Shown piece after piece: positions 1 to 64,000 of a stretch of DNA of 64,000 bases. Under the pieces are notes generated by a model. It had not been told where the DNA came from. It made no database searches and saw nothing but the letters and a program-made list of their open reading frames with translations. Each line of letters starts with the position of its first letter. Position 1 is the first letter of the stretch. The position numbers and the translations under genes are program-made. Source of the DNA: an uncultured Gammaproteobacteria bacterium (lineage in GTDB: Bacteria; Patescibacteriota; Patescibacteriia; Patescibacteriales; GWC2-42-12); contig CAZLKB010000003.1 in assembly GCA_964560005.1 (NCBI GenBank), forward strand, positions 40,712 through 104,711. The letters are read 5' to 3'.

Positions 1-1212
1 ACCGGATTGGTGAAAACATTGATATTTTTCACATTCTGATAATCATTTCCGTTAAAATCCGGACTTGAACACATTGATATGACCGCGCCCGTTTTCGGTT
101 CCATGATGATTACGCTGCCGCCGTCAGCGCCATGCCTGGCGACGGCTTCATTTAACTTAGTGCAAGCCATGGATTGAATGGAGCGGTTAATCGTTAATAT
201 TATATCGGCGCCGTTTTCGGCCTCATAGTATTCGCGGTCATTGATTATAATGGCCTTGCCTTTGGCATCGCGTTCAATTTTAATGGAACCGGGCTTGCCG
301 GCCAGCTCATAATCAAAATATTCTTCCAATCCATAACGGCCCTGCTGATTGTCGCCGACGAAACCGACGAAGCCTAAGAGGTTTGAGCCGATATTATTTT
401 CCGGGTAATAGCGAAAAGGCTTCTCGGAGAAATAAATACCAGCAATGGTTAGCCGCTCTTTTTTCCCGTTTTTCAAAATAAATAAAGAATTATTTTCAAC
501 CTCTAAATCGTTTTCTTTCTCGCCCTCGGCCGAAAAGTTTAGATCAAGATAAAACTTTTTCAAAATTATTTCGTCCACTTTTTGTTCTAACGGCTCATAA
601 ATATCATCGGCCTTTTTTAATTTTTTCAAATAAGCCGAAATAATTTCGTTTTTTCTTAAGTTTATCTCCGCCTCTCTCCTGATTTTTCTCACTTCCTGAA
701 ATTTTTTGTCTATTAAAAGCTTTTGATGATTAGCCATTATTTCAATTTGTTTAGCTCGATTTTTTTCATCGGACAAGTCCCCCAGAGCGTCTATTTGCGA
801 TTTCAATTCGGCCGCGTCTTCTTCTTCAAGCATTTTATCAACGGATTTTTCCGTTGCCTCGCGCTTAAAGGTTAGATATAGCTGTTCGCTGATTTTTTCC
901 GCGTCATTGACCTCTTTCGGTACGGCAAAAAGCAGATAAAAATTTTTATTGGTGGCCACCGGATAAAGCCGGCCGTTTTCGCCTTTTTCGTCATTTTGAA
1001 TAAAAATCCTGCCCCGTTCCGGCTCCAATAAGCTGTAAATTTGATGCTGATTGGCGGCTAAATTATAATATAATTCATAATTTAAAACCTGGAGATCGAA
1101 TAATTTGTAAATTATGCAGCCGGTTAATAAAAAAATAATCGCAATAATTAAATTGATGCGACTATTATTTATTTTTTCAAAATTTTTATGCCCCTTTTTC
1201 CAAAACGACATA
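1..1212 (-). CDS. ftsI: Penicillin-binding protein (FtsI-like transpeptidase), partial; the ORF runs off the window start
   Basis: Minus-strand frame reading MSFWKKGHKNF... from the ATG at 1212 stays open to position 1. It has an N-terminal TM segment, a PBP dimerisation-like region and GSVIIMEPKTGAV (start of the transpeptidase domain). It sits downstream of ftsL-rsmH-mraZ. It is absent from the ORF track because it is truncated by the window edge. Confidence 0.6.
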
Positions 1213-1264
1213 TTAAAATATTTCTAATTTATATAGATGGGACATTTGGCTTCTAATTTTAGCG

Positions 1265-1615
1265 CTATTTTTTTGCCACGGTTCCATTAATCACGCTTAT
1301 ATACTCAATGTTTCCGACCGCGACCATTTCTAAATTACTTATTTTCTTGCTCACGGCGCTATAAGAACTCAAATCAACGGCTTGGAGCTCCAATCTTTTA
1401 TTCTCATCCGACAGTTTGCCATACTGCGCTTTTAAATCATTTAAAACATAGCCCTTGATGGCTAGATCGTTTACCCCGGCGATATAAAAAATCCCCAAGG
1501 CTATTATGCCGAAAAGCAATAATTTATTCAGATTTCTAAAGTTTAAAAGATTTTTCTTTATTGATTTTACCTTACTGTTAACCTGACAATTTTTTAGGAT
1601 TTTTATTTTTTCCAT
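1265..1615 (-). CDS. Cell division protein FtsL-like (septum formation initiator)
   Basis: 116 aa with a single TM helix (LLLFGIIALGIFYIAG) followed by a coiled-coil-like segment. It lies between rsmH and the PBP gene, as in dcw clusters. Confidence 0.5.
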   Translation of the reverse strand: MEKIKILKNCQVNSKVKSIKKNLLNFRNLNKLLLFGIIALGIFYIAGVNDLAIKGYVLNDLKAQYGKLSDENKRLELQAVDLSSYSAVSKKISNLEMVAVGNIEYISVINGTVAKK

Positions 1616-1630
1616 ATTGAATTTTTATTT

Positions 1631-2584
1631 TTATATTATTTTTTCCACCACTCTTAGTCTGGCGCTTCTGGCTCTCGGATTGCTTGAGACTTCCTCGGCC
1701 GCTGGCTTTAAAATGCCCCGTGTTATAATTTTTATCTTGGCCTTATGCCCGCATTGGCAAACGGGAAATCGCGGCGGGCAAAGACAGTCTCTTGATTCTT
1801 GTTTAAAATATTGCTTAACGATTCTATCTTCTAAACTATGGTAGGCCATAACCGCTAATTTACCTCCCGGCTTAAGCAGGTCGACGGCTTGAGGCAGGGC
1901 TGCTCGCAGATTTTCCAGCTCCTGGTTAACGGCGATGCGCAATGCTTGAAAAACCTTGGTTGCCGGATGTATCTTGTCCCGCTGAAATCGCCTTGGTATG
2001 GCGCCGATAATAATTTTAACCAATTGATCCGTGGTGGTGATTCGTTTAATCAGGCGCTCATTAGATATGGCTAAAGCGATCTTGTAGGCGAATTTCTCTT
2101 CGCCGTAGTCTTTAAAAATCCTACTGATATCTTCAACGCTCCAATTATTGATAATATTTTCAGCCGTCTCTAAGTTCCGCCCGCCGAAATTCATGCTTAA
2201 CGGCGCGCCAGCCAAATTGAAAGAAAATCCTCTAAGCCGATCGTTGAGTTGAGCTGATGATAGCCCCAAATCAAATACAATGCCGTCAAATCGGTCATTC
2301 GCTGTAAAATATCTTTTGGCAATTTCCGATAAATTTTTAAAATTTTCATGAGCTAATAATAATTTATGATTCTTGATTGGCGATTTAAGGCTTATTTCCG
2401 CGTTGGCAATGGCTAAACTATCAAGATCAATAGCCAAAACTTGTCCCCGGCCGCCGAGCCGGTCCAGAATCGCTTGGCTGTAGCCGCCTCCGCCTAAAGT
2501 GCAATCTATATAACGGCCGCTCGGTTGCGGCGCTAAATATTCCATTACCTCCCTTAGCATTACCGGTATATGTCTATATTCCAT
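1631..2584 (-). CDS. rsmH: 16S rRNA m4C1402 methyltransferase RsmH (MraW)
   Basis: MEYRHIPVMLREVMEYLAPQPSGRYIDCTLGGGGYSQAIL... gives a full-length match to the RsmH family pattern. It follows mraZ. Confidence 0.9.
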   Translation of the reverse strand: MEYRHIPVMLREVMEYLAPQPSGRYIDCTLGGGGYSQAILDRLGGRGQVLAIDLDSLAIANAEISLKSPIKNHKLLLAHENFKNLSEIAKRYFTANDRFDGIVFDLGLSSAQLNDRLRGFSFNLAGAPLSMNFGGRNLETAENIINNWSVEDISRIFKDYGEEKFAYKIALAISNERLIKRITTTDQLVKIIIGAIPRRFQRDKIHPATKVFQALRIAVNQELENLRAALPQAVDLLKPGGKLAVMAYHSLEDRIVKQYFKQESRDCLCPPRFPVCQCGHKAKIKIITRGILKPAAEEVSSNPRARSARLRVVEKII

Positions 2585-2770
2585 ATGCTTGGCTCATTTA
2601 CAAAACTAGCGCTTTCTGCCTTTGAGTTAAAACCTCTCTCAAAATATTGCTATCAACTAATGGCGCCTTAATCACTCTAACTTTTAAATTAAAAAATTGC
2701 TTTTTTGACTTTTGTTGAGGAACTAATTTTGTCATATTTTTATTTTTATTTATTATTATTTTTACCATTT

Positions 2771-3202
2771 CTAAACTGCCAACTCTCCCAAGGCCTCGGC
2801 TATATCGGCGCTCTTCTTCTCCGTGCCATGCTTATATTTATTCCAAACCGTTTCGTCCCATATTTCCAATCTATCGTAAAGTCCGGCGAAGACCAGTTTC
2901 TTTTTCAGGCCGGCGAATTTCCTTAAATATTCAGGCAGCATAATTCTGCCCTGATTATCAAAATCAACATCCATAGCGCCGGCCAGCATAAAACGACCGA
3001 AAGCCCGCGGATTAGCTTTGCTGATCGGCAACTTAGAAAGTTTAATGGCCAGTTCCTGCCATTCCTTCTTGGTGTATAAAAAAAGACAGTTATCCAATCC
3101 CTTGGTAACCACGGCTCCGCCTTTTAAAATAGCCCGGAATTTCGCCGGTACCGCTACCCTGCCCTTGTCGTCCAGGTTGTGATTGTATTCGCCGATAAAC
3201 AT
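2771..3202 (-). CDS. mraZ: Transcriptional regulator MraZ
   Basis: MFIGEYNHNLDDKGRVAVPAKFR... shows the duplicated MraZ DXXXR motif regions. It is the first gene of the dcw cluster. Confidence 0.9.
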   Translation of the reverse strand: MFIGEYNHNLDDKGRVAVPAKFRAILKGGAVVTKGLDNCLFLYTKKEWQELAIKLSKLPISKANPRAFGRFMLAGAMDVDFDNQGRIMLPEYLRKFAGLKKKLVFAGLYDRLEIWDETVWNKYKHGTEKKSADIAEALGELAV

Positions 3203-3404
3203 AGCGATTGCTTAATTGATTAACCCGCCAAGGCGGGGCGCTAACCAAGCTGATATATGATAAACACAGTGTTGATGCACTGCTGTATTGTTTTTTAATT
3301 TTTGTTTTTGTTTTTTATCGGCCGAAGCTTTTTGCCTTGGCTGATAATTTTTTACTCCGTTGAATAGCGCCTGGCGCTGATTTTACCTTAGGTAAAATTA
3401 TTTA

Positions 3405-3625
3405 ACGGAGTGAAGCTGCGGCCTTGATTAGGGCTCCTAAGGAGGCTGACCGGTCCCGCTTAAGCGAGGCGGATCAAACCCCTTCTTTGCCTTAATTAAT
3501 TGTTCCGTTAGGCACGGAACGAGCCTAATGCAGATCCGGCGTAAAGCCAGTCTGTCTTTTGCCGGCGAAATTATCTTGGCCGGCATGTCTCGCCTAACAA
3601 AGGCGGACTTATATTTTATTTTTAT
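3405..3625. ncRNA. Candidate structured RNA or leader in a GC-rich island upstream of mraZ (identity unknown)
   Basis: About 220 nt of visibly elevated GC in an AT-rich genome. It holds several perfect local hairpins (gttccgttaggcacggaac; gccggcgaaattatcttggccggc; ccgcttaagcgg) and a possible long-range ggcggatc/gatccggc pairing. The overlapping 78-aa ORF has no convincing coding features. I could not match it to RNase P, tmRNA or SRP consensus by eye. Confidence 0.2.
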
Positions 3626-3890
3626 TTTGAAAAAGCTGAAAGATAAAGAATTGAACTTTGGGTTATTCACCACTTTTCACCACTAATCACCAATATACTA
3701 TAATTATATACCACAAAATGCCATTTGTCAATGATAAGCCGCCACTAAAATTTTATCTAAGATTAAATTAAAAAATAAAAAAAATACCCGCCGATTGACC
3801 GGTGGATATTTCTTATAAATTTCATTTTATTTTTTAGATGATACTTATCAACCGCTTTTCCACATCTATGCCTTTAATCGCCAGTTTATT

Positions 3891-4274
3891 TTAAAAACCG
3901 GACCTTTTCTTGGTAATTTTAGCTTGGCTGCTATATAATGGAGCCACTATGTTAAAAATTCGCCTTTGTCCTCTAACCGTTTTCGTCCGGCCCGCCTCGC
4001 CTGACGCCGGTATGCCTAGAGCGAAAGCTAAAGCGTTGGCCGTAACCACGCCGATACGCAAAGAAGTGAAACTGCCTCCCCGATTAGCTGCTTCAATCGC
4101 CTTAAAATCGCTTAACTTCAGCCTATTGGCTTTAAGAAATTTAGAAATTTCGGGCAAAAGTTTTTCCGCTTGAGTGCGATCTGAGGCATACTGCTTTCGC
4201 GCGATAATTTTATTTTGATCTTTAAAGCCAATTTCAATTATATTATTTTGTATTGTGTTGATAAATAAAATCAT
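3891..4274 (-). CDS. tsaB: TsaB/YeaZ-like protein (short form of the tRNA t6A biosynthesis Gcp paralogue)
   Basis: GGSFTSLRIGVVTANALAFALGIP motif is typical of YeaZ/TsaB N-terminal domains. Only 127 aa, so it is a truncated version. Confidence 0.5.
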   Translation of the reverse strand: MILFINTIQNNIIEIGFKDQNKIIARKQYASDRTQAEKLLPEISKFLKANRLKLSDFKAIEAANRGGSFTSLRIGVVTANALAFALGIPASGEAGRTKTVRGQRRIFNIVAPLYSSQAKITKKRSGF

Positions 4275-4291
4275 AATTGCCGGCTTCTTTG

Positions 4292-4364
4292 AGCCACCCG
4301 TCGGATTCGGACCGACGACCTACGGTTTACAAAACCGTTGCTCTACCAGCTGAGCTAGGGTGGC
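4292..4364 (-). tRNA. tRNA-Thr (anticodon TGT)
   Basis: The reverse complement folds as a cloverleaf: acceptor GCCACCC/GGGTGGC, D arm GCTC-AGCTGGTA-GAGC, anticodon stem ACGGT/ACCGT with loop TTTGTAA, T arm GTCGG-TCCGAAT-CCGAC. CCA is not encoded. Confidence 0.8.
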
Positions 4365-4490
4365 ATAATAATGTAAGCTTCAAAATTAAAAAATCAAAAT
4401 GACAATGCAAAATTTAAAATTAGCAATTTAAAAAAATTTTAATTTTAAACTGTCATTTTTAACTTTGATTTTTACATTTTGAATTTTTAT

Positions 4491-4612
4491 GTGCGTCGTG
4501 CTGGAATCGAAGCTCCTCTGTGCCGACCTCGTCGCTAAAATTGGATAACAGGACGACCGTCAGCTTAAAAATCCGCCAGCTGGCGGATCTGCGACTGAGC
4601 TAACTCTATGCA
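4491..4612 (-). pseudogene. Degenerate partial copy of tRNA-Lys (intact 3' T-arm/acceptor copy plus a decayed body)
   Basis: 4491-4511 (gtgcgtcgtgctggaatcgaa) is identical to 4634-4654 at the 3' end of tRNA-Lys. 4555-4605 retains D-arm and anticodon-loop remnants (ttagctcag ... ttttaagctga). The 5' acceptor strand is lost. Confidence 0.4.
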
Positions 4613-4634
4613 TTTTCTATTTTTATATTGTTAG

Positions 4635-4707
4635 TGCGTCGTGCTGGAATCGAACCAGCGACCATCAGCTTAAAAGGCTGTTGCTCTGCCAGCTGAGCTA
4701 ACGACGC
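4635..4707 (-). tRNA. tRNA-Lys (anticodon TTT)
   Basis: Reverse complement GCGTCGT-TA-GCTC-AGCTGGCA-GAGC-A-ACAGC-CTTTTAA-GCTGA-TGGTC-GCTGG-TTCGATT-CCAGC-ACGACGC-A is a canonical cloverleaf. Confidence 0.85.
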
Positions 4708-4867
4708 AAAATTAAAAAGTCCGCTTCCGAGGACGAATCAATTAATAATAAAATAACATATATATTTAAAAAAGGCAAGATTAAGGTGGAAAGATGGTGC
4801 ACGGTAAGTTAAAAAATAACGATTTTTTACTCTTGATAAAACTCGGCCGCCAGTGTAACATAACTGT

Positions 4868-6262
4868 ATGGCTGAAAATAAAACTCCAATCTCAAAATTA
4901 CCGCCGCAAAATCTTGAGGCTGAAAGCTCTCTCTTGGGCTGCTTAATGATTGATAAAGACGCGATCTTCAAAATAGCCGACACTTTACAGCCCGAAGATT
5001 TTTATAAAGACAGTAATCGCCTGATTTACGCCGCCATGCGCGATTTGTATGTCCACCATGAACCTATAGATATTTTAACCTTAACGGCGAAGCTGGAAGA
5101 AAAAAACCAGCTGGAAAAGATAAACGGCCGAACCTATTTAGCCGAACTAGGCAATACCGTCGCCACCTCGGCTCATGTAGTCTTCTATTCAAATATCATA
5201 CAGCGCAAGGCTACTCTAAGGCGCCTCTTAAGCGCTTCGGCTGAAATAAGCGAACTGGGGTACCGTGAAGACGAGGAAGTTGAAACAATCCTGGATGAAG
5301 CTGAGCAAAAATTATTCGGCGTTTCGCAAAAATATTTAAAAAATGTCTTCTTGCCGATTGATAATCTATTGACCGAAGCTTTTGACAGAATTGACGAACT
5401 GCACAAGCAAAGCGGAAAATTACGCGGCCTGCCTACCGGTTTTCCCGATTTGGACAATCTATTGGCCGGATTGCAAAAATCAGATTTAGTCATATTGGCG
5501 GCCAGGCCAAGCGTCGGCAAAACTTCTTTAGCTCTTGACATCGCCCGACTTTCCGCCATTAAAAGCAAAATCCCGGTCGGCATCTTTTCTTTAGAAATGA
5601 GCAAAGAGCAATTGGTTGACCGCATGCTTTGCGCCCAGGCTAATGTCAGCTTATGGCGCATGCGCACGGGCAAGCTATCGGACAAAGAAGAGGACAATGA
5701 TTTTTCGCGCATCGGCGATGCTATGGGGCAATTATCCGAAGCGCCGATTTATATTGATGATTCGGCCAGCTCAAATATCATGGAAATAAGATCTAAAGCG
5801 CGCCGGCTTCAAGTGGAAAAAGGCTTGGGCCTCTTGGTTATTGACTATCTTCAACTCATGGAAGGGCGCGGCAAATACGGTGATAATCGCGTCCAAGAAG
5901 TCGCTGAAATAACCAGAGGCATGAAGGCTATCGCCCGCGAATTGAATATCCCGGTACTGGCCTTATCCCAGCTCGCGCGCGCGGTAGAAATGAGCAAGCC
6001 GGCCATACCTCGGCTCGCCCATTTAAGAGAGTCCGGCTCAATTGAGCAGGATGCCGATGTGGTCATATTTATTTACCGTAAAGCCGCCGATCGCGGATAT
6101 AATTATGATGAGTTATCGGAAGCCGACAAACACAACGCTGAAATTCATATCGCCAAGCATAGAAACGGGCCAACCGGAAAAATAAATTTATTTTTTGATG
6201 AAAATACCGTAAGTTTTAAAAGTGTTGCTAAATCCAGCCAGGGAGATCAACCGGAATACTAA
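4868..6262 (+). CDS. dnaB: Replicative DNA helicase DnaB
   Basis: N-terminal DnaB domain (LPPQNLEAESSLLGCLM), Walker A ARPSVGKTSLALDIA and the RecA-like C-terminal domain. Confidence 0.95.
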   Translation: MAENKTPISKLPPQNLEAESSLLGCLMIDKDAIFKIADTLQPEDFYKDSNRLIYAAMRDLYVHHEPIDILTLTAKLEEKNQLEKINGRTYLAELGNTVATSAHVVFYSNIIQRKATLRRLLSASAEISELGYREDEEVETILDEAEQKLFGVSQKYLKNVFLPIDNLLTEAFDRIDELHKQSGKLRGLPTGFPDLDNLLAGLQKSDLVILAARPSVGKTSLALDIARLSAIKSKIPVGIFSLEMSKEQLVDRMLCAQANVSLWRMRTGKLSDKEEDNDFSRIGDAMGQLSEAPIYIDDSASSNIMEIRSKARRLQVEKGLGLLVIDYLQLMEGRGKYGDNRVQEVAEITRGMKAIARELNIPVLALSQLARAVEMSKPAIPRLAHLRESGSIEQDADVVIFIYRKAADRGYNYDELSEADKHNAEIHIAKHRNGPTGKINLFFDENTVSFKSVAKSSQGDQPEY

Positions 6263-6275
6263 TAATCGATCAGTC

Positions 6276-6308
6276 ATTGCGGGCTTGACCCGCAATCTAG
6301 ATTTTTTT
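6276..6308 (+). terminator. Rho-independent terminator after dnaB
   Basis: attgcgggcttgacccgcaat hairpin followed by a T run. A second near-identical hairpin (attgcggctcgggggccgcaat) lies at 6322-6343. Confidence 0.6.
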
Positions 6309-6356
6309 CACTAATAATTAGATTGCGGCTCGGGGGCCGCAATGACAATATAATTT

Positions 6357-6632
6357 ATGTTCAATAAACTAAAACAATTCAGAGACTTAAGAAGCCAGGC
6401 TAAAACTTTGCAAAATGCCTTGGCTCAAGAATCGGTAGAATATGAAAAAAACGGCGTTAAAGCGGTCATGAACGGCAATATGGAAATCACGCGATTGACA
6501 ATCGACGCGGGCATCGCCAACGACAGGCTGCAAAATATTTTAACCGAAGTAATAAACGAAACCATCAAGCGGGCTCAGAAAATCATGGCAAAAAAGGTGC
6601 AGGAGATGGGAGGAATACAAGGGTTCAATTAA
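6357..6632 (+). CDS. ybaB: Nucleoid-associated protein YbaB/EbfC
   Basis: 91 aa with the YbaB-family pattern (MNGNMEITRLTID...), sitting in the classic ybaB-recR pair. Confidence 0.85.
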   Translation: MFNKLKQFRDLRSQAKTLQNALAQESVEYEKNGVKAVMNGNMEITRLTIDAGIANDRLQNILTEVINETIKRAQKIMAKKVQEMGGIQGFN

Positions 6633-6737
6633 AAATGTAAAAATTAAAATGAAAAATGACAGTTAAAAATGTAAAATTAATAATTTTTAATTTTGCATTG
6701 TCATTTTACATTTTGAGATTTACATTTTACATTTTGC

Positions 6738-7334
6738 ATGCGCTATCCTGCTTCCATCCAAAACCTAATTGATCACTTTAGCAAACTGCCCACGGTCGGG
6801 CCTAAAACCGCCGAGCGGTATGTTTTTTATTTATTAAAGGCGCATCCGGAGAGCCTCCAGCAGTTCGCTCAGGCCATTGCCGAATTAAAAGAAAAAACCA
6901 CCATCTGCCGAACCTGCCTGGCAATCGCCGAAACCAACCCCTGCTCAATCTGCGCCGATCCAAGAAGAAACCGTTCGGTAATCTGCCTGGTGGCTGACAC
7001 CCGCGACCTCTTAGCCATTGAATCTACCAAGCAATTCAGCGGTCTCTACCAAGTTTTAGGCGGCGTAATCAACACGATCGAAGGCGCCGGACCGGAGCGG
7101 CTTAATCTAAAACAGCTGACCGGCAGGCTGAAACAACAACCTATTAAAGAAATTATTATGGCCTTTAATCCCGACCTGGAAGGCGAAACCACATCCCTAT
7201 ACATAGCCAAACTTTTAAAGAGCCATAAATTAAAAATCACCCGCCTGGCCAAGGGTCTGCCCATGGGCGCTGACCTGGAATACGCCGACGAAATAACTCT
7301 AAGCAACGCCTTAAAATATAGAAGCGAGATATAA
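6738..7334 (+). CDS. recR: Recombination protein RecR
   Basis: HhH motif LPTVGPKTAERYVFYLL, a C4 zinc finger (CRTCLAIAETNPCSIC) and a Toprim domain. Confidence 0.95.
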   Translation: MRYPASIQNLIDHFSKLPTVGPKTAERYVFYLLKAHPESLQQFAQAIAELKEKTTICRTCLAIAETNPCSICADPRRNRSVICLVADTRDLLAIESTKQFSGLYQVLGGVINTIEGAGPERLNLKQLTGRLKQQPIKEIIMAFNPDLEGETTSLYIAKLLKSHKLKITRLAKGLPMGADLEYADEITLSNALKYRSEI

Positions 7335-7366
7335 AAAAACGGCGAGAATGAACTCGTCGTTGAGCT

Positions 7367-7492
7367 TAATAGCTGAGTAGCACTTCAATGCCCTGCTTGA
7401 TTGCCGCCCAGATGATAATAATAACCGGGCTAAGCATCATCAGAACCGCCAGTGCCAGACCGCACCTTTTTGTTATGATTTTAGCATGCATA
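7367..7492 (-). CDS. Small hydrophobic peptide (41 aa), hypothetical
   Basis: MHAKIITKRCGLALAVLMMLSPVIIIIWAAIKQGIEVLLSY forms a single TM helix. It is GC-richer than its surroundings, divergent from the 111-aa ORF, and the pair is flanked by duplicated hairpins. Not in the ORF track because it is under 60 aa. Confidence 0.25.
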
Positions 7493-7582
7493 AAACTTTT
7501 TCCAAAGGACTGATTACATTATAAATTAAATACCTTAGCGAAGTCAAGCTGAAAAAATTTAATTGAAATAAAATATAAAAAT

Positions 7583-7918
7583 ATGGGAAAAATCGTTTCA
7601 ATAAAATTAAACCAGGCTCAAATTGCCTTGGAAGACTGCCGTGTTCGCCTATCCGTAAAATACAAGGGGGTATATTGTTCGGAAATCAAAATTTGGAAGT
7701 TACCTGAATCCGGCAACCTCCTTAATCTGCTGAAAATTAAAAAAACCTACTGGGCGGCTTACGGCGATTCGGCTAAATTTTTGCAGGGCTGGTTATATCA
7801 AGACGATTTAATGAAAATTTTGGCTTCTAAAATTGAAAAATGTTCGAATGAAAGTGATCTAAAAGCGTTATGTTTAGATCTAAATAGAATAATAGGAAAA
7901 AAAAATCACGATTTATAA
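7583..7918 (+). CDS. Hypothetical protein (111 aa)
   Basis: Clean ORF ending in the repeated hairpin terminator cggcgagaatcaactcgccg at 7925-7947. No recognisable family. Confidence 0.5.
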   Translation: MGKIVSIKLNQAQIALEDCRVRLSVKYKGVYCSEIKIWKLPESGNLLNLLKIKKTYWAAYGDSAKFLQGWLYQDDLMKILASKIEKCSNESDLKALCLDLNRIIGKKNHDL

Positions 7919-8203
7919 TAAAAAACGGCGAGAATCAACTCGCCGCTGAACCGGATAACGCAATGCCGCATCAGTTGGTTTGCTGGCATTATTTCAACGA
8001 CGACACTAATGCCGTCACAATCGCCGCAACGCAGAAAGTGGCTGAACCGAAAATTAGGACCAAGCAAAATAAGGGGGCGGCTTGAAAAGAACATTTTACT
8101 ATTTTTATTATCATTAGTCTCTCCTTTTGTAGGTTACCTATTTTATTATATATGCCTTTATTGCAATGTCAAATTAATAAGCAATAATAACTGTAAATAT
8201 AAC

Positions 8204-8238
8204 TAAAAAAACACGAGATCTCTAACCTCGTGTTTTTT
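8204..8238 (-). terminator. Rho-independent terminator downstream of rplU
   Basis: acacgag-atctctaac-ctcgtgt hairpin flanked by A and T runs, so it can act bidirectionally. It is followed by the GC-rich element at 8241-8290. Confidence 0.6.
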
Positions 8239-8293
8239 ACCCCCTTGATAAATTTATCCGCCTCTGGCGGAGGGGGTTGGGGGGATTTATCTT

Positions 8294-8620
8294 CTATACT
8301 TTAGTAATTTCCACTTTGGTAAACGGCTGGTGATGGCCGACATTCCTCTTATATCTGGTTTTATTCTTAAATTTAATGACGCTGATTTTTTTATTTCTCC
8401 CCTGCTCAATAACCTTGCCTTCCACCAGTTCGCCCAAGAACGGCTTGCCCAATTCAACTTTAACTTGCCCTGAGCCAATTGAAGGGTCTCCTTCTGCCGC
8501 CATTAGGGTTTGGAACTTTAAAACTTCGCCTGCCTTGGCGTCTATTTTTTCAATTTTTAAATTTTGCCCTTGGCTCACTTTATATTGTTTGCCGCCGGTT
8601 TTAATTACTGCGATTTTCAT
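8294..8620 (-). CDS. rplU: 50S ribosomal protein L21
   Basis: MKIAVIKTGGKQYKVSQGQNLKIEKI... aligns with bL21 along its whole length. Confidence 0.9.
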   Translation of the reverse strand: MKIAVIKTGGKQYKVSQGQNLKIEKIDAKAGEVLKFQTLMAAEGDPSIGSGQVKVELGKPFLGELVEGKVIEQGRNKKISVIKFKNKTRYKRNVGHHQPFTKVEITKV

Positions 8621-8705
8621 AGTCCTGTAATACTAATACTGCAAATGACACGCGAATACTGCGAATTTGTAGTATTTGAATTATAATTTATTGTATTGAT
8701 TAATC

Positions 8706-9734
8706 TTAAACATTTTTTTTATTTCTGTCAAGGTAAGCAAAAAATACTACCGCCAAGAGCATCATGCCGACCAGCAAAGCCAGGGCATAAACTTTACCAA
8801 TGCTTTGCAAAAACAAGGCGCTAAAGCCGAAGATTACGGCTAGAGCGTAATATAGCAAAACCGATTTTCTGACGGTAAGGCCCAAGGTAAGCAGCCGAAA
8901 ATGCAGATGCTTCCGATCCGCGATTTTAAACGGATTCTGGCCGGCCGCCAGGCGCCGCAGTATGGTCCAAACCACATCTAAGATCGGTATGCCCATAACT
9001 AGAAGAGCTATGGCGATTTTTCCGCCGGAAATTATCGCTAGCACCCCTAAGGCGTAGCCTAAAAATAAAGAACCGCCTTCGCCCAAAAAAATACGAGCCG
9101 GATGCCAATTAAAAAATAAAAATCCCAGGCAGGCCGCGGTTAAGACCAGCGCGGCGAAACCGATATCCGGCTGATAATATTTTTGCGATAAAGTAAAAAG
9201 AAATATAATGAATGCGCCGATAGCGGTCAAGCCGGTGACCAGGCCGTCCAGACCGTCGAGCAGCTTGGTCGTATACATCATGCCTAGAAGCCAGAGAGCA
9301 ATTAAAATAGCCGAAGCCGAGCCTAAGTATAAATAACCGCCCAGCGGGTTGGTAATTTTTTCAATCTCCACTCCGCCGGCGATCAGGCTGATAACGGCTA
9401 AACAAGGAAAAATAAACTGATAAACCGGTTTTAAATTATATTTATCGTCCAGATATCCGCCGATCATTAAAAAGCAGGCGCCGATGAAAAACGAGAGCCA
9501 ATGCCTTACGAGAAGATTGCCGGTAAGTATTTTATCCTGAAAAACGAATAAAATAATAAAAAAAGCCAAAAAAACCGCCAGACCGCCGAGCAAGGGAATA
9601 TTACCTTGATGAAATTTTCTCTCTTTATCCGGCTGATCGGTAATCTTAAATTTTTTAGCTAAACGCAAAACTAAAAAAGTCAGCCCTAAGGCTAACAAAA
9701 TGGTAATAACAAAAATTTCAAAATAAAAAAGCAT
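8706..9734 (-). CDS. Polyprenyl-phosphate N-acetylhexosamine-1-phosphate transferase (WecA/TagO/MraY family, GT4)
   Basis: Polytopic membrane protein with the GGYLDDKYNL and DGLDGL motifs of the MraY/WecA family. The true mraY, with a KSGTPTMGG motif, is at 52244-53293. Confidence 0.75.
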   Translation of the reverse strand: MLFYFEIFVITILLALGLTFLVLRLAKKFKITDQPDKERKFHQGNIPLLGGLAVFLAFFIILFVFQDKILTGNLLVRHWLSFFIGACFLMIGGYLDDKYNLKPVYQFIFPCLAVISLIAGGVEIEKITNPLGGYLYLGSASAILIALWLLGMMYTTKLLDGLDGLVTGLTAIGAFIIFLFTLSQKYYQPDIGFAALVLTAACLGFLFFNWHPARIFLGEGGSLFLGYALGVLAIISGGKIAIALLVMGIPILDVVWTILRRLAAGQNPFKIADRKHLHFRLLTLGLTVRKSVLLYYALAVIFGFSALFLQSIGKVYALALLVGMMLLAVVFFAYLDRNKKNV

Positions 9735-9994
9735 AAATTATTGTTCTTATCGAACCCTTCTTTTTTTATATGCTGGTTTTCTGCCACGCTTTCCATGGCT
9801 ATCATAAATTGAAATATCTCTCTGATTATAATTTAATCTATTTTTCAAAATATTTTTTTCTACTTCGTCCACAATTTTTTCTTGATCGTCTGTAAGCTTA
9901 GAGGGGTCAGGCTGGCTAAACGGCTCTCTAATCTCATATTCTTTCTCAAGATACGAAGGCTCTCTGCTTATGTCGTTTAAATCAATTTTCTTTA

Positions 9995-10152
9995 CATTTC
10001 TTTTACACTGCTTTCCGTCAACAGGTCCTCTTTTTCCATTAAGATTTCGCTTGGATTAGGACTTGGATCAGGTACTTCTTCTATAGGTATAAACATCTTT
10101 CTTCTTGCACTATGGGGAATTTTATTCATGTTGTCTGGATCAAAAAATTTCA
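9995..10152 (-). CDS. Small ORF (52 aa); possibly the 5' part of a frameshifted gene that continues in another frame to 9741
   Basis: MKFFDPDNMNK...SVKEM stop. An adjacent, overlapping open frame with no start codon (KKIDLNDISREPSYLEKEY...KKRRVR) runs to 9741. See findings. Confidence 0.2.
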
Positions 10153-10226
10153 TAAAATTATGCGGCCTCGTCTATCAAGACATTAAACTAGTTGTTATTA
10201 ATTGAAAATTGATAATTGAAAATTAT

Positions 10227-12983
10227 TTATAGCTCTCTCCCCCGCTTGACGCTGATCTTGGCTTCGCCGTCTATTACCACCGTATCCCTTCTCTTAATGC
10301 CGTCTTTTAAAACTATATTGGCTATTTCGTTTTCAATTTTTTCTTGAAGCAGGCGCCTGAGCGGGCGGGCGCCGAATTTCGGGTCAAACCCCAGAGCGGC
10401 TAATTTCTTAATTCCGGTTTCTTCATATTCCAGGCCGATGCCCTTGGCTTCCAATAATCGGGATACTTTTTTTAACATCAATTTAGTAATGCTTTCCACA
10501 TCCCCGAGGCTCAAGGGTTTAAATACTATAACGCCGTCAAAACGGTTAATCAATTCCGGCCTGATAAATTTATTTAATTGATCATTAACCAAGGACTCTT
10601 TAATTTGTTCAAGCGGAGTTCCCTTCTTGATTTCGTCCTGAATATAGACCGCGCCGATATTGGAGGTGGCGATTATAATACTAGAGGTAAAATCAATTGT
10701 CCGCCCCTGCCCGTCGGTCAGCCGGCCGTCGTCCATTACCTGCAAAAATAAATTCAATATATCAGGATGGGCTTTTTCTATTTCATCCAATAAAATGAGG
10801 CAAAACGGCGCTTTACGCACGGCTTCGGTTAAATAGCCTAAAATACCGTCCGGCGAACCGATCATTTTTTCTAGAGATTCCGGCCGTTGATACTCGCTCA
10901 TATCCAGCCTAACCATATAGTTCTCATTGCCGAAATAAACTTCCGCTACCGTCTTGGCTAATTCGGTCTTACCCACTCCGGTCGGCCCCAGAAAAAGAAA
11001 ATTGGCTATCGGCCTCTTGGTTTCCCTTAACTCGGTTCTGGCTCGCCTTAGACTGGCCGCGACCATAGCGACGGCTTCTACCTGGCCAACCATCCGTTTA
11101 TGCATATTCTCTTCTAAATCCAGCAAAGCTCCACTCTCCTTCTCCGTAATTTTAGTCAAAGGAATTTTAGTCTTCCGGCTAATGACGCTCGCTACATCTT
11201 CGGCGTCAACTATGCTATTTACGCCTTTATTCGTTGATACTTCAACCGCGATTGATTCCAAAACATCAACCGCTTTGGCCGGTAAAAATTTATCGTGAAT
11301 ATATTTAGCGGTTAATTCCACGGCTTTAGCAATACTGTCATAAGTGAAATAGACTTTATATTTTGCTTCATAAAAACCGATCTTGCTTTCAATCATCTGA
11401 ATGGCTAAATTCATATCAGGCTCGCTGACTTCAACTTTGGCCATGGCGTCGCCCAGCGGCTTATTTTCAACATATTTGGCATAATTTTTTTCACTGACCG
11501 AGGCTAAGCAAATAAATTCGCGGCGGCTTAAGGCATTGGATAAAACTTCAGATAATTCCAGGCTTTCTTCCTGGCCCGCGGTAATACCCATTAAATTTTC
11601 AATATTGCTAATATATAAAATAATATTTCTCGCCCGCGCCACTTCGTCAATAATAACCAAGAGCCTTTCTTCGGCTTTGGCTGGAGTCGCTCCGCTTAAG
11701 AGCCGGGGAATATCCAATTCCAGCAATCTTTTGTCTTTCAGGATTTTCGGCACATCTTCTTCCACCATCGCCCGCGCCACCTGACCGATGATCATATCTT
11801 TGCCTGCGCCGTTCGGACCGTAAAGCAATACTCCGCTTCTGCCGCTTTCCAAGTTTTGAAAAATCGCCTGGACTTCTCTCTCCCTGCCGACGCATAACTC
11901 CAACCTGCCCCATTTGGCGGCCAAGGTTAAGTCGTAAGAAAAGTGATTTAAAATCGGCGTAGCCACGGCGGTATAAGCTCGGTCCATTGAGCTGGCGGGC
12001 TTAAACCGGGAAGCTCGGCGATAAAGCCGGTAATTTTCCACCAATCGCTCGCTGATAACAAACCACTGAATGACATTATTAATTTTATCCCGGTCAATGC
12101 CCAGATCATAAAGTATTTCAGTTAAATTCTGATCGCGTTTAAGGCAGGGCAAGATGAAATTAATCGGATCTACTTTCTTTTGGCCTAAAGCCTCGGCATT
12201 AATATAGCTTTCCAGGAAAATCTCTTTTAATTCCAAAGATAAGCCGGTAGAATCGGCGCCGGCTTCCAAAGATAATAGCTGATTTTTTAACTTGCTGATC
12301 AATTTATCCGGATCGGCGTTAAGGCGTGAAAATAGGGCGGCCGCCGAATTATCTCTTAAGAGGCAAAAAAATAAATGAATCGGCTTAATCTCGCGGTGCT
12401 TGGCAAAATTCGCCAAAAGAAAAGCCTGCTCTACGACTTTAAACGCGCTCAAGCTAAAACCGTTTGATACTTCAATTTTGTATTTTCCCTTGCTGCTTCT
12501 AAACTCCAGCCAGTTATTAGGCGTTAGGTTCTCAATAGCCTCTCCATATTTAATTTTTTTTATTTTTTTCTTAGACGCTTCCTCCTCGCTTAAACGATAG
12601 ATGACAAACATGTCGGCGATTAAACTCACCCAAAATATAAGAATAAAAATACTTTTAACGCGCCAAAAGGCCAAAACGGTAAAATCGCCGGTATTCAAGC
12701 TGGCTAAATAAACCCAATAAGCTAAAGCCAGTAAACCGCATAAACCGGCGGCATAAGCCAATAAATTAACCACCAGGTGCAAGCTGGTTTTTAAATGCCT
12801 TAATTTTATAATCGGACGGCTTAACTCTAAATTGCTAAAATAAAATCTATTTTGATAATAAGCGATTAAGCCGTGGCCAAAACAATTTTTACATATCAGG
12901 CCGTGATCCAATACGCCGGCGCTGTTGCAAGCGGAGCAGGTGATGAATTGAATTGAATTTTTATTTATATCTTGTTTAGGCAT
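10227..12983 (-). CDS. ClpC/ClpB-like AAA+ chaperone with N-terminal zinc ribbon and transmembrane segments; first ATPase domain degenerate
   Basis: N-terminus CSACNSAGV...CKNCFGHG plus two hydrophobic helices. Clp N-domain repeats follow. NBD1 has Walker A GPNGAGKD and no DE in Walker B (IILYISNIENL). NBD2 is canonical (GPTGVGKTELAK; LILLDEIEKAHPD). The C-terminal D2-small domain is present. Confidence 0.85.
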   Translation of the reverse strand: MPKQDINKNSIQFITCSACNSAGVLDHGLICKNCFGHGLIAYYQNRFYFSNLELSRPIIKLRHLKTSLHLVVNLLAYAAGLCGLLALAYWVYLASLNTGDFTVLAFWRVKSIFILIFWVSLIADMFVIYRLSEEEASKKKIKKIKYGEAIENLTPNNWLEFRSSKGKYKIEVSNGFSLSAFKVVEQAFLLANFAKHREIKPIHLFFCLLRDNSAAALFSRLNADPDKLISKLKNQLLSLEAGADSTGLSLELKEIFLESYINAEALGQKKVDPINFILPCLKRDQNLTEILYDLGIDRDKINNVIQWFVISERLVENYRLYRRASRFKPASSMDRAYTAVATPILNHFSYDLTLAAKWGRLELCVGREREVQAIFQNLESGRSGVLLYGPNGAGKDMIIGQVARAMVEEDVPKILKDKRLLELDIPRLLSGATPAKAEERLLVIIDEVARARNIILYISNIENLMGITAGQEESLELSEVLSNALSRREFICLASVSEKNYAKYVENKPLGDAMAKVEVSEPDMNLAIQMIESKIGFYEAKYKVYFTYDSIAKAVELTAKYIHDKFLPAKAVDVLESIAVEVSTNKGVNSIVDAEDVASVISRKTKIPLTKITEKESGALLDLEENMHKRMVGQVEAVAMVAASLRRARTELRETKRPIANFLFLGPTGVGKTELAKTVAEVYFGNENYMVRLDMSEYQRPESLEKMIGSPDGILGYLTEAVRKAPFCLILLDEIEKAHPDILNLFLQVMDDGRLTDGQGRTIDFTSSIIIATSNIGAVYIQDEIKKGTPLEQIKESLVNDQLNKFIRPELINRFDGVIVFKPLSLGDVESITKLMLKKVSRLLEAKGIGLEYEETGIKKLAALGFDPKFGARPLRRLLQEKIENEIANIVLKDGIKRRDTVVIDGEAKISVKRGREL

Positions 12984-12984
12984 T

Positions 12985-13350
12985 TTAAATTAAAAGTTGA
13001 ATAGTTATTTCATAAATAACCAAGACCGGCAACAAAACCCAAAAACAGATCGCTAAAAACGCCAGGCTAAACCAAACCAGCATAACCAGGCTTCTAAAAA
13101 TGATCTGGCCTAAACGGACAAAAAAGCTGATCAGCATCCCCTGCCAATCATATTGAGCGTACATCGGCTTAAAAATATTTTTTATCCAAACCAACAGCGC
13201 CAAAGCTTTTTGCTGGTTTATCAAAAAATTTCTTACTCCCAAAATAAATTTGACCAAGCCGCGCGAATACCACCAAACCGGGAAATAAATTATATCCCTG
13301 AATAATTCAACAATAATTTGACCGGCGTAAAAAATAAAACTATTAGACAT
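12985..13350 (-). CDS. Hypothetical integral membrane protein (121 aa), operonic with the Clp-like ATPase
   Basis: Three or four hydrophobic helices. Its stop abuts the start of the Clp-like gene. Confidence 0.5.
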   Translation of the reverse strand: MSNSFIFYAGQIIVELFRDIIYFPVWWYSRGLVKFILGVRNFLINQQKALALLVWIKNIFKPMYAQYDWQGMLISFFVRLGQIIFRSLVMLVWFSLAFLAICFWVLLPVLVIYEITIQLLI

Positions 13351-13518
13351 AAAAAATTTAAAATTTAAAAATCAAAGTTAAAAATGACAATGTAAAATTT
13401 AAAAAATTATTATATTCAAACATTTTGCATTTTTAACTGTCATTTTGCATTTTGAGATTTTAACTTTACAATTTTATTATACCATATTCCCCTTTTTTGC
13501 ACCAAGCGCCGGCGAGCC

Positions 13519-13547
13519 TTGACAGTTAATTGGATATTGTGTAATAT
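13519..13547 (+). promoter_or_regulatory. Sigma70-type promoter for secE-nusG (TTGACA-N17-TAATAT)
   Basis: ttgaca at 13519-13524, a 17-nt spacer, and taatat at 13542-13547. It lies inside the ORF-track N-terminal extension of secE, which argues for the 13656 start. Confidence 0.55.
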
Positions 13548-13655
13548 ATAAACATCAATCAATAACACCCGCCAGGGTTGTTTTTTAATAAAACTAACCT
13601 GCCTTTCACCGCTTTAAAAATCCGGGGCGCGGGAAATAAATATAACCTATCAAAT

Positions 13656-13871
13656 ATGGAAAATGAAACTAAATCCAACGGCGTAAATAAAATCATCACC
13701 TACATTAAGGCGTCAATTGAAGAGATGAAAAAGGTTACTTGGCCGACCAAGAAAGAAACCTATAATTATACCCTGCTGGTAATTTTTATCAGTATTGGCG
13801 TGGCTCTATTCTTGGGACTCCTGGATATTATTTTCACCAAGGGTCTGGAATATTTAATTATCAATAAATAG
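13656..13871 (+). CDS. secE: Preprotein translocase subunit SecE
   Basis: C-terminal EEMKKVTWPTKKETYNYTLLVIFISIGVALFLGLLD is the SecE TM signature, directly upstream of nusG. The ORF-track start at 13578 is probably an artefact; the start used here is the Met at 13656. Confidence 0.8.
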   Translation: MENETKSNGVNKIITYIKASIEEMKKVTWPTKKETYNYTLLVIFISIGVALFLGLLDIIFTKGLEYLIINK

Positions 13872-13907
13872 CCTAATTTTAATTATTATTAGCTTTGAAT
13901 TATTCAT

Positions 13908-14453
13908 ATGGCAAAACAAATATTAAATCAAGGCCGGCGCTGGTATGTGCTCCATACTTATTCGGGTTACGAAGAGAATGTTTCGCAGAATTTAAAGCAA
14001 AGGATTGAATCCATGGACATGGAAGACAAAATTTTTAATATTCTTATTCCTACGGAAAAAAAGATTAAAATAAAAAACGGCAAACGGAAAATAGTTGAAG
14101 AAAAAATTTTCCCCGGCTATGTTTTAGTGGAGATGATCGTCACCGATGATTCTTGGTATGTGGTCAGAAATACGCCGAATGTAACCGGCTTCGTCGGCAC
14201 CGGCACGGTTCCGACTCCGATCGCTGAAAATGAAATTAAAGATCTGCAAAAACGGATGGGTGTGGAAGAGCCGAAATTTAAAATTGATGTGTCAATTAAT
14301 TCGCCGGCGCGCATTATTGACGGCCCCTTTAAGAATTTAGAGGGCAAAGTTGTGGAAATTGACGAGGCTAAGGGCAAAATTAAAGTTTCAGTTTCCATGT
14401 TCGGCCGCGAAACCCCGGTGGAGCTGGATTTTTTACAAATTAAAAAGATTTAA
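13908..14453 (+). CDS. nusG: Transcription termination/antitermination factor NusG
   Basis: NGN domain (RWYVLHTYSGYEENV) and C-terminal KOW domain (FKNLEGKVVEIDEAKGKIKVSVSMFGR). Confidence 0.95.
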   Translation: MAKQILNQGRRWYVLHTYSGYEENVSQNLKQRIESMDMEDKIFNILIPTEKKIKIKNGKRKIVEEKIFPGYVLVEMIVTDDSWYVVRNTPNVTGFVGTGTVPTPIAENEIKDLQKRMGVEEPKFKIDVSINSPARIIDGPFKNLEGKVVEIDEAKGKIKVSVSMFGRETPVELDFLQIKKI

Positions 14454-14576
14454 CCCTACAAATCAACAAATCCATTACAAATATACAAATTAGGCTTCTT
14501 ATATTTGTAAATTTGTAGCAAAATTTGTAAATTTGTGGGTATATAAAGATGATATAATCACTAAACTAATTAAGGT

Positions 14577-14996
14577 ATGAAAAAAATATTAACTAAAGTG
14601 AAACTGCAAATCCCGGCCGGCCAAGCCAATCCCGCTCCTCCGGTAGGACCGGCCTTAGGCCAGCACGGCTTGAATATCTCGCAATTCTGCCAGGCATTTA
14701 ATGAAAAAACCAAGGCTAAAATGGGCGATATCACACCGGTAGAAATAACCATCTACGAAGACCGAACTTACACATTTATTTTAAAGACCCCGCCGGCCGC
14801 GGAATTAATCAAAAAATACGCTAAAATTCCTAAAGGTTCGGGCAAGCCGCTGGCCGAAAAAGTCGGTAGTATTACTAAAGCTCAACTGAAAGAAATTGCT
14901 GAAATCAAAATGCCGGACCTGAATGCGCATGATATTGAAGCGGCTATGAGAATCGTCGCCGGCACCGCACGGCAAATGGGAGTGGAGATTAAGTAG
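14577..14996 (+). CDS. rplK: 50S ribosomal protein L11
   Basis: [26 protein letters not shown] matches the bL11 signature. Confidence 0.95.
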
Positions 14997-15118
14997 TTGA
15001 AAATTAAAAAATCAAAATGTAAAATTACAGTTTAAAATGCAAAGTTTAAATTTATAAATTTTAAATTTTACATTGTCATTTTTAACTTTAATTTTTGCAT
15101 TTTACATTAATAACTAAT
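14997..15118. repeat. Family A palindromic AT-rich intergenic element (aaaatgtaaaat/gacaatg type) between rplK and rplA
   Basis: aaaatcaaaatgtaaaattacagtttaaaatgcaaag...aaattttacattgtcatttttaactttaatttttgcattttacatt has imperfect inverted symmetry. One of at least seven copies in the window. Confidence 0.7.
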
Positions 15119-15164
15119 TTGTGGAAGCTCTGAATCAAAGAGCGATATTACCACGAAATAAATT

Positions 15165-15881
15165 ATGAAAAAAGAATCAGTGACCGCAAAGGCTGCAGCG
15201 GACAAAAAAAAGCAGAACAACAAGGTGGAGACAACGGAATATGACCGAAGTAAAGCTTATCCGATCGCCGAAGCCATTGAATTGACTAAGAAGCTTTCTA
15301 AAACCAAGTTTGATGCTTCGGTGGAAGTTCACTTTAAACTGGGTATTGACATTAAAAAGGGCGAACAGCAGGTCAGAGTGGCCGTTCCCCTGCCCCACGG
15401 CACGGGTAAGACCATAAAAGTCGCCGCTTTCGTAACTCAGGCTAAAGAAAAAGAAGTGCGCGAAGCCGGTGCCGATTTAGTCGGCAGCGAAGAATTGATC
15501 GCTGAGATCAAAAAAACCGAAAAGACTAATTTTCAGGTGGCGGTGGCCGAGCCGGCTATGATGAAAAACCTGGGACAAATCGCTAAAATCCTAGGCACCC
15601 GCGGACTGATGCCTTCGCCCAAGAACGATACCGTAACTACCGACCCGGCTAAAGCTGTCCGAGAGCTTAAAAAAGGAAAAGTCAGCTTAAAGAATGACGA
15701 TACCGGAAATGTCCATGTAGCCATCGGCAAAGTCTCCTTTGACAGCCAAAAATTAATTCAAAATTTCGATGTTTTATTGGATGCCGTTAGAAAAGCCAAG
15801 CCGTCCAGCTCCAAAGGAATTTACTTAAAAAATATCACGATTTGCTCAACTATGGGACCGGGTATAAGAGTGGCGATCTAA
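15165..15881 (+). CDS. rplA: 50S ribosomal protein L1
   Basis: Full-length uL1 pattern (KFDASVEVHFKLGIDIKKGEQQVRVAVPLPHGTGK). Confidence 0.95.
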   Translation: MKKESVTAKAAADKKKQNNKVETTEYDRSKAYPIAEAIELTKKLSKTKFDASVEVHFKLGIDIKKGEQQVRVAVPLPHGTGKTIKVAAFVTQAKEKEVREAGADLVGSEELIAEIKKTEKTNFQVAVAEPAMMKNLGQIAKILGTRGLMPSPKNDTVTTDPAKAVRELKKGKVSLKNDDTGNVHVAIGKVSFDSQKLIQNFDVLLDAVRKAKPSSSKGIYLKNITICSTMGPGIRVAI

Positions 15882-15915
15882 AATATCATAAATCACAACC
15901 CGTAACCCGTAACGC

Positions 15916-15945
15916 AAAACACCAGGCTGACTCGCCTGGTGTTTT
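15916..15945 (+). terminator. Rho-independent terminator after rplA
   Basis: aaaacaccaggc-tgactcg-cctggtgtttt hairpin with a T run. Confidence 0.7.
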
Positions 15946-16030
15946 GTTTAGTCATTAAGCTACTGTTGACTTTTTAAAATAGTAGAGTTAACCTTTATAT
16001 TAAAGGATTGAACCAAGCAAAAAATAAAAA

Positions 16031-16213
16031 ATGAAAACGCCAGTTGTAAATCGAAAAAAACTGCCCGGCCCGGACGAAGAAATGACAGGAGGGGGCAAGT
16101 GGAATACCACCGGTTCAAAACCCAAGCTGGTTGAAAAGCCGAAACCGCCTGTGATCAGGCCAATGACCGGATCCACATGGAAAGTCGGAAACGGCCAAAG
16201 CCAGGAATGCTAA
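16031..16213 (+). CDS. Small basic Pro/Lys-rich hypothetical protein (60 aa)
   Basis: First of four tandem same-strand small ORFs, each starting MK, in a visibly GC-richer island. Confidence 0.3.
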   Translation: MKTPVVNRKKLPGPDEEMTGGGKWNTTGSKPKLVEKPKPPVIRPMTGSTWKVGNGQSQEC

Positions 16214-16232
16214 AAACAAAAAATGAAAAAAG

Positions 16233-16400
16233 ATAAAAAAAGAACCGACATAAGGCGGAAAAACGCCGCAACCGCTCGCGCCCGAAACGGCCGCAGGCCG
16301 CGCCATAAAGGCCTTCCGACTATCCGCGCTCTTACAACCGTCAGAGCGAAGCTAATAATTTGCGGGCAAGATATTCGCATCCTGATCGTCTGGTAGATTA
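16233..16400 (+). CDS. Small Arg-rich hypothetical protein (55 aa)
   Basis: MKKDKKRTDIRRKNAATARARNGRRPRHKGLPTIRALTTVRAKL.... Not in the ORF track (under 60 aa). Second of the tandem series. Confidence 0.25.
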
Positions 16401-16429
16401 ACAATTGTCAAAAATCGGATCAAAAAAGC

Positions 16430-16603
16430 ATGAAAAATCGTCCTTTCAAACCAATACATCTGCCAAACAAAAATCCATTGGCGCGTGAACCTAAGAAGGA
16501 CCCACGCAAAAATTCCATCACACTAAAACATCCGGAAAAACAACGCTGGGCTTTTCTAAAGAGGGACGGGAAAAGGCCTGTCGGCTTTAAACCAGCTCTC
16601 TAA
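16430..16603 (+). CDS. Small basic hypothetical protein (57 aa)
   Basis: MKNRPFKPIHLPNKNPLAREPKKDPRKNSITLKHPEKQRWAFLKRDGKRPVGFKPAL. Third of the tandem series. Confidence 0.25.
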   Translation: MKNRPFKPIHLPNKNPLAREPKKDPRKNSITLKHPEKQRWAFLKRDGKRPVGFKPAL

Positions 16604-16642
16604 ACGCGTAACATCCGGTCATAAAAACAACACCTGAAAAAT

Positions 16643-16849
16643 ATGAAAGAGAAGCATTATTCTAGAGAGGATAGAAAGCATCGCGGAGCCCATAACTGTT
16701 GGTCATGCCGCTGTGGCCTTACCAATGGGCAAATCAGTAGGGGGGAACATTACTGCGCTAATTGCAAACCAAAGGCACTGTCAACGATGATAACAGATCA
16801 AAGATTCGGCACTTCAGCGAACAACTACTTCCTCCAACCCCGCGTGTAA
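16643..16849 (+). CDS. Small zinc-ribbon protein (68 aa; CxxC...CxxC)
   Basis: CWSCRCG ... HYCANC. The ORF ends inside a strong terminator hairpin. Confidence 0.45.
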   Translation: MKEKHYSREDRKHRGAHNCWSCRCGLTNGQISRGEHYCANCKPKALSTMITDQRFGTSANNYFLQPRV

Positions 16850-16875
16850 TTCCAAGAAGCACGCGGGGATTTTTT
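16838..16875 (+). terminator. Rho-independent terminator
   Basis: ccccgcgtg-taattccaagaag-cacgcgggg followed by ttttttt. Confidence 0.75.
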
Positions 16876-16958
16876 TATCCGCCATAATTTTATGTAATCA
16901 AAAATCCGGACATTGTCAGTCCGGCTTTTTTAATTTGATTTGATTTTCCAATTGCCGT

Positions 16959-17618
16959 TTAATACTTCGCTTCGTCCAATAAAAATAAATCGTAATCTTT
17001 TTTAAACAGCCTCTGGGCGATATGAAAAATGCCGAAGGTTATAAAATAGGCCGAAGCCACATCAATTGAATAATGGTAATGAGCCAGCAGCACGCTGATT
17101 CCGGCTACGATTGATGAAGATAAAAAAACATAGCGCAAAATTTTCTGCCGCCAGAAAATTAAAGCGAACAAAAACGGCATGCCCGTATGGCCGGAAAAAA
17201 ACAAATCGGTCGGAGTGGTAAAAACGCTGATAAAACTATCCATGGCCGCTCGTTCAGGAAACGGCCCGAAATGAGTTAAGATAATAAAGAATGACCTAAT
17301 AACTATGAACAGCGCCGCGCTTTTTAAGACGAAAGGTATGACTTTGGGTTCGCGGGTAAGCAAATAAATTACAAAAATAATAAAAACCAAGGAGCCCTCA
17401 ACAAATATTATATTAGTATCTATGACCGGCAAAATATTAAGCAAGATATCGGTTACAGCGTTACTTGATTTTAAAGCGGCGTAGATAATGGCATAATAAT
17501 TGATAATAATACTGGCGGTAAAGAACAATACGCCGATTAGAACCGAAATGATAAATTGCTTTTGCGACCAATAAAATTTATGTTTAGCGATAATATGCCG
17601 CATAATACTCGGAAACAA
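16959..17618 (-). CDS. Integral membrane protein, PAP2-like phosphatase superfamily (tentative)
   Basis: Six TM helices. SGHTGMPF and HYHYSIDV resemble PAP2 motifs C2 (PSGH) and C3 (SRx5Hx3D). Confidence 0.45.
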   Translation of the reverse strand: MFPSIMRHIIAKHKFYWSQKQFIISVLIGVLFFTASIIINYYAIIYAALKSSNAVTDILLNILPVIDTNIIFVEGSLVFIIFVIYLLTREPKVIPFVLKSAALFIVIRSFFIILTHFGPFPERAAMDSFISVFTTPTDLFFSGHTGMPFLFALIFWRQKILRYVFLSSSIVAGISVLLAHYHYSIDVASAYFITFGIFHIAQRLFKKDYDLFLLDEAKY

Positions 17619-17652
17619 ATTATTATAAAAATTTTCCGGACAGTCGGCGTTT

Positions 17653-18132
17653 TTACCTTGGGGTCGTGGTGGCGTTTTCCGCCCTGGCCGGTCTTAGCTG
17701 AATCATTTGCGCTGTAATGCTGCCGTCAGTGTTGGTCGTGCCGTTAGCTATTACCGTTTGGCCGACGACTAGATCAGAAAGGCTGCCGGCCGCGAACTTT
17801 GAAATTTGGGTGCTGGCTGACAGAAAAATTATTTTTGAACCGCCGTCGGCTGATTTAACAGTAATGCTTTTATCGTCAATGGCTAAGATGTCGCCGTTTA
17901 TAAAACCTCCGGCCATCCTGTTTCCGCCGCCGGCCAACCCGGAGCCATTCCTTTGCATCCCGCCGATGCCGCCGGCGCCGAACCCCTGGCGCTGGCTAAA
18001 AGATGAATTTTGCGCCCCGCCCTGGCTCTTGCCATAAATCATACCGCCGTAAAAAGATCCGCCTCCAACAATAATTATAGCGATAATAAAACCAATTAGC
18101 AATGTATTTTTCATACTTTTTCCAACTGTCAT
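17653..18132 (-). CDS. Secreted/membrane-anchored Gly-rich hypothetical protein; paralogue of 22372-22872
   Basis: N-terminal TM anchor, Gly/Gln-rich linker, then a conserved C-terminal module (ITVKSADGGSKIIF...LSDLVVGQTV). The likely true start is MKNTLL at 18114. Confidence 0.5.
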   Translation of the reverse strand: MTVGKSMKNTLLIGFIIAIIIVGGGSFYGGMIYGKSQGGAQNSSFSQRQGFGAGGIGGMQRNGSGLAGGGNRMAGGFINGDILAIDDKSITVKSADGGSKIIFLSASTQISKFAAGSLSDLVVGQTVIANGTTNTDGSITAQMIQLRPARAENATTTPR

Positions 18133-18234
18133 GCTGGAGCGACTGAAAGGAGCGATAGCATCTTGTTCTTACTATTTCCTGCAAGATTCTATCGCTTCGC
18201 TCCAGAATGACATAATGTATTATAAATTATTTAA

Positions 18235-19461
18235 TTACTCAAACCTTAAGGCTTCTATCGGGTTTAAATTTGAGGCTCGCCGAGCCGGATAATAACCGAA
18301 GACCAATCCGATAACCGCGGAAACTCCAAAAGCCAAAATAACGGAATAAAAAGATACGGTGGTGGCCGTTCCGGCAAAACGAGTTATTAATATAGACGCC
18401 AGCCAGCCGAGAAAAACGCCGATAACGCCGCCGAGCAAAGTTAAAATAACCGCCTCGGTTAAAAATTGCCCGTTAATATCCTGCTTGGTGGCGCCGATGG
18501 CTTTGCGCAGGCCGATCTCACGAGTCCGCTCGGTCACGGTAGTCAGCATCATATTCATAATGCCGATGCCGCCAACGATTAAAGAAATTCCGGCGATAGA
18601 GGCTAAGAGCATGGTAAAAGTATTGGTAACGCTGGAGGCCGTGGCCACGATATCGGCTTGATTCATAATGCTAAAATCGGCCTGGGTGGAGTCGGATATT
18701 TTATGCCGTTGTAAGAGCAAATTGCTTACCTGCTCCTCTACCGCGGCCATATCGCCGGAGCTTTCCGCTTGTATGCTGATAGTGGACACATAATCTGCTC
18801 CGGCCAAGTATCTCTGCATAGTCGTTAAAGGAATATAGATTATATCGTCCTGGTTGGAAAAACCGCTGCCGCCCTTTGACTTAGCCAGACCGATAACTCT
18901 AAATTCCATTTTATTAATTTTGATGGTTTGCCCGATTATGCCGGTAGCATCGGTGCCGAACAAATCGTCGCGTACTGTCGGGCCGATCACCGCCGCCTTG
19001 GATAAACTTAAATTATTTTGTTCGGTGATAAACGACCCCTGATCTATCTCTATGCTTCTGACTTCGGCATAACTCGCGGTCACGCCATTCACCGAAGTGT
19101 TTGTATTGGCGCCTTTCGCCGTTACCTGATACCGGCCGGAAAGATTAGGCGCTACCGCCTTTACGGAAGACACTTCCGCCTCTACGGCGTCGGCATCGGC
19201 CTGAGTCAGAGACTGAGCCGCTCCCCGCCCGGTACTGACTCCGGCGCCGAAATTTCGCTGCATGCCCGGCATAACCATAATCAAATTTGAACCGATTGAC
19301 TGGATGCTTGATTCAATTGAGCCTTTAGCGCCTTGGCCGATTGACACCATGGCGATAACCGAAGCGATGCCTATGACTATGCCTAACATAGTCAAGCTTG
19401 ACCTGACTTTATTGCTTGATAGCGCTAAAAAACTTTCTTGGAATAAATCTGTATATAACAT
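18235..19461 (-). CDS. ABC transporter permease, MacB/FtsX family
   Basis: N-terminal TM, large periplasmic domain and a C-terminal FtsX 3-TM domain. Adjacent to an ABC ATPase and an adaptor. Confidence 0.85.
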   Translation of the reverse strand: MLYTDLFQESFLALSSNKVRSSLTMLGIVIGIASVIAMVSIGQGAKGSIESSIQSIGSNLIMVMPGMQRNFGAGVSTGRGAAQSLTQADADAVEAEVSSVKAVAPNLSGRYQVTAKGANTNTSVNGVTASYAEVRSIEIDQGSFITEQNNLSLSKAAVIGPTVRDDLFGTDATGIIGQTIKINKMEFRVIGLAKSKGGSGFSNQDDIIYIPLTTMQRYLAGADYVSTISIQAESSGDMAAVEEQVSNLLLQRHKISDSTQADFSIMNQADIVATASSVTNTFTMLLASIAGISLIVGGIGIMNMMLTTVTERTREIGLRKAIGATKQDINGQFLTEAVILTLLGGVIGVFLGWLASILITRFAGTATTVSFYSVILAFGVSAVIGLVFGYYPARRASNLNPIEALRFE

Positions 19462-19581
19462 TATAAATTTTTAATTTTTAATTTTATAAATAATTTTTAA
19501 TATACTAATTTTTAATGAAAATTTTCTAAATTTATTTTGATATTAAAAATTTAGATATTATTTAAAAAATTAAAAATTTCA

Positions 19582-20322
19582 TTACAATCTCGCAATTACT
19601 CTTTTATTTTCGTTCTTATTATCACTTACTATATTACCATCTCTAATAGTTACTATCCTGTCCGTATGTTCAGCCACATATTGCTCATGCGTAATTAAGA
19701 TTATCGTTTTGCCTTTGCCGTTCAAATTCTGAAATGTCCCTAAAACAATATCACCGGTCTTGGTATCCAGGTTTCCGGTGGGCTCGTCGGCCAGGATAAT
19801 CGCCGGGTTATTCACCAAGGAGCGGGCGATGGCTACCCGTTGCATCTGGCCGCCGGATAGTTGATTAGAAAGATGGTTAAAATGCTCCGCTTCCAGCCCG
19901 GCCTGAAGCAAAGCTTCCCTGGCTTTCTGCTCGCGCTGTTCTTTCGGCACGCCGGCGTAAATCATAGGCAGAATTACATTGCGTAAAACCGTGGCGCGTG
20001 AAAGCAGGTTGAAGGACTGGAAGACAAAGCCGATTTTCTCCTGCCGAGTTTTAGCTAATTCATCATCCGACAAAGAGGAGACATCATGCCCGTCCAGAAA
20101 ATACCGGCCGCGCGTAGCCGTATCCAGCGCCCCCAGAATATGCATTAAAGTGGATTTGCCTGAACCGGACGGTCCGATAATTGCGATAAATTCTCCTTTT
20201 TCAACCTTAAAGGAAATATTTTTTAATACCTCCGTAACCACGCCACCGGTATCGTACGATTTATAAATATTATTGCATTTTATCATTGGCAGCGATGCCA
20301 GATAAAGTTTTAGTTTTTCCAC
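19582..20322 (-). CDS. ABC transporter ATP-binding protein (MacB/LolD-type)
   Basis: Walker [10 protein letters not shown], signature [13 protein letters not shown], Walker [12 protein letters not shown]. Confidence 0.9.
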
Positions 20323-20495
20323 CCGCTTTCGCGAGTGCTAAAGGCCGACGAAATTTGGGTATTTTTCTTTTCAAGAAAAATACAAACAATTTTTCCCCGA
20401 TTGCTTGTTTTGGCTTCGAGAGAAGCACCGAGGAGCAGCTCAAAATTAAAACCTTCATCTGGCGATAATTAAATTTTAAGTAAATTTATTGCGGC

Positions 20496-22352
20496 TTATC
20501 GGCCGCCGCTAAACACTCCGAAGCCTCCACCGCCCGCTCTGGTATTCGTCGGAGCAGCTGTTTTAGCGGCGCTACTGATAATTTGCGTTATTACTTTATC
20601 CCCTTCTTTCAGGCCGTTGGTGATTTCAGTGCTGGTATCGTTAGCTAGACCGATTTGCACTAAAATATTTTTCGGTTGGCCGTCAGCGCCCAGCGTCTGA
20701 ACATAACTCCCGCCGTTATTGTCGGTTTTTACGGCCGAATTAGACACCATTAAAACATCGGTTTTTGCGTTGGTTATAATCGTAGCGTTGGTGCTCATGC
20801 CGGATTTAACTCGGTTATCCTGCGTATCAAAACTAATTTTTACATTATAAGTTACCACGCCCTGGCTGACCGCGCCGATAGAATCAATTTCCCCCACCTG
20901 GCCGCTGATGGTCAGCTCCTCAATGGCGTCAAAAGTTAAAGTTACTTTATCGCCAACTTTAATCTTCGCCACATCAACTTCATTTAATGAAATTTCAGCG
21001 ATTTTTTGCTTGGTTATAAGAGTCGCGATAGCGGCGCCGGAAGCCGAGTCGCCGATTTTTAAATTTATGGACGCGATCACGCCGTCGAACGGCGCGCGGA
21101 TCGTGTAATCGGCCAAAGCGGCTTGAGCGTCATAAAGAGCGTTTCGTTTTTGTTGAAGCGATAACTCCTGCGATCTGATATCCAGAGGATCGGTTCCCGC
21201 TTTAAGCTTCGCCAGCGACGCTTGTTTTTCTTTTAGCGAGGCTTCGGCGGCGGCTAAATCCAGCGGCTGATTTTGGCTTAAAGTTTTTAAATTATTTTGC
21301 GCCGTAATAATCGCCTCTTTATCGCTCTGAATAGAGGCTTGCGAAGTTAGCAAGGTTGACAGGCTGGAATTAGTTTGGCCGACGAAAGTACCTAAGCTTG
21401 CCTGGTATTCTTTAACTTTGGAAAAAATCGTTAAACTGTTATTAGACATTGCATCAGACCAGGCGTCTAAAAAATTACTTTCACTCTTTACGCTTTGGGC
21501 GATCAATCTGGTAATTTCTAAAGTTTCATCAAGCAAGGCTCCAACCGTCTGCCTATCGGAATAGCGGCTGGCGTTTTTATAATTTAAAAAACTTACCGCA
21601 TATTTTGCCTGCGCCTTCTTAAAATCAGCTTCGGCGAGTATTTGCGAGGTTTTTATATCGGCTTTTTCATCATCAGACGCGTCGATTGCGCTATTTTCCA
21701 GGACAGCGATATTGCCATAACTCTGACCGAAAGTCGGTTCGCTTTCGCTGATTTCCTTGCTATATAAAATGTTATTTAATTTTTCCATCATGGTCGGCAA
21801 ATCTATATAGACATTGACAATTGTGTTAAAAGCATCTTCATAGGTTTTTATCAAACTATCTTCAGCCTTATTTTTATCGTCAATCGCGGTCTGGTAATCG
21901 GCCGGCTGCGATAATTTTAATTTTTCCAAACTTGCTTTTGCATTCGTCAAAGCATTCTCCGCTTGCATGAGCGAATAGCTGTCGGCCGGCTGTTTTAACT
22001 TATCCATGGCCAATTGAGCGCTGGCCAAGCCTGATTGAGCGTCTCTAACGGTTTTATAGGCTTCTCTGGTATCCAGTTGAGCGATTAAATCTCCGGTTTT
22101 TACCTGCTGTCCGTTTACCACCGCGATTTTGGTAATGTCGCCGGAAACCTTGGCCTTTATATCAACTTGATTGGAGACCGAAATTTGGCCGCTGCCGGAG
22201 ATAGAGACGATTAAAGTCCCCTTTTCCACCGCGGCCGTAATATAGCTGGTTTCAACTTGACTGCCTTTAAATTTTCCATAGCCATAGTAACCCCCGCCGA
22301 TTAAAATTAAAACGGCGATGACGGTGATAATTTTATGTCTTTTTATTTTCAT
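20496..22352 (-). CDS. Periplasmic adaptor / membrane fusion protein (HlyD/MacA-like) with a very long coiled coil
   Basis: TM anchor, biotinyl-lipoyl-like motifs (VSGDITKIAVVNGQQVKTGDLIAQLD) and an extended alpha-helical hairpin. The start is taken at MKIKRHK (22352). The ORF-track start at 22418 overlaps the upstream gene. Confidence 0.7.
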   Translation of the reverse strand: MKIKRHKIITVIAVLILIGGGYYGYGKFKGSQVETSYITAAVEKGTLIVSISGSGQISVSNQVDIKAKVSGDITKIAVVNGQQVKTGDLIAQLDTREAYKTVRDAQSGLASAQLAMDKLKQPADSYSLMQAENALTNAKASLEKLKLSQPADYQTAIDDKNKAEDSLIKTYEDAFNTIVNVYIDLPTMMEKLNNILYSKEISESEPTFGQSYGNIAVLENSAIDASDDEKADIKTSQILAEADFKKAQAKYAVSFLNYKNASRYSDRQTVGALLDETLEITRLIAQSVKSESNFLDAWSDAMSNNSLTIFSKVKEYQASLGTFVGQTNSSLSTLLTSQASIQSDKEAIITAQNNLKTLSQNQPLDLAAAEASLKEKQASLAKLKAGTDPLDIRSQELSLQQKRNALYDAQAALADYTIRAPFDGVIASINLKIGDSASGAAIATLITKQKIAEISLNEVDVAKIKVGDKVTLTFDAIEELTISGQVGEIDSIGAVSQGVVTYNVKISFDTQDNRVKSGMSTNATIITNAKTDVLMVSNSAVKTDNNGGSYVQTLGADGQPKNILVQIGLANDTSTEITNGLKEGDKVITQIISSAAKTAAPTNTRAGGGGFGVFSGGR

Positions 22353-22371
22353 GAATAGTTTTCCCATATTT

Positions 22372-22872
22372 TTATTGTAAACCGCCGTTAGTGCTGGTAG
22401 CGAAATTATCATTGGCATTATTAAGCATTGGAGCTGGCATCACTCTGATTAATTTCGCTTCCACTTGACCCCAGTTATTCGGCCGGCCGATAACCACGAT
22501 ATATTCGTCCACTTTTAAATCTGATAATTTCAAACTTTGGTTAAATTTTTGAATGGCGGTTTTGTCGTCTACCGCGATTATTTTTTCCAAATTATCAGGG
22601 CCTTTAACCACAATGCTTTGGCCTTCAATTTTAATAATCTGCCCGAAGCCGCTGTGGGCGTTAAATTCAGGCCGGCCGAAATTCATCATGCTCCGACCGC
22701 TCGGACCCATGATGTTGCGATAATAATTCTCTCCCCATCTTTGGGAAAATCTGGTTTTCTCGTGGCCGATTAAAATACCGACGGCGAAAACAAAAACCAA
22801 GACAACCGCGGCCGCCAAAACTATTAACAGCCTGTTTAAATGATTTGGTTTTAAAATTTCTTTAAGACTCAT
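22372..22872 (-). CDS. Secreted/membrane-anchored hypothetical protein; paralogue of 17653-18132
   Basis: Shares its C-terminal module with the 17653 protein (IVVKGPDNLEKIIAVDDKTAIQKFNQSLKLSDLKVDEYIVVIG). Confidence 0.5.
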   Translation of the reverse strand: MSLKEILKPNHLNRLLIVLAAAVVLVFVFAVGILIGHEKTRFSQRWGENYYRNIMGPSGRSMMNFGRPEFNAHSGFGQIIKIEGQSIVVKGPDNLEKIIAVDDKTAIQKFNQSLKLSDLKVDEYIVVIGRPNNWGQVEAKLIRVMPAPMLNNANDNFATSTNGGLQ

Positions 22873-22894
22873 AGATTTATTTATTTTTTAAAAT

Positions 22895-23308
22895 TTATAG
22901 CTTGATAGTTATTTTTTTAAAATCAGTATAAGCATCTTCCAGTTTAGCGATATAAAAAGTTATGGCCAGGATCGCGGCCAACGCCAATGATAGACTAATG
23001 ATTGGAGCTGATTCTAACAAGGCCATAGCGTAATCGCCGATATTGATCATAACTATATTAAAATCACTAAGTAATAGTGAAAAAAATTGCACTAACCCCG
23101 ATTTGACAATATCGGAATATAGCCTTAAGGCCAAAGGAATAAAGACTAAAAATGACAATAATAAGCCGGAAGACTGTAAAATTAGCCTTCTTTTTAATAT
23201 AGCAATTTTCTCTTCACGATTTATTCGGTTGATAATGCGATCATACAGATCGGCTCTCGGTTGTATTAGCATATTAATAATACGATATGATTGGCTATTC
23301 TGGTGCAA
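22895..23308 (-). CDS. Small membrane protein, candidate anti-sigma factor
   Basis: 137 aa with a cytoplasmic N-terminus and two TM helices, immediately downstream of the ECF sigma factor gene. Confidence 0.4.
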   Translation of the reverse strand: MHQNSQSYRIINMLIQPRADLYDRIINRINREEKIAILKRRLILQSSGLLLSFLVFIPLALRLYSDIVKSGLVQFFSLLLSDFNIVMINIGDYAMALLESAPIISLSLALAAILAITFYIAKLEDAYTDFKKITIKL

Positions 23309-23360
23309 ATAAATATAATTTGTAGTATTTGAAATTAATTTGTAGTATTCGCATTATGCA

Positions 23361-23924
23361 TTATTTACCACTTATCAATTCCTTTAACTTTGCTAACGCT
23401 CTTCTATTTCTGCTCTTAATGGTCTCTATGGATTCTTTTAAAATTTCCGCGATTTCCCTAAATTTATATCCGCCGTGGAAATGTAATTTAACGGCGGCTT
23501 TATATTTATCTGGTAATTGATCTACCGCTTGATTGACGCGCGCGGCATCCTGCGCAGCCGACATCAGGATATCGGGCGAGGCCGAAGTTTCTTTAATCAA
23601 TTCTGCAAATGATAAGCTATCATCTCCCCGGTCCAACGCGGAAAAATTTATGGCTTTATTCTTTTTCAAATAGTCCAGGCAAGTATTTTTCGCGATGGTA
23701 TATAGCCAGCTTTTAAATTTATACTGCTTATCAAATTTTTTGATTTTTTTCCAGACCTTAACGAAAACTTCTTGAGTGATGTCATCGGCAACGGCTTCAT
23801 CTTTTACATAATATAAAACAAAATTAAAAATCGGCGTTAAATAACGCTTAATTAAAATCTCCAGAGCCGGCTTCTCGCCCCTTAGATAATACTCTACTAA
23901 TTGTTCGTCGGTTAAATCGTTCAT
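23361..23924 (-). CDS. ECF-type RNA polymerase sigma factor (sigma-70 family)
   Basis: Region 2 (DITQEVFVKVWKKIKKFD) and region 4 HTH (YKFREIAEILKESIETIKSRNRRALAKLK). Confidence 0.85.
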   Translation of the reverse strand: MNDLTDEQLVEYYLRGEKPALEILIKRYLTPIFNFVLYYVKDEAVADDITQEVFVKVWKKIKKFDKQYKFKSWLYTIAKNTCLDYLKKNKAINFSALDRGDDSLSFAELIKETSASPDILMSAAQDAARVNQAVDQLPDKYKAAVKLHFHGGYKFREIAEILKESIETIKSRNRRALAKLKELISGK

Positions 23925-24075
23925 AATCGGCTAAGTTTTAATATTAGATGAAAAAATGTATAAATGCAACCCAAAGATTTTAAAATTTATAATTGACATT
24001 GTCTGTATAAAAATATAAACTATTAATATAGGACAATTACAACAACATCAAAAACAAAACAATGGAAGGTTCTTT

Positions 24076-24336
24076 ATGAATAATAAAAGCATACTAATGT
24101 TCAAATTCGGGGGCAAACAACTCGTCTACCTCGGGGCTGGCGTCGTCGTCTTACCTTTGATGGTATTAGGCGCGCTCGCAATCCTCACACCCTTCGGCTT
24201 CGACACGCGCCTCAAAGAAACGTTCCAAGTGTTCGGGCCAATCTCATTACTTGGGCTCATCTACCTACTCCTTGCCGTTTGGACATTGTACCTTGAACGC
24301 CGTAAAACGGCCAAACTTCCGCGCGCTAAACTCTAA
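24076..24336 (+). CDS. Small integral membrane protein (86 aa), visibly GC-rich relative to the genome
   Basis: Two TM helices. A TTGACA at 23993-23998 sits 77 bp upstream. Immediately precedes the SPFH gene (an NfeD-like partner position). Confidence 0.4.
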   Translation: MNNKSILMFKFGGKQLVYLGAGVVVLPLMVLGALAILTPFGFDTRLKETFQVFGPISLLGLIYLLLAVWTLYLERRKTAKLPRAKL

Positions 24337-24425
24337 AAGTGCGAGGAATTTTTTTATTATTAATTCTATTGTTTTTTCTTTTATTTTCTGCTAACATTTA
24401 AATATAATTCCTAACTTCAAATTTT

Positions 24426-25193
24426 ATGATTTGGCTCTACATTTTAATCTTCGTCGTCGTTTTTATAATTTTACCCGGTTTCAGGGTGGTTCAGCAATAC
24501 GAAAAAGGCGTGGTCTTTTTCCTGGGTAAAATTATCGCCGTTAAAGACCCTGGCCTTTGCTGGATTATCCCCTACATTCAATGGATGAGAAAGGTTGACT
24601 TCAGAACTCTGACTATGCCGATTCCACCGCAAAAAATTATCACCAAAGACAATGTTTCGGTGGATATTTCGGCTGTGGCTTATTTTAAAATTGTGGATGC
24701 GGTTAAAAGCATCGTAGCGATTGAGAATGTGCGCCAGGCGATTGACCAGCTGGCGCAAACTACGGTCAGAAATATCGTCGGCCGCTTTCAACTGGACGAG
24801 GTCTTATCGGAACGCGACGCCATCAATAAAGAAATCAGAACGGTTTTAGACGCTCATACCGAGCCTTGGGGCATCCTGGTAAGCCTGGTGGAAATTAAAG
24901 ATATTGAACTGCCGGAAAATATGCAGCGCGCCATGGCCAAGCAGGCCGAAGCCGAACGAGAAAAAAGGTCTAAAATCATCGCGGCCGAAGGCGAGCTTCT
25001 GGCCGCGGTAAAATTAGGCCAAGCCGCCGACATTATGGCCGAACATCCGATCGCCCTGCAATTAAGAAACTTGCAGACCATGGCGGAAATCAGCATTGAA
25101 AAAAATTCTACCATCATTTTCCCGGCCCAGCTCATGAGCACGGTGGAAGATATAAAAAAATTCGTCGCCAGAGAACAGGGGTCAAAAAAATAA
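24426..25193 (+). CDS. SPFH/band-7 family protein (stomatin/prohibitin-like)
   Basis: N-terminal TM, then an SPFH domain ([17 protein letters not shown]...[19 protein letters not shown]) and a coiled-coil C-terminus. Confidence 0.9.
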
Positions 25194-25343
25194 AAAAAGA
25201 AAAATAAATGAAAACTCTAATGGAACTGGTAGCTTTCAAGCAACCGCTTATTAAGCTAATCGAAACCATGGCAGTAGCGATTATAATACTGCTTTTATAC
25301 ATCCTAGGTAAGCTCCGCTTAATTTGAGTTAAGCGGTTAGCCG

Positions 25344-25376
25344 CCGAGGATTTTCTTTGAAGATCCTCGGTTTTTT
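25344..25376 (+). terminator. Rho-independent terminator after the SPFH operon
   Basis: ccgaggat-tttctttgaag-atcctcgg followed by tttttt. Confidence 0.7.
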
Positions 25377-25452
25377 ATTTCGCCACTGGGCATTTGCCTT
25401 TCCTTTCGCCTTTTGATAAAATAATATAACCTTTAACTCTTAAAGTTATTCT

Positions 25453-25971
25453 ATGGCCGACCTAAAAAATCCGCATCTCACCAGGCTTAGCTGGGATGAA
25501 ACTTTCATGAACTTGGCGCTTTTAATCGCGCAAAGAACCGCTTGCCGCTTCCACATTGTCGGCGCAGTTTTCGTTGATGATAACAATCGGATAATTTCCC
25601 TGGGCTACAACGGTCCGTCCGAAGGCGATTACCACTGCAACGAAGTCGGCTGCGCTAAAATTGACGGCAATCCGGTGACGAAAAAAATAGAACGCTGCCG
25701 CGGCGTGCACGCGGAAATTAACGGGATTATCAATTCGCAAAATACCAGCCGCCTAAAAGGCGGCGCACTTTACACCACGGTTCTCCCCTGCTACGACTGC
25801 ATGAAAGCTATAAATAACGCCGGTATTAAAGAGGTCGTCTACAAGGAAGTCTATAAGCGCATCCAGACCGGTGGAGAAAAATTTGAGGAAGAACGCGAAG
25901 TTTGGAACTTGGCGGAAAAACGCGGCATAAAAATTAGGAAGTATGAAGGAAAGGTATATTTAAAAATTTAA
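25453..25971 (+). CDS. dCMP deaminase (ComEB-like cytidine/deoxycytidylate deaminase)
   Basis: Zinc-binding HAEINGI ... PCYDCMKAI motifs. Confidence 0.85.
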   Translation: MADLKNPHLTRLSWDETFMNLALLIAQRTACRFHIVGAVFVDDNNRIISLGYNGPSEGDYHCNEVGCAKIDGNPVTKKIERCRGVHAEINGIINSQNTSRLKGGALYTTVLPCYDCMKAINNAGIKEVVYKEVYKRIQTGGEKFEEEREVWNLAEKRGIKIRKYEGKVYLKI

Positions 25972-26083
25972 AATGTAAATCTCAAAATGTAAAATAACAA
26001 TGCAAAGTGTAAAATTACTTCTTAAGACATTTTGCATTTTAAACTGTCATTTTCAATTTTGATTTTTACATTTTACATTATCT
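25962..26083. repeat. Family A palindromic AT-rich intergenic element
   Basis: aaaatgtaaatctcaaaatgtaaaataacaatgcaaagtgtaaaatt...cattttgcattttaaactgtcattttcaattttgatttttacattttacatt. Confidence 0.7.
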
Positions 26084-26632
26084 ATGATTCTCGGCATTAA
26101 AAAACTCCACGAACTGGTTAAAGAAATAAAGCTGGTAGAAAACCTCTGCGACCGGGAAATGAATAATCCCGAAGGCGCGGGCTTTGATTTACGCTTAGGC
26201 GAGGTCTATGAACTTTCCGGCAACGGATTTTTAGGCGTGGAAGAGCGAGATACGCCCAAAATTAATTTAGCGGCAAAACACGATCCGGCCAAAACGGAAG
26301 CGGATAACTTTTTCATTTTTAAACCCGGCAAGTATTACTTGATTAAAACCATGGAAAAGGTCAATCTGCCCACCACCCTATCCGGCATAATCTTTCCTCG
26401 CACTACCATGTTCCGCTCCGGACTCGGTTTATTTAACGGCGTCGTCCAGCCCGGCTATAAAGGTGAATTGACTTTCGGCTTAGCTAATCTGGGCCAAAGC
26501 GACATAAAAATATCCTTCGGCGCCCGCGTCGTGCATATCACTTTTCATGAAGTTCTCGGCCAAGGCAACCAATACCGCGGCCAATGGCAAGGCGGACGAG
26601 TGGCGACAGAGGGCAAGGAAACGCAAGTGTAA
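26084..26632 (+). CDS. dcd: dCTP deaminase / dUTPase-superfamily protein
   Basis: Beta-barrel dUTPase-like motifs ([14 protein letters not shown]; [37 protein letters not shown]). Its length and N-terminus fit Dcd. Confidence 0.65.
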
Positions 26633-26643
26633 CAATAAAACCT

Positions 26644-27645
26644 ATGAACCAAAATCATCCCGAATACCAATATTTAAATTTACTTAAAGACATAAAAGAT
26701 AACGGTTCGGATAAAAAATTATTTTTTACTCCGGAAGTTATGGCTGATTACGCGAAAAAAGGGCAAGAGCCGCCTATTATTAGATCGGTTTTCGGCCGAC
26801 AGATCCGCTTCAACCTCAAAGATGGGTTTCCCCTATTGACCACGAAAAAAGTTTTTATCAGAGGTATAATTATTGAACTGCTTTGGTTTTTACGCGGCGA
26901 TACCAATGTTAAATTTTTAGTTGATCATAACGTCCATATTTGGGACGATTGGGCCTGGAAAAGATACCATAAACATTGCCTGCAAAATGAGCCGGAGAAG
27001 GATCTGACCCAAGAACAGTTTATCGCTAAAATAAAAGAACTGCCGGCCACAGACCAATTTGTTAAAAACTGGGGCGACTTAATTAGCGTTTACGGACGAA
27101 TGTGGCGCAAGTGGCCGGCTTCTGACGGACGAGAAATTGATCAATTGGGCTGGTGCATCCAAGGATTAAAAGACAAACCGTTCCGGAAATCTTATGTGGT
27201 TTCCGCCTGGAACCCGGATTTTATTTATGCTATGGCCTCAAAAGGCAATGCCAATGAAGTGCCGCCGTTTTGCCATACCACTTACCAATTTCAAGTTACC
27301 GGCAATGGCGTTTTGAATTTAGGTCTTTATCAGAGAAGCGCAGACGTATTTTTAGGAGTTCCATTTAATATCGCTAGCTATTCCCTTCTTCTCTTAATGG
27401 TGGCGCAAATTACGGGATTAAAGCCTGGCGAATTCGTTCACACTTTCGGCGATGTGCATATTTACTCAAATCATTTTGACGCGGTCAATGAACAGTTGAG
27501 CCGTGAACCTAAGCCTTTTCCAACTATGAAATTAAACCCGGCTATAAAAAATATTGATGATTTTAAATATGAAGATTTTACTTTAGAGGGCTATGACCCG
27601 CGCCCGGCCATTAAGGCCGAGATCGCCAATATCGGGGGCTTTTAA
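26644..27645 (+). CDS. thyA: Thymidylate synthase ThyA
   Basis: [42 protein letters not shown] plus the catalytic-region [12 protein letters not shown]. The start is taken at [11 protein letters not shown]; the ORF-track start at 26584 overlaps dcd. Confidence 0.95.
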
Positions 27646-27710
27646 TAACTAATAATTAAAAATTTAATCATTCATTGAAAATTGAGAATTGAATATTGAA
27701 AATTAATTTT

Positions 27711-28193
27711 ATGATTTCCATTATTTGCATCATCGCCAAAAATCGCGCCATCGGCTTTAAAAATAAGTTGCTTTACGATATTCCCGAAGATATGAAGCAC
27801 TTCAGGGAAATTACCAGCGGGCACACGGTCATAATGGGCGAAAAAACATTTCATTCCATGAACGACCGCCCTCTACCCAAACGAGTTAACATCATTTTAA
27901 CTTTGGATAAAAATTTTAGCGCGCCGAATTGCTTGGTCGCTCACTCCTTGGAAGAATCCGTTGAATTGGCCAAATCGCAAAACGATAACGAAATTTTCTT
28001 TATCGGCGGCGGCCAGATTTATAAATTGGCCTTGCCTTTGGCTGATAAATTATATCTGACCATTGTTGACGACGAGCCGAAAGAAGCCGACACTTTTTTC
28101 CCTGATTATTCTGAATTTAAAAAAGTTATATCGGAAAAAACCATGGACACGGCTAGCGGTCATAAAATAACTTTTACGGAATTAACTAGATAA
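27711..28193 (+). CDS. folA: Dihydrofolate reductase
   Basis: MISIICIIAKNRAIGFKNKLLYDIPEDMKHFREIT.. and GGGQIYKLALPLADKLYLT. It follows thyA. Confidence 0.9.
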   Translation: MISIICIIAKNRAIGFKNKLLYDIPEDMKHFREITSGHTVIMGEKTFHSMNDRPLPKRVNIILTLDKNFSAPNCLVAHSLEESVELAKSQNDNEIFFIGGGQIYKLALPLADKLYLTIVDDEPKEADTFFPDYSEFKKVISEKTMDTASGHKITFTELTR

Positions 28194-28195
28194 AT

Positions 28196-28687
28196 ATGAC
28201 CAAAACTGTAATCTGCCACGACATGTACGGTAGGCTCTATAAAGTGGACGCTAAAAAATTGACCTTTCGCCCGTCAATTTATGGTATATTAATTGAAAAA
28301 AATAAAATCTTGCTTTCAAAACAATTTGACGGCTACGATTTCCCGGGTGGTGGCGCCGAACTTCATGAAACTATTGAGCAGACTTTAAAAAGAAAATTTT
28401 GGGAAGAAACCGGCTTTAAAGTCAAACCGGTTAAGCTTATCCGCGTCGGCACTTCGTTTTTCTACGCCAGATTAAGAAAACAATACTGGAATTGCCCATT
28501 TTTTTATTTTCTGGTCAAAAAAGTTAACGGTAAATTATCAACAATAAACTTTGACGAATACGAAAAAAAATATGCAGATCTGGCCGAATGGATTGGTCTA
28601 GAGAAAATTGGCAAAATTAAATTTATTAATTCCTTTTTAGGCAATCAGGGCAGTATAAAAATAATAAAACAGGCGTTGAAAAAATAA
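28196..28687 (+). CDS. NUDIX hydrolase
   Basis: Nudix box GGGAELHETIEQTLKRKFWEETGF. Confidence 0.75.
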   Translation: MTKTVICHDMYGRLYKVDAKKLTFRPSIYGILIEKNKILLSKQFDGYDFPGGGAELHETIEQTLKRKFWEETGFKVKPVKLIRVGTSFFYARLRKQYWNCPFFYFLVKKVNGKLSTINFDEYEKKYADLAEWIGLEKIGKIKFINSFLGNQGSIKIIKQALKK

Positions 28688-28690
28688 TAT

Positions 28691-29275
28691 ATGAACACTG
28701 ATAATAAAGTGATTGCCATTGTCGGCCTGCCTGGTTCAGGAAAAACCGAGGTGGGAAAATTTTTCATTGACCTAGGTTTTCAACCTATTCGACTGGGGCA
28801 GTTAACTCTTGACGAGGTCAGAAAACGCGGCCTGGAGCCGGGCGAAGCCAGCGAACGCCCGATTAGGGAAGCAATTAGAAAAAAACACGGCATGGGAGCC
28901 TATGCCACACTCAATTTCCCTAAGATAGATTCTTTATTAAAAAATGGCGACGTCATAGTAGACGGGCTTTACAGCTGGGAAGAATACTTAGAATTTAAAA
29001 AAAAATACAGCGAAAAATTAACCGTTATCGCGGTTTATGCATCTCCGAAAGTCAGGCATCAAAGACTTTTATCTAGAAAATGGGATAAAAATAAAGACCC
29101 TAAAATGGTAAACAGGCCTTACACTGAAGAACAGGCCAAAGCCAGAGATAACGCCGAAATTGGTAATTTACATACCGGCGGACCGATTGCTATGGCTGAT
29201 TTTACGATCATTAATGAAAACACCAAGGATGAATTACAAAAAAATATAAAAAAAATTATCCGATATTTAAATTGA
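28691..29275 (+). CDS. P-loop nucleoside/nucleotide kinase (possible dNMP kinase)
   Basis: Walker A GLPGSGKT at the N-terminus and an adenylate-kinase-like fold size. It sits between the Nudix and tmk genes in the nucleotide module. Confidence 0.55.
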   Translation: MNTDNKVIAIVGLPGSGKTEVGKFFIDLGFQPIRLGQLTLDEVRKRGLEPGEASERPIREAIRKKHGMGAYATLNFPKIDSLLKNGDVIVDGLYSWEEYLEFKKKYSEKLTVIAVYASPKVRHQRLLSRKWDKNKDPKMVNRPYTEEQAKARDNAEIGNLHTGGPIAMADFTIINENTKDELQKNIKKIIRYLN

Positions 29276-29300
29276 CAAATTGTTAAAAATGGCATAATTT
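29272..29300 (+). promoter_or_regulatory. Candidate sigma70 promoter upstream of tmk (TTGACA ... TGGCATAAT extended -10)
   Basis: ttgaca at 29272-29277; tggcataat at 29290-29298. Confidence 0.4.
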
Positions 29301-29355
29301 TTAAATAGAATTTACAATTTACCAGGGGGCGCCGAGGAGCGCTCCTTTATCGTCT

Positions 29356-30288
29356 ATGAGCGAAAATCATCCGGGAAAATTCATCGTCATTGACGGCACT
29401 GACGGCTCGGGCAAGGCCACCCAAACAGAGCTTCTCGCCCAGCGGTTGAAACGGTTTGGCCTGGAAGTGGAAACGGCCGATTTTCCCCAATACAATACCA
29501 AGTCGGCCGGCCTGGTAGAAGAATATCTAAGCGGCAAATATGGATCGGCTGAAGCAGTCGGGCCTTATCGCTCTTCAATTTTTTATGCCTGCGATCGTTT
29601 TGACGCGAGTTTTCTAATTAAAAAATGGCTGGCGCAAGGCAAGATCGTAATTTCCAACCGTTATGTAACCGCCAATATGGGGCACCAGGGAGCTAAAATT
29701 AAAAACGCTCTGGAAAGAAAAGTGTTTTTTAATTGGCTCTATGAATTGGAATATGAAATATTCGAAATACCCGAGCCTGATTTAAACATTATTTTAAGAG
29801 TAAGAGCTGAAATCGCGCAAACTTTGGCTAAACAAAGACGGCGCGAAGATTGGGCCGGAAAACAAAGAGACCTTCATGAAGAAAATTTATCTCATCTTAA
29901 AAATGCGGAAACCGCCTATCAGGAAATTGCCCGATCATTTCCCAATATGTTTCTGATTGACTGCGTTCAAAATAATAAACTGCTGGCGCGTGAAACAATT
30001 AACGAATTAATCTGGCAACGAATAAAAAAATTGGTTTGGCCATCTCCCCTCCCGTCCAATAAAAATGAAATAAACAAAAATAAATTTATGAAGATTCATT
30101 CAGCCGATTACTATTCTTTAGTTCCTGGCGAGCGGGCTTTGATAAAAAATGATTTAGGAATGGCCGCATCAATAATCAACGTTTCTCATGACTTGCTGCA
30201 TATTACCCCTGGCCAAGATATCACCCCACTACTCAAGAAACAATCCGATGAAGCGGATAACCAGCTTAACGGCTCGGGGTTGTTTTAA
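29356..30288 (+). CDS. tmk: Thymidylate kinase with a C-terminal extension of about 100 aa
   Basis: FIVIDGTDGSGKATQ P-loop, DRF motif and LID region. The C-terminal third (from about KKLVWPSPLP) has no Tmk counterpart. Confidence 0.85.
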   Translation: MSENHPGKFIVIDGTDGSGKATQTELLAQRLKRFGLEVETADFPQYNTKSAGLVEEYLSGKYGSAEAVGPYRSSIFYACDRFDASFLIKKWLAQGKIVISNRYVTANMGHQGAKIKNALERKVFFNWLYELEYEIFEIPEPDLNIILRVRAEIAQTLAKQRRREDWAGKQRDLHEENLSHLKNAETAYQEIARSFPNMFLIDCVQNNKLLARETINELIWQRIKKLVWPSPLPSNKNEINKNKFMKIHSADYYSLVPGERALIKNDLGMAASIINVSHDLLHITPGQDITPLLKKQSDEADNQLNGSGLF

Positions 30289-30314
30289 TGAGTATTTTAA
30301 GTTAGAATTAAGTT

Positions 30315-31841
30315 ATGGCATACGATGTTATAATCGGCCTGGAAATCCACGCCGAACTAAAAACCAAGTCCAAAATGTTCTGCCGCTGCGATAACGACGC
30401 GGAGGGCAAAGAGCCTAATACCACGGTTTGTCCGATCTGTATGGCGCATCCGGGGACTTTGCCTTTGCCTAATAAACAGGCCATAGAATGGACTATTCTT
30501 ATTGGCTTAGCTTTAAATTGTAGAATTAATGAACTCTCCAAGTTTGACCGCAAAAATTATTTCTACCCCGATTTACCAAAAGGCTACCAAATATCTCAAT
30601 ACGACCTGCCGATCGCTCACGACGGTTTTCTGGAAATTGACGGTAAGCCGATTTTAATCACCAGGATTCATTTAGAAGAAGACACGGGAAAATTAATCCA
30701 CCCGTCCGGTAAAAAACATTCTTTAGTGGATTATAACCGCGCCGGCACGCCTTTAATAGAACTGGTGACCGAGCCGGTAATCAAGACGGCCGTAACGGCC
30801 AAAAAATTCGCGACAGAATATCAGAAAATTTTACGCTACTTGAATATTTCCAACGCTGACATGGAAAAAGGAGAAATGCGCTGCGAAGCCAATATCAGCC
30901 TTCAGGAAAAGGGTAAGTGGCAATACACTAATGGCCAGATCGTGCCGGTCGGCGATTACAAACTAAATCCAAAAGTTGAATTAAAAAATATTAATTCTTT
31001 CAGGTACATGGAAAAAGCGGTTGATTATGAAATCAAGCGCCAAATTAAAGCTTTGGCCGATAATGACCCTTCGACCGGCTCAGGACTGGTTCAGGAAACT
31101 CGAGGCTGGGATAATGAAAAGGGCATAACTTTTAGCCAAAGAATTAAAGAAACTTCGGCTGATTACCGCTACTTCCCGGAACCCGATATACCGCCGCTCG
31201 CTATCAGCCAAAAGTGGATTGATAAAGTAAAAGCCAAAATGGGAGAATTGCCGGCGGAAAAATTTAAACGATTTAAAGAAGAGTATTTATTTTCCGATTA
31301 TGAAAGCGAAATTCTAACCGGCGATGAAGATTTAGCCAACTACACCGAACAAGTGGTTTCCGAACTGCACGCCTGGATTGAAGCCAGCGGTGATGATTGG
31401 GCAAGGCAAAAGCAGAAGCTAGCCAAAGCGACCGCCAATTGGCTGATCAATGAATTATTTAAACATCTTAAATCCAATAACCAAACCATCGGCCAAATTA
31501 GAATTAATCCGGAAAATTTTGCGGAATTTATCGCCTTGGTTTACCAGGATAAAATAAATTCATCCGCCGCCCAGACGATTTTGGGGCAGATGTACGAAAA
31601 AGGCGGCGACCCGACGCAGATTATGGATGAACTGGGCTTAAAGCAACTCGACGATAAAGAGGCTTTAAAGAAAGTTATAAATGAAGTAGTTTCAAAAAAC
31701 CAACAACAGGTTGAGCAATACAGAAAAGGCAAAACCAATGTTCTGCAATTTTTGGTCGGCCAAACCATGGCCGCGACCAAGGGCAAGGCTAATCCGAAAA
31801 TTATCATGGAAATTTTAACTAATTTACTAAAAAATAACTAA
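30315..31841 (+). CDS. gatB: Asp-tRNA(Asn)/Glu-tRNA(Gln) amidotransferase subunit B
   Basis: MAYDVIIGLEIHAELKTKSKMFCRCDN...VCPICMAHPGTLP and the C-terminal YqeY-like domain. Confidence 0.95.
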   Translation: MAYDVIIGLEIHAELKTKSKMFCRCDNDAEGKEPNTTVCPICMAHPGTLPLPNKQAIEWTILIGLALNCRINELSKFDRKNYFYPDLPKGYQISQYDLPIAHDGFLEIDGKPILITRIHLEEDTGKLIHPSGKKHSLVDYNRAGTPLIELVTEPVIKTAVTAKKFATEYQKILRYLNISNADMEKGEMRCEANISLQEKGKWQYTNGQIVPVGDYKLNPKVELKNINSFRYMEKAVDYEIKRQIKALADNDPSTGSGLVQETRGWDNEKGITFSQRIKETSADYRYFPEPDIPPLAISQKWIDKVKAKMGELPAEKFKRFKEEYLFSDYESEILTGDEDLANYTEQVVSELHAWIEASGDDWARQKQKLAKATANWLINELFKHLKSNNQTIGQIRINPENFAEFIALVYQDKINSSAAQTILGQMYEKGGDPTQIMDELGLKQLDDKEALKKVINEVVSKNQQQVEQYRKGKTNVLQFLVGQTMAATKGKANPKIIMEILTNLLKNN

Positions 31842-31846
31842 ATATT

Positions 31847-32212
31847 ATGATTAAAGAAAACAACCAAGGCGGTTTCACGCCAGAGGCTGGAGATTATCTC
31901 CAGGACGGGCTTGAAGAGGCAGAATTATCAAGGCGAGCTGAAATGGAAATGGGCAAAAAACAGTTGGGATCTATTTTAAGACAGTTAGAAACCAAATTAA
32001 TTAATAGCGGCAATAAAAATGAGGATTGGTCGAAAAAACAAGTCGAGAAACTTAGCCAAGATGTAAATCGGCTAGCTGTGATAAAGGAAGAACTTCGTCT
32101 TAATGCCGAAGCAAATAAAGGTGATGATGGACGCGAAGAAGTTATCGCGCGGCTGGCCGACGAGCTGATAACGCAGCCTTATCCGGCGGAAGCCAGCGCC
32201 GAAAACAGATAA
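31847..32212 (+). CDS. Hypothetical acidic coiled-coil protein (121 aa)
   Basis: Clean ORF overlapping the gatB stop by context, followed by a terminator. Confidence 0.5.
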   Translation: MIKENNQGGFTPEAGDYLQDGLEEAELSRRAEMEMGKKQLGSILRQLETKLINSGNKNEDWSKKQVEKLSQDVNRLAVIKEELRLNAEANKGDDGREEVIARLADELITQPYPAEASAENR

Positions 32213-32363
32213 TCCAAACGGCTAAATTATTTTAATGACGGTTGACTTGACAAATATTTTCTGCATGATAATATTAACTTAATGGAAAAAAATATTACGC
32301 CAAAGCTGAATCATTCATCAACTCGAAGAAAAACCCCGAGAGGAAAATTTATTTTTTAAAAAA

Positions 32364-32394
32364 TTCCCCGTTCAATAGAACGGGGAATTTTTTT
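32364..32394 (+). terminator. Rho-independent terminator
   Basis: ttccccgttc-aatag-aacggggaa followed by ttttttt. Confidence 0.75.
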
Positions 32395-32440
32395 GAACAT
32401 AAAAAGCTAATTTTAAATAAACATAACCAACATCTTATCT

Positions 32441-33415
32441 ATGAAAAAAATTTTTACCAGAAAACAATTAGAAAAAAAATTCACTGATATTAATTGGATT
32501 TTTGCTTATGAAGAACTAATCTCTGCATACGATGAAAAATATAAAATGGTAATGCTGATTGAAGATTACATGCAGGGTGTATATGCCGAGGCCTGGCGGG
32601 TATATCATTTCCCCAGAACCAGCCGACTAGTAGTTTTTGCCAAGCGCGAAGGCACTAAATCAATTTTTTACCTGAAAGAGGGCTCGGTCAAATTAAACTT
32701 AATTCCCTCTTTCTCTCCCATCGGCATAAGCAAGGTGCAAGTCAAACAAAACGAAATTGACATTCTCTATAGCGGCATTGGCGGCGGCGGCGTCAGCGCG
32801 GCCTACTGCCGCGGCTTGGCTAAAGGGGTAAAGGGGGTGCGTATTTTAAAACATGCCGGCGGTAATCAGCTGGGCGAAGCTATTGTTACTATGCCTCGGT
32901 ATCACAGCTTAATTATTGGCGTTGACGACACCGATACGGAAAAAGAAGGCGCAACTTATTCTTTGGCCCATAATATCGCTAAAAAAATTTCCGACGGAAA
33001 AAATATCAGATATATCTCCCATGTCAATACCCAGCTTTACCCGGAAAACCCGGAAAAAACCAAAAATTGCATGGCCACCAGCATTGGCTTTTTAGTTAAG
33101 CCGGGATTGGAAGATAAAGTTATAGAATCATTTAGAAAGGAACTGGCTGATGGAACCTTAAGCGACCAAACCGGCATGACGGTTTTGCGTGGATTCTATA
33201 TCCCCCAGGAATTAAAAACTTTTATCAAGAGATTGCGGACTAAATTTTTTAAAGACCTGTCTTATGCGAAACAACTTATGGACAGATTAGGTATAGAATA
33301 TTATGTTATCACCGGAGAAAAGGGCTTAATCGGAGCTTTGGGTGCGATTTGCCTGCATGACAATCCTGATTTGGCCGCCAGTTTACCACCGGGTTTCGAT
33401 AGTCGAGATAAATAA
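32441..33415 (+). CDS. Hypothetical protein (324 aa) with a GxDDTD motif reminiscent of TiaS/DUF1743-type kinase domains (tentative)
   Basis: IIGVDDTDTEKEGATYSLAHNIAKKI and a glycine-rich GIGGGGVSAAYCRG segment. No confident family assignment. Confidence 0.5.
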   Translation: MKKIFTRKQLEKKFTDINWIFAYEELISAYDEKYKMVMLIEDYMQGVYAEAWRVYHFPRTSRLVVFAKREGTKSIFYLKEGSVKLNLIPSFSPIGISKVQVKQNEIDILYSGIGGGGVSAAYCRGLAKGVKGVRILKHAGGNQLGEAIVTMPRYHSLIIGVDDTDTEKEGATYSLAHNIAKKISDGKNIRYISHVNTQLYPENPEKTKNCMATSIGFLVKPGLEDKVIESFRKELADGTLSDQTGMTVLRGFYIPQELKTFIKRLRTKFFKDLSYAKQLMDRLGIEYYVITGEKGLIGALGAICLHDNPDLAASLPPGFDSRDK

Positions 33416-33472
33416 AATCTGTACGCTCTATGCTGCTTTTATAAATAAAAAACCGGACTTAGGCCCGGCTTT

Positions 33473-34378
33473 TTATATTATGAATTTTTTAATTATGCTT
33501 TCCGTTTTTTTAATATTATTACACCAATTTATTTTCGCGCTCTGCCTTTCCCAGCGCTTAAACCAGCTCATCTGCCGCTTGGCGAATTGGTTGGAAGCGG
33601 TATTTAATTGTTCTGCCATCTCCTCGTAAGTTAATTTTTTCTGTAAATATAGAGAGATGAATTTATATTCAAGACCGAAAGCCTCCAATCTTTTCCAGCT
33701 CATTCCTCGGCTGTGTAAAACCTCCACTTCTCCGATTAAATTTTGCTCTTTTAGCCTGGCTATAAGCCTCTTGGCGATTCTTTGCTTCGTGATCTCCCTC
33801 GAATGTTTAAGGCCGATTATTAGCGGATTATATTTTTTCTTGCCCGCATGGCTTTTAAAATTTTTATCCTGTTCTAAAATTTCTAAATAACGAATTAGCC
33901 GGCGCTTATTATTTTTATCGCTCTGATTTAATTTGACTGCCATTTTTGGAGACAATTTTTTAAGTTTATCAAACAATTCTCCGGCGTTAAATTTTTCCAG
34001 ATATTTTCTCAAGTTCAAATCTTTTTTAATATTAGCAAATTTATAATTATCAACCACGGCCTGCAAATACAAGCCGCTGCCGCCGGTTAAGATCGGCAGC
34101 TTGGCGCGCGATAAAATATCATCAATCGCCGCGAATGCCAGTTTTTGATACTTAGCCAGATCAAACTGTTTTTTCGGGCTGGCCACATCAATTAAATGAT
34201 ATGGCACGGTATAGTCGGCTAAATCTTTCCCGGTACCGATATCCATGCCCTTATATACCTGTCTAGAATCGGCGCTTACGATTTCGCCGTTAAACTTATC
34301 GGCCAATTCAATGGCCAGCTTGGTTTTCCCGCTGGAGGTGGGTCCGAGAATAACAATAATTTTATTATTATTTTCCAT
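33473..34378 (-). CDS. miaA: tRNA dimethylallyltransferase MiaA
   Basis: IVILGPTSSGKTKLAIELADKFNGEIVSADSRQVYKGMDIGTGK. Confidence 0.95.
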   Translation of the reverse strand: MENNNKIIVILGPTSSGKTKLAIELADKFNGEIVSADSRQVYKGMDIGTGKDLADYTVPYHLIDVASPKKQFDLAKYQKLAFAAIDDILSRAKLPILTGGSGLYLQAVVDNYKFANIKKDLNLRKYLEKFNAGELFDKLKKLSPKMAVKLNQSDKNNKRRLIRYLEILEQDKNFKSHAGKKKYNPLIIGLKHSREITKQRIAKRLIARLKEQNLIGEVEVLHSRGMSWKRLEAFGLEYKFISLYLQKKLTYEEMAEQLNTASNQFAKRQMSWFKRWERQSAKINWCNNIKKTESIIKKFII

Positions 34379-34383
34379 AGCTC

Positions 34384-35673
34384 TTACTTAATTATTTCCC
34401 CCTCTAAACCAAAGTCTCTAGCCTTCACAATCATAACTTTAACAAATTTTCCAACTAAACCTTTTATCGATTCGGAATCTTCGACCACTGTTAATTTGCC
34501 GGTCCCGGTTCTCGCTAACCAATCGCCTGCTTTATTTTTGCCATCAATCAAAACTTCTATAGTTTTACCTAGATATTTTTTATTATTAAAAAACGCGGTT
34601 TTTTTCAATACTTCATTCAGCTCTTCTTCTCTGCGCCGTTTTTCCTGCCTTGATACATTATCCTTCAACTTGGCTGCTTCAGTTCCTGGCCTTGAGCTAT
34701 ATTGGGCCAGATAAGCCATATCAAATTTAACTTGTTTAAACAATTTTACCGAATTATTAAATTGCTTCTTGGTTTCGCCCGGAAAACCGACGATCAGATC
34801 CGTGGTTATGCTCGCGTCCGGCATAACGATTCTAATTTTTTTTATTAAGCTTATATAGTGTTCAATCGTATACTTTCTGTTCATTTTTTTAAGGACTTCA
34901 TTATCCCCGGCTTGCGCCGGCAGATGAACCTGATGGCAGACTTTCTGGCACTGCGCCATGGTTTTAATCAGTTTAGCCGACATATCCTTAGGATGACTGG
35001 TAAAAAACCTAACCCAAAAATTTCCCTTAATATTGTTAACCATGTTCAGCAGGTCGGCGAAGTCAATTTTACCCGACCGATAGCTATTTACATTCTGTGC
35101 AATTAATATAATCTCTTTATAGCCTTTGTCAACTAAATTTTTTACCTCATTTAAAATGTCGTCTGCTTTCCGATAAACTTCCCGGCCGCGCGCGTATGGC
35201 ACAACGCAATACGAGCAAAAATTATTACAGCCATTGCCGATCGGCACCAAGGCGGAAAATTTAGAGTTATATTTTGGTTTTATTGATAAATAATCATTTT
35301 TATTTTGCACATCTTTTTGAAAATTAATTTTTGAAAATTCATTGAAAATTGAAAATTGAAAATTGAAAATTTCCTTAATCTGCATCCATTCATCCACATA
35401 CTTTTCCAATCTTCTTTTAACATCTTTTCTCTCCGATAAACAACCGGTTAAAATAACTTCTGCTTTTTTGTTTTCCTTTTTAATCCTAGGTATTAAACCG
35501 TAAATTCTATTTTCAGCAGATTGCCTCACTCCGCAAGTATTAATCACAACCAAATCAGCCTGATATTTATTATCAATATATTTATAACCCTTGTTTCCCA
35601 ACAAGCCAGCCAATCTTTCGCTGTCTGATTCATTCATCTGGCAACCAAAGGTGGTGATATGATAAGTCTTCAT
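34384..35673 (-). CDS. miaB: tRNA-i6A37 methylthiotransferase MiaB (radical SAM MTTase) carrying a heptamer-repeat-encoded linker
   Basis: MTTase N-domain (ITTFGCQMNESDSERLAG), radical SAM CNNFCSYC and a TRAM C-terminus. The linker FNFQFSIFNEFSKINFQ is encoded by (AATTTTC)n at 35315-35371. Confidence 0.9.
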   Translation of the reverse strand: MKTYHITTFGCQMNESDSERLAGLLGNKGYKYIDNKYQADLVVINTCGVRQSAENRIYGLIPRIKKENKKAEVILTGCLSERKDVKRRLEKYVDEWMQIKEIFNFQFSIFNEFSKINFQKDVQNKNDYLSIKPKYNSKFSALVPIGNGCNNFCSYCVVPYARGREVYRKADDILNEVKNLVDKGYKEIILIAQNVNSYRSGKIDFADLLNMVNNIKGNFWVRFFTSHPKDMSAKLIKTMAQCQKVCHQVHLPAQAGDNEVLKKMNRKYTIEHYISLIKKIRIVMPDASITTDLIVGFPGETKKQFNNSVKLFKQVKFDMAYLAQYSSRPGTEAAKLKDNVSRQEKRRREEELNEVLKKTAFFNNKKYLGKTIEVLIDGKNKAGDWLARTGTGKLTVVEDSESIKGLVGKFVKVMIVKARDFGLEGEIIK

Positions 35674-35675
35674 AA

Positions 35676-35790
35676 AAATTAAAAATGTAAAATGTAAATC
35701 TCAAAATGACAATGTAAAATTTAAAATTATTAAATTAATAAATTTACATTTTGAACTGTCATTTTTCATTTTGATTTTTACATTTTACAT
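35676..35790. repeat. Family A palindromic AT-rich intergenic element between miaB and dnaJ
   Basis: aaaatgtaaaatgtaaatctcaaaatgacaatgtaaaatttaaaatt...tttacattttgaactgtcatttttcattttgatttttacattttacattt. Confidence 0.7.
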
Positions 35791-35794
35791 TTTT

Positions 35795-36883
35795 TTATAT
35801 TCCCAACTCCCTCAGCATTTCTTTTTGCTTTCTTGACAAACTGGTCGGAATTTTAACGATTATTTCCACTAAGTGATCGCCCCTGGAACTGCTATGTATA
35901 TGCGGCACGCCCTTGCCTTTAAGCCGAATCACTCGGCCCGATTGCGTGCCTTCGGCGATTTTTAATTCCACCGGACCGTCAACCGTTTCCACATCAATTT
36001 TTCCGCCTAAAGCCGCCAGCGCTATATTAATTTCAGCTTTTGATAAAATATCAAAGCCGTCACGCGCGAATCTTCTATCCGGATTGACCCTAACCTTTAC
36101 ATATAGATCTCCAGCCTGGCCGCCCTTGGCTACGGCTTCGCCTTGCCCGGCGAATCTTAAAGTTTCTTCATTGTCAATTCCGGCCGGAATCTTAATTTTT
36201 AAAACGGCTATCTCGTGGATTACGCCCGAGCCTCGGCATTGTTTGCATTTTTCTTTAATAATTTTACCTTCACCGTGGCAGGCGGTACAAGTAGTTTGCA
36301 CCTGCACATTACCTAAAATTGTTCTCTGCATTTTAGTCACCCTGCCCGTACCGCGGCAGGTTGGGCAGGTCTCCGCACCAATGCCGGGTTCGGCGCCCGA
36401 GCCCTTGCACCTAGAGCAACTGACGGCTTTTTTTAAACTAATTTCCCGCTCTACGCCGAAAATCGCCTCTTTAAAATCAATATTTAGGATTACTTCGATG
36501 TCTCGTCCGCGGCTTGCCCGCCGCCGCCCTGATCGGCCACCTTCACCAAAACCAAAAATATCGCCAAAGCCGCCGAAAATATCGCCCAGGTCGTCCATGT
36601 TGATGTTAAAGCCCTGGCCACTGTCAAAACCGCTGAAACCGGAAAAGCCTCCGCCCCCGCCTGACCGCGCCTGTTCAAAAGTTTGGCCATATTGGTCATA
36701 TTGGGATCGTTTCGCGGAGTCGCTTAAAACCTGATAAGCCTCATTCAGCTCCTTAAACTTGGCTTCGTCGCCGCCCTTTTTATCCGGGTGGCACTCGTGA
36801 GCTTTTTTCCGAAAAGCCTTTTTGATTTCATCTTGATTAGCACCCTTACTCACGCCGAGAATATTGTAGTAGTCTTTGGACAT
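35795..36883 (-). CDS. dnaJ: Chaperone DnaJ
   Basis: J domain with HPD (KAHECHPDK), G/F-rich region and four CxxCxGxG zinc-finger repeats. Confidence 0.95.
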   Translation of the reverse strand: MSKDYYNILGVSKGANQDEIKKAFRKKAHECHPDKKGGDEAKFKELNEAYQVLSDSAKRSQYDQYGQTFEQARSGGGGGFSGFSGFDSGQGFNINMDDLGDIFGGFGDIFGFGEGGRSGRRRASRGRDIEVILNIDFKEAIFGVEREISLKKAVSCSRCKGSGAEPGIGAETCPTCRGTGRVTKMQRTILGNVQVQTTCTACHGEGKIIKEKCKQCRGSGVIHEIAVLKIKIPAGIDNEETLRFAGQGEAVAKGGQAGDLYVKVRVNPDRRFARDGFDILSKAEINIALAALGGKIDVETVDGPVELKIAEGTQSGRVIRLKGKGVPHIHSSSRGDHLVEIIVKIPTSLSRKQKEMLRELGI

Positions 36884-36972
36884 AATTTATTTAATCATCA
36901 GTGTATTGATTGACAGAAATCAACTATCTATGATAATATAAAATCACTAATCTCAACAAAAGGAATAAGACA

Positions 36973-37098
36973 ATGAAATTCGTAATTATCGGGTTTTGCA
37001 TTCTCGTCGTGTTCGGACCGTTTATTATGGCGCTCCTTAAGGCGGCAAGCAAGCCAATGCCGTCACCAACCCCGCCCGACGATCGTCGGGATCTCTGA
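36973..37098 (+). CDS. Small GC-rich membrane peptide (41 aa), hypothetical
   Basis: MKFVIIGFCILVVFGPFIMALLKAASKPMPSPTPPDDRRDL. Opposite strand to its neighbours and followed by a terminator. Confidence 0.3.
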   Translation: MKFVIIGFCILVVFGPFIMALLKAASKPMPSPTPPDDRRDL

Positions 37099-37110
37099 GC
37101 GGACGAATGT

Positions 37111-37166
37111 CCCGCTTAACGCCCGCACGATTTCCATCAATTTGGCGATCAGGCGGGCTTTTTTTA
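37111..37166 (+). terminator. Candidate terminator (gcccgc ... gcgggc stem plus T run)
   Basis: gcccgcacgatttccatcaatttggcgatcaggcgggc followed by ttttttt. The long loop makes this uncertain. Confidence 0.4.
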
Positions 37167-37200
37167 TTCGCTAAATTCGTTATAAATCAGCCCCTATTCG

Positions 37201-37809
37201 CTATTTACTTCTTTTCCGTAAACTCCCCTTCAATCGGTCCTTGATCCTTTTTCTTATTTCTTCAGTAAATACTCGCTTGGAGATTTCAGTATAAAATTTA
37301 TTATTTTTGATTCTAAAATCGCACATTGATGCCCGGCCGGCTTTATAATATTTTAAATCGGCTTCAAACTGTTCCTTGAAAGAATCGGATAAAGCATCGG
37401 CATCAATTAAAATTCTTTTATTTATCTCTCTAGGGTTAGTGAATTTATGCGCCTTTATTATCTCGGCAACTTTCTTAATTTTTCTCGGTTCATAATTAAG
37501 TTCGCGCAAAACTTTAGCCGCGATTATGGCTGAATATTTAAGATGCAATTTTAACGCCTTAATTCTATCTTTTTTGTCTTGGCTTTTCTGCAACTTCTTA
37601 GAAACCTTGCTCCAGCCGATGTCATGTAAAATTGCCGCCGGTATAAGCAGACTTTCGTCGCCTATGCCAGACTTAATTATTATTTCCATGGCCTTAACCA
37701 CGCCCTTAACATGCGTAAGATCTTTTTCTCTTCCGGCTTTTATGTAAGGCAGAGCTAATTTCCAGATTTTTTGGTATTGTTTGTCCATTTTTTTATTTAG
37801 TCGCGACAA
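37201..37809 (-). CDS. HD-domain phosphohydrolase
   Basis: H...HD motif (LLIPAAILHDIGWSK). The C-terminal 15 codons are encoded by a 44-bp copy of the dnaK 3' end read in another frame. Confidence 0.75.
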   Translation of the reverse strand: MSRLNKKMDKQYQKIWKLALPYIKAGREKDLTHVKGVVKAMEIIIKSGIGDESLLIPAAILHDIGWSKVSKKLQKSQDKKDRIKALKLHLKYSAIIAAKVLRELNYEPRKIKKVAEIIKAHKFTNPREINKRILIDADALSDSFKEQFEADLKYYKAGRASMCDFRIKNNKFYTEISKRVFTEEIRKRIKDRLKGSLRKRSK

Positions 37810-38590
37810 CTATCATATCCTCCGATTTCTCGTTGTACAATTTACCTCTCCAATCGGCATAAACTTCGCATGATTTAAACCCAACGCGTCTACACAATTT
37901 TACGAACTCATCTTTCGTGTAAACCTGAACGGAATAATCTTTTCTTTCTCTTCTCCCATCATTTTTTAACAAAATCCATGAACCGTTTATCCTCTTGGCA
38001 ATATCGTTATAGTTTTCCACTATTTTAAGTTTATCGCCGGATTTAAGAATTCTTATCTCGTTAAGTTTATATTCGCCGTTCACAATTCTCGGGATATTTA
38101 CATCAGTATGCATTAAAAATTTTCCGCCTGGTCTTAATGCCTTAAAGAAATTCATCAAAACTTTGTAATTGTCTTCTTCCTTATCAAAAAACCCAAACGA
38201 AAAAAACATATTTATGACTGCATCAAACTCGGAGTCGTATTTTATATCAATCATGTTCTCCTTGATAAATTCTACTTTAACAAGATCTTCCCTGGCGGCA
38301 ACTTTGGCTTTTTCTAAATGATAAGAATTAATATCCGACCCAGTCATCTTAAAACCTTTTTTGGCTAAACTAATACTGTGTCGGCCGTAGCCACAGGGAA
38401 TATCCAATATACGAGCGTCCGGTTGCAAGTTTAACAGCTTAATCACGCCTTTTACTTCCGCGTCAGTCCGTTGCCCCAGATTTTGTTTTTCACCTGAAAG
38501 ATACCCTTCTTTTGAATCATCCCCTTGCATATAAAAACGACCGAAAAATCCGTATTTTTCTTGCCACCAAAAAGTTTTTTTATTTGTCAT
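37793..38590 (-). CDS. Class I SAM-dependent methyltransferase
   Basis: Motif I ILDIPCGYGRHSISLAKKG. The start is taken at MTNKKTFWW (38590); the ORF-track extension to 38689 overlaps the dnaK 3' end. Confidence 0.8.
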   Translation of the reverse strand: MTNKKTFWWQEKYGFFGRFYMQGDDSKEGYLSGEKQNLGQRTDAEVKGVIKLLNLQPDARILDIPCGYGRHSISLAKKGFKMTGSDINSYHLEKAKVAAREDLVKVEFIKENMIDIKYDSEFDAVINMFFSFGFFDKEEDNYKVLMNFFKALRPGGKFLMHTDVNIPRIVNGEYKLNEIRILKSGDKLKIVENYNDIAKRINGSWILLKNDGRRERKDYSVQVYTKDEFVKLCRRVGFKSCEVYADWRGKLYNEKSEDMIVVATK

Positions 38591-38603
38591 AACAAAAAAT
38601 TTG

Positions 38604-40568
38604 TTATTTCTTTTCCGTAAACTCCCCTTCAATCGGCCCTTGATCTTTTTTCTGTTCGCCTGCTCCTGACCCGGGTTGCGCGCCGGCATTCGCCTGTTCT
38701 GATCCTGGTATAGGTCCGGTACTTTGCGCTCCTTGGGCGGATTGCGCCGACTGATACATAGCCGCGCCGATCTTTTGCGCCGTAGTATTTAATTCTTCCA
38801 TCTTCTTTTTTATCTCATCAAACTTATCGCTATCTTTTACCTTCTTTAAGGCCTCAACTTTTTCTTCCAATTCTTTCTTATCTTCAGGCTTAACCTTATC
38901 TCCAGCCTCTTTCAGCATTTTTTCCGTTTGGAAAATTACGGCCTCGGCCTGATTTTTGATTTCCACCTGTTCTTTTTTCTTTTTGTCTTCCTCGGCGTGC
39001 AGTTCGGCTTCCTTTTTCATTTTTTCCACTTCTTCTTTAGATAAACCGGAAGAAGCGGTAATGGTAATTTTTTGCTCCCTGCTCGTAGCCTTATCTTTGG
39101 CTTTAACATTTAAGATGCCGTTGGCGTCAATATCAAAAGAGACTTCCACTTGCGGAATGCCGCGAGGCGCCGAGGGTATGCCGTCCAAAATAAATCTGCC
39201 CAAAGTCTTATTATCCCCGGCCATCGGCCGCTCGCCCTGTAAGACATGGATTTCCACGCTGGTCTGACCGTCGGCCGCAGTGGAGAAAACTTGCGACTTT
39301 GAAGTCGGGATCGTGGTATTTCGTTCAATTAAAGGCGTGGCCACGCCGCCCAGAGTTTCAATGCCCAGAGTTAAAGGAGTTACATCTAATAGTAAAACAT
39401 CTTTAACATCGCCCTGGAGAACCCCGGCTTGCACGGCCGCGCCTAAGGCCACGACCTCGTCAGGATTGACAGTCAAATTCGGCTCCTTGCCGAAAAATTC
39501 TTTAACCGTCTTTAAGACTAAGGGCATGCGGGTCATGCCGCCGACCATGAGTACTTCCTCTATATCTTTTACATCAACGCCAGCGTCTTTAAGCGCGGCT
39601 CTAACCGGAGCGATGGTCGCGGCCACTAAGTCGCCGGTCAGCTCTTCTAATTTCGCTCTGGTCATCTTCATGACTAAGTGTAAGGGCCGGCCGCTCGGGT
39701 CAACCGTAATAAACGGCTGATTGATTTCGGTTTCCGGCATAGTGGATAACTCAATCTTTGCTTTTTCCGCCGCTTCTTTTATTCTTTGGAGAGACAAGGG
39801 GTCTTTAGATAAGTCTGCGCCTTGATCTTTCTTAAACTGTTCAATAATCCATTTAATTATCCTTTGATCAAAATCGTCGCCGCCTAAGTGCGTATCGCCG
39901 TTCGTAGATTTAACTTCTACCGTGTCCGAACTGACATCCAAAATGGAAATATCAAAGGTTCCGCCGCCTAAATCGTAAACCGCGATTTGCTGACCCTTCT
40001 TCTTTTCAAAGCCGTAAGCTAGCGCGGCTGCGGTCGGCTCGTTTATGATTCTTTTTACATCTAAGCCGGCAATGCGCCCAGCGTCCTTGGTCGCTTGCCT
40101 CTGCGCGTCATTAAAATAGGCTGGTACGGTTATGATCGCTTCGGTGATTTTCTCGCCGATCTTGGCTTCAGCGTCGGCTTTCAACTTGGCCAGTATCATG
40201 GCCGAAATTTCCTGCGGCGTGTATTCTTTCGCCTGCCCAGAGCCTGCCGAAGGGCCGATTTTCACTTTAACGCCGCCATTAGCTTTAATAATTTTATACG
40301 GCATAACTTTCAAATCGCGCTGGACTTCTTCATCTTCAAAACTGCGGCCGATTAACCGTTTAATAGAAAAGATAGTGTTTTCCGGATTGGTTACGGCTTG
40401 GCGCTTGGCCGACATGCCGACCAATCGTTCGCCGTTTTTCGTAATCGCGACAATAGAGGGCGTGGTTCTCATGCCTTCAATGTTTTCAATGATTTTCGGT
40501 TGTCCGCCTTCGATTATCGCCATGGCGCTGTTGGTAGTGCCTAAATCAATACCTAATATCTTACTCAT
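38604..40568 (-). CDS. dnaK: Chaperone DnaK (Hsp70)
   Basis: [18 protein letters not shown], the EEVD-less C-terminus and full-length Hsp70 architecture. Confidence 0.97.
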
Positions 40569-40599
40569 AATTTTTATTATTAAATTAATTAATCAAACA

Positions 40600-40971
40600 T
40601 TAATTTTTTCTGATGGGCTTCTTGGTAAAAATTATTTTGCTTTTTTGATTTTTTGCTTTTTCACGAATAAAATCATATTTAGGATCGTCCGTTAAGTCAG
40701 CCAAGTTGTATATCATTCTTTTTATATCATGCGGACCCGGCGCATCTCCTAACTCTTCACATTGCCTTAAAATTATTTCAATTTCATTTGCAGGTAGCGA
40801 ATGAATATAAGCCATTTCAGTACTTATAGCACAATCTTGCCATTCAGGTTTTATGGCTTTTTTTAATGCCGCCATATCTGCATCTGAAATTTGCAAGGTT
40901 CTCTCCTCAAGTTCTGCCATAAAAGCCATATCTGAAGGAAAATTTGGTTTATTCTTGATGATTTCTTTCAT
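40600..40971 (-). CDS. Hypothetical protein (123 aa) co-transcribed upstream of dnaK
   Basis: Clean ORF ending 29 nt before the dnaK start. No family recognised. Confidence 0.5.
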   Translation of the reverse strand: MKEIIKNKPNFPSDMAFMAELEERTLQISDADMAALKKAIKPEWQDCAISTEMAYIHSLPANEIEIILRQCEELGDAPGPHDIKRMIYNLADLTDDPKYDFIREKAKNQKSKIIFTKKPIRKN

Positions 40972-41020
40972 AAAGCTATAAATTAATTCGTAATTCTTAA
41001 TTCGTAATTGGTAATTAATT

Positions 41021-41452
41021 TTATTTCTTCGCCGTCTTAATCTTAATCGTCTTTGGTTTGGCTTCCGGCGCCTTAGGTACGGCTATTTTCAGTATGCCAT
41101 TAACCGCTTCGGCCGAAGCTTTTTCGCCGATTACATGGGTCGGCAAGGGCACGCTTCGGTAAAAACTACCGCGCCTGATTTCTTTCCGATAATAATTTTT
41201 GTCTTCCACTTCGCTTTTCTTTTCGTTTTCACCCTTGATGATTAAAACATCATTTTCAATGGAAATGTCCACTTTTTCCGGGTCAATCCCGGCTAATTGC
41301 GTTTCCACATAGACTTTATCCTTATCCTGATAAATGTCCACGGCCGGAACCAAGCCGGTAAAACCGCCCCGAGCGGGCATGTAGTCGTCAAACATTTTGT
41401 CCATGTCCTCGAATGGTTCAAGGAATGGCGTCCACTTAATTATCGGTAACAT
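41021..41452 (-). CDS. Small heat shock protein (Hsp20/alpha-crystallin family)
   Basis: Alpha-crystallin domain (PAVDIYQDKDKVYVETQLAGIDPEKVDISIENDVLIIKGE...FYRSVPLP). Confidence 0.9.
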   Translation of the reverse strand: MLPIIKWTPFLEPFEDMDKMFDDYMPARGGFTGLVPAVDIYQDKDKVYVETQLAGIDPEKVDISIENDVLIIKGENEKKSEVEDKNYYRKEIRRGSFYRSVPLPTHVIGEKASAEAVNGILKIAVPKAPEAKPKTIKIKTAKK

Positions 41453-41510
41453 ATATTTGTTCTCCTTCCCCGCTCAAACTATATTCCAAAGCTTGAGCGA
41501 TAATTATATT

Positions 41511-41660
41511 ATAATTTAAAATGTAAATCTCAAAATGTAAAATGACAGTTGAAAATGCAAAATGTCTAAATTAATAATTTTAAACTTTACATTGTCATTG
41601 CTCTGCAATGACCCCGCATCTGCGGGGTGCTAGCGGAGCTAGCATTTTACATTTTGATTT
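41511..41660. repeat. Family A palindromic element carrying an inserted GC-rich hairpin, between grpE and hsp20
   Basis: aaaatgtaaatctcaaaatgtaaaatgacagttgaaaatgcaaaatg...actttacattgtcatt plus ctctgcaatgaccccgcatctgcggggtgctagcggagctagc. Confidence 0.65.
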
Positions 41661-41661
41661 T

Positions 41662-42525
41662 TTAACTTTTCATTTTATAAACTACCACCTTGGCCGCTTC
41701 TATCACCTTGCCATTAAGCTTATACCCGGCCTTCATCTCGCGAGCCACTTTGCCATCCAATTTTTTATCATCCGTTTCTTCGTTCTGTATGGCTTCCATG
41801 GTATTATGATCAAATTTTTCTTCCGCGGTTTTAATTTCCGTTACCCCGATTTTTTCCAAAACATCCTTAAATTGCTTAACCACATGCTTAACGCCGGTTA
41901 GCCATTCGTCCGCCGACTCATTATTATGATGTTCAATAGCCATCTTTAAATGATCGTAAACCGGTAAAATTTCTTTTAGCATTATTTCATTGGCAAACAT
42001 GGCGAACTCCATTTTTTCCTTAGCCGTCTGCTTCATTAAATTCTGATAATCAGCCAAAGCGCGCTTATATAGCCCCTCGTGATCGTTCTCTCTGGCTGTA
42101 ATAAATTTTTCCACGCTGACTCTGGTGTAAGGGTTTAATTCTAATTCTTTTAGAGCTGTCTCCGGCTTAATCCATTTATATTCTTCCATCTCCCTATTCT
42201 TCTCGGCCATCTTTCCGCCGGCCAGATGGGCGCTATAATCCAAAAAAACAAAATGAACTTTTCTTTCAAATTCTTTTGGATAAACGCAGTCCTGCAGGTC
42301 GTTAAATTTTATATTATCAATTTCCAAGCCGGTTTCTTCTCTAATTTCCCGCTTTAAAGCTTGCTCGCAGGTTTCACCTAATTCAACATGGCCGCCCGGA
42401 ATCTGCCAGTATGCTCCCCACTTTGAAGATTTGGTTAATAAAATTTCGTCCTGATTATTATAAATTATCGCCGCCACTACGGTTTCCGGATATTTTTTAT
42501 CGCTCTTTTTTATTTCTTCCGCCAT
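41662..42525 (-). CDS. grpE: Nudix hydrolase domain fused to nucleotide exchange factor GrpE
   Basis: N-terminal Nudix box (GGHVELGETCEQALKREIREETGL, residues 44-67). C-terminal GrpE helical pair and beta domain (PVYDHLKMAIEHH...FDHNTMEAIQ...GYKLNGKVIEAAKVVVYK). Position between hrcA and dnaK. Confidence 0.8.
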   Translation of the reverse strand: MAEEIKKSDKKYPETVVAAIIYNNQDEILLTKSSKWGAYWQIPGGHVELGETCEQALKREIREETGLEIDNIKFNDLQDCVYPKEFERKVHFVFLDYSAHLAGGKMAEKNREMEEYKWIKPETALKELELNPYTRVSVEKFITARENDHEGLYKRALADYQNLMKQTAKEKMEFAMFANEIMLKEILPVYDHLKMAIEHHNNESADEWLTGVKHVVKQFKDVLEKIGVTEIKTAEEKFDHNTMEAIQNEETDDKKLDGKVAREMKAGYKLNGKVIEAAKVVVYKMKS

Positions 42526-42526
42526 A

Positions 42527-43213
42527 TTATTTCTCTATTAAAATATCATTAATAAATTTTACTAACGCTAAGTTTTTTTCATAATTCATCCTCATCGGCC
42601 CTAATACTCCCACTAATCCGACATTATCGCCCAACCGATATTTCGTAATAATGACACTACAATAAGCGCCGAACGGATTTTTCGCGCCCAGCATAATCTG
42701 CGTCCCGAATTTTAAATCATTAAAAATGCGGCCGATGATTTCATCCAGGCGATCAATCAAGCCGGAAATATCATAAATCATATCGGCTTGGGAAAATTCC
42801 GGCTGATGCAAAAGGTTGGAAACCCCGGTGTAATATAAATTATGCTTGTGGAAAGCCCAGAAAATCGCGTTGCCGGAAATTTTTGCCATAATCTTGGCCG
42901 CTTGCTTAAAGCTCATTTCTTCCTTCTTGGCCAAGATTTCTTTAAAAATTTTTGCTTCGCTTTCGCTTAACTTCTTTTCGCTTAAGTTTTCCAAATAAAA
43001 ATTATAGGCTTTTTCCGTCGGGATGCGGCCGGCCGAAGTATGCGGCTGGGCGATGTATCCGGCTTCTTCCAGGTCCGCCATTTCATTTCTAACCGTGGCC
43101 GAAGAAATGTCCAAATTATACTTTTCCACCAAGCCTTCAGAACCGATGGGCATAGCGGTTTTTATGTATTCTTTGATTATGGTCTTTAGTATTAATTCCT
43201 TGCGTTTGTCCAT
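42527..43213 (-). CDS. hrcA: Heat-inducible transcription repressor HrcA (short form)
   Basis: N-terminal wHTH (ELILKTIIKEYIKTAMPIGSEGLVEKYNLDISSATVRNEMADLEEAGYI). A CIRCE operator sits upstream. Confidence 0.85.
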   Translation of the reverse strand: MDKRKELILKTIIKEYIKTAMPIGSEGLVEKYNLDISSATVRNEMADLEEAGYIAQPHTSAGRIPTEKAYNFYLENLSEKKLSESEAKIFKEILAKKEEMSFKQAAKIMAKISGNAIFWAFHKHNLYYTGVSNLLHQPEFSQADMIYDISGLIDRLDEIIGRIFNDLKFGTQIMLGAKNPFGAYCSVIITKYRLGDNVGLVGVLGPMRMNYEKNLALVKFINDILIEK

Positions 43214-43297
43214 AGATTTGTCCCCCTTCTAATCGGGGGATTTTCCCCAGAGGCGGATCCGCCTTCGGCGGAAAGGGGGTTTAATATCCTTGTTTCC

Positions 43298-43326
43298 ATT
43301 ATATAAAACATTAGCACTCCTGTCAA
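43298..43326 (-). promoter_or_regulatory. Sigma70 promoter of the hrcA operon (TTGACA-N17-TATAAT on the minus strand) overlapping CIRCE
   Basis: Minus-strand -35 ttgaca (complement of 43321-43326) and -10 tataat (complement of 43298-43303), 17-nt spacer. Confidence 0.55.
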
Positions 43327-43337
43327 GAGAGTGCTAA
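43311..43337. promoter_or_regulatory. CIRCE operator (HrcA binding site), perfect inverted repeat
   Basis: TTAGCACTC-CTGTCAAGA-GAGTGCTAA matches the CIRCE consensus TTAGCACTC-N9-GAGTGCTAA exactly. Confidence 0.85.
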
Positions 43338-43452
43338 ATCATTTATTTTATAAAATAAAAAATGACTAAAATTAAACATTTTTATATATTTAAGGTTGAC
43401 AAAATTATATATTAATGATAAATTTATTACTCCACATACCATGCGGTAACAA

Positions 43453-43767
43453 TTGGACAACACACTCTGGCTAGTTGCCAGCCAAACTCTGCCGACAGAA
43501 AAAATGAGCAGAATAGAATACCAACATCCGACAGAACCGAAGGCTATGGCCATCGGCGTGGATCAATTCATGGTCCCCGGCGACTCTGACCCTAGAACCT
43601 TCCTTCAAATTTGGGACACTACTACAGGCAACCAACCCACTAACGAGGAAGGCTTTAATAATCTCCTCGTCAACAGGCTTGACGTGGACGTTGACCAAGT
43701 AATAACGGTCGCCAAACAATACGGCTTTAAAGTGCCGGAGGTAGAAGTCTTCGAGCTCTTTGATTAA
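43453..43767 (+). CDS. Hypothetical protein (104 aa), GC-richer than its surroundings
   Basis: Plus-strand ORF preferred over the overlapping antisense ORF. It ends at a hairpin plus T-run shared with the mrdA 3' end. Confidence 0.35.
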   Translation: MDNTLWLVASQTLPTEKMSRIEYQHPTEPKAMAIGVDQFMVPGDSDPRTFLQIWDTTTGNQPTNEEGFNNLLVNRLDVDVDQVITVAKQYGFKVPEVEVFELFD

Positions 43768-43807
43768 TCCGAACAATCCGCACGAGCACAAGCTACGGCG
43801 GGTTTTT

Positions 43808-45763
43808 TTATTTCCTGCTAAACCACCAATCCAATACCTCCTTGGCGATGGGCACGGCTACGGAAGAGCCTTCCCCGCCCTGCTCAATTAAGATGGTTAG
43901 AACGATTTGCGGATTATCGTAGGGCGCGAAACCAGTGAACCAGGCGTGAGTTGGCTTGGTCGAAGACCATTGGGCCGTGCCGGTTTTTCCGGCCACCGGC
44001 ACCGGCACAGTTTGCAAAATCTGGGCGCTGCCTGAAACAACGGTTTGGCGCATGCCTTGCTTGACAATTTCTATATTCTTAGCGCTGACAAAATCGCTTC
44101 TAACCGGCTTATTATCCAATTCTCCAATAATTTTATCCTGGCTATCTAAAAAATACCGGATTAAGTGCGGCCGGTAGAGTGAGCCGCCGTTGGCGAAAAC
44201 CGCGGTATAATCGGCAACCTGCAACGGCGTAACCAGGAGATCGCCTTGGCCGATTGACACATGATAGGTGTCGCCGATATACCAAACTTCCCCCTTGGTT
44301 TCTTCTTTCCATTCTTTAGTGGGAAGAAAACCATCTACCTCGCCGGGCATATCTATGCCGGATTGCGTATCCAAACCGAATAGCTTTTCATAGTTTACCA
44401 TCCGTTCCAGCCCTAAGCCTTTAAAATCCTGGTAGCCGCCGCCAATGTAATAGAAAAAAGTATTCACCGAATTGGCGATCGCCGATCTGACATTAACCGT
44501 ACCGTGCCCGCCGGCTTTCCAGTCGGGAAAAAACCATTGATCAATTCTTAGTCCGCCGGTGCTTAAAAAACTGGTATTTTCATTAATTACCTTTTCTTCC
44601 AGCGCCGCCGCCGCGATCACCGGCTTAATTACCGAGCCGGACGGATATTCGCCGGCGATACAGCGATTGAATAAAGGCTGGTCCGGGTGCCCCGCGATGC
44701 TTTGATACTGGGCTTCGGTCATGCCGCGGGCAAAATCGTTATTATTATAAGAAGGAAAACTTACCATGGCCAAAATTTCTCCATTATTCGGATCTAAAGC
44801 GATAGCGCAGGCTTTATTAAGCTTTAGCTTCTCTAAAGCGCTGATTATTGACTCTTCTATTTTTTTCTGCAATTCAATATCTAAAGACAAAACTAAATTA
44901 TGTCCGTCTTCGCCCGCTTCTTGGGTAATAATTTTCTTTTCCTTGCCTAAGGCGTCCACTTCTATCTGCTTTTTGCCGTTAATCCCCCTCATTTCATTTT
45001 CCCAAAAATTTTCTACGCCGGCTTTGCCGATGTAATCAATTGGTAAATACTCTTTGCCGAATTTAGTTAATTCGTTCTCATTAATTTTTCCGGTATAGCC
45101 CAAAATATGGGATAAAGACAAGCTGAATAAATTGTATTCGCGCCTGGTCTTATTGGTTATGATGACGCCCGGCATATTATCCGAGGCTAAATATAGCATC
45201 ATGGCTTTTTCATAATCAATATTATCAGCAATAAATAAAGGCTGATAAGATTCCAACGATCCGGCTTTTACTTCGGCCAAAGAATTAATAATCTCATCGG
45301 TATTCACGCCGCTCAAATTTTCGCTGACTTTTTGAATTATTTTCCTTTGTTCCAGCTTATCTTTAGGCAGATCCGCCGGAACAAAATATAATAAAAAATT
45401 AGCCGAATTTCTTACCAGCGGCCGGCCGGCTCGATCATAAATCACCCCGCGCTTGGCTTCCAGCCTTTCCACTCTGATGCGGTTGCCTTCGGCTAATTCG
45501 TAGTAGTAGCTGCCTCGGGCGATTTGCAGCCAGCCGGCGCGTCCGATGATAAAGCAAAAAAATAATAACAAAGCCAAATTAATTTTAAAAATTTTATTAA
45601 TATCAAAACTCTTGCCAATCATTTCTTTTTTTCCTATAAAAGATGATTGGGGCTGTTCCAATTCCCAAGCGCCAAAATCCCTTTTTAATTTGCCGGTGCC
45701 GGTGCTGCCTTCCTGAATAACGAAGGGGTCGCTTCTGTTTATATGTTTTTTAAAAAAAATCAT
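43808..45763 (-). CDS. mrdA: Penicillin-binding protein 2 (elongasome transpeptidase)
   Basis: SxxK (SGSVIKP), SxN and KTG(T) motifs. Adjacent to the mreD-like gene. Confidence 0.85.
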   Translation of the reverse strand: MIFFKKHINRSDPFVIQEGSTGTGKLKRDFGAWELEQPQSSFIGKKEMIGKSFDINKIFKINLALLLFFCFIIGRAGWLQIARGSYYYELAEGNRIRVERLEAKRGVIYDRAGRPLVRNSANFLLYFVPADLPKDKLEQRKIIQKVSENLSGVNTDEIINSLAEVKAGSLESYQPLFIADNIDYEKAMMLYLASDNMPGVIITNKTRREYNLFSLSLSHILGYTGKINENELTKFGKEYLPIDYIGKAGVENFWENEMRGINGKKQIEVDALGKEKKIITQEAGEDGHNLVLSLDIELQKKIEESIISALEKLKLNKACAIALDPNNGEILAMVSFPSYNNNDFARGMTEAQYQSIAGHPDQPLFNRCIAGEYPSGSVIKPVIAAAALEEKVINENTSFLSTGGLRIDQWFFPDWKAGGHGTVNVRSAIANSVNTFFYYIGGGYQDFKGLGLERMVNYEKLFGLDTQSGIDMPGEVDGFLPTKEWKEETKGEVWYIGDTYHVSIGQGDLLVTPLQVADYTAVFANGGSLYRPHLIRYFLDSQDKIIGELDNKPVRSDFVSAKNIEIVKQGMRQTVVSGSAQILQTVPVPVAGKTGTAQWSSTKPTHAWFTGFAPYDNPQIVLTILIEQGGEGSSVAVPIAKEVLDWWFSRK

Positions 45764-45955
45764 ATTTCTACAAATCTACAAATTAGCTCACAAATATCAC
45801 AAATAAAATTTTTTGCATTATTTGTGATATTCGTGAATTGATTTACCTGCCTGTCCGGCTCGCTTATCCGGAGAGTAAGCCAGCCTCGCCGAGTCTAGGC
45901 GGGCGAGGCGGGCAGTTAAATTTGTGAATAATTAAATGAATAAATCTAAATAATC

Positions 45956-46525
45956 CTAATACTTTCCTCTTTTCATTAAAAAAACCGGCCGTAAATTTCC
46001 GCCCAGAAAATGAATTAAGTAATAGATAAGCAAAGTAAACAGTAAATTTAAACTCAGCTGTTTTAAGATGGTGGTCCAAAAGTTCAAATCCGCTAAAAAC
46101 CAGTATTGATCGGTTTCAATAAAAATTATGGATATGAAATTTATGATTAATTCATAAACCGCGGTCGCCAAAGCGACTAAAGCCAAAAAGGAATACAACG
46201 AACGGTTGGTAAAGAAATAGTTCAATAAAAAATTAGCGATAATAACGGTCAGGCTCATGCTTATAAGATAAGCGCTAAAGGGCAAAAAAGAAAAAATATC
46301 CAGCATAAATCCGGCTCCAACCGACCACCAGGCGGCGAAGTTAAAACCGGAAAAACCTAAAATAAAGATCAAAACCACTAAGACCAGGTTCAAATTAAAT
46401 AACCAGCCCGGCAAACCGCTGATAAAAGCGATTTGCACCGTCACCAGGCTGATAATAAATATAATATTGGCAATTATTTTGACAACCATATTATTTCGCA
46501 ATATTTTTATTACCCACAAAATCAA
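45956..46525 (-). CDS. mreD: Rod shape-determining protein MreD-like (polytopic membrane protein)
   Basis: Hydrophobic 5-6 TM protein immediately upstream of mrdA. Weak family signal; the true start may be at MVVKII (46489). Confidence 0.45.
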   Translation of the reverse strand: MILWVIKILRNNMVVKIIANIIFIISLVTVQIAFISGLPGWLFNLNLVLVVLIFILGFSGFNFAAWWSVGAGFMLDIFSFLPFSAYLISMSLTVIIANFLLNYFFTNRSLYSFLALVALATAVYELIINFISIIFIETDQYWFLADLNFWTTILKQLSLNLLFTLLIYYLIHFLGGNLRPVFLMKRGKY

Positions 46526-46640
46526 CGTTAATTCGCTATAAATTCGCGATTAATTTGCTTTGTTTATCTTAACAAAAAACTAACAAAAAAGCCACTTGCC
46601 TTAAGTGGCTAAATTTTTATTGTCAAAGACTGCTAGAGTT

Positions 46641-48107
46641 TTACTTTCTCACCAGATTCTCCCCCACTCTAAAAATATCGCCCGCGCCCATTAAGACCAC
46701 GACATCATTTCTCTCAATCTGCTCGCGCAAATATTTTTCGCATTCCACTAAAGTCGGTATATATCTTACCTCTTGGTTGACGCCCAGAGATTTATTTCTA
46801 GCGATAATATTTTCCACTAATTCGCGCGCCTCAACCCCGCCCTGCCCGCCTCGACTCGCACGCTCGTCGGGCGAGGCGGGCTTCTCCCGCGCCGAACCGT
46901 AAATATCCAAAATAATTAATTCGTCAACCTGATCAAAGCTTTTCACGAAATCTTGAAACAAAGCCTTGGTGCGGCTGAAAGTGTGCGGGTGAAAAGCCAC
47001 GACCAGCCTGCGCACGCCGTATTTTTGCCGTATCGCGCTTACGGCGGCTTTTATTTCCGTAGGGTGGTGGGCATAATCGTCAATTACAGTGGCTCCGCGA
47101 AATTCGCCTAGCACTTGCATTCTCCGCTCCGTGCCGGTGAATTCTTCCAAATATTTTCTAATTTTAAAAAGTTCAATATTCAACTCAATACTGACCGCGA
47201 TCACGGCCAAAGCATTTAAAATATTGTGCTTACCGGCCAGTTGAATGGAAAAATCGCCTAATTCATCCCCCCTGATAAGGGGGGCCTCTCCATTTTCATC
47301 CTCCACGCCCAGTTTAACTTTAAAATACTGTTTTCCCTGATCAGCTCTAATATCATAAGCCACATAATCCGCCGCCTCGTCAATAGCATAGGTTATTACC
47401 TTGCCTTTGCAGTTTACCTGGGCGGTTTTTCTGATCACGGGATCGTCAATATTCGCCACCAAGAAACCTCTGGCAGGAATTTTTTTTATAAATTCTGTAA
47501 AAACATTTTCATAATCCGCTTCGGTTGGAAAAAAATCAGGATGATCATAATCAATATTATTTAAAATCACGGCTTTAGGCTGATAATACTGCAGCTTGTT
47601 CTGATATTCATCCGCTTCTATTATTAAATATTCAGAGCCTCCGGTTAAAGAACAGCCGTCTAACTGCGGTACGCGCGCTCCTACCATAACGCTAGGCTCC
47701 AGGCCTGATTTTTCCATAACATACCCGAGCCACGCCGTCGTTGTAGTTTTGCCGTGAGAACCGACCACCGCAATGCCGTATTTTTGATTAAACACCTCGC
47801 CTAAAGCTTGGGCATAAGTCAAAGTTTTAATTTTTCCAGTTAAAGCCGCGGCCACTTCAATATTGGTATCGGGAGTATAGGCGGTGGAATGTATTATTAA
47901 ATCTGTGTCAGCGGGTATATTCATCGCATCAAACTTTTCAATAACTTTTATGCCGCATTTTTTTAACACCGCGTCGGTCATGTACTTTTCCTGCCCATCG
48001 GAGCCGCTGACTTCCATTCCTCGCGCGCTTAAATACTGAGCCAGCATGGTCATGCCTACGCCTTTTATGCCAATCATGTAAATTTTTTTAATTTTGGTTA
48101 AATCCAT
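46641..48107 (-). CDS. murC: UDP-N-acetylmuramate--L-alanine ligase MurC with an in-frame GC-rich insertion
   Basis: IGIKGVGMTMLAQYLSARGMEVSGSD N-terminus, GSHGKTTTT P-loop and Mur ligase C-domain. The ASPDERASRGGQGG segment is encoded by the palindrome at 46845-46882. Confidence 0.85.
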   Translation of the reverse strand: MDLTKIKKIYMIGIKGVGMTMLAQYLSARGMEVSGSDGQEKYMTDAVLKKCGIKVIEKFDAMNIPADTDLIIHSTAYTPDTNIEVAAALTGKIKTLTYAQALGEVFNQKYGIAVVGSHGKTTTTAWLGYVMEKSGLEPSVMVGARVPQLDGCSLTGGSEYLIIEADEYQNKLQYYQPKAVILNNIDYDHPDFFPTEADYENVFTEFIKKIPARGFLVANIDDPVIRKTAQVNCKGKVITYAIDEAADYVAYDIRADQGKQYFKVKLGVEDENGEAPLIRGDELGDFSIQLAGKHNILNALAVIAVSIELNIELFKIRKYLEEFTGTERRMQVLGEFRGATVIDDYAHHPTEIKAAVSAIRQKYGVRRLVVAFHPHTFSRTKALFQDFVKSFDQVDELIILDIYGSAREKPASPDERASRGGQGGVEARELVENIIARNKSLGVNQEVRYIPTLVECEKYLREQIERNDVVVLMGAGDIFRVGENLVRK

Positions 48108-48325
48108 AATAATATTAACACCTTAATTGACTTGCTTTTAATTTTAAATGCGAGCATAGAAAAATTTAGGATTAGATTTGGCCTAAAATTTACTTACAAA
48201 CATTTTCCTTTAGTTGTTTCTGATGAAAATTTTGTTGGAAATTTTAGGCCAAATCCCTAAATTTTTCTCCAGCGAGCGACTTTTTGGTTACTTTTTCTAG
48301 AAAAAGTAACCCCAGCGGAGCGTTC

Positions 48326-49099
48326 TTATTTTACTCCGCAATGATCGCAGTCATCAAAATCAATTTTCGGAATCACGCTTAATAAAAGTTTTAAAACATT
48401 GCTGGAGTTATCTTTCATCACCTGCATGATCGCCTGCCAGGTAACACCCTCTTCGCCTTCCCGCCAGGCATCATAGTCGGTTGCCATCGCCACGCTGGCA
48501 TAACAAATACCCAGTTCTCGGGCCAGAATTACTTCGGGTACGGTTGACATGTTTATTATGTCTGCTCCCATTTGCTTAAAAAAGCGGCTTTCCGCCCGGG
48601 TAGAAAATCTCGGCCCTTCAATGGTAATCACTGTTCCGGTTTGGTGATATGAAAGACCCAGCCCCCCGGCTGATTCAATCAAAATCTGCCGCAAACCTGG
48701 GCAAAAAGGATCGGCCATGGCGGTATGCACTACTTTGTCCTCAAAAAAAGTCAGGTTGCGGTGTTTGGTAAAATCTATAAACTGATCCAAAATTATAAAA
48801 TCCCGAGGCTTAATATCCTCCCTGAGAGACCCGCAGGCCGTAGTGGCTAAAATATGCGTGCAGCCGATTTCCTTTAAAGCCCAAATATTGGCTCGATAAG
48901 GCACCTTGGTCGGCATAATAGTGTGGTTTAGCCCGTGCCGCGCCAATACTACAACATCAACGCCGTTTATCTCCCCGCTAATTAATGGCGCCGAGGTGGC
49001 GCCGAACGGCGTTTCTACTTTTTTTTCTTTAGCCTTTTTTATGATTTCCGGGTTATCAATCCCGCTGCCGCCGATAATAGCGATTTTGATTTTACCCAT
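48326..49099 (-). CDS. mtnP: S-methyl-5'-thioadenosine phosphorylase / purine nucleoside phosphorylase
   Basis: MGKIKIAIIGGSG..., GADIINMSTVPEV, PNP/MTAP family. The ORF-track N-terminal extension to 49204 is judged spurious because it runs through an inverted repeat. Confidence 0.85.
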   Translation of the reverse strand: MGKIKIAIIGGSGIDNPEIIKKAKEKKVETPFGATSAPLISGEINGVDVVVLARHGLNHTIMPTKVPYRANIWALKEIGCTHILATTACGSLREDIKPRDFIILDQFIDFTKHRNLTFFEDKVVHTAMADPFCPGLRQILIESAGGLGLSYHQTGTVITIEGPRFSTRAESRFFKQMGADIINMSTVPEVILARELGICYASVAMATDYDAWREGEEGVTWQAIMQVMKDNSSNVLKLLLSVIPKIDFDDCDHCGVK

Positions 49100-49248
49100 A
49101 TATTTTTCTATAATTATACTTAAATTTACCCACAAATCTACAAATCGGCTACGAATACTACAAATATTTATTCGCGGCATTCGCATATATTTGCAGATTA
49201 GCATTATATCATTCGTAATATTTGTAGCCGATTTGTAGATTTGTGGGA

Positions 49249-49776
49249 TTATTCCGATTCATACTCCACCAAACTTCTCACCTCAATCCCCTGCTCTTTA
49301 ATTTTTTTTGACCCGCCTAAAAACGGCAAATCAATCAAAAAGCTTACTCCTAAAATATCTCCGCCCAGCCTTTCTATTAAATCGCAAGCGGCCAAGGCCG
49401 TGCCGCCGGTAGCGCACAAGTCGTCAATTAAAATAATGCTTTCGCCCGGCTTAATGGCATCATCATGAATTGCCACTATATTAGAATCATACTCATAGGT
49501 GTACTCCTTTTCTATCGTTTTGGAAGGCAACTTGCCCTTTTTACGAACAATAGCCAGCCCGGCGCCTAATTTATATGCAATCGGCGCGGCCAAAAGGAAA
49601 CCGCGTGCGTCTATACCAACCACTTTATCAATTTTTTGCCCAGCGTACGGTGCGGCTAATTGATCAACCGCCTGCCTGAAAGCCTGACCGTCTTCCAGTA
49701 AAGTCGTAATATCTTTAAAATTAATTCCCGGCTTCGGCCAATCCGATATTTCCCTGATTTTAGATTTTATATCCAT
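49249..49776 (-). CDS. apt: Adenine phosphoribosyltransferase
   Basis: PRPP-binding motif ILLIDDLCATGGT. Confidence 0.9.
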   Translation of the reverse strand: MDIKSKIREISDWPKPGINFKDITTLLEDGQAFRQAVDQLAAPYAGQKIDKVVGIDARGFLLAAPIAYKLGAGLAIVRKKGKLPSKTIEKEYTYEYDSNIVAIHDDAIKPGESIILIDDLCATGGTALAACDLIERLGGDILGVSFLIDLPFLGGSKKIKEQGIEVRSLVEYESE

Positions 49777-49793
49777 AAAATTCCATTAATAAT

Positions 49794-50927
49794 TTATTCC
49801 AACATTTTCAAAATAATTCTTACCATATCCCGGTTCGCTCCTTCCTTTATCACCCGCCCCATCTTTTCTCCCAGCTTTTTCTGCAAGTCTTTATTATTAA
49901 TCAAATTTTTTATCTCCGTAACAAATATTTCAGAGGTTAAGTCTTTCTGTTCTAACACTATGGCCGCGCCTTTAAACATAGCCGCATTCTCTTCCTGGTG
50001 CGACTCCGGCATGGGGATAATTATGGCCGGCTTTTTTAAATATGACAATTCGGATAAAACTCCCAGCCCGGCGCGCGTCACGACTACTTCGGCTAATTTA
50101 AGCGCCTTTGCCATTTGCTCCGTTTCTAAAAATTCGTATTGCGCGTAATTTTTTATCTCTAATCTCTCATCTCTACTCTCCTTACCTTTTCCTGTAACAT
50201 GAATAATCTGGCAAATCTTGGTCAACTCCCCAAAGCTCTGTTCCACTAACCGGTTAATTGCCATCGCTCCTGTTCCCCCGCCAACGATTAAGACAACGGG
50301 CAAACTTTTGTCTATTTTATTAAATTGAAAATTGAAAATTGAAAATTGAAAATTTTTCCTAATGGGGTTTCCGGTCCAAACCGCTTTTTTGCCGTAGTCA
50401 CGCATTGATTTTTCAAAAGTTACGGTTATAATCTTAGCAAAAGGCGCCATTAATTTATTGGCCAAGCCTGGCCGGACATCTTGCTGATGGATTAAAACCG
50501 GTACGCGCAAAAGCCAGGCCGCCCAAACCACCGGCACACTGACGAAACTACCCGCGCTCATCACCATGTCCGGCCGCCACTTTAGCATTATGAAAAGAGC
50601 TTGAAAAAAACCTAGTTTAATTTTAAAAATATCCACTAAATTATTTAAAGAAAAATACCGGCGCCATTTTCCGCCGCTAATCGCCTTGAATTTTATTCCT
50701 TCTTTTTCCACCATTACTTTCTCCACTCCGAATTTAGTGCCCAGCCATAAAAATTCGTAACCCCCCGCGCCCTCTCTTCTGCCCCCTTGATAAAGAGCCT
50801 GTCCCGCACTTGATGCGGGAGGGTTAGGGGGATTTTTCATTTCATCATAAATAGCCAAGAGCGGCGCCACCGACCCACCCGTACCGCCTCCGGAAAAAAG
50901 AATTTTGTAAGTTTTTTCATTATTCAT
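49794..50927 (-). CDS. murG: UDP-GlcNAc:lipid I GlcNAc transferase MurG with two repeat-encoded segments
   Basis: GGTGGSVAPLLA N-terminus, GT28 N and C domains. The PPNPPASSAGQALYQGGRREGAGG insertion (GC-rich element 50761-50835) and the NFQFSIFNFQF interdomain linker ((AATTTTC)n, 50324-50355) are both in frame. Confidence 0.9.
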   Translation of the reverse strand: MNNEKTYKILFSGGGTGGSVAPLLAIYDEMKNPPNPPASSAGQALYQGGRREGAGGYEFLWLGTKFGVEKVMVEKEGIKFKAISGGKWRRYFSLNNLVDIFKIKLGFFQALFIMLKWRPDMVMSAGSFVSVPVVWAAWLLRVPVLIHQQDVRPGLANKLMAPFAKIITVTFEKSMRDYGKKAVWTGNPIRKNFQFSIFNFQFNKIDKSLPVVLIVGGGTGAMAINRLVEQSFGELTKICQIIHVTGKGKESRDERLEIKNYAQYEFLETEQMAKALKLAEVVVTRAGLGVLSELSYLKKPAIIIPMPESHQEENAAMFKGAAIVLEQKDLTSEIFVTEIKNLINNKDLQKKLGEKMGRVIKEGANRDMVRIILKMLE

Positions 50928-50937
50928 AATTCATGTT

Positions 50938-52107
50938 TCATGACTTCATCTGCTTACTAATATTCGCCAATATTCCGATAGAGGCTAGGGCTGCCAGCAT
51001 GGCCGATCCGCCGTAGCTGACCATCGGGAGCGGCACGCCGGTCATAGGCATAATATTAACCATGCCGCCGATATTTATCAAGGCTTGGATTGTGATCCAA
51101 GAAACAATGCCCACAGCTAAAATCTTGCCGAAATCGTCAGGCGCTCGTTTAGCGATAATCACGCCTCTGGAAAACAATGCCAAAAATAATAAAATTAAGC
51201 CGGTAGAAAAAATAAAACCGGTCTCCTCGCTGATAATTGGAAAAATGGCGTCGTTCTGCGCCTGCGGCAGGTAGGAAAATTTTTGTCTGGAAGCGCCCAG
51301 TCCCCGGCCCCAAAAACCGCCGGAACCGACCGCGATCAAGGATTGATTAACTTGATAACAAATTTCTTGTTTGGAAAAAGACGGATTCAGCATACATTTA
51401 AACCGGTTGGCCTGATAAGGGTAAATATTGGTCATGATGGTTAACCCGGCCAATCCCAATAAAATCAAAGCTACCAAGTGCTTGATACTGCCGCCGCCGA
51501 TAAAATAAACTATCAGCGACGCCAAGGCGATTATTGTCAATGTTCCCATATCCGGCTGAAGTATCATCAACAGAGCGATTACACCTAAAATAACCACGAA
51601 CGGGCCGATGCCTTCAGAAAAATCGGCTAATTTCTTTTTCCTGCCCTCCAGCCAGGCGGCCAGATAAATTAAAAAGGTTATTTTTACAAATTCGGACGGC
51701 TGTAAAGAATAGCCGAAAACATTTATCCAGCTTCGGGAAGTCCCCCAGGTACCGGCGAGCCCGGGGATGAAAACTAAAAGAAGCAGACCGATTGAAGCGA
51801 CCAGCATCAACAGCCCGTATTTTTGCCAAAAATGATAATCAACTTTTGAAAAAAACCAAAAGGCGCAAAGACCCAATATCAAGCCGAAGAGCTGATGTTT
51901 TACCAAGTAATAACTATCGTCATAGGTATTATAGGCTATAACCGACGAAGCGCTAGAAAGCATAATGATGCCGAAAACAATAATAACTCCGACGATAACC
52001 AGCAGTTTTTTATCCGATTCGCCGTATTTATCGCTGGAACTTAATATTCTTTTAAACCAATTAATCGCCGATGTCATATCAAAAAATGTAAAATATAAAT
52101 TTCGCAT
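50938..52107 (-). CDS. ftsW: SEDS family peptidoglycan glycosyltransferase FtsW/RodA
   Basis: Ten-TM SEDS pattern with the conserved PQAQNDAIFPIISEETGF and MPMTGVPLPMVSYGGS motifs. Position between mraY and murG. Confidence 0.85.
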   Translation of the reverse strand: MRNLYFTFFDMTSAINWFKRILSSSDKYGESDKKLLVIVGVIIVFGIIMLSSASSVIAYNTYDDSYYLVKHQLFGLILGLCAFWFFSKVDYHFWQKYGLLMLVASIGLLLLVFIPGLAGTWGTSRSWINVFGYSLQPSEFVKITFLIYLAAWLEGRKKKLADFSEGIGPFVVILGVIALLMILQPDMGTLTIIALASLIVYFIGGGSIKHLVALILLGLAGLTIMTNIYPYQANRFKCMLNPSFSKQEICYQVNQSLIAVGSGGFWGRGLGASRQKFSYLPQAQNDAIFPIISEETGFIFSTGLILLFLALFSRGVIIAKRAPDDFGKILAVGIVSWITIQALINIGGMVNIMPMTGVPLPMVSYGGSAMLAALASIGILANISKQMKS

Positions 52108-52243
52108 TAATTTTCAAATCACAATTTCCAATTTTCAATGAATTTACAATGATTAAATTTTCAAACGAAAAAATTTTTCATTGTAAATTAATCCATTGAA
52201 ATTTCATTGAAAATTGGCGCTTGAAAATTGAAAATTATTCTAT

Positions 52244-53293
52244 TTACAGGTGTCTATCCAATAAAAACACAATCAAGCCGATAGCCGCGCTGATGCCGGC
52301 GATTACCCAAAAACGCATGACGATTTTTGCTTCCGGCCAGCCGATGGCCTCAAAATGATGATGAATCGGCGAAGAAATAAATATTTTTTTGCCTCTGATT
52401 TTTTTAGATAGCTGCTGTAAGATAAAAGACAGCGACTCAATGACAAAAACCAAGCCGATGATCGGCAAAATCAAAGCTGAATTGGTCAGCATGGCGATTA
52501 CTCCCAAAGTTATGCCCAGGCTCATGGCTCCGGTATCACCCATAAAGAAACGCGCCGGCGTAATATTAAACCATAAAAAAGCCAACAGCGCTCCGACAAT
52601 AACGCCGCAGAAAGTGGCTAAATCATATTTGCCAGTTGAAAAAGCGATCACGCCGAAAGCGGCAAAGCATAAAAGCAAGACGCCGCCCGCCAAGCCGTCT
52701 AAACCGTCGGTTTCATTGACCGAAAAGGCGGTGGAAACCAAGACCAGGATAAAAATTAAAATATACGGCCAGCCTAATTGAAAATCTCCCATAAAGGGCA
52801 CATGAAAAATATCCCAATCCAATTTAAAGTAAAACCACCAGGCGCCAATGGCGGCAATAATCGTGTAAATCATCAAACGATGCTTAATCCTTAAGCCGCC
52901 GCCGCCTAAAATACCCTTGCCTTTAATATCCAGCCAGTCATCAAACAGGCCGATCAAGGCCGTGGCCACTAAGACACCCAACGGCAAGAGCGTCTGGCTC
53001 CTGGATAAAAAATTTAATTGTTTAAAAATATCAAAAGGTAAAAAATTGGCTAAATAATAAAATAGCAAAGCAAAGATCAATACCGTCAGCCAGACTAATA
53101 TACCGCCCATGGTCGGCGTACCGCTCTTATGGGCATGCAATTTCGTATAAACCGGGGTGCTGCCGCTGGCTCTAATCTGCTTGCCCATTTTATATTTATA
53201 TAAATAATGGGTTAAGAGCGGCGTCCAAAGCAGGGCGAAAATAAAGGCCGAGGCCGAAAGCAGTAAAATTTTAATGATGTAAAAATCAAACAT
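52244..53293 (-). CDS. mraY: Phospho-N-acetylmuramoyl-pentapeptide transferase MraY
   Basis: KSGTPTMGG, NETDGLDGLAGG and HHHFE motifs. Confidence 0.95.
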   Translation of the reverse strand: MFDFYIIKILLLSASAFIFALLWTPLLTHYLYKYKMGKQIRASGSTPVYTKLHAHKSGTPTMGGILVWLTVLIFALLFYYLANFLPFDIFKQLNFLSRSQTLLPLGVLVATALIGLFDDWLDIKGKGILGGGGLRIKHRLMIYTIIAAIGAWWFYFKLDWDIFHVPFMGDFQLGWPYILIFILVLVSTAFSVNETDGLDGLAGGVLLLCFAAFGVIAFSTGKYDLATFCGVIVGALLAFLWFNITPARFFMGDTGAMSLGITLGVIAMLTNSALILPIIGLVFVIESLSFILQQLSKKIRGKKIFISSPIHHHFEAIGWPEAKIVMRFWVIAGISAAIGLIVFLLDRHL

Positions 53294-53398
53294 ATTAACG
53301 CGAATTAATAACGAATTAAATGCGAATTATCACGAATTTTATATAATTATAATTTTTTTATCACCTATAATTCGCTTTGAATTCGCGATCTATTCGCT

Positions 53399-53812
53399 TT
53401 ACCTGAAATTAATTAAATAAATAGAAACCGTACTGGCAATTAAAAATAAATTTATAAGCAAAGAAGATCCGAGAATCAAATGAACTAACAATTTGCTTTT
53501 CCGGTAAGTATTCAGCAATAAAAGAAAATTTAATATAATAAAAGACAGGCCCAGGGCGGGTATGATATAAATATTAGCAACATTGCCGATTAAATTTACG
53601 CCCAAGTTCACATTATAATGCAAAACTACCAAGTTCTGACTGACATTTCTGTTTACATAATAGACGAATAGCCAGTTGGCGATATTTAAAACGAACAGCA
53701 ATATAAGATATAAGCGCACAGCCTTAAGGCTGATCAAAGATAAAACAGACTCGGCCAGCTTGTCGCGGCCGAAATTAAAATGGCTCAATAGCTTATTCCA
53801 ATCAATCACCAT
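53399..53812 (-). CDS. Hypothetical integral membrane protein (137 aa)
   Basis: Four hydrophobic helices; no family recognised. Confidence 0.4.
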   Translation of the reverse strand: MVIDWNKLLSHFNFGRDKLAESVLSLISLKAVRLYLILLFVLNIANWLFVYYVNRNVSQNLVVLHYNVNLGVNLIGNVANIYIIPALGLSFIILNFLLLLNTYRKSKLLVHLILGSSLLINLFLIASTVSIYLINFR

Positions 53813-53881
53813 GCTTATAATTTAGCACACTTTTCTCATAATTCGCAACCGGCCGCGCTCTTTCCATAAAAAGATAGATTA

Positions 53882-53890
53882 TGGTATAAT
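53882..53890 (+). promoter_or_regulatory. Extended -10 promoter element (TGGTATAAT) upstream of pilB
   Basis: tggtataat sits 31 nt upstream of the pilB ATG. Confidence 0.5.
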
Positions 53891-53921
53891 AAAAACAGTT
53901 ATAATTATAACCAATCATGCC

Positions 53922-55643
53922 ATGCTATCAAACGAACAGCTAAAAAAAATTCTGGCGCACGCCGAGATAATGCCGGCGGCGACTTTTGAAAAATTTATTA
54001 AAGAAGCGCGGCAAAACGGAAAAAAAGTAGAAAACTACCTGATTGAGAAAAAAATCATTACCTCCAACTCATTATACGAAAATGCGGCGAATTTTCTAAA
54101 AGTGCCGTTTATTGATTTGAAAAATTTAACCATCAGAAAAGATATTCTGTTCAATATCCCCGAGCCGATCGCCTCAACGCAGCAGATAATCGCTTTCGCG
54201 GCCGATGACAAGGAAATTAAAATCGCTTGCTTAGACCCGGAAAATATTGAAATTTTTGAATTCATTAAGAAAAAAACCAATCTTGAGCCGAAAATATATT
54301 TAACCACCCCGGAAAGCTTTGACGAGGCTCTGAAACAATATCATAAAAGCCTAAAAGCTGAATTTAAAGATCTGGCCAGCGAAAATCTTGACACTTCGGA
54401 CGCTAATCTTAAAAAATTAGCCGAAAATCTGCCGATTGTCAGAATCGTTGATACGCTTTTAGAATACGCGATTTTTGAAAACGCCAGCGATATCCATATT
54501 GAACCTGAAGAAAAAGACATTCTGGCCCGCTATCGGATTGACGGGATTTTAAAAACCGTGATGACTCTGCCTAAAAATGTTCAGCCGGGCATTATCGCCA
54601 GAATTAAAATACTGGCCAACCTTAAAGTTGATGAGCATCGCCTGCCGCAAGACGGACGTTTTAAAATCAACGCTAAAGATTACAAGGTGTCATTCAGGGT
54701 TTCTATCATCCCGACTTTTGACGGAGAAAAAATTGTCATGCGCTTATTGAACGAAAAAGCTCAAATATTAACCTTGGAACAGCTCGGCTTCCAGCCCTCA
54801 ACCTTGGACTCAATAAAAAGAAATATTACAAAGCCGCATGGCATGATTTTAGTTACCGGGCCGACCGGCTCCGGCAAAACGACCACTCTTTATACCATCC
54901 TGAATATCTTAAATACGCCGGAAGTCAACATCATCACCATTGAAGATCCGATTGAATACCGCATGCCGCATGTAAACCAATCTCAAGTTAATCCTAAAAT
55001 CGGCTATACTTTCGCCACCGGACTGAGAGCCTTTCTAAGGCAGGATCCCAATATTATTATGGTTGGGGAAATCCGCGATCAAGAAACCGCGGAAATCGCC
55101 GTTCATGCCGCTATGACCGGCCACTTAGTGCTGTCATCACTACATACCAACGACGCTGTAACTACTTTGCCCAGGCTTAGCGATATGGGCATACCCGCTT
55201 TCTTAGTGGCTTCAACAACCAATGTTATAATCGCTCAAAGATTGGTTAGAAAAATCTGCCCCAATTGCATCCAAAGCTATAAATTAGACAAGCAAGTCAT
55301 AGAAGAGCTGAAAAAGCAGCTTGACTTAGTTAATATAATGCAAACGATGGAAAAAAAGAAAATCATCACCGACGCCAAGCGCGGAATTGAATCATTGTTA
55401 TTTTATCGCGGCATCGGCTGCAAGCAATGTTCCAACTCCGGTTATAAAGGCAGAATCGGCATCTATGAGGCCTTGGAAATCACTGATGAACTGTCAGAAC
55501 TGATTTTAAGAAAATCGACGCCTTCGGAACTAAAAAAACAAGCGGAAAAACAAGGCATGCTGACCATTGTGGAAGACGGCTTCATTAAGGCGAAAAACGG
55601 CATTACTACAATTGAGGAGATTATGAGAGTAACCAAGGAATAA
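53922..55643 (+). CDS. pilB: Type IV pilus assembly ATPase PilB (GspE family)
   Basis: N-terminal GSPII_E_N domain, Walker A VTGPTGSGKTTTLY, Asp and His boxes, and a C-terminal tetracysteine motif (CPNC...CKQC). Confidence 0.9.
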   Translation: MLSNEQLKKILAHAEIMPAATFEKFIKEARQNGKKVENYLIEKKIITSNSLYENAANFLKVPFIDLKNLTIRKDILFNIPEPIASTQQIIAFAADDKEIKIACLDPENIEIFEFIKKKTNLEPKIYLTTPESFDEALKQYHKSLKAEFKDLASENLDTSDANLKKLAENLPIVRIVDTLLEYAIFENASDIHIEPEEKDILARYRIDGILKTVMTLPKNVQPGIIARIKILANLKVDEHRLPQDGRFKINAKDYKVSFRVSIIPTFDGEKIVMRLLNEKAQILTLEQLGFQPSTLDSIKRNITKPHGMILVTGPTGSGKTTTLYTILNILNTPEVNIITIEDPIEYRMPHVNQSQVNPKIGYTFATGLRAFLRQDPNIIMVGEIRDQETAEIAVHAAMTGHLVLSSLHTNDAVTTLPRLSDMGIPAFLVASTTNVIIAQRLVRKICPNCIQSYKLDKQVIEELKKQLDLVNIMQTMEKKKIITDAKRGIESLLFYRGIGCKQCSNSGYKGRIGIYEALEITDELSELILRKSTPSELKKQAEKQGMLTIVEDGFIKAKNGITTIEEIMRVTKE

Positions 55644-55772
55644 ATTTTTAATTTCTAATTTTTAATTTTTAAACAATGATTTAATGTCTAAATTTTCAAA
55701 CAAAAATTATAAAGTGTTTTTAATTTTAAAAATTAAAAAATTGAAAATTGTTTGAAAATTAGAAATTGAAAA

Positions 55773-56963
55773 TTGAAAATTGTTTATAAAAATATGCCTG
55801 TAAATTTACCCAAACAACAAAGTTCAGCGCAATCCGACGAGCGGGCGGCCGGTACAGAAAAAACCGAAACCAAGGCGGCGGGTGAAAATATGATAAGCAG
55901 AATTAATGATTTCTTGGCGAAATTTTCCAATATCCCTATTTCCGAAAAATTATTTTTCGTCCAATATTTGGGAATAATGCTAAAAGCCGGTATTTCTTTA
56001 TCGGCCGCCTTAAAAACCTTGGCGCGACAGACTAAAAACAGAAAATTTGCTAAAATCATAGATAATATTTCAAAAAATGTAGAAAGGGGCGTAAGCTTTA
56101 CTGACAGTTTAAGGCCGTATGAAAAAATCTTCGGACAATTATTTATAAATATGATTGAATCCGGCGAAATTTCCGGCAAACTGGAAGAAGTCTTAAAAAA
56201 ACTATACATCCAATTTAAAAAAAATCATGAATTAGTTTCAAAGGTTAAGGGCGCTTTAACTTATCCGGTTGTCATACTTATAGCCATGTGCGGCATAGGA
56301 ATTTTTATGATGATAGTCGTAGTGCCGAAAATTACCGCCATGTTTCAAGATTTTAACGCCGAGCTGCCCCTGCCAACCAAACTATTAATAAAATTTTCCG
56401 ATAGCTTGGTCTCTCACGGCTTGCTTTATTTAATCGGCGCGGTCGTCTTCGTCTTAATTTTCGTGCAATTGATAAAAACCGCCAAAGGCAAACATATTTT
56501 TCATGCTGTTTTATTAAAATTGCCGATTTTCGGACAAATTATTAAAAAAATAAACTTAGCGCGTTTCGCCAGAACCATCAGCTCTTTATTGAAAACCGAT
56601 ATAATGATCATTAAAAGTTTTCAAATTACCGGGCAGGTTCTGGGTAATATCCAGTATCGCGATGCTTTATTGGACATGAGCAACAAGATAAAAAAGGGTG
56701 GCACCATCAGCGAAATAATTTCCAAATACCCAAAGCTCTTCCCGCCGGTTGTCGTGCAAATGATAGCCGTGGGCGAAGATACCGGCGAGCTTGACTATGT
56801 GCTGGAAGAACTAGCTGAATTTTACGAAGAAGAAATCGACCAAACCATGAATAATTTGCCCGCCATAATCGAGCCGGTGCTGATTTTAACCCTTGGCTTG
56901 GTCGTCGGCGGCATGGCAGTGGCGATTATTATGCCAATGTACTCTTTAACTTCAGCAATTTAA
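55773..56963 (+). CDS. pilC: Type IV pilus inner-membrane platform protein PilC (GspF family)
   Basis: Duplicated GspF domains (LGIMLKAGISLSAAL...; KYPKLFPPVVVQMIAVGEDTGELD) and three TM helices. Confidence 0.85.
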   Translation: MKIVYKNMPVNLPKQQSSAQSDERAAGTEKTETKAAGENMISRINDFLAKFSNIPISEKLFFVQYLGIMLKAGISLSAALKTLARQTKNRKFAKIIDNISKNVERGVSFTDSLRPYEKIFGQLFINMIESGEISGKLEEVLKKLYIQFKKNHELVSKVKGALTYPVVILIAMCGIGIFMMIVVVPKITAMFQDFNAELPLPTKLLIKFSDSLVSHGLLYLIGAVVFVLIFVQLIKTAKGKHIFHAVLLKLPIFGQIIKKINLARFARTISSLLKTDIMIIKSFQITGQVLGNIQYRDALLDMSNKIKKGGTISEIISKYPKLFPPVVVQMIAVGEDTGELDYVLEELAEFYEEEIDQTMNNLPAIIEPVLILTLGLVVGGMAVAIIMPMYSLTSAI

Positions 56964-56973
56964 ATTTAAGCAG

Positions 56974-57426
56974 ATGATAAAATTACGCCAAAATTTCCAA
57001 GGCAGCATGTTAATTGACTTGCTGGTTACGCTTGGCATTGTCGTTCTTTTGTCCACCATCAGCATTCCCTATATTAGAAAATACCAGCCTAATTTAAAAT
57101 TGCATGGAACGGCGCGCAACCTGGCTGCCGATATCAGGTATGCCCAACAGCTGGCGGTAACGCAGCAAAAAGTCCATGTGGTATATTTTGATGAGGCCAA
57201 CGAAAGATATTTAATCCAAAGGCTGGATACGGCTACAACAACGATTAAAACCGTAAACTTTGACTCCGAAATAAGCTACCAGCAAATTACCGGCTTAAAC
57301 GATAATTATGTTTATTATAATTTCTACGGCGGCGTTAGCCAGCCGGGACAAATAATTCTACAAAACATTAATAATATTGTTTCTACTATTAACATAAAAA
57401 CATCCGGCTATGTTGAATTGCCATAA
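56974..57426 (+). CDS. Type IV pilin-like protein (GspH/FimT-like minor pseudopilin)
   Basis: Prepilin-type N-terminus (QGSMLIDLLVTLGIVVLL), then TARNLAADIRYAQQLAVTQQ, typical of the FimT/GspH family. Confidence 0.7.
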   Translation: MIKLRQNFQGSMLIDLLVTLGIVVLLSTISIPYIRKYQPNLKLHGTARNLAADIRYAQQLAVTQQKVHVVYFDEANERYLIQRLDTATTTIKTVNFDSEISYQQITGLNDNYVYYNFYGGVSQPGQIILQNINNIVSTINIKTSGYVELP

Positions 57427-57937
57427 ATTTAATCTAAAGAACGGTTTTACCCCGTTAAATCCAACCGTGTCGGTGCTCGCCCGGCGGAATCCTTTCGGGT
57501 TGCGAAGTAAATTCCACAGGACGAGAAATTTAACGGGGTTCACTTTAATTGAAACCATGGTAGCCTTTTTTATTTTTTCCATGGTTTTTATCAGTTTGGC
57601 CTATGCCTTTCCCCGAGGCTTAATGATTAATAAAACCGCGGAAAATTCCACCAAAGCTTCTTACTTGGCGCAAAGCCAGCTGGAGTACCTTAATTCTTTA
57701 AACTATGACGGCATCGGCACCGGCATTATTGAATCCAAGCATAGATTATCAGCCGACCCGAATAGCTATCTGTATTATTTTCAAAGGCAAACCGAGGTAT
57801 TATATGTTAATGCCGAACTACAAAACACTCATGCCGATACGGGCTTAAAAAAAATAATCGTGACTGTATATTATACTAATTCTTTCGCCAAAACTGAAAA
57901 AACTTACATTACAACAACTTTAATAAACCAATGGTAA
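57410..57937 (+). CDS. Type IV pilin-like protein (PilV-like minor pilin)
   Basis: Class III signal LTG/FTLIETMVAFFIFSMVFI. The leader from the annotated ATG is unusually long (43 aa); an in-frame TTG at about 57498 would give a typical 13-aa basic leader. Confidence 0.6.
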   Translation: MLNCHKFNLKNGFTPLNPTVSVLARRNPFGLRSKFHRTRNLTGFTLIETMVAFFIFSMVFISLAYAFPRGLMINKTAENSTKASYLAQSQLEYLNSLNYDGIGTGIIESKHRLSADPNSYLYYFQRQTEVLYVNAELQNTHADTGLKKIIVTVYYTNSFAKTEKTYITTTLINQW

Positions 57938-58623
57938 TAAAAAACATAAAAGGCGGGATCTCAATTATTAATATCGTTATCATACTCAGCCTGATACTGC
58001 TGGCCTATTTAAGCTACGCGCAATATTTGGATAAAAAAGTTAAACAGGAATTAAGCAGCTCTGATTACCCGCCTAAACCGACGGCGCCGGGAACTAATGA
58101 ATCAACAGCTCCGGCTGATTCACCGATAAATAAACATCCGGCTTCGGATAAAACCGCGGCTAAACCATCGCCGACCACGGAAACCAAGCCGCTTATTCCG
58201 GCGCCAGCTAAAAAAGGCTATTACAAAAATAATACATATTTTTACGAAATCAGCTTTCCCGAAAACTGGCAAATAAAAATCCGCTCTGAAGAAAATGTTT
58301 CCTTGGGCACGATTCCTCCGAAAAACGGCCAAGGCGCCATAACTATTGAAATCGCCGGCGACGAAAGCGAAAACGAAGTTAAACTGGCAAAGGCGGAAGC
58401 CGCTAAATACCCAGGGCTGGTTTCCTTAACCGAAGAATCATATATTTTGGCGGGATTAACCGGCGCGAAAATCACTCTTAATAACTTTACTGCTAAAACA
58501 AAAAATATATATATCCTCTTAATAAAGAACCGGCTGAATTATATTATAAAATACAGCGAAGAATCTCCCGAATTCTCCGATCAAGCCGAGAAAGCTTTAT
58601 CAACATTTAAATTTTTAAAATGA
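57931..58623 (+). CDS. Hypothetical membrane-anchored protein with a Pro/Thr/Ala-rich linker (230 aa)
   Basis: N-terminal TM helix, low-complexity linker and a C-terminal globular region. It sits inside the pilus operon. Confidence 0.4.
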   Translation: MVIKNIKGGISIINIVIILSLILLAYLSYAQYLDKKVKQELSSSDYPPKPTAPGTNESTAPADSPINKHPASDKTAAKPSPTTETKPLIPAPAKKGYYKNNTYFYEISFPENWQIKIRSEENVSLGTIPPKNGQGAITIEIAGDESENEVKLAKAEAAKYPGLVSLTEESYILAGLTGAKITLNNFTAKTKNIYILLIKNRLNYIIKYSEESPEFSDQAEKALSTFKFLK

Positions 58624-59225
58624 AAAAAATCTCAACCGACCGTAAAATCAACCATTGCTCCGGCCGGCCGGCCGGCTTCACCTTAATAGAAGTTATAATT
58701 AGCTTAGCTTTGTTTATAAGTCTGATTTTATTAGTTAACAGCATGTACACGCTGTCCCAGTCCGCTTATAATAATAATTCTGACGCGGCCGAATTAACTC
58801 AAAACGCCAGAGTCGCCCTGGATCGGCTTTCGCGGGAACTTCGCCAATCAGAAATCGTTATTACTTCCCTGCCGCCCACCGATACGGATCCGGCCAACCC
58901 GCCGGTCAACCAAATTTTTTTTCAGGACGGCCATAATACCGGCCTGACAACTTATATTTTTTATCGGCTTAACGGAACAAACCTGGAACGGCAGCAGAAA
59001 GCCTATTATTTTTCCAGCGAACCGTCAACTTATGTTACTTATAACAGCGTGGATCAAGACGGCAATCCGCCGCTGGAATTGATTATCAGCGAATCAACCG
59101 TGGGAGAATATTTTAACGACTTGAAATTCTGGGGAGCTAACGGTCTGATTAACATTTCCATAAGCCTGGCTAAACATAAAAGCGTCTTTAGTCTTGACAC
59201 CAGCATTTATAGCAGAAATCATTGA
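58620..59225 (+). CDS. Type IV pilin-like protein (PilW/GspJ-like minor pilin)
   Basis: Prepilin motif PAGFTLIEVIISLALF and QNARVALDRLSRELRQ. Confidence 0.6.
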   Translation: MKKISTDRKINHCSGRPAGFTLIEVIISLALFISLILLVNSMYTLSQSAYNNNSDAAELTQNARVALDRLSRELRQSEIVITSLPPTDTDPANPPVNQIFFQDGHNTGLTTYIFYRLNGTNLERQQKAYYFSSEPSTYVTYNSVDQDGNPPLELIISESTVGEYFNDLKFWGANGLINISISLAKHKSVFSLDTSIYSRNH

Positions 59226-59334
59226 TAGAACCAAGCACCTTCACCGCGGGTTATTAACCCTGCCGGAAGATAAAAATTCCCTTCATCCAGCACCAAGCCG
59301 GCGCTGGATTCATCAGCCCGGCTAAGACTGAGGA

Positions 59335-60606
59335 GTGTTCTGGAAGGTGCTGGATAAATTTAAGCCTAAGAATATGCCAATTTCCATAATAAAAAACCAC
59401 CGGGGTATAGAATTGATTATGACGATTTTATTCATGACAGTGATTTTATTTCTGGCCGCTTATCTTTTAGACGCTGCTTTAATAGAAAACCGCATCGCCA
59501 TAAGTCAGTCTTGGGGAGCGAAAACTTATTATTTGGCCGAATCCGGCATTCAAGAGATGGTCTGGAAATTGAAGAACGACGCTGTTTACAAGCAAAATTT
59601 TGAAACCAACCCCGCCTGGACCGAGACATTTTCCAGAATCAACCCGTTTGGCGCCAATAGCGGTTCATATACGGTAACTATAACCAACTCAAGCTTGGCG
59701 CACGGCACGATCGTTTCCATCGGTACAATTGATTTAAACAATGGGGCGGCCAGCCAGAGGATTGTTAAAACCGCGGTGTTTCGGGCTATGGGAGAATCGG
59801 GCATAGGCGACAATGGAGCCTACGCCGACGGCAATGTGGAAATTTCTTTAAGCAGCGTTTATTTTCATGATGGCAGCTCACATTCAAATAATAATTACAA
59901 TGTTAAAATTTTAAGCACGGTTAATGTAGACAATAATATAAATGTGGTCAACCAATATATTGAATCTTGGCTGGCGACGGTTAATGTAGGCGGCTCTATT
60001 TTCGCGGCTAATTACGCGCCGGCCGCCGCGCCCATCGCTATGCCGGCGGTTGATTTTGATTCGGCTAATCCGACTTCTTTGATAAACCGGGCGACCGTAT
60101 TTTACAGCCAAAGCCAATTTGACGAGTTAATGCAAAATAATCAAATATTAACTTTAGACGGGCCGATTACCTATGTTGACGGCGATATTGATGTTAGGGG
60201 GGCGCAAACTCTAATCATCAATGGCCTCTTGGTAGCGGGCCGCGATTTTAACTTCGCTTCAAATCTCTGCCGCGGCTCGCGTTGCGGCAATAGCCATCTG
60301 ACGGTCAACCGAACCGCCGGCCAACCGGCCGGCATCTTTGCCAAAAGAAAAATCTATTTTAATTTATGGAGCGGCAACATAGATATAACCGGCGTGGTCT
60401 ATGCCAACGACCAATTTAACCTCTTAAGCCTGCCGCTGGGCTTTACAAATAAAATCACCGGCGGATTAATCGGCCGAAAATTAACCATTACCAGCGTTTG
60501 GCTGCCGATTAATATATATTACGATAATACTATTATCAGCGAAGCAATCGGTTCAAGCAGTTTTTCTCCGGTATTAACGGTTGAGCACTGGGAAGAAGAA
60601 TATTAA
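59335..60606 (+). CDS. PilX/GspK-like minor pilin with a large C-terminal beta-rich extension (423 aa)
   Basis: Hydrophobic N-terminal helix (IELIMTILFMTVILFLAAYLLD) and an AESGIQEM motif. The C-terminal region is Gly/Asn-rich and repetitive. Confidence 0.5.
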   Translation: MFWKVLDKFKPKNMPISIIKNHRGIELIMTILFMTVILFLAAYLLDAALIENRIAISQSWGAKTYYLAESGIQEMVWKLKNDAVYKQNFETNPAWTETFSRINPFGANSGSYTVTITNSSLAHGTIVSIGTIDLNNGAASQRIVKTAVFRAMGESGIGDNGAYADGNVEISLSSVYFHDGSSHSNNNYNVKILSTVNVDNNINVVNQYIESWLATVNVGGSIFAANYAPAAAPIAMPAVDFDSANPTSLINRATVFYSQSQFDELMQNNQILTLDGPITYVDGDIDVRGAQTLIINGLLVAGRDFNFASNLCRGSRCGNSHLTVNRTAGQPAGIFAKRKIYFNLWSGNIDITGVVYANDQFNLLSLPLGFTNKITGGLIGRKLTITSVWLPINIYYDNTIISEAIGSSSFSPVLTVEHWEEEY

Positions 60607-60669
60607 TATTCAGCTTTTTGTGGTATAATAAATATATTGATAAATCATAAAACATCCATCGCCTAAACT

Positions 60670-61848
60670 ATGTTTTTAACTAATAACTCAACTTGGCCTA
60701 TCGGTTTAGATATTTCCGATTTATCATTAAAATTAGTCCAGCTCCACCGGGTCAGGGAAAAAATTAAAATTCAAGCCTTAAGCAAGCTAAGCCTGCCTAA
60801 AGGAGTGATTAACAGTGGCGAAATAAAAAATAAAGTCGAGCTGATAAAAGCCATTAGAAAATTAGTCGCCTCTCCGATATACGGCAAAGTATATTCGGAA
60901 GAAGTGATCGCCTGCCTGCCTGAATCAAAGACTTTTATTAAACTGATTGAAGTTGAGAAGTCGCCTAACACCTTGGCGGATATTATCGGCTGTGAAATTG
61001 AAAAACATGTTCCCTTAGCTGTGTCGGAAATTTACTACGATTGGCAGATAGTTGAAAGCCTCCCTGATAAATATTTTATTTTAATCGGCGCGGCGCCAAA
61101 AAATATTGTTGATCAATATACGGCTATGCTGGAAGAAGCTAAACTATCGCCGGTAGCCCTGGAAATCGAGCCGGTTGCCATCGCCAGATGCCTTTTAAAA
61201 GAAGAGCTGACTGCCGCAAAACCAATATTAAAGGAAAAAATCCTATTAAGCGACGGCTTAAACTACGGCTTAATTGATATTGGCGCCGACCATGCCTGCA
61301 TGATATTTTACTCAAAAAATACCATACTTTTTACCGTCAGCATGCCGATTTCCGGCGAAGAAATCACGGCTAAAATTTCAAAAGCGTTAAATCTGACCAG
61401 GGAGCAAGCTGAAAAAGCTAAAATAATTTGCGGCATGGATGAAGCCAAGGCTAACGGGGTAATTAAAGAAATTTTAGCCGATATGATAAAAAATTTAGTC
61501 GAAAAAATTAAAGAAGCCGTTCAATATTATGATAGTTATTTCAGCCGGCACGGCGCGTTAAGCCGGGTTCTGCTGTCTGGCGGCGGCGCTAACATTATTG
61601 ATTTGGCGGCCATCATCGGCCGGGAAATTCCCATAAAAGTTCAAGTCGCCGATGCCTTAGCTAATATAAGTGAAAGCAAGGATAAATTTAATAACTTTTT
61701 TATGGAGAAACACAGCCTGGACCCTAAAATGGCCAAAATTTTTTCAAAGGATAAAGAAAAAAATTTATCAATTAAACAAAATTCCAGCTCGGCCTATGCT
61801 ACCGCCATTGGGCTGGCCTTAAGGGGAATTATTATTGATGAAATGTAA
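60670..61848 (+). CDS. pilM: Type IV pilus assembly protein PilM (actin-like ATPase fold)
   Basis: IGLDISDLSLKLVQL N-terminus and actin-like fold length. Followed by pilN- and pilO-like genes. Confidence 0.8.
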   Translation: MFLTNNSTWPIGLDISDLSLKLVQLHRVREKIKIQALSKLSLPKGVINSGEIKNKVELIKAIRKLVASPIYGKVYSEEVIACLPESKTFIKLIEVEKSPNTLADIIGCEIEKHVPLAVSEIYYDWQIVESLPDKYFILIGAAPKNIVDQYTAMLEEAKLSPVALEIEPVAIARCLLKEELTAAKPILKEKILLSDGLNYGLIDIGADHACMIFYSKNTILFTVSMPISGEEITAKISKALNLTREQAEKAKIICGMDEAKANGVIKEILADMIKNLVEKIKEAVQYYDSYFSRHGALSRVLLSGGGANIIDLAAIIGREIPIKVQVADALANISESKDKFNNFFMEKHSLDPKMAKIFSKDKEKNLSIKQNSSSAYATAIGLALRGIIIDEM

Positions 61849-62422
61849 AATTAAGCTAATATTAGCGATTAATAATCTAGTCCACTATATGATTACCTTA
61901 AACCTAGTTTCGTCGGTGCAAAAAAAGGAAACCAAGCTTCGGCATATCTATGGTATAATAAAAACTTTTAACTTCATCTTAATTACCATTACTATTATTA
62001 TCGCCATTATTCTTTTAACCGCTAAAATAATACTCCAAGAAAAATTCAATGAAGTCGTCGCCCAAACGACCTTGGTCACGAAAACCAACCAGGGTTATAA
62101 TAATAATGTCCGCGAGATAAACAATAAATTGAATTTTATTAATAAAATTCAGGATGAATATATCCCCTGGTCCGGCCTTATAACCGGCTTGGCCGAGATG
62201 ACGCCGGCCGACATCAGCTTTAATTATATGAAAATTGACTCTTCCGACCGAACTATAAAAATCAGAGGCCGGGCTAAATTTAGAAGCAGCTTGCTGGATT
62301 TTAAAAATAAAATGACATCCGGAAATTACTTTAAAGATGTTGAATTTCCGATTAAGAACATTCTGGAAAAAGAAAATATTGATTTTGAAATTAACGCCAA
62401 GTTGAATTTGTCCGGTTTATAA
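61835..62422 (+). CDS. pilN: PilN-like bitopic membrane protein
   Basis: Single TM (ILITITIIIAIILL) followed by a periplasmic coiled-coil and beta domain. Gene order pilM-N-O. Confidence 0.55.
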   Translation: MMKCKIKLILAINNLVHYMITLNLVSSVQKKETKLRHIYGIIKTFNFILITITIIIAIILLTAKIILQEKFNEVVAQTTLVTKTNQGYNNNVREINNKLNFINKIQDEYIPWSGLITGLAEMTPADISFNYMKIDSSDRTIKIRGRAKFRSSLLDFKNKMTSGNYFKDVEFPIKNILEKENIDFEINAKLNLSGL

Positions 62423-62436
62423 AAGCCTAATATTCT

Positions 62437-63030
62437 ATGATGCTGGATAAACTGCAAAAACTTAACTTAAAAAATAAGATCATCGCCAGCCTGTCCGGCT
62501 TTATCTTAATATTTTTTTGTTTAATTTATTTCATCGTAATCCCGACTATAAAAGATATCCGAGCCATGGATAATGACATTGAGGAGCAAAGAATCGACCT
62601 GGAAAAAAAATACATTAAAGGCTATAGTTTAAAACAGCTGACGGAAAATCTAAAAAAAATTCAGCCTAAGTTAAGCCAATTAGATCAAATTTTTATCAAT
62701 AAAAATGATGAACTGAAGTTTATTACTACCCTGGAAAATGAGGCTGACCAAGCCGGGGTAATCCAAAAAATAAATCTAAATCCGCCTCAAGCCGCGGACA
62801 GCCAAAAATTTCAAAAAAATAACCTGCAGCTGAGCACTAAAGGAGGATTTCATCAACAGCTCAAATATCTCCAAAATTTGGAATCCTTGAGCTATTATAT
62901 TAATGTGTATTCAATAGAATTCATATCCGCTAATAAGCCCGAAGCGGCGGCTGCCGGCCAGGCGCCTCTATCCTCGCCAAATGAAACTAGCGTCAATATG
63001 CTTATTAGCGCCGATACTTACTGGGAATAA
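62437..63030 (+). CDS. pilO: PilO-like bitopic membrane protein
   Basis: TM helix (IIASLSGFILIFFCLIYFIVIP) and a coiled-coil region. Confidence 0.5.
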   Translation: MMLDKLQKLNLKNKIIASLSGFILIFFCLIYFIVIPTIKDIRAMDNDIEEQRIDLEKKYIKGYSLKQLTENLKKIQPKLSQLDQIFINKNDELKFITTLENEADQAGVIQKINLNPPQAADSQKFQKNNLQLSTKGGFHQQLKYLQNLESLSYYINVYSIEFISANKPEAAAAGQAPLSSPNETSVNMLISADTYWE

Positions 63031-63031
63031 T

Positions 63032-63310
63032 ATGATAACAAAAAAACAAATAAAGCTAACGCCAAAAAAAATCTCTTACTGGATAACGATTATTATCACC
63101 ATCTTGACTTTAGCCGCGCTTATTTTAGTTTCCGGTTTTTTATATAACAACTTCTACCAAGCCATTACCGAGACAAAGGAAATAATAATACTTAAAGAGA
63201 AGGTCGCGCTGGATACGATAGATATGAAAAAATTTAATTCAATAATTGATAAATTGGCGGAAAAAACCACTCCTAAAAAATTAAATAATGCCAATAATCC
63301 TTTTAATTAG
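63032..63310 (+). CDS. Small bitopic membrane protein (92 aa), PilP-position hypothetical
   Basis: Start taken at MITKKQIK; single TM (WITIIITILTLAALILVSGFL). Confidence 0.4.
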   Translation: MITKKQIKLTPKKISYWITIIITILTLAALILVSGFLYNNFYQAITETKEIIILKEKVALDTIDMKKFNSIIDKLAEKTTPKKLNNANNPFN

Positions 63311-63353
63311 AAAAGTCTTCCTCGGTAAAATTTTTTACTGCTAAAATCGAATA

Positions 63354-63398
63354 AAACAAACGGCTTTCGCATATATTCTGCAAAAGCCGTTTGTTTTT
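63354..63398. terminator. Bidirectional rho-independent terminator between the pilus operon and the cysteine desulfurase gene
   Basis: aaacaaacggcttt-cgcatatattctgcaa-aagccgtttgttttt. Confidence 0.7.
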
Positions 63399-63415
63399 AA
63401 ACAATATATAAAAAA

Positions 63416-64000
63416 TTATAATTGCGGCGCCATTTGCCTTAATCTGGCTATAATCGGCGGCAATATCTTTAATATCTTCTTTATTTCCGCCTCGGTATTA
63501 TGCTTGCCTATGGTGAACCTTATCGTACTATGAGAAATCTCTTCTTTTATACCCATAGCCAATAATACCGGCGAAGCTTTCAGGCTTTGAGAGGCGCAAG
63601 CCGAACCGGTAGACACGGCTACGCCTTCCATGTCCAGGGCGATTAAAATAGATTCTCCTTCAGCTCCGACGAACGAGATATTGGCATGAGACGGAGTTGA
63701 ATGTTTAATGTCGGTGTTGATAACAATATTATCAATCTGATTTTTTAGGCCGGCGATAAATTTATCTCTTAATTTTAAGATTTTTTTATTATTTTTCTTT
63801 TGATCTTTCAAACATATTCTCATGGCTTCGCCGAGGCCGACTATGCCGGGAACATTTAAAGTGCCGCTTCTTAGATTTCTTTCATGGTGCCCGCCCAGCT
63901 GCGCCCCCCGGATAGGCGTACCGGATCTTACGAATAAAGCGCCGATACCCTTCGGACCATAAATTTTATGGCCGGAAAGCGATAGTAAATCAACATGAAG
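63416..64000 (-). CDS. Cysteine desulfurase (IscS/NifS/SufS class V aminotransferase), C-terminal part; the gene continues beyond the window end
   Basis: Active-site STGSACAS motif and the upstream PLP region (LSLSGHKIYGPKGIGALFV) translate continuously on the minus strand up to position 64000. The ORF-track Met at 63823 is internal. Confidence 0.8.
   Translation of the reverse strand, partial: LHVDLLSLSGHKIYGPKGIGALFVRSGTPIRGAQLGGHHERNLRSGTLNVPGIVGLGEAMRICLKDQKKNNKKILKLRDKFIAGLKNQIDNIVINTDIKHSTPSHANISFVGAEGESILIALDMEGVAVSTGSACASQSLKASPVLLAMGIKEEISHSTIRFTIGKHNTEAEIKKILKILPPIIARLRQMAPQL

Follow-up and report, generated by a model that had tools for sequence, protein, structure and literature searches.

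Heptamers are the most frequent class of long SSR in prokaryotes, and a slippage model based on the polymerase footprint has been proposed (Mrazek 2007 via PMC4679880; PMC4692102). The LSSR (PMC4679880) and the STRR of the cyanobacteria Calothrix and Nostoc (PMC4692102) resemble the repeats treated here in their head-to-tail heptamers of few to about ten copies, in the dominance of this period among long SSRs, in genome-wide dispersal, in a mostly non-coding location and, as far as relatives of the present host show, in a variable copy number. Unlike LSSR and STRR, the present arrays are also found in the middle of genes for essential housekeeping proteins, where they recur at orthologous linker positions across many species, with a unit that changes between species and with overwriting of the linker without lengthening. 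Literature searches returned no report of heptamer SSRs of this kind in CPR bacteria. TAACTGA direct repeats, heptamers of two to six copies in marine Beggiatoaceae, cyanobacteria and Bacteroidetes, are in many cases located just 5' of start codons, as are two spacer arrays below (folA, pilC); every frame of one orientation contains a stop, so that coding copies are confined to the other, and orientation limits coding copies there as here. A few TAACTGA copies are within ORFs, at peripheral positions and in one case in a MurG (PMC4679880). However, TAACTGA is one unit across phyla, whereas here many units are found and the copies within ORFs are internal linkers recurring at an orthologous site. 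GGGAATC in Xanthomonas and GGGGAYT in Nostoc are, like the arrays here, heptamer SSRs that are dispersed, most often present in about four copies, under-represented in coding DNA and near gene ends, but form G-quadruplexes (PMC4692102), which the AT-rich units here cannot; some of the intergenic ones pair into long hairpins.

Contingency loci of Haemophilus and Neisseria are also SSRs within ORFs with a unit not divisible by three, and are located near the 5' end of surface or restriction-modification genes; they have many copies, and their ON/OFF switching has been observed (PMC2651432, PMC5953494). The genes concerned here are, in contrast, essential, with mid-gene tracts of four to five copies that are almost always in frame. 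Rickettsia palindromic elements (RPE), palindromes of defined sequence and about 100-150 bp in length, lengthen the proteins that contain them. Ogata et al. are said to have described in 2000 their in-frame insertion in protein genes. As with RPE, repetitive DNA would here be translated within housekeeping proteins at tolerant surface positions, but the tracts are tandem, non-palindromic 7-mers of zero net length and without fixed sequence.

The window, that is the whole 64-kb stretch of DNA analysed, belongs to a tiny, Falkowbacteria-like, uncultured CPR/Patescibacteria bacterium. A first-pass annotation had located tandem GAAAATT heptamers at six sites, and the repeats and their positions were confirmed at all of them, the common part being only the 7-mer. 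Two sites are within genes:

34384..35673, minus strand, miaB ORF of 429 aa, intact
35314..35371, minus strand, heptamer array in miaB, GAAAATT on the plus strand and AATTTTC in coding sense, encoding EIFNFQFSIFNEFSKINFQ
49794..50927, minus strand, murG ORF of 377 aa, intact
50317..50358, minus strand, heptamer array in murG, perfect at 50322-50354 with 4.7 copies, encoding KNFQFSIFNFQFN

By TRF, the miaB array at 35341-35371 (4.4 copies) and the murG array at 50322-50354 have a 100% match, and four spacer arrays are degenerate, at 10200-10224 (88%, 3.6 copies), 27674-27704 (83%, 4.4 copies), 52206-52236 (66%, 4.4 copies) and 55737-55782 (71%, 7 copies). In miaB, a degenerate extension with 14-nt period reaches back to 35314, and its units at 35314-35343 are older than the perfect ones. 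The two-unit pattern GAAAATTGAAAATT, with at most one mismatch, gave 14 matches versus 0.5 expected, a number reached in 0 of 100 shuffles, and 12 lag-7 tracts were counted in the window versus 0-2 at each other lag from 3 to 12. In 1.22 Mb composed of 80 murG loci and the window, 99 arrays of period 7 were found versus 23 of period 6 and 18 of period 8 (at least three copies, at least 85% match). Period-7 tracts thus far exceed chance, and the head-to-tail 7-nt unit in at least three copies and the excess over neighbouring periods are both as in LSSR and STRR.

The peptides predicted by the annotation were recovered, ...IFNFQFSIFNEFSKINFQ... in MiaB and ...KNFQFSIFNFQFNK... in MurG, as was their position between Pfam domains, with the MiaB tract (aa ~101 of 429) between UPF0004 (residues 4-85) and Radical_SAM (143-311) and the MurG tract (aa ~190 of 377) making up the initial portion of the linker that joins GT28_N (up to residue 166) to GT28_C (from 211). 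Judged from the intact ORFs, the tracts would be translated into a low-complexity linker with a 7-aa period. The reading phase shared by the two genes, to which significance had been attached, is uninformative: depending on the frame, (AATTTTC)3 is read as NFQFSIF, IFNFQFS or FSIFNFQ, which are mutual cyclic permutations, and any frame being a permutation of NFQFSIF, a shared phase is trivial. The AATTTTC orientation has no stop in any frame, while the GAAAATT orientation contains TGA. RNA structure was not detected in the in-gene tracts (fold z 0.0 and 0.9), and Rfam gave no match.

Arrays at the linker sites are not specific to this genome. Among about 150 loci of related Patescibacteria, heptamer arrays of other units occupy both linker sites, including AAATCCC, GACGACA, CTCGCAA, AATTACG and more. 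In the murG linker, (AAATCCC)4.6 was found at locus L007, (GACAGAC)4.7 at L025 and (TCAGATT)5 at L023, with units CTCGCAA at L017, ATTATGA/ATTACGA at L038 and AACGCGT/AACGCAC at L013; arrays of at least 19 nt are present in about 22 of 67 miaB orthologues, in at least 11 different units. The site is array-free in 64 of 81 murG and about 45 of 67 miaB, and presence is scattered on the MurG tree, where 17 positives need 12 changes. Linkers of the FQFSIF type recur in related lineages together with the DNA repeat (murG of L014; miaB of L090, L093, L095 and L096); an FQFSIF linker lacking the repeat was not encountered in unrelated lineages, which have ordinary linkers. In MurG orthologues, arrays cluster at aa 1-10, 33-57, 189-204 and 246-265, and among ten MurG clusters (90% identity) these hot spots hold most of the large variable blocks. 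They coincide with regions predicted to be flexible by an AlphaFold model (mean pLDDT 83.8), in which residues 39-54 and 249-255 fall under a pLDDT of 50 and the block 191-200 averages 57; another short dip, at residues 90-92, is outside the hot spots. The window murG contains further tracts at two of these positions:

50153..50180, minus strand, second period-7 tract of murG, GAGAGAT-like unit in coding sense, encoding approximately ESRDERLEIK at aa ~249-258
50913..50943, minus strand, period-7 tract of CATGAAA/TATGAAT type over the ftsW stop and murG start codons

The former is a second, clade-wide hot spot, and the N-terminus affected by the latter is also an array hot spot among orthologues.

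The arrays overwrite the linker, as its length matches array-free orthologues and solved MurG and MiaB. Median linker length in MurG is 20 aa both with (n=11) and without an array (n=64), miaB linkers measure 22-31 aa where an array is present and 24-25 aa in native form, and the window linkers are not longer than those of solved MiaB (7mjz) and MurG (7d1i, 3s2u). The proposal of fixed in-frame insertions of a mobile element therefore had to be abandoned, net insertion being zero. Element ends, target duplications and a hairpin were not found at the in-gene arrays (fold z about 0-1). An inserted element resembling RPE or MITE fits poorly, since no residues are added relative to array-free orthologues, the tracts do not fold, and the unit varies between species and sites without a defined consensus; a classical mobile element as origin is not supported.

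Equally, the six sites do not constitute one family, as had been assumed, but different kinds of object, two being arms of long hairpins. Outside genes the window contains:

10200..10224, plus strand, degenerate (GAAAATT)3.6 array starting 3 nt past the stop of a Clp-type AAA+ ATPase gene
10227-12983, minus strand, this Clp-type AAA+ ATPase gene, adjoining the array 10200..10224
27673..27704, plus strand, degenerate (GAAAATT)4.4 array in the thyA/folA spacer, 6 nt 5' of the folA ATG (27711)
40982..41019, minus strand, (AATTACG)n array in coding sense, entire spacer between a 123-aa ORF and hsp20
52108..52237, minus strand, long AU-rich hairpin filling the mraY/ftsW spacer, MFE -41.7, z -6.4
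55643..55782, plus strand, long AU-rich hairpin filling the pilB/pilC spacer, z -5.5

The arms of the hairpin at 52108..52237, about 64 nt each and 77% complementary, carry the GAAAATT tract 52206-52236 on one side and AATTTTC copies at 52109-52136 on the other; in the hairpin at 55643..55782 the 3' arm is the GAAAATT tract 55737-55782, 12 nt 5' of the pilC ATG (55794). Fold tests of the arrays at 10200..10224 and 27673..27704 gave no structure. Neighbouring genes were assigned by Pfam as thyA, folA, ftsW, mraY, pilB/T2SSE and pilC/T2SSF. Direct heptamers a few nt 5' of a start codon, as in TAACTGA repeats, occur at two of the six sites (folA, pilC), but the unit is GAAAATT. The AATTACG unit of 40982..41019 also fills murG and miaB linkers of other species.

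For the in-gene arrays, only length changes that keep the frame are safe. In relatives, murG alleles 98-99% identical (L081 versus L082/L083) differ by an exact 42-nt in-frame indel (6 units; 3 x 14 nt). Indels between murG alleles of relatives keep the frame, and the one exception among the length variants seen is a 32-nt frameshifting deletion in a miaB array, the sole difference across 5.2 kb between L086 and L087; it leaves the gene as two separate ORFs, of 223 and 218 aa. Between approximately 99% identical alleles, a murG linker array was fully replaced, the two arrays having no trace of homology. All 81 murG examined were recovered as single ORFs, 79 of 81 miaB loci have a single ORF across both conserved motifs, and nearly all of the approximately 150 orthologues examined are intact. 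With a crude coding mask (six-frame, stop-to-stop ORFs, minimum 120 aa), non-ORF DNA has an array density of 3.29 per 10 kb versus 0.23 in other ORF-covered DNA; the distribution is thus mostly non-coding and depleted in coding DNA as in LSSR and STRR, murG being the exception with 4.06 per 10 kb, 18x other ORF-covered DNA and equal to non-coding DNA. Arrays share an identical unit in 13.3% of comparisons within a genome versus 1.6% between genomes (permutation p<0.0005), a rate about 8x higher.

On balance, the (GAAAATT)n tracts are probably heptanucleotide SSRs of the LSSR/STRR kind, made by slippage and tolerated in coding DNA only at few flexible loops. The repeat is of a known kind in an unusual setting, the linkers of essential enzymes, and slippage is the most likely maker and remodeller of the arrays. 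Slipped-strand mispairing at replication, with 7-nt steps favoured for an unexplained reason, would create short arrays and would also expand, contract and homogenise them. In non-coding DNA the arrays are common, some paired as long hairpins, while survival in coding DNA requires a structurally irrelevant peptide (flexible linkers, loops), the stop-free orientation and a frame-keeping total length; at permitted sites the array replaces the native linker at unchanged length and would be read as a low-complexity spacer. Hot-spot sites persist across species while arrays turn over faster than point substitutions build up, as shown in relatives by 42-nt copy-number steps, whole-array replacement and decay followed by rebirth. 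Out-of-frame steps happen and break the gene, as in the one miaB case, and the tract would thus be a mutational liability, not a switch. Slippage is probably supplemented by exchange of arrays between loci of a genome, whether through ectopic conversion or through template switching; such exchange would account for both unit sharing and array swaps, and within-genome unit sharing needs either this or a genome-specific bias.

Adding or removing units does not by itself explain constant linker length, and replacement by an unrelated array between near-identical alleles is unexplained by slippage; permissive loops alone seem too weak for the 18x murG density.

Alternatively, the arrays might be mobile or cassette-like, with ectopic gene conversion, template switching or an element-specific enzyme pasting tracts over permissive sites, which corresponds to the mobile microsatellite idea of the first-pass annotation. 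Unlikely, though with some chance of being right, this explanation draws on the 8x within-genome unit sharing, the occurrence of GAAAATT in miaB, murG and four spacers, the murG linker swap and the length-neutral overwriting, which fits replacement better than growth. Furthermore, the sequence TTCATTGAAAATTG is common to 27669, 35338 and 52204, and the miaB tract matches the one 5' of pilC with 81% identity across 58 nt; composition alone, however, predicts similarity among low-complexity tracts. Neither conserved termini, inverted repeats or target duplications around the in-gene arrays nor a linked transposase or reverse transcriptase were seen, three or four different units occur in a single murG (window; L014), and mutated-unit gradients in arrays of L013, L011, L038 and L001 are typical of in-place evolution.

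It is also conceivable, though doubtful, that a dedicated process in Falkowbacteria-like Patescibacteria repeatedly rewrites few fixed sites, including the MurG and MiaB linkers, with fresh heptamer arrays. Candidates for such rewriting are templated copying between arrays and a step of the replisome or primase whose footprint is 7 nt. If true, core genes would contain position-conserved, sequence-fluid "cassettes", a previously undescribed mode of protein-linker evolution, possibly with a role in expression or folding.

There is a small chance that the arrays are functional cis-elements, acting in DNA or RNA as sites of binding or pausing. They might, for example, make ribosomes pause at domain boundaries and so help co-translational folding, or bind a nucleic-acid-binding protein particular to the genome, of the sort proposed for the TAACTGA repeats 5' of start codons. 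A domain-boundary position conserved across many species with free sequence, the 18-fold murG excess, unit enrichment within genomes and the two spacer arrays that end 6 nt short of the folA and 12 nt short of the pilC start codon, comparable to the TAACTGA arrangement (PMC4679880), would fit, but the many array-free orthologues, the scattered occurrence on the MurG tree, the several different units in one gene or genome and the absence of RNA structure in the in-gene tracts do not, and a candidate binding protein was not identified.

The suggested phase-variable tracts fit only as a mutational hazard, of which the 32-nt deletion in the miaB of a relative is an example, while the switch is very improbable. 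Contingency loci in which slippage by one or two units toggles MiaB or MurG in a subpopulation would be compatible with that natural split allele and with a frame-shifting 7-nt unit in two ORFs. The hosts, however, are neither dispensable nor environment-facing: murG, present in one copy, is an essential gene of cell-wall formation (peptidoglycan lipid II synthesis), and miaB is a single-copy housekeeping gene of tRNA modification; the tracts are away from the 5' end with only 4-5 copies, orthologues are nearly all intact and murG indels keep the frame.

An assembly or sequencing artefact is hardly credible, since, although short-read assemblers can miscount tandem repeats, an error that might in principle lie behind the 32-nt frameshift allele, the arrays (31-58 nt) are shorter than reads and k-mers, essential ORFs stay in frame across them, and about 150 independent assemblies, produced in many studies, have equivalent arrays at these sites.

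The window MiaB and MurG are each single-member protein clusters, with closest non-self homologues of 65% and 68% identity, respectively.

The GAAAATT arrays reported for this DNA by the first-pass annotation are real: the two-unit probe GAAAATTGAAAATT, with at most 1 mismatch, finds 14 matches in the window compared with 0.5 expected, a number reached in 0 of 100 dinucleotide-preserving shuffles, and all six sites are recovered by Tandem Repeats Finder. In a simple lag test, 12 period-7 tracts occur in the window versus 0-2 at each other lag from 3 to 12. Equally, the neighbouring genes thyA, folA, ftsW, mraY, pilB and pilC are as named according to Pfam.

GAAAATT arrays of the window (Tandem Repeats Finder) and the open reading frames holding the two perfect arrays
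10200-10224, spacer array, 3.6 copies, 88% match, 3 nt past the stop of a clp-type gene
27673-27704, spacer array, 4.4 copies, 83% match, 6 nt ahead of the folA ATG
35341-35371, miaB array, 4.4 copies, perfect
50322-50354, murG array, 4.7 copies, perfect
52206-52236, mraY/ftsW spacer array, 4.4 copies, 66% match
55737-55782, pilB/pilC spacer array, 7 copies, 71% match
34384-35673, minus strand, miaB open reading frame, 429 aa, intact, holds a perfect array
49794-50927, minus strand, murG open reading frame, 377 aa, intact, holds a perfect array

The location at interdomain linkers has been borne out by Pfam, which places the array between UPF0004 (residues 4-85) and Radical_SAM (143-311) in MiaB and between the end of GT28_N (residue 166) and the start of GT28_C (residue 211) in MurG, the encoded peptides being ...EIFNFQFSIFNEFSKINFQ... 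and ...KNFQFSIFNFQFN..., respectively. The common reading phase in both genes is, on the other hand, uninformative, since the three frames of (AATTTTC)n, NFQFSIF, IFNFQFS and FSIFNFQ, are cyclic permutations of one another and a shared phase is therefore automatic. Tandem GAAAATT contains TGA; AATTTTC is open in all frames. Further period-7 tracts of the window murG are located at 50153-50180 (GAGAGAT-like unit) and at 50913-50943, across the start codon. As a side observation, GAAAATT is found on the forward strand at 6 of 6 array sites irrespective of gene direction, the most perfect units are at the right-hand end in 5 of 6 arrays (the exception is 27674-27704) and GC skew is negative throughout the window; a link of array growth to replication direction is possible, although weak with six sites and p about 0.03.

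The closest MurG (68% identity) and MiaB (65%) proteins derive from Candidatus Falkowbacteria and other Patescibacteria metagenome-assembled genomes, the host being a CPR bacterium without a close sequenced relative in the collections. At the linker position of the window's array a variable peptide is present in 30 of 30 aligned MurG orthologues, and many of these peptides resemble translated heptamers (ITNYELRI, LATRNSQLAT, IPNPKSQIP, RVTHSAQRVT), which has been confirmed by heptamer arrays in the DNA among 80 murG loci from GTDB species representatives. Including the window, period-7 linker tracts of 18 nt or longer are present in 17 of 81 murG genes, with decayed versions in others.

Linker arrays in murG loci of related Patescibacteria
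L001, AAATTAC
L007, (AAATCCC)4.6
L013, AACGCGT/AACGCAC
L014, (CAATTTT)4.7
L017, CTCGCAA in 24-nt super-units
L023, (TCAGATT)5
L025, (GACAGAC)4.7
L038, ATTATGA/ATTACGA

By tblastn, miaB is absent from these 80 loci. A separate, independent metagenome scan yielded 67 miaB orthologues, about 22 of which hold a linker array of at least 19 nt at the position seen in the window, with units including AAAATTC, AAATTGG, AAATTTT, AATTTCC, AATTTTC, CCAATAT, AACATCA, GAATTAT, ACAAATC, AATTACG and CAAATGA; the native linker of array-free MiaB orthologues reads "LPIxDLPKLxxKLGLK". When array presence is mapped on a linker-masked neighbour-joining tree of MurG, the 17 positive taxa require 12 changes, compared with a permutation mean of 15.6 (p=0.007). 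This clustering is weak, and a single ancient insertion with simple inheritance at the murG linker is therefore unsupported and has been rejected; the site persists across species while arrays come and go.

The most extreme multi-array case seen is the murG gene of L014 (3646-4824), with four separate heptamer arrays of three units (AATTAGG; CGTTATG twice; CAATTTT). Furthermore, some heptamer arrays of relatives enclose GC-rich segments about 20-60 nt long, in the murG linker of L004 (2899-2982) and L031 (810-935) and in the MiaB linker of the relatives' proteins P0227 and P0259, an example being AATTTCCAATTTC|TCCGCCTCGGCTTGGCTTCGGCGAGACGGG|CAATTTCC. They recall small dispersed repeats that reportedly insert into cyanobacterial heptamer arrays.

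The heptamer phenomenon is clade-wide and period-7-specific. Throughout 1.22 Mb, comprising the 80 murG loci and the window, period 7 accounts for 99 arrays of at least 3 copies with at least 85% match, compared with 23 of period 6 and 18 of period 8. With a crude coding mask, array density per 10 kb amounts to 3.29 in non-ORF DNA, 0.23 in other ORF-covered DNA and 4.06 in murG; as murG and miaB were chosen because the window flagged both, their standing as hot spots confirms a prediction and was not arrived at by an unbiased survey. Within murG, the array hot spots are aa 1-10, 33-57, 189-204 and 246-265 (window numbering). The AlphaFold model of the window MurG, confident overall (pLDDT 83.8, pTM 0.82), drops below pLDDT 50 at residues 39-54 and 249-255, the block 191-200 having a mean of 57; these low-confidence regions coincide with the internal array hot spots, with one extra short dip (90-92) outside them.

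An origin as fixed in-frame insertions, one of the two options considered by the first-pass annotation, is contradicted by linker length. The median MurG linker length is the same, 20 aa, in array-bearing (n=11) and array-free (n=64) orthologues, the window MurG linker shows no extra residues in alignment with solved MurG (7d1i, 3s2u) and the MiaB array region aligns almost gap-free throughout with solved MiaB (7mjz). In array-bearing MurG linkers the native C-terminal half (...K.GL/FNLK.D) is kept and the N-terminal half consists of repeat-encoded residues. With linker length unchanged and the N-terminal half replaced, the tracts thus stand in place of linker-coding DNA, not in addition to it.

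About 22 aa that are truly inserted relative to the solved structures, NPPNPPASSAGQALYQGGRREGAGG, are located elsewhere, in the N-domain of the window MurG (aa 31-55; 50756-50835, minus strand), and are encoded by GC-rich, hairpin-like DNA unlike the heptamers (CCCGCATCAAGTGCGGG; CTCTTTATCAAGGGGG). Orthologues carry related "PLYQGG / PFVKGG / SPQPSPWQGEG" segments at this site, and presence, absence or type varies among strains of one 90% cluster. The segment seems to represent another kind of small repeat, distinct from the heptamers, that is translated as part of proteins. Pentatricopeptide-repeat (PPR) matches to PDB entries for MurG aa 3-55 are regarded as noise from low complexity, no single stretch being above threshold.

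Among relatives, most differences within protein clusters of 90% identity fall in the hot spots. Three cases, all in relatives of the window genome, were checked on the DNA. At 98-99% protein identity, the murG genes of L081 and L082/L083 differ in length solely by an indel of exactly 42 nt in the linker array, corresponding to three 14-nt double units (TTCGGATGTCGGAT), with the frame kept. The miaB loci L086 (1514-2831) and L087 (1514-2863), otherwise identical across 5.2 kb, are distinguished by a 32-nt deletion in a second miaB array, which causes a frameshift and leaves two ORFs, of 223 and 218 aa, in place of miaB, the break being within the radical-SAM region. In the about 99% identical murG genes of L084 and L085, nt 590-653 are wholly different, one allele combining an AAATCCC-type array with a small GC hairpin and the other having (AATTATC)n. 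An identical unit (any rotation, either strand) is shared by 13.3% of within-locus array pairs versus 1.6% between loci (permutation p<0.0005), and this sharing persists for array pairs more than 300 nt apart. Some units recur in distant genomes, AACGCAT and AAAATTG in four loci each and AATTACG in three.

The simplest account that fits is that the tracts are heptanucleotide simple-sequence repeats (SSRs), and they show the defining features of the LSSR/STRR heptamer repeats, with copy-number variation between close strains seen in relatives. As relayed by later papers, heptamers are the commonest long SSR class in prokaryotes and a slippage model from the polymerase footprint has been proposed for them (Mrazek 2007, via PMC4679880; PMC4692102). 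Read from the patterns, a mechanism of slippage or conversion would operate: slippage would give rise to tandem perfection, graded series of mutated units, length steps of 42 and 32 nt and the reading-frame hazard, and selection would confine coding copies to flexible loops, the stop-free orientation and frame-preserving lengths. Slippage alone would be insufficient to explain why linker length stays constant, how near-identical alleles came to carry unrelated arrays, why units are shared within genomes and why murG has an 18-fold excess; these observations point to copying between arrays or strong site-specific effects as an added, as yet unproven, component.

Two rivals to slippage with such copying are to be considered. 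Arrays might be cassettes or mobile; unlike RPE/MITE-like inserted elements, the tracts add no net length, are not palindromic and lack a fixed sequence. Alternatively, arrays might be functional cis-elements; two spacer arrays lie shortly ahead of a start codon, as the TAACTGA repeats do, the unit being different (PMC4679880). Phase-variable tracts acting as a contingency switch, the second option of the first-pass annotation, are unlikely, as the genes are essential and the tracts are mid-gene with 4-5 copies, so that gene class and tract position differ from those of contingency loci. Programmed frameshifting has been rejected, since AATTTTC does not fit the X XXY YYZ pattern of a slippery site and the reading frames are continuous, and an assembly artefact is excluded by the recurrence of equivalent arrays in about 150 independent assemblies.

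Two spacer tracts participate in secondary structure. The tract at 52206-52236 is an arm of a long AU-rich hairpin filling the mraY/ftsW spacer (MFE -41.7 kcal/mol, z -6.4), and that at 55737-55782 is an arm of a similarly long AU-rich hairpin filling the pilB/pilC spacer (z -5.5). For the arrays at 10200-10224 and 27673-27704 and both in-gene tracts, which are unstructured (folding z 0.0 to 1.0), a hairpin or terminator role has been rejected. Both hairpins resemble AT-rich palindromes, about 130 nt long and with a 7-nt period inside (AAAATGT ... ACATTTT), in at least 7 other spacers.

Palindromes of about 130 nt in window spacers
4367-4496
6619-6739
13338-13478
14992-15114
25953-26086
35669-35803, folded as 35665-35805, hairpin of about 60 bp, z -5.3
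41505-41680

Most of them span from a stop codon to the next start between co-directional genes. A role as processing, terminator or stabiliser hairpins is possible for them, as is a MITE-like nature. Rfam gives no match for this family and, in the whole window, detects two tRNAs only, arrays and hairpins being without a described RNA family. In relatives, hairpins of heptamers with other units are seen in the mraY/ftsW spacer of L052, L018, L001 and L047, an anecdotal observation of no quantitative use, as spacer extraction was crude with many lengths zero.

Heptamer SSRs have long been noticed, and left unexplained, in some bacterial genomes and are regarded as essentially non-coding. Judged from the intact ORFs, heptamer arrays in the CPR clade would routinely be translated as linkers of essential enzymes. 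The literature search yielded no relevant account of heptamer or tandem repeats from CPR/Patescibacteria, and relative to what could be found, the CPR host, routine residence in essential-enzyme linkers, a site conserved across species with free unit choice, overwriting at constant length and documented strain-level swaps are new. Close CPR strains differ by in-frame steps, frameshifts and whole-array swaps, and protein alignments, phylogenies and structure predictions of CPR bacteria hold hypervariable low-complexity segments derived from DNA repeats; strain differences or split genes at array sites should be checked for repeats before adaptive change or a pseudogene is called. With many independent arrays, known sites and abundant metagenome data, a tractable natural system is at hand, which could show how fast 7-nt slippage proceeds, in what steps and with what strand bias, and could be used to address why the period is 7.

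Other repeats occur in the window. A 50-nt direct repeat, 94% identical (37205-37254 and 38604-38653), represents the dnaK 3' end duplicated, in another reading frame, at the 3' end of an HD-domain ORF; the copies flank about 1.4 kb with a methyltransferase gene and the HD gene, which suggests an insertion with target duplication. ThyA (26584-27645) has 353 aa, and the Pfam model of 266 positions is matched over residues 29-348, a span that exceeds the model length and therefore implies about 55 extra residues. Together with a 15-nt repeat detected by Tandem Repeats Finder near the thyA 3' end (27549-27580), ThyA may hold further repeat-derived segments.

What the first reader, a model, noticed from the sequence alone, without database searches (positions are those of the whole stretch)
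10227..13350. Membrane-anchored ClpC-like AAA+ protein with zinc ribbon and catalytically degenerate first ATPase domain, co-transcribed with a small membrane protein
The 918-aa Clp homologue begins with a C4 zinc ribbon (CSACNSAG...CKNCFGHG) and two hydrophobic helices before the Clp N-domain repeats. Soluble ClpB/ClpC have neither. NBD1 has lost the Walker A Thr/Ser (GPNGAGKD) and the Walker B acidic pair (IILYISNIENL). NBD2 is intact. The upstream gene (12985-13350) is a 4-TM protein whose stop abuts the Clp start. This could be a membrane-tethered, single-engine unfoldase, perhaps for membrane protein quality control or secretion-linked. It is atypical for Clp ATPases.
Basis: partly seen in the sequence, partly recalled or inferred. 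Interest (0 to 1): 0.6.

Follow-up and report, generated by a model that had tools for sequence, protein, structure and literature searches.

The report
Membrane-anchored Clp ATPase with small partner
A candidate-phyla (Patescibacteria) bacterium encodes a Clp/Hsp100-type protein-remodelling ATPase that is anchored in the cell membrane, has only one working engine, and is almost always paired with a small membrane protein; no searched protein-family library or paper describes this arrangement for this protein class.

Summary
Window 10227-12983 (-) encodes a 918-aa Clp/Hsp100 protein. Its N-terminus has four invariant cysteines in two CxxCxGxG motifs, then a two-helix hydrophobic hairpin with positive-inside flanks, then Clp_N, D1 and D2.

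D1 lacks the Walker-A Thr, the Walker-B Glu, both arginine fingers and the pore-loop Tyr. D2 keeps every catalytic residue. There is no M-domain and no ClpP-docking loop, so it is not ClpC, ClpB or ClpA.

The 121-aa gene 1 nt upstream is a conserved hydrophobic protein with one or two clear TM helices, not four.

The pair is a conserved Patescibacteria module: 70/72 genome loci and 66/69 metagenome loci. A WecA-like transferase follows in about 58/60 loci. A sister clade has positional orthologues that lost D2 and the partner together.

No searched family library or paper describes it.

Best reading (inferred): a membrane-tethered, D2-powered Hsp100 remodelling machine with an integral small subunit. 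It would act on membrane-proximal clients without proteolysis. Whether it threads substrate is uncertain. It is a new variant of a known kind.

The parts
12985..13350 (-). Small hydrophobic partner protein (121 aa). Conserved motifs YFPxWWYSRGL and WIKNIFRPMYAQYDWQG, with a strongly hydrophobic C-terminal 50 residues.
   Evidence: ORF. No Pfam or NCBIfam hit. 186 homologues with 72% mean column identity. Only residues about 73-121 pass the hydropathy thresholds. AF2 pLDDT 80, all helical. No PDB fold match.
10227..12983 (-). Membrane-anchored Clp/Hsp100 double-AAA+ protein (918 aa).
   Evidence: AF2 pLDDT 83, pTM 0.73. The AAA+ core superposes on ClpC and ClpB protomers with TM of about 0.8.
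12870..12938 (-). N-terminal C4 zinc-binding motif, two CxxCxGxG repeats (residues 16-38).
   Evidence: The four Cys are invariant in 116/116. PF00684 DnaJ_CXXCXGXG is the first or second hit in 7/7 N-terminal fragments, but below cut-off. Coordinates checked.
12702..12785 (-). Predicted TM helix 1 (residues 67-94).
   Evidence: Family-mean KD 2.1, Wimley-White sum -8.4. Basic segment before it. Helix in the AF2 model.
12594..12665 (-). Predicted TM helix 2 (residues 107-130). Unusually conserved: W107, F117, W118, F126, Y129 and R130 are invariant.
   Evidence: (entropy 1.05).
12006..12470 (-). Clp_N-type N-domain (residues 172-326).
   Evidence: Pfam PF02861. Helical repeat fold with pLDDT of about 90.
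11214..11951 (-). D1 AAA+ module, catalytically degenerate. Walker A GPNGAGKD (11796-11819), former pore loop SGATPAKA (11673-11696), Walker B IILYISN (11604-11624), former Arg fingers LGDAMA (11439-11456).
10230..11126 (-). D2 AAA+ module with its small domain, catalytically complete. Walker A GPTGVGKT (10965-10988), Walker B LILLDE (10782-10799), sensor 1 TSN (10659-10667), Arg finger R814 (10542-10544), sensor 2 GARPLRR (10353-10373). Truncated pore loop GSPDGILGYL (10830-10859). No ClpP-docking tripeptide.
8706..9734 (-). WecA-like polyprenyl-phosphate sugar-phosphate transferase (Glycos_transf_4, 342 aa). It is the conserved downstream neighbour. Membership in the functional unit is inferred from synteny only.
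   Evidence: TIGR02380 WecA at 128 bits, below cut-off but above the MraY score. On the same strand downstream in about 58/60 informative loci. The true MraY lies in the dcw cluster at 52244-53293.
13352..13475 (.). AT-rich upstream region with a promoter-like site (-35 at 13436, -10 ending at 13409, minus strand). It sits inside one copy of a dispersed palindromic repeat.
   Evidence: This is a consensus match only.

Best explanation
The locus encodes a two-component membrane machine found in Patescibacteria.

Shown:
- The large subunit is a class-I Clp/Hsp100 protein.
- Its N-terminus carries a DnaJ-like C4 zinc finger and a helical hairpin with N-in/C-in topology. The zinc finger, Clp_N domain and both AAA+ modules therefore lie on the cytoplasmic face.
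- D1 cannot hydrolyse ATP by sequence criteria, yet it is highly conserved.
- D2 has all catalytic residues.
- There is no M-domain for DnaK coupling and no ClpP-docking loop.
- The 121-aa hydrophobic protein is encoded 1 nt upstream. It co-occurs with the ATPase almost without exception.

Inferred:
- The protein forms a hexamer like its relatives. D1 would be a structural, possibly nucleotide-binding, ring and D2 the only motor.
- The six hairpins and the small subunits would form a membrane collar over the entry face of the ring.
- ATP hydrolysis in D2 would remodel, pull apart or extract membrane-embedded or membrane-proximal proteins from the cytoplasmic side.
- Clients would be released rather than degraded.
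- In this clade the shortened D2 pore loop suggests weak or non-processive gripping rather than classical full threading.
For: - Architecture and motifs.
- Membrane hairpin and topology.
- D1 is dead across the family. Walker B 'DE' occurs in 1/91 broad-family representatives. In 116 close relatives the Walker B Glu position is N in 98, D in 16 and never E.
- D2 is the most conserved part of the protein (mean entropy 0.65) and its catalytic residues are invariant. ATP hydrolysis there is therefore under selection.
- The partner lies upstream on the same strand in 70/72 informative genome loci, mostly overlapping or within 30 nt.
- Conversely, a family Clp gene lies downstream of the partner in 66/69 metagenome loci.
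- The pairing also holds in two deep-branch members.
- D2 and the partner are absent together in six D2-less positional orthologues.
- A canonical ClpB-type paralogue coexists in at least one genome, so this protein is a specialised extra.
- Deep branches keep a full-length APPG[YF]xG D2 loop, which is consistent with an ancestral threading machine.
Against: - No canonical pore-loop tyrosine remains in either ring in this clade. The loop-tip residues vary (V/T/A/I, then L/R/K) in an otherwise near-invariant D2.
- D2-less orthologues at the same genomic position show that part of the function does not need the motor.
- Hexamer formation, complex formation with the partner, zinc binding, membrane insertion and the clients are all untested.
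- No CIRCE/HrcA site lies upstream of the operon here, so a stress-regulon link is not shown.
- The co-loss of D2 and partner is probably a single evolutionary event.
Confidence: 0.5

Rival explanations
1. It is a non-threading, ATP-driven regulator or assembly factor of envelope glycoconjugate synthesis. The TM hairpin, with or without the small subunit, would contact the neighbouring WecA-like transferase. D2 cycles would switch or assemble that enzyme complex rather than unfold proteins.
For: - The WecA-like GT4 gene follows on the same strand in about 58/60 informative loci. The wider synteny (rplU, recR, dnaB) is kept in only about 24/80 loci.
- GT4 also follows in all six D2-less orthologues and in L172.
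- TM2 is as conserved as D1, with entropy 1.05.
- Pore-loop aromatics are missing.
Against: - GT4 is absent next to deep-branch member L171 and in L041 and L049.
- A gap of about 450-490 nt separates the two genes, so co-transcription is not evident.
- Adjacency alone does not show interaction.
Confidence: 0.2
2. It is mainly an ATP-independent membrane scaffold, holdase or adaptor. The function would reside in the zinc finger, Clp_N domain, dead D1 and TM hairpin. The AAA+ motor would be decaying, and D2 in this clade would be a remnant on the way to loss.
For: There is a stepwise series. D1 is dead family-wide. The D2 pore loop is truncated in the window's clade. D2 is lost entirely in a sister clade at the same locus.
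Against: D2 is the most conserved region, and its Walker A/B, sensor 1, Arg finger and sensor 2 residues are invariant in 116 sequences. That is not what a decaying domain looks like. The partner is retained wherever D2 is retained.
Confidence: 0.15
3. It is the ATPase partner of a protease, either ClpP as for ClpC/ClpA or a hand-off to FtsH. It would form a membrane-bound degradation machine.
For: Sources name relatives 'ATP-dependent Clp protease ATP-binding subunit'. The best PDB sequence matches are ClpC proteins.
Against: No [ILV]G[FL] docking tripeptide occupies the ClpP-loop position. The region has ClpB-like length. No ClpP gene lies in the window or in the 80 loci examined by neighbour search. 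The names are automatic annotations.
Confidence: 0.07
4. It is an ordinary soluble ClpB/ClpC-type chaperone. The N-terminal extension would be a mis-called start or a buried hydrophobic element.
For: No transmembrane predictor such as DeepTMHMM could be run, and there is no experimental data.
Against: The N-terminal module is conserved from the same start in more than 100 proteins and 288 species genomes. It is confidently modelled. It has TM-grade hydropathy and a positive-inside charge pattern. A 1-nt junction links it to the upstream gene.
Confidence: 0.03

Closest known systems
ClpA / ClpB / ClpC (class-I Clp/Hsp100 ATPases)
   Same: Clp_N domain, two AAA+ modules and a ClpB_D2-small domain. 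D2 is about 55% identical to ClpC and ClpB D2 in the best HMMER stretches. The fold matches ClpC and ClpB protomers.
   Different: - A zinc finger plus TM hairpin at the N-terminus.
- A dead D1.
- No M-domain, unlike ClpB and ClpC.
- No ClpP tripeptide, unlike ClpA and ClpC.
- A truncated D2 pore loop.
- Scores far below every NCBIfam equivalog cut-off.
ClpE (Firmicutes)
   Same: A class-I Clp ATPase with a conserved N-terminal zinc finger (PMC3472708). The ClpE structure is among the top sequence matches.
   Different: From my own knowledge, ClpE is soluble, lacks a Clp_N domain, has two active rings and docks ClpP. Here the zinc motif is of the CxxCxGxG type and is followed by a membrane hairpin.
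FtsH; also archaeal LonB and Msp1/ATAD1 (membrane-anchored AAA+ machines)
   Same: An AAA+ ring is held at the cytoplasmic face of a membrane by N-terminal TM helices. FtsH, like this protein, has two TM helices. These machines extract membrane proteins (Msp1: PMC12793716, listed).
   Different: They belong to a different AAA+ clade, with a single classical AAA module. FtsH and LonB carry a protease domain. None of them has a Clp_N domain, a dead extra ring or a dedicated small membrane partner of this kind.
NSF, Pex1/Pex6 and p97-type double-ring AAA+ proteins with one weakly active or inactive ring
   Same: One ring serves mainly for assembly or nucleotide binding and the other is the motor. 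This comparison rests on my own knowledge.
   Different: They belong to a different clade and are soluble. In NSF the inactive ring is D2.
Plasmodium HSP101 in the PTEX translocon
   Same: An Hsp100 that works with a membrane pore. This comparison rests on my own knowledge.
   Different: HSP101 has two active rings and no TM segment. Its D2 exit faces the pore, so it exports. Here the anchor is N-terminal, so the exit faces the cytoplasm.
Torsins
   Same: Clp/Hsp100-D2-related, membrane-associated AAA+ proteins without pore-loop aromatics that depend on membrane partner proteins. This comparison rests on my own knowledge.
   Different: Torsins have a single ring, are eukaryotic and luminal, and lack their own arginine finger. 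Here the D2 arginine finger R814 is invariant.

Membership tests
Clp/Hsp100 class I (double AAA+) | Clp_N domain, two AAA+ modules and a C-terminal D2-small domain | tested here: met
   Pfam PF02861, PF17871, PF07724 and PF10431 are all above cut-off. The fold matches ClpC and ClpB.
ClpB | Long coiled-coil M-domain between D1 and D2 | tested here: not met
   About 120 ClpB residues have no counterpart. TIGR03346 scores 528 bits against a cut-off of 1232.
ClpB | Two hydrolysis-competent rings with a pore-loop Tyr in each | tested here: not met
   D1 shows GKD, SN and no Arg fingers. KYR becomes TPA. In D2, GYVG becomes GILG with a 5-aa deletion.
ClpC | Short M-domain (the MecA-binding region) | tested here: not met
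   B. subtilis ClpC residues 405-467 are unmatched.
ClpC / ClpA | ClpP-docking [ILV]G[FL] loop in D2 | tested here: not met
   No tripeptide is present where ClpC has VGF and ClpA has IGL.
ClpA | NCBIfam equivalog score | tested here: not met
   TIGR02639 scores 467 bits against a cut-off of 993. The absence of an M-domain is shared with ClpA.
ClpE | N-terminal zinc finger directly preceding D1, with no Clp_N domain and with a ClpP loop | tested here: not met
   A zinc motif is present, but it is followed by a TM hairpin and a Clp_N domain. There is no ClpP loop.
DnaJ-type cysteine-rich zinc finger (PF00684) | CxxCxGxG repeats, four in DnaJ, forming two zinc centres | tested here: inconclusive
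   Two repeats are present, enough for one centre, and they are invariant. PF00684 is the top or second hit in 7/7 fragments, but at 15-22 bits against a cut-off of 32.7. Zinc binding is untested.
FtsH-type membrane AAA protease | Two N-terminal TM helices, one classical AAA module and an M41 peptidase | tested here: not met
   A TM hairpin is present. There is no peptidase domain, and the modules are Clp-type.
Anti-phage defence systems (PADLOC) | A specific model hit covering the protein or the partner | tested here: not met
   Only generic AAA+ overlaps are found, and nothing matches the partner or GT4. The gene sits among core genes.

The most novel reading that the evidence does not exclude
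The pair may be a previously unrecognised kind of membrane machine. An Hsp100 ring with a structural pseudo-ATPase tier would be coupled through a conserved TM collar to a dedicated small integral subunit. It would use D2 ATP hydrolysis to dislocate or disassemble membrane proteins, or to drive conformational work in the membrane without classical pore-loop threading. This would be a Clp-clade counterpart of FtsH or Msp1, specific to reduced-genome Patescibacteria. Natural variants appear to record stepwise loss of the motor.
Probability: 0.3. Interest if true: 0.75.

Novelty: new variant of a known kind. Interest (0 to 1): 0.6.

Why it matters
To my knowledge Clp/Hsp100 ATPases are described as soluble, and six literature searches found no membrane-anchored member. 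Membrane-anchored AAA+ unfoldases are known from other clades such as FtsH, LonB and Msp1.

A membrane-integrated Hsp100 with an obligate small subunit would extend the repertoire of this well-studied family. It would also point to a membrane proteostasis or envelope-assembly route peculiar to candidate-phyla bacteria, whose cell biology is largely unknown.

The natural series is a ready-made set of variants for asking what each AAA+ tier and pore loop contributes. The series runs from dead D1, to truncated D2 pore loop, to loss of D2 together with the partner.

The proteins are small enough for heterologous expression and cryo-EM, so the question is testable without culturing the organism.

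Tried and rejected
- **Pfam and NCBIfam on the partner:** no hits.
- **PADLOC:** only generic AAA+ overlaps, so a defence-system reading is rejected.
- **The 490-nt gap between Clp and GT4:**
  - There is no credible Rfam hit.
  - The 53-aa ORF there is not conserved in 80 loci.
  - I therefore rejected it as part of the system.
- **Heptamer repeat AAAATGCAAAATG upstream of the operon:**
  - I first considered it a chaperone-regulon operator, because it also occurs next to dnaJ and grpE.
  - I rejected this. It is the arm of a dispersed palindromic intergenic repeat of about 100 nt that also lies next to recR, tRNA genes and others.
- **CIRCE/HrcA control:**
  - The only CIRCE site in the window is upstream of hrcA.
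  - None lies upstream of the Clp operon.
- **Y717 as a displaced pore-loop tyrosine:**
  - Alignment with deep-branch members that keep the full loop shows that Y717 corresponds to the variable residue after 'GG', not to the GYVG Tyr.
  - This idea is weakened but not excluded.
- **D124 in TM2 pairing with R79/R86 of the partner:** dropped because D124 is not conserved.
- **Literature:** six searches found no description of such a protein.
Full report
**1. What is in the sequence**

The minus strand carries a 121-aa ORF at 12985-13350 and a 918-aa ORF at 10227-12983. One base separates the first gene's TAA from the second gene's ATG.

The surrounding genes are those of a small-genome Patescibacterium:
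- dnaB, ybaB and recR lie on the plus strand.
- rplU and a family-4 glycosyltransferase lie downstream of the Clp gene on the minus strand.
- secE, nusG, rplK and rplA diverge upstream.
- Further away are an hrcA-grpE-hsp20-dnaK...dnaJ operon, a dcw cluster and type IV pilus genes.

The closest named relatives, at 76-80% identity, are from Candidatus Falkowbacteria.

**2. The large protein**

Pfam finds Clp_N, AAA_lid_9, AAA_2 and ClpB_D2-small. Every NCBIfam equivalog (ClpB, ClpA, ClpV, ClpG, ClpK) is matched far below its cut-off.

I aligned it to B. subtilis ClpC with HMMER and to E. coli ClpB and ClpA with MAFFT. The alignments also add further losses.

| Feature | Canonical | This protein |
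|---|---|---|
| D1 Walker A | GKT | GKD |
| D1 Walker B | hhhhDE | IILYISN |
| D1 pore loop | KYRGEFE | TPAKAEE |
| D1 arginine fingers | RR | DA |
| ClpB/ClpC M-domain | present | absent, as in ClpA |
| ClpP-docking tripeptide (VGF in ClpC, IGL in ClpA) | present | absent, as in ClpB |

D2 keeps Walker A GPTGVGKT, Walker B LILLDE, sensor 1 N775, arginine finger R814 and sensor 2 GARPLRR.

D2 pore loop 1 is altered. GAPPGYVGYEEGG becomes GSPDGILGY, which is five residues shorter and lacks the canonical tyrosine.

**3. The N-terminal extension**

The four cysteines sit in two CxxCxGxG motifs. They are invariant in 116 relatives, together with the flanking glycines.

This is the signature of the DnaJ cysteine-rich domain. 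PF00684 is the best or second-best Pfam hit for the first 60 residues of seven family members. It stays below threshold, as expected for half a domain. I therefore treat it as a resemblance, not as membership.

Residues about 67-94 and 107-130 pass Kyte-Doolittle and Wimley-White criteria on the family average. The segments before TM1 and after TM2 carry 5.0 and 5.7 Lys+Arg on average. The 12-residue connecting loop carries 0.2. That predicts an N-in/C-in hairpin with almost nothing exposed outside.

AlphaFold2 (pLDDT 83, pTM 0.73) models the following:
- short beta hairpins for the zinc motif;
- helices 56-96 and 112-137;
- a Clp_N domain;
- two AAA+ modules.

The AAA+ core matches ClpC and ClpB protomers with TM of about 0.8.

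TM2 is as conserved as D1, with entropy 1.05. That is more than a passive anchor would need.

**4. The small protein**

It has no Pfam, NCBIfam or PADLOC hit and no PDB fold match. It is nevertheless highly conserved, at 72% mean column identity.

Only the C-terminal 50 residues or so are clearly membrane-grade. The N-terminal 60 residues are aromatic and amphipathic. AF2 gives three helices. The '4-TM' description is therefore unverified. One or two TM helices plus interfacial helices is my reading.

**5. Distribution and linkage**

- The N-terminal 583 residues find at least 385 clusters at 90% identity. All named hits are Patescibacteria, Parcubacteria or Falkowbacteria.
- A pattern scan of one genome per GTDB species finds 288 genomes.
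- A profile of residues 1-345 finds 885 representatives at 50% identity.

In the 80 best genome loci, the small gene lies upstream on the same strand in 70. Eight of the other ten have no upstream DNA, which gives 70/72. In 52 of these 70 the estimated gap between the two genes is at most 30 nt, and in many the genes overlap.

I then started from the small protein in metagenomes. Of 69 loci with at least 300 nt downstream, 66 carry a family Clp gene downstream. Two of the three exceptions have barely 300 nt.

Two deep-branch members also have the partner directly upstream, at E 7e-32 and 6e-42.

A WecA-like Glycos_transf_4 gene follows on the same strand in about 58/60 informative loci. The wider synteny (rplU, recR, dnaB) is kept in only about 24/80. 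This gene is distinct from the true MraY in the dcw cluster.

The GT4 link is not universal. It is separated from the Clp gene by a gap of about 450-490 nt.

One genome (L076) also encodes a canonical ClpB-type protein 5 kb away. The membrane form is therefore an extra paralogue there.

**6. Variation within the family**

In the window's clade the Walker-A Thr/Ser position is N, R, K or D. The Walker-B Glu position is N (98 sequences) or D (16), and never E.

Across 90 more distant full-length representatives (34-57% identity):
- the four Cys are present in 75/91;
- the D1 Walker-B 'DE' occurs in 1/91;
- GK[TS] survives in 30/91.

Loss of the D1 catalytic glutamate is therefore ancient and family-wide.

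Deep branches keep a full-length D2 loop, APPG[YF]xG...GG[YQ]LTE. The window's clade has deleted five residues, including the aromatic. Its invariant Y717 aligns with the variable residue after 'GG', not with the GYVG tyrosine.

A third form has about 605 aa and makes up 20 clusters, also in Falkowbacteria:
- It has the same zinc finger, hairpin, Clp_N domain and an even more eroded D1.
- It ends at a conserved ...PYTKILK and has no D2.
- Six such loci all sit at the same genomic position as the window gene. The order is dnaK...dnaJ-(lepB)-gene-GT4-rplU, with recR, ybaB and dnaB on the other strand.
- None has a small-protein homologue, even at E<=10, or a separate D2 gene within 6-8 kb.

D2 and the partner are thus present together or absent together. 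The absence is probably one evolutionary event.

**7. Mechanism**

Shown: this is a Clp/Hsp100 protein with TM-grade N-terminal helices. Its first ring is dead but conserved, and its second ring is catalytically complete and most strongly conserved (entropy 0.65). It has no DnaK- or ClpP-coupling elements. It has a tightly linked small hydrophobic partner.

Inferred:
- It forms a hexamer like its relatives.
- D1 acts as an assembly or nucleotide-binding tier.
- D2 is the only motor.
- The TM hairpins and partner form a collar at the membrane.
- The anchor is N-terminal and Hsp100 rings take substrate in at the N-domain/D1 face. Work would therefore be done on things at or in the membrane, with release into the cytoplasm. 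That means extraction or disassembly, not export.
- The truncated, variable D2 loop tip makes classical processive threading doubtful in this clade.

I therefore give the 'membrane-tethered D2-driven remodelling machine' reading 0.5. I keep three rivals:
- a non-threading regulator of the WecA-like enzyme;
- a mainly ATP-independent scaffold or holdase;
- a protease partner, which I consider unlikely.

**8. Comparison with known systems and novelty**

It works like a cross between ClpA/ClpB-type Hsp100s and the membrane-anchored AAA+ machines FtsH and Msp1. It is a member of the Clp/Hsp100 class. It fails the defining features of ClpB, ClpC, ClpA and ClpE (see the membership table).

ClpE shows that a zinc finger on a Clp ATPase has precedent (PMC3472708).

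No searched family model covers the N-terminal module or the partner. Six full-text searches found no description.

I rate it a new variant of a known kind, with moderately high interest.

Noticed in passing
window about 4380-4490, 6633-6737, 13352-13475, 25972-26083, 35674-35794, 41453-41661: A dispersed, AT-rich, imperfectly palindromic intergenic repeat of about 100 nt, with core AAAATG[CTA]AAAATGACAGTT ... AACTGTCATTTT[GA]CATTTT. The 13-mer occurs 13 times against 0.87 expected. It looks like a REP/MITE-like element or a bidirectional terminator/promoter module. One copy lies between the Clp operon and secE.
   Followed up: partly
L165-L170 (gene at 8001-9821 in L165); proteins P0275, P0300, P0391-P0402: A clade of about 605-aa positional orthologues in Falkowbacteria. 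They keep the zinc finger, TM hairpin, Clp_N domain and an eroded D1, but have no D2 and no small partner. They lie directly after the hrcA-grpE-dnaK-dnaJ-(lepB) genes and before GT4-rplU.
   Followed up: yes
window 41662-42525 (-): GrpE appears fused to an N-terminal NUDIX hydrolase domain (Pfam NUDIX at residues 15-132, GrpE at 149-284). In related loci GrpE is a stand-alone protein of about 160 aa.
   Followed up: no
window 43311-43337: A perfect CIRCE inverted repeat (TTAGCACTC-N9-GAGTGCTAA) lies upstream of hrcA (42527-43213). It is the only one in the window at up to 3 mismatches. None precedes the Clp operon.
   Followed up: yes
window 9735-10226 (-): An unusually long gap of about 490 nt between the Clp gene and the WecA-like gene. 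It holds two small hydrophilic ORFs in different frames (53 aa and about 85 aa). They are not conserved in 80 related loci and may be a decayed gene. There is no credible Rfam match.
   Followed up: partly
window 4491-4611 (-): A tRNA-like remnant between tRNA-Thr (4291-4364) and tRNA-Lys (4634-4707). It shares the T-arm/3' end and the anticodon-loop region with tRNA-Lys but carries an insert of about 45 nt and lacks a matching acceptor stem. ARAGORN and Rfam do not call it.
   Followed up: partly
L076 17072-19748 (-): A canonical ClpB-type paralogue lies 5 kb from the membrane-anchored gene. It has both Walker A/B pairs, a KFRGEFE pore loop, GYVG and a long M-domain. It also has an 'SIGF' tripeptide at the position of the ClpP-docking loop, which is unusual for ClpB.
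   Followed up: no
window 8706-9734 (-) and 52244-53293 (-): There are two family-4 glycosyl-phosphate transferases. One is WecA-like and lies next to the Clp gene. The other is the presumed MraY inside the dcw cluster, next to FtsW and MurG.
   Followed up: partly
genome loci L004, L007, L013 and about 25 others; L068: Many public records that carry this Patescibacteria gene are titled 'uncultured Gammaproteobacteria bacterium' (TPA assemblies), and one is titled 'Nanoarchaeia archaeon'. Their gene content and 41-68% identity to the window protein suggest placeholder labels or mis-binning.
   Followed up: no

What the first reader, a model, noticed from the sequence alone, without database searches (positions are those of the whole stretch)
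16020..16880. GC-elevated island of four tandem small basic ORFs (60, 55, 57 and 68 aa) ending in a strong terminator
The region sits between the rplA terminator (15945) and a strong hairpin terminator (16838-16875), and its GC content looks clearly higher than the flanks. It holds four consecutive plus-strand ORFs, each starting MK. Two are Pro/Lys- or Arg-rich and disordered-looking. The last is a CxxC...CxxC zinc ribbon. None matches a family I recognise (not obviously L32/L33/L36/S21). The compositional shift plus the tandem array of tiny basic proteins suggests a horizontally acquired cassette, such as phage-derived nucleic-acid-binding proteins or a precursor-peptide-like set. Alternatively it may be a misread structured RNA locus.
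Basis: seen in the sequence. Interest (0 to 1): 0.65.

Follow-up and report, generated by a model that had tools for sequence, protein, structure and literature searches.

The report
Four-gene small basic protein operon
Just after the ribosomal protein L1 gene of an uncultured Falkowbacteria (CPR) bacterium sits a self-contained, unannotated transcription unit with four tiny basic protein genes; sister species keep its promoter and terminator at the same spot, but the small genes between them turn over quickly, and nothing links it to phages or known RNAs.

Summary
All start ATG-AAA and all lie in one reading frame. Shuffled sequence almost never gives such an arrangement (0 of 5000 on the + strand). 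GC is only mildly raised (0.46, against 0.42 for genes). The real compositional outlier is the excess of A over T.

The region is one transcription unit: promoter TTGACT-N17-TAACCT (15966-15994), four cistrons, and an intrinsic terminator (16838-16877). The same promoter and terminator frame 13 modules directly downstream of rplA in 10 related Falkowbacteria lineages. The body between them ranges from about 75 nt with no ORF to 880 nt here. So the locus is inherited vertically, with fast cargo turnover, and is not a foreign island.

- **ORF4:** it has one homologue, in locus L164, under clear protein-level selection (50% aa identity at 53% nt identity; synonymous sites saturated). It is a genuine Cys/His-rich small protein.
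- **ORF1-3:** they have no significant homologue. Their coding status rests on ORF statistics and start-codon context only.
- **Database searches:** no match in Rfam, Pfam, NCBIfam, PHROGs, PDB, phage or plasmid collections, or billions of proteins.

Function is unknown. I infer basic nucleic-acid- or ribosome-binding proteins. Moderately interesting.

The parts
15165..15881 (+). rplA (ribosomal protein L1), last gene of the secE-nusG-rplK-rplA row; anchor for all comparisons
   Evidence: PF00687; 90-64% identical in the relatives
15914..15953 (+). rplA intrinsic terminator (14-bp stem, loop, T-run)
   Evidence: -24.1 kcal/mol, z -6.4; inverted repeat I3
15966..15994 (+). Module promoter: -35 TTGACT (15966-15971), 17-nt spacer, -10 TAACCT (15989-15994); predicted transcription start near 16001
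   Evidence: aligned with 12 other module promoters (TTGAC and the TA of the -10 invariant); only zero-mismatch match to the module promoter pattern in the window
16001..16030 (+). A-rich 5' leader without a Shine-Dalgarno sequence (the genome as a whole lacks SD sequences)
16031..16213 (+). ORF1, 60 aa, pI 9.9, Pro/Lys/Gly-rich; orphan
   Evidence: called as a gene on Logan contigs; host-like codon score 0.225; no homologue
16223..16396 (+). ORF2, 57 aa, pI 12.0, Arg/Lys-rich with a hydrophobic tail; orphan
   Evidence: gene-like 3-base periodicity; no significant homologue
16430..16603 (+). ORF3, 57 aa, pI 11.5, Pro/Lys-rich; shares its first five residues (MKNRP), via synonymous codons, and a KHP motif with the 29-aa ORF that precedes the ORF4 homologue in L164
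   Evidence: z 2.8, weak; similarity to the MSKS family not significant (p 0.125)
16643..16849 (+). ORF4, 68 aa, pI 9.5, Cys/His-rich (H13, H17, C19, C22, C24, H36, C38, C41); genuine protein-coding gene
   Evidence: Homologue at L164 1197-1373: z 10.8, tblastn E 1.9e-9. 14 of 20 identical residues use different codons. Core pN 0.34 vs pS 0.97; third-position excess p 0.004; BLOSUM sum 86 in frame vs 19 and 3 out of frame
16838..16877 (+). Module intrinsic terminator CCCCGCGUG...CACGCGGGG + U7; overlaps the last three codons and the stop of ORF4
   Evidence: -20.1 kcal/mol, z -4.4; unique in the window; basal stem conserved in all 13 modules
16906..16924 (.). Second, bidirectional hairpin terminator, serving the convergent PAP2_C gene (16959-17618, - strand)

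Best explanation
The region is one independent transcription unit and a member of a clade-specific module family that sits directly downstream of rplA in a subgroup of Candidatus Falkowbacteria.

Anatomy (shown): a sigma-70-type promoter (15966-15994) starts an mRNA of about 880 nt. The leader is A-rich and lacks a Shine-Dalgarno sequence. Four tightly packed cistrons follow, each starting ATG-AAA. A strong intrinsic terminator (16838-16877) ends the transcript.

Inheritance (shown): the promoter and terminator are inherited vertically and conserved. The cargo between them evolves very fast and changes in number.

Coding status: ORF4 is a real small Cys/His-rich protein under purifying selection (shown). 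ORF1-3 are most likely also translated; they are young or very fast-evolving basic, disordered proteins (inferred from ORF statistics and start context only).

Function (inferred, not shown): abundant small basic proteins that bind nucleic acid or the ribosome. ORF4 would do so through a small metal-binding knuckle (H/C...CxxC).
For: Transcription unit:
- Promoter found, aligned with the other modules, and the only zero-mismatch match to the module promoter pattern in the window.
- Terminator.

Family and vertical descent:
- 13 modules in 10 lineages (window, L003, L004, L005 x2, L087, L163, L164 x3, L165, L166, L167) share promoter, position and terminator.
- Only the ends align between modules.
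- Synteny of the flanking genes is conserved.

Modules encode proteins:
- The 'MSKS...PWW...FAPRR' family occurs in 7 modules, with pairwise z up to 23.5.
- L003 vs L167: 60 codons with no indel, pN 0.38 vs pS 0.77.

ORF4 is coding.

ORF1-3:
- The arrangement gives P = 0.003 alone and <2e-4 with ORF4.
- All four start ATG-AAA, against 4 of 51 host genes.
- 90% of the 819 nt is ORF.
- GC is at coding level (0.46) rather than intergenic level (0.34).
- The A>T skew has the sign of + strand genes.

Basic, hydrophilic products.
Against: - ORF1-3 have no significant homologue anywhere, not even in sister modules.
- The region lacks the 3-base periodicity of every host gene chunk tested (chi2 6.8, against a minimum of 18.1).
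- ORF3 and ORF4 have non-host-like codon scores. ORF4 is nevertheless demonstrably coding, so these two measures are weak here.
- Two modules (L004, L163) keep the promoter and terminator with no ORF. This hints that the RNA, or transcription itself, could matter.
- There is no expression or proteomic evidence.
- The function is pure inference from composition and location.
- ORF4 zinc binding is unproven: the first CxxC is not conserved and the model has pLDDT 45.
Confidence: 0.6

Rival explanations
1. Only ORF4 is a functional gene. The 640 nt upstream (ORF1-3) is a long A-rich leader, or the decaying remains of earlier modules, and its ORFs are not functional proteins.
For: - ORF1-3 have no homologues.
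- There is no 3-base periodicity.
- ORF3 has a poor codon score.
- T-poor sequence gives long ORFs easily; the stop-count test gave P 0.095.
- A possible relic terminator at 16266-16296 (22/31 to the L005 terminator, p about 0.025) and a promoter-like site at 16331-16359 lie inside ORF2. This suggests two former modules have fused.
Against: - The ATG-ORF arrangement of ORF1-3 gives P = 0.003.
- Each ORF restarts 9-39 nt after the previous stop with ATG-AAA and an A-rich leader.
- ORF1 has a host-like codon score.
- ORF3 shares MKNRP with its syntenic L164 counterpart through synonymous codons.
Confidence: 0.25
2. A non-coding RNA gene (an A/C-rich sRNA or long ncRNA) whose conserved parts are the promoter and terminator; the ORFs are incidental.
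For: - The promoter and terminator are far better conserved than the body.
- Modules in L004 (about 75 nt) and L163 have no ORF.
- There is no codon periodicity.
Against: - No Rfam match even at E<=10.
- Local folding is no better than in ordinary genes. The whole-region z of -3.1 includes the terminator.
- ORF4 and the MSKS family show protein-level selection with saturated synonymous sites.
- ORF statistics.
Confidence: 0.06
3. A horizontally acquired or phage-derived cassette.
For: - The cargo is absent from all 160-odd related rplA loci except L164.
- GC is slightly above the flanks.
- ORF4 gives a weak PADLOC 'homing endonuclease' hit (E 0.0018, 16 bits).
Against: - The promoter and terminator are orthologous at the same locus in sister species.
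- No phage, plasmid, viral or PHROG matches.
- No integrase, tRNA or flanking repeats.
- GC is within the host gene range.
- The HEase hit does not extend when read through the stops, and the L164 homologue does not hit.
Confidence: 0.04
4. A pseudogene: one former gene of about 272 codons, now broken by four in-frame nonsense mutations. That would explain why all four ORFs share a frame.
For: - All ORFs are in one frame, with only 4 internal stops, against 13-17 in the other + frames.
- The prior chance of a shared frame is 1/27.
Against: - The read-through translation hits no family in Pfam or PADLOC beyond the short Cys/His stretch, and it has no homologue.
- Each stop is followed within 3-13 codons by ATG-AAA and an A-rich leader, which is unexpected for random nonsense mutations.
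- The L164 homologue of ORF4 is a stand-alone 58-aa ORF.
Confidence: 0.05

Closest known systems
Bacterial small-protein (sORF) operons and lineage-specific ORFan genes, as catalogued in global smORF surveys (e.g. PMC11364881, found; not read in detail)
   Same: - ORFs under 70 codons that gene callers miss. Only ORF1 was called on the Logan contigs, and the L164 homologue of ORF4 was not called.
- No family annotation.
- Own promoter and terminator.
   Different: The expression signals are conserved across species while the coding cargo is replaced, duplicated or lost. All four cistrons are in frame and extremely basic.
Small zinc-ribbon ribosomal proteins (bL33, bL32, bL36). rpmG classically sits next to secE-nusG-rplK-rplA (my own knowledge).
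   Same: ORF4 is about 60 aa and basic, has a CxxC-x15-(H)YCxxC pattern, and lies beside the L11-L1 genes.
   Different: No Pfam or NCBIfam match even at E<=10. The family is found in only two genomes and evolves far too fast for a core ribosomal protein.
LIM-type / treble-clef Cys-His zinc fingers
   Same: The best, non-significant, PDB profile hits align H-x-C...L...YCxxC of ORF4 with the second finger of LIM domains (E 0.2-0.3).
   Different: The hits are not significant. There is a single finger, and the first CxxC is not conserved in the L164 homologue.
Tandem type I toxin-antitoxin loci (ldr, ibs/sib, hok/sok; my own knowledge)
   Same: Short modules, each with its own promoter and terminator, repeated in tandem (L005 x2, L164 x3). 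They vary in copy number between close relatives and encode peptides under 70 aa.
   Different: The peptides here are hydrophilic and basic, not hydrophobic membrane toxins. No antisense RNA gene is evident. Only L164 module c carries a hydrophobic ORF.

Membership tests
Falkowbacteria rplA-downstream small-protein module (family defined here) | Located directly after the rplA terminator, on the same strand | tested here: met
   Window 15966-16877; the same position in L003, L004, L005, L087 and L163-L167
Falkowbacteria rplA-downstream small-protein module (family defined here) | Promoter TTGAC(A/T)-N16-17-TA(A/T)NNT with a shared spacer | tested here: met
   zero mismatches to the pattern and the only such site in the window
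Falkowbacteria rplA-downstream small-protein module (family defined here) | Terminator with basal stem CCCCGCG/CGCGGGG followed by a T-run | tested here: met
Falkowbacteria rplA-downstream small-protein module (family defined here) | 5' hairpin CCGAC...GTCGG at the start of the transcript | tested here: not met
   Present in most modules but absent in the window. Not essential: it is also absent in L004, L005 and L164a.
Falkowbacteria rplA-downstream small-protein module (family defined here) | Cargo homologous to the cargo of another module | tested here: met
   ORF4 matches L164a ORFb. ORF1-3 have no significant match.
MSKS...PWW...FAPRR small-protein family (the commonest module cargo) | Significant match to the family profile | tested here: not met
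   ORF3 is the best window hit, but at 3.0 bits and p 0.125 against composition-matched shuffles. ORF1, ORF2 and ORF4 score worse.
Zinc ribbon / zinc knuckle | Two conserved Cys/His pairs with suitable spacing | tested here: inconclusive
   The window has CxxC-x15-CxxC. The L164 homologue keeps H-N-C and H-Y-C-x2-C but not the first CxxC. No Pfam zinc-ribbon hit. Model pLDDT 45.
Zinc ribbon / zinc knuckle | Metal binding | not testable with these tools
   Needs purified protein
Small ribosomal proteins (L32, L33, L34, L36, S21) | Match to the family HMM | tested here: not met
   Pfam and NCBIfam at E<=10: nothing
Any Rfam RNA family | Covariance-model match | tested here: not met
   Gathering threshold: only two tRNAs, elsewhere in the window. 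At E<=10 on 15850-17000 there are only chance-level hits.
HNH / His-Me homing endonuclease | Full-length match including the catalytic motif | tested here: not met
   Only a 44-residue Cys/His stretch hits PADLOC HEase (16 bits). There is no extension on read-through and no Pfam HNH hit.
RiPP / bacteriocin precursor cluster | Adjacent modifying enzyme or C39-peptidase transporter specific to the cassette | tested here: not met
   The neighbours are PAP2_C, DUF5666 and MacB-type ABC genes on the opposite strand. They are also present in relatives that lack the cargo.
Prophage or mobile-element remnant | Similarity to phage or plasmid sequence, an integrase, or flanking repeats | tested here: not met

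The most novel reading that the evidence does not exclude
The conserved promoter-terminator pair downstream of rplA acts as a constitutively expressed 'cradle' in which small protein genes are born de novo, duplicated, fused and lost. Bodies range from 75 nt with no ORF (L004) to one ORF (L003) and to four in-frame ORFs (this window). On this reading ORF1-3 are newborn proteins caught early. That would fit their lack of homologues, lack of codon periodicity and translation-of-A/C-rich-RNA composition, combined with start signals and ORF integrity that already look selected.
Probability: 0.2. Interest if true: 0.7.

Novelty: new member of a known kind. Interest (0 to 1): 0.4.

Why it matters
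- **Annotation gap:** CPR/Patescibacteria genomes are tiny, yet full of unannotated small ORFs. Here one such set can be shown to be real: one cistron by protein-level selection, the rest by statistics.
- **Evolution:** the set sits in an unusual setting, a vertically conserved expression scaffold whose cargo turns over within a group of species that share 81-90% L1 identity. That offers a compact natural system for studying small-protein gain, duplication and loss in bacteria.
- **New families:** it flags two previously undescribed small-protein families (the ORF4 Cys/His family and the MSKS/PWW/FAPRR family) next to the ribosomal L11-L1 genes.
- **Caution:** it does not reveal a new mechanism, and function remains inferred.

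Tried and rejected
**Family and RNA searches**
- Rfam at gathering threshold and at E<=10: nothing.
- Pfam, PHROGs, NCBIfam and PADLOC on the four ORFs, on all six frames and on the read-through: nothing credible.

**Protein homologue searches**
- Word-indexed search of 5.8 billion proteins with the concatenated ORFs, and later with the ORF4 + L164 profile: nothing.
- Exhaustive phmmer of ORF4 against 1.84 billion representatives: only two junk repeat proteins.
- Metagenome and viral scans with the concatenated ORFs: nothing. Three of the six peptide patterns spanned my artificial junctions, so those scans were weaker than intended.
- Viral scan with the ORF4 profile, and phage and plasmid blastn: nothing.
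- PDB profile search: only non-significant LIM-finger hits.

**Structure**
- AlphaFold single-sequence model of ORF4: pLDDT 45, unusable, so no fold search was run.

**Relatives**
- Contigs for the closest L1 relatives (93% and 91%) were too short to reach the module.
- The L003-group contigs are identical across the module, so no population dN/dS was possible.

**Hypotheses tested and dropped**
- ORF3 as a diverged MSKS member: not significant (p 0.125).
- Relic internal terminator and promoter inside ORF2: marginal (p about 0.025 before multiple testing).
- Pseudogene of one long gene, and homing-endonuclease remnant: rejected.
- Double-glycine bacteriocin leader in ORF1: inspected by eye and a poor fit; there is no C39 transporter.

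**Measures that proved uninformative**
- Codon-usage and periodicity scores look non-genic for ORF3 and ORF4. ORF4 is nevertheless coding, so these measures are unreliable for such basic, low-complexity proteins.

Full report
**Context.** The window comes from a Candidatus Falkowbacteria (Patescibacteria/CPR) genome. The L1 protein encoded at 15165-15881 is 64-90% identical to L1 of Falkowbacteria and Parcubacteria MAGs. The exact protein is on record on a 266-kb NCBI contig and on two Logan contigs. The finding lies after the row secE-nusG-rplK-rplA (13578-15881, + strand). It lies before a convergent block on the - strand: PAP2_C (16959-17618), DUF5666 and MacB-type ABC genes.

**Observation.**
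- All four begin ATG-AAA. Only 4 of 51 host genes do.
- The products have pI 9.5-12.0 and are hydrophilic.
They are separated by 9, 33 and 39 nt.
- The rplA terminator (-24.1 kcal/mol) and the closing terminator (16838-16877, -20.1 kcal/mol) are canonical.

**Is the arrangement more than chance?** A simple count of stops per frame is not significant against dinucleotide shuffles (P = 0.095). The full arrangement is: four ATG-ORFs of at least 50 codons, 242 codons in one frame. No shuffle out of 5000 reached that on the + strand, and 1 of 5000 did on either strand. ORF1-3 alone give P = 0.003.

**Composition.** GC is 0.462, against 0.409 for the window, 0.421 for genes and 0.34 for non-genic DNA. 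That is the 92nd percentile and within the gene range, so 'GC-elevated island' overstates it. The A-over-T skew, in contrast, is the most extreme in the window.

**What surrounds it in relatives.** Flanking synteny is conserved, but the roughly 900-bp body is not.
- None of 160 related rplA loci from genomes and metagenomes holds ORF1-3.
- Reading the intergenic DNA of the closest relatives shows a conserved frame. The frame is, in order: the rplA terminator; a sigma-70-type promoter TTGAC(A/T)-N17-TAAT(A/C)T; usually a short 5' hairpin (CCGAC...GTCGG); an A-rich leader; a variable body; and a terminator with invariant basal stem CCCCGCG/CGCGGGG plus a T-run.
- I found 13 such modules in 10 lineages: window; L003; L004; L005 (two in tandem); L087; L163; L164 (three in tandem); L165; L166; L167.
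- The promoters align, with TTGAC and the -10 TA invariant.
- The window promoter TTGACT-N17-TAACCT at 15966-15994 is the only zero-mismatch match to the module pattern in 64 kb. The terminator is likewise unique in the window.
- Between modules only the two ends align. Bodies range from about 75 nt with no ORF (L004) to 880 nt here.

The locus is therefore vertically inherited with rapid cargo turnover. Nothing matches phages, plasmids, viral contigs or PHROGs. There is no tRNA, integrase or flanking repeat.

**Are the cargos proteins?** The commonest cargo is a roughly 60-aa basic protein with the pattern 'MSKS...PLPLH..PWW...F-x-FAPRR-x-G...PPP'. It occurs in L003, L167, L164b, L165 and L166, and more distantly in L005a and L087.
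- Pairwise z-scores against shuffles reach 23.5.
- L003 and L167 align over 60 codons with no indel. They share 28 identical residues, 12 of them through different codons. pN is 0.38 and pS 0.77.

So these modules encode real, fast-evolving proteins.

**ORF4.** Window ORF4 has one homologue, the second ORF of L164 module a (1197-1373).
- Significance: z 10.8; tblastn E 1.9e-9 in the module set.
- In the ungapped 32-codon core (KHRGAHNC...EHYCANCKP against KHQGKHNC...EHYCHVCLP), nucleotide identity is 53% but amino-acid identity is 50%. The two other frames give 26-29%.
- The BLOSUM62 sum is 86, against 19 and 3 in the other frames.
- pS is 0.97 (saturated) and pN 0.34. Differences pile up at third positions (22/32 against 23/64, p = 0.004).

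ORF4 is therefore a genuine protein-coding gene. Its conserved potential metal ligands are H13, H17, C19, H36, C38 and C41. The first CxxC is not conserved, so 'zinc ribbon' is plausible but unproven.

**ORF3.** ORF3 precedes ORF4 just as a 29-aa ORF precedes the L164 homologue. The two share MKNRP through synonymous codons (AAT/AAC, CGT/CGA, CCT/CCC) and a KHP motif. Overall similarity is weak (z 2.8). ORF3's resemblance to the MSKS family is explained by composition (p = 0.125).

**ORF1 and ORF2.** Neither has a significant relative.

**Against coding for ORF1-3.**
- The 819-nt region lacks 3-base periodicity. Its chi2 is 6.8, while every one of 56 host gene chunks of the same length scores at least 18.1.
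- Codon scores are host-like only for ORF1.
- ORF4 fails the same tests and is still clearly coding, so these measures are weak for such basic, low-complexity proteins.
- Two modules with no ORF keep the promoter and terminator (L004, L163). This leaves some room for an RNA-level or transcription-level role.

**RNA alternative.**
- There are no Rfam hits.
- Sliding 120-nt folding z-scores run from -2.4 to +1.0, no different from host genes (mean -0.33, sd 1.19, minimum -3.1).
- The whole-region z of -3.1 includes the terminator hairpin.

**Pseudogene alternative.** The common frame could suggest one broken gene of 272 codons. Three results argue against it. The read-through translation matches nothing. 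Each ORF restarts promptly with ATG-AAA behind an A-rich leader. The homologue of ORF4 is a stand-alone 58-aa ORF. The shared frame has a 1/27 prior and may be chance, or a trace of in-frame duplication. The start regions of ORF1 and ORF2, and a site just upstream of ORF4, share the motif TAAAAACAA.A..TGAAAAA.

**Database silence.** There are no Pfam, NCBIfam, PHROG or PDB relatives.
- A 16-bit PADLOC 'homing endonuclease' hit on the Cys/His stretch of ORF4 does not extend on read-through. The L164 homologue does not share it.
- Searches of 5.8 billion clustered proteins and 1.84 billion representatives gave nothing real. This is partly because gene callers skip these ORFs.
- AlphaFold on ORF4 alone gave pLDDT 45.

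**Conclusion.** Shown:
- It is an independent transcription unit with a four-cistron layout.
- It belongs to a conserved, vertically inherited module family downstream of rplA.
- ORF4 is under protein-level selection.
- It has no tie to a phage, a mobile element or a known RNA family.

Inferred:
- ORF1-3 are translated.
- The products are abundant, basic nucleic-acid- or ribosome-binding proteins, with a metal knuckle in ORF4.

The main rival is that only ORF4 is functional and the rest is a leader or module debris. The most novel reading still open is that this conserved expression scaffold is a cradle for de novo small-protein genes. Literature searches found no prior description.

Noticed in passing
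window 6717-6733 (+), 25965-25981 (-), 26063-26079 (+), 35684-35700 (-), 35775-35791 (+), 41513-41529 (-), 52085-52101 (-): The motif GATTTACATTTTACATT occurs at 7 sites with at most 2 mismatches, against 0.04 expected. At least three sites (6717, 26063, 35684) lie a few bases upstream of start codons (genes at 6738, 26084 and 34384-35673). It looks like a shared promoter, operator or small intergenic repeat.
   Followed up: partly
window, all gene starts: The genome is essentially free of Shine-Dalgarno sequences. Only 5 of 51 genes have any GGAG/GAGG/AGGA within 20 nt of the start, and leaders are AT-rich. In contrast, the L164 homologue of ORF4 has a perfect AGGAGG 5 nt upstream of its ATG (L164 about 1183-1188).
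   Followed up: no
window 16266-16296 and 16331-16359: Inside ORF2 there is a hairpin-forming stretch, CGCAACCGCTCGCGCCCGAAACGGCCGCAGG. It resembles the L005 module terminator (22/31 identities, p about 0.025). A promoter-like CTTACA-N17-AATAAT follows it. This may be the scar of a former module boundary, which would mean the four-ORF unit arose by fusion of two modules.
   Followed up: partly
L164 1769-2176 (module c): The third tandem module of L164 carries a hydrophobic 113-aa ORF with two predicted membrane helices. It gives a weak Phage_holin_3_6 hit (E 0.0085). Its 3' end reads through the module terminator, so module cargo is not restricted to basic proteins.
   Followed up: no
L087 3300-3600: This module body is GC-rich (0.56), and ORFs of 62-73 aa are open in all three + frames. 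One frame is a distant MSKS-family member with an insertion. There is no Rfam hit.
   Followed up: partly
rplA downstream region across loci (L006, L021, L014, L087, L093, L164, L167, L168): The junction after rplA is a synteny break point in Falkowbacteria. rplJ-rplL-rpoB do not follow rplA in any locus examined. Different lineages carry DUF5666/ABC genes, PAP2, a sigma-factor-like gene, Band_7 or dCMP deaminase there.
   Followed up: partly
window 16622-16641: A third copy of the start-region motif TAAAAACAA.A..TGAAAAA has CTG where ORF1 and ORF2 have ATG. It lies in frame, 3 codons upstream of the ORF4 ATG. This suggests a shifted start codon or a shared origin of the start regions.
   Followed up: no
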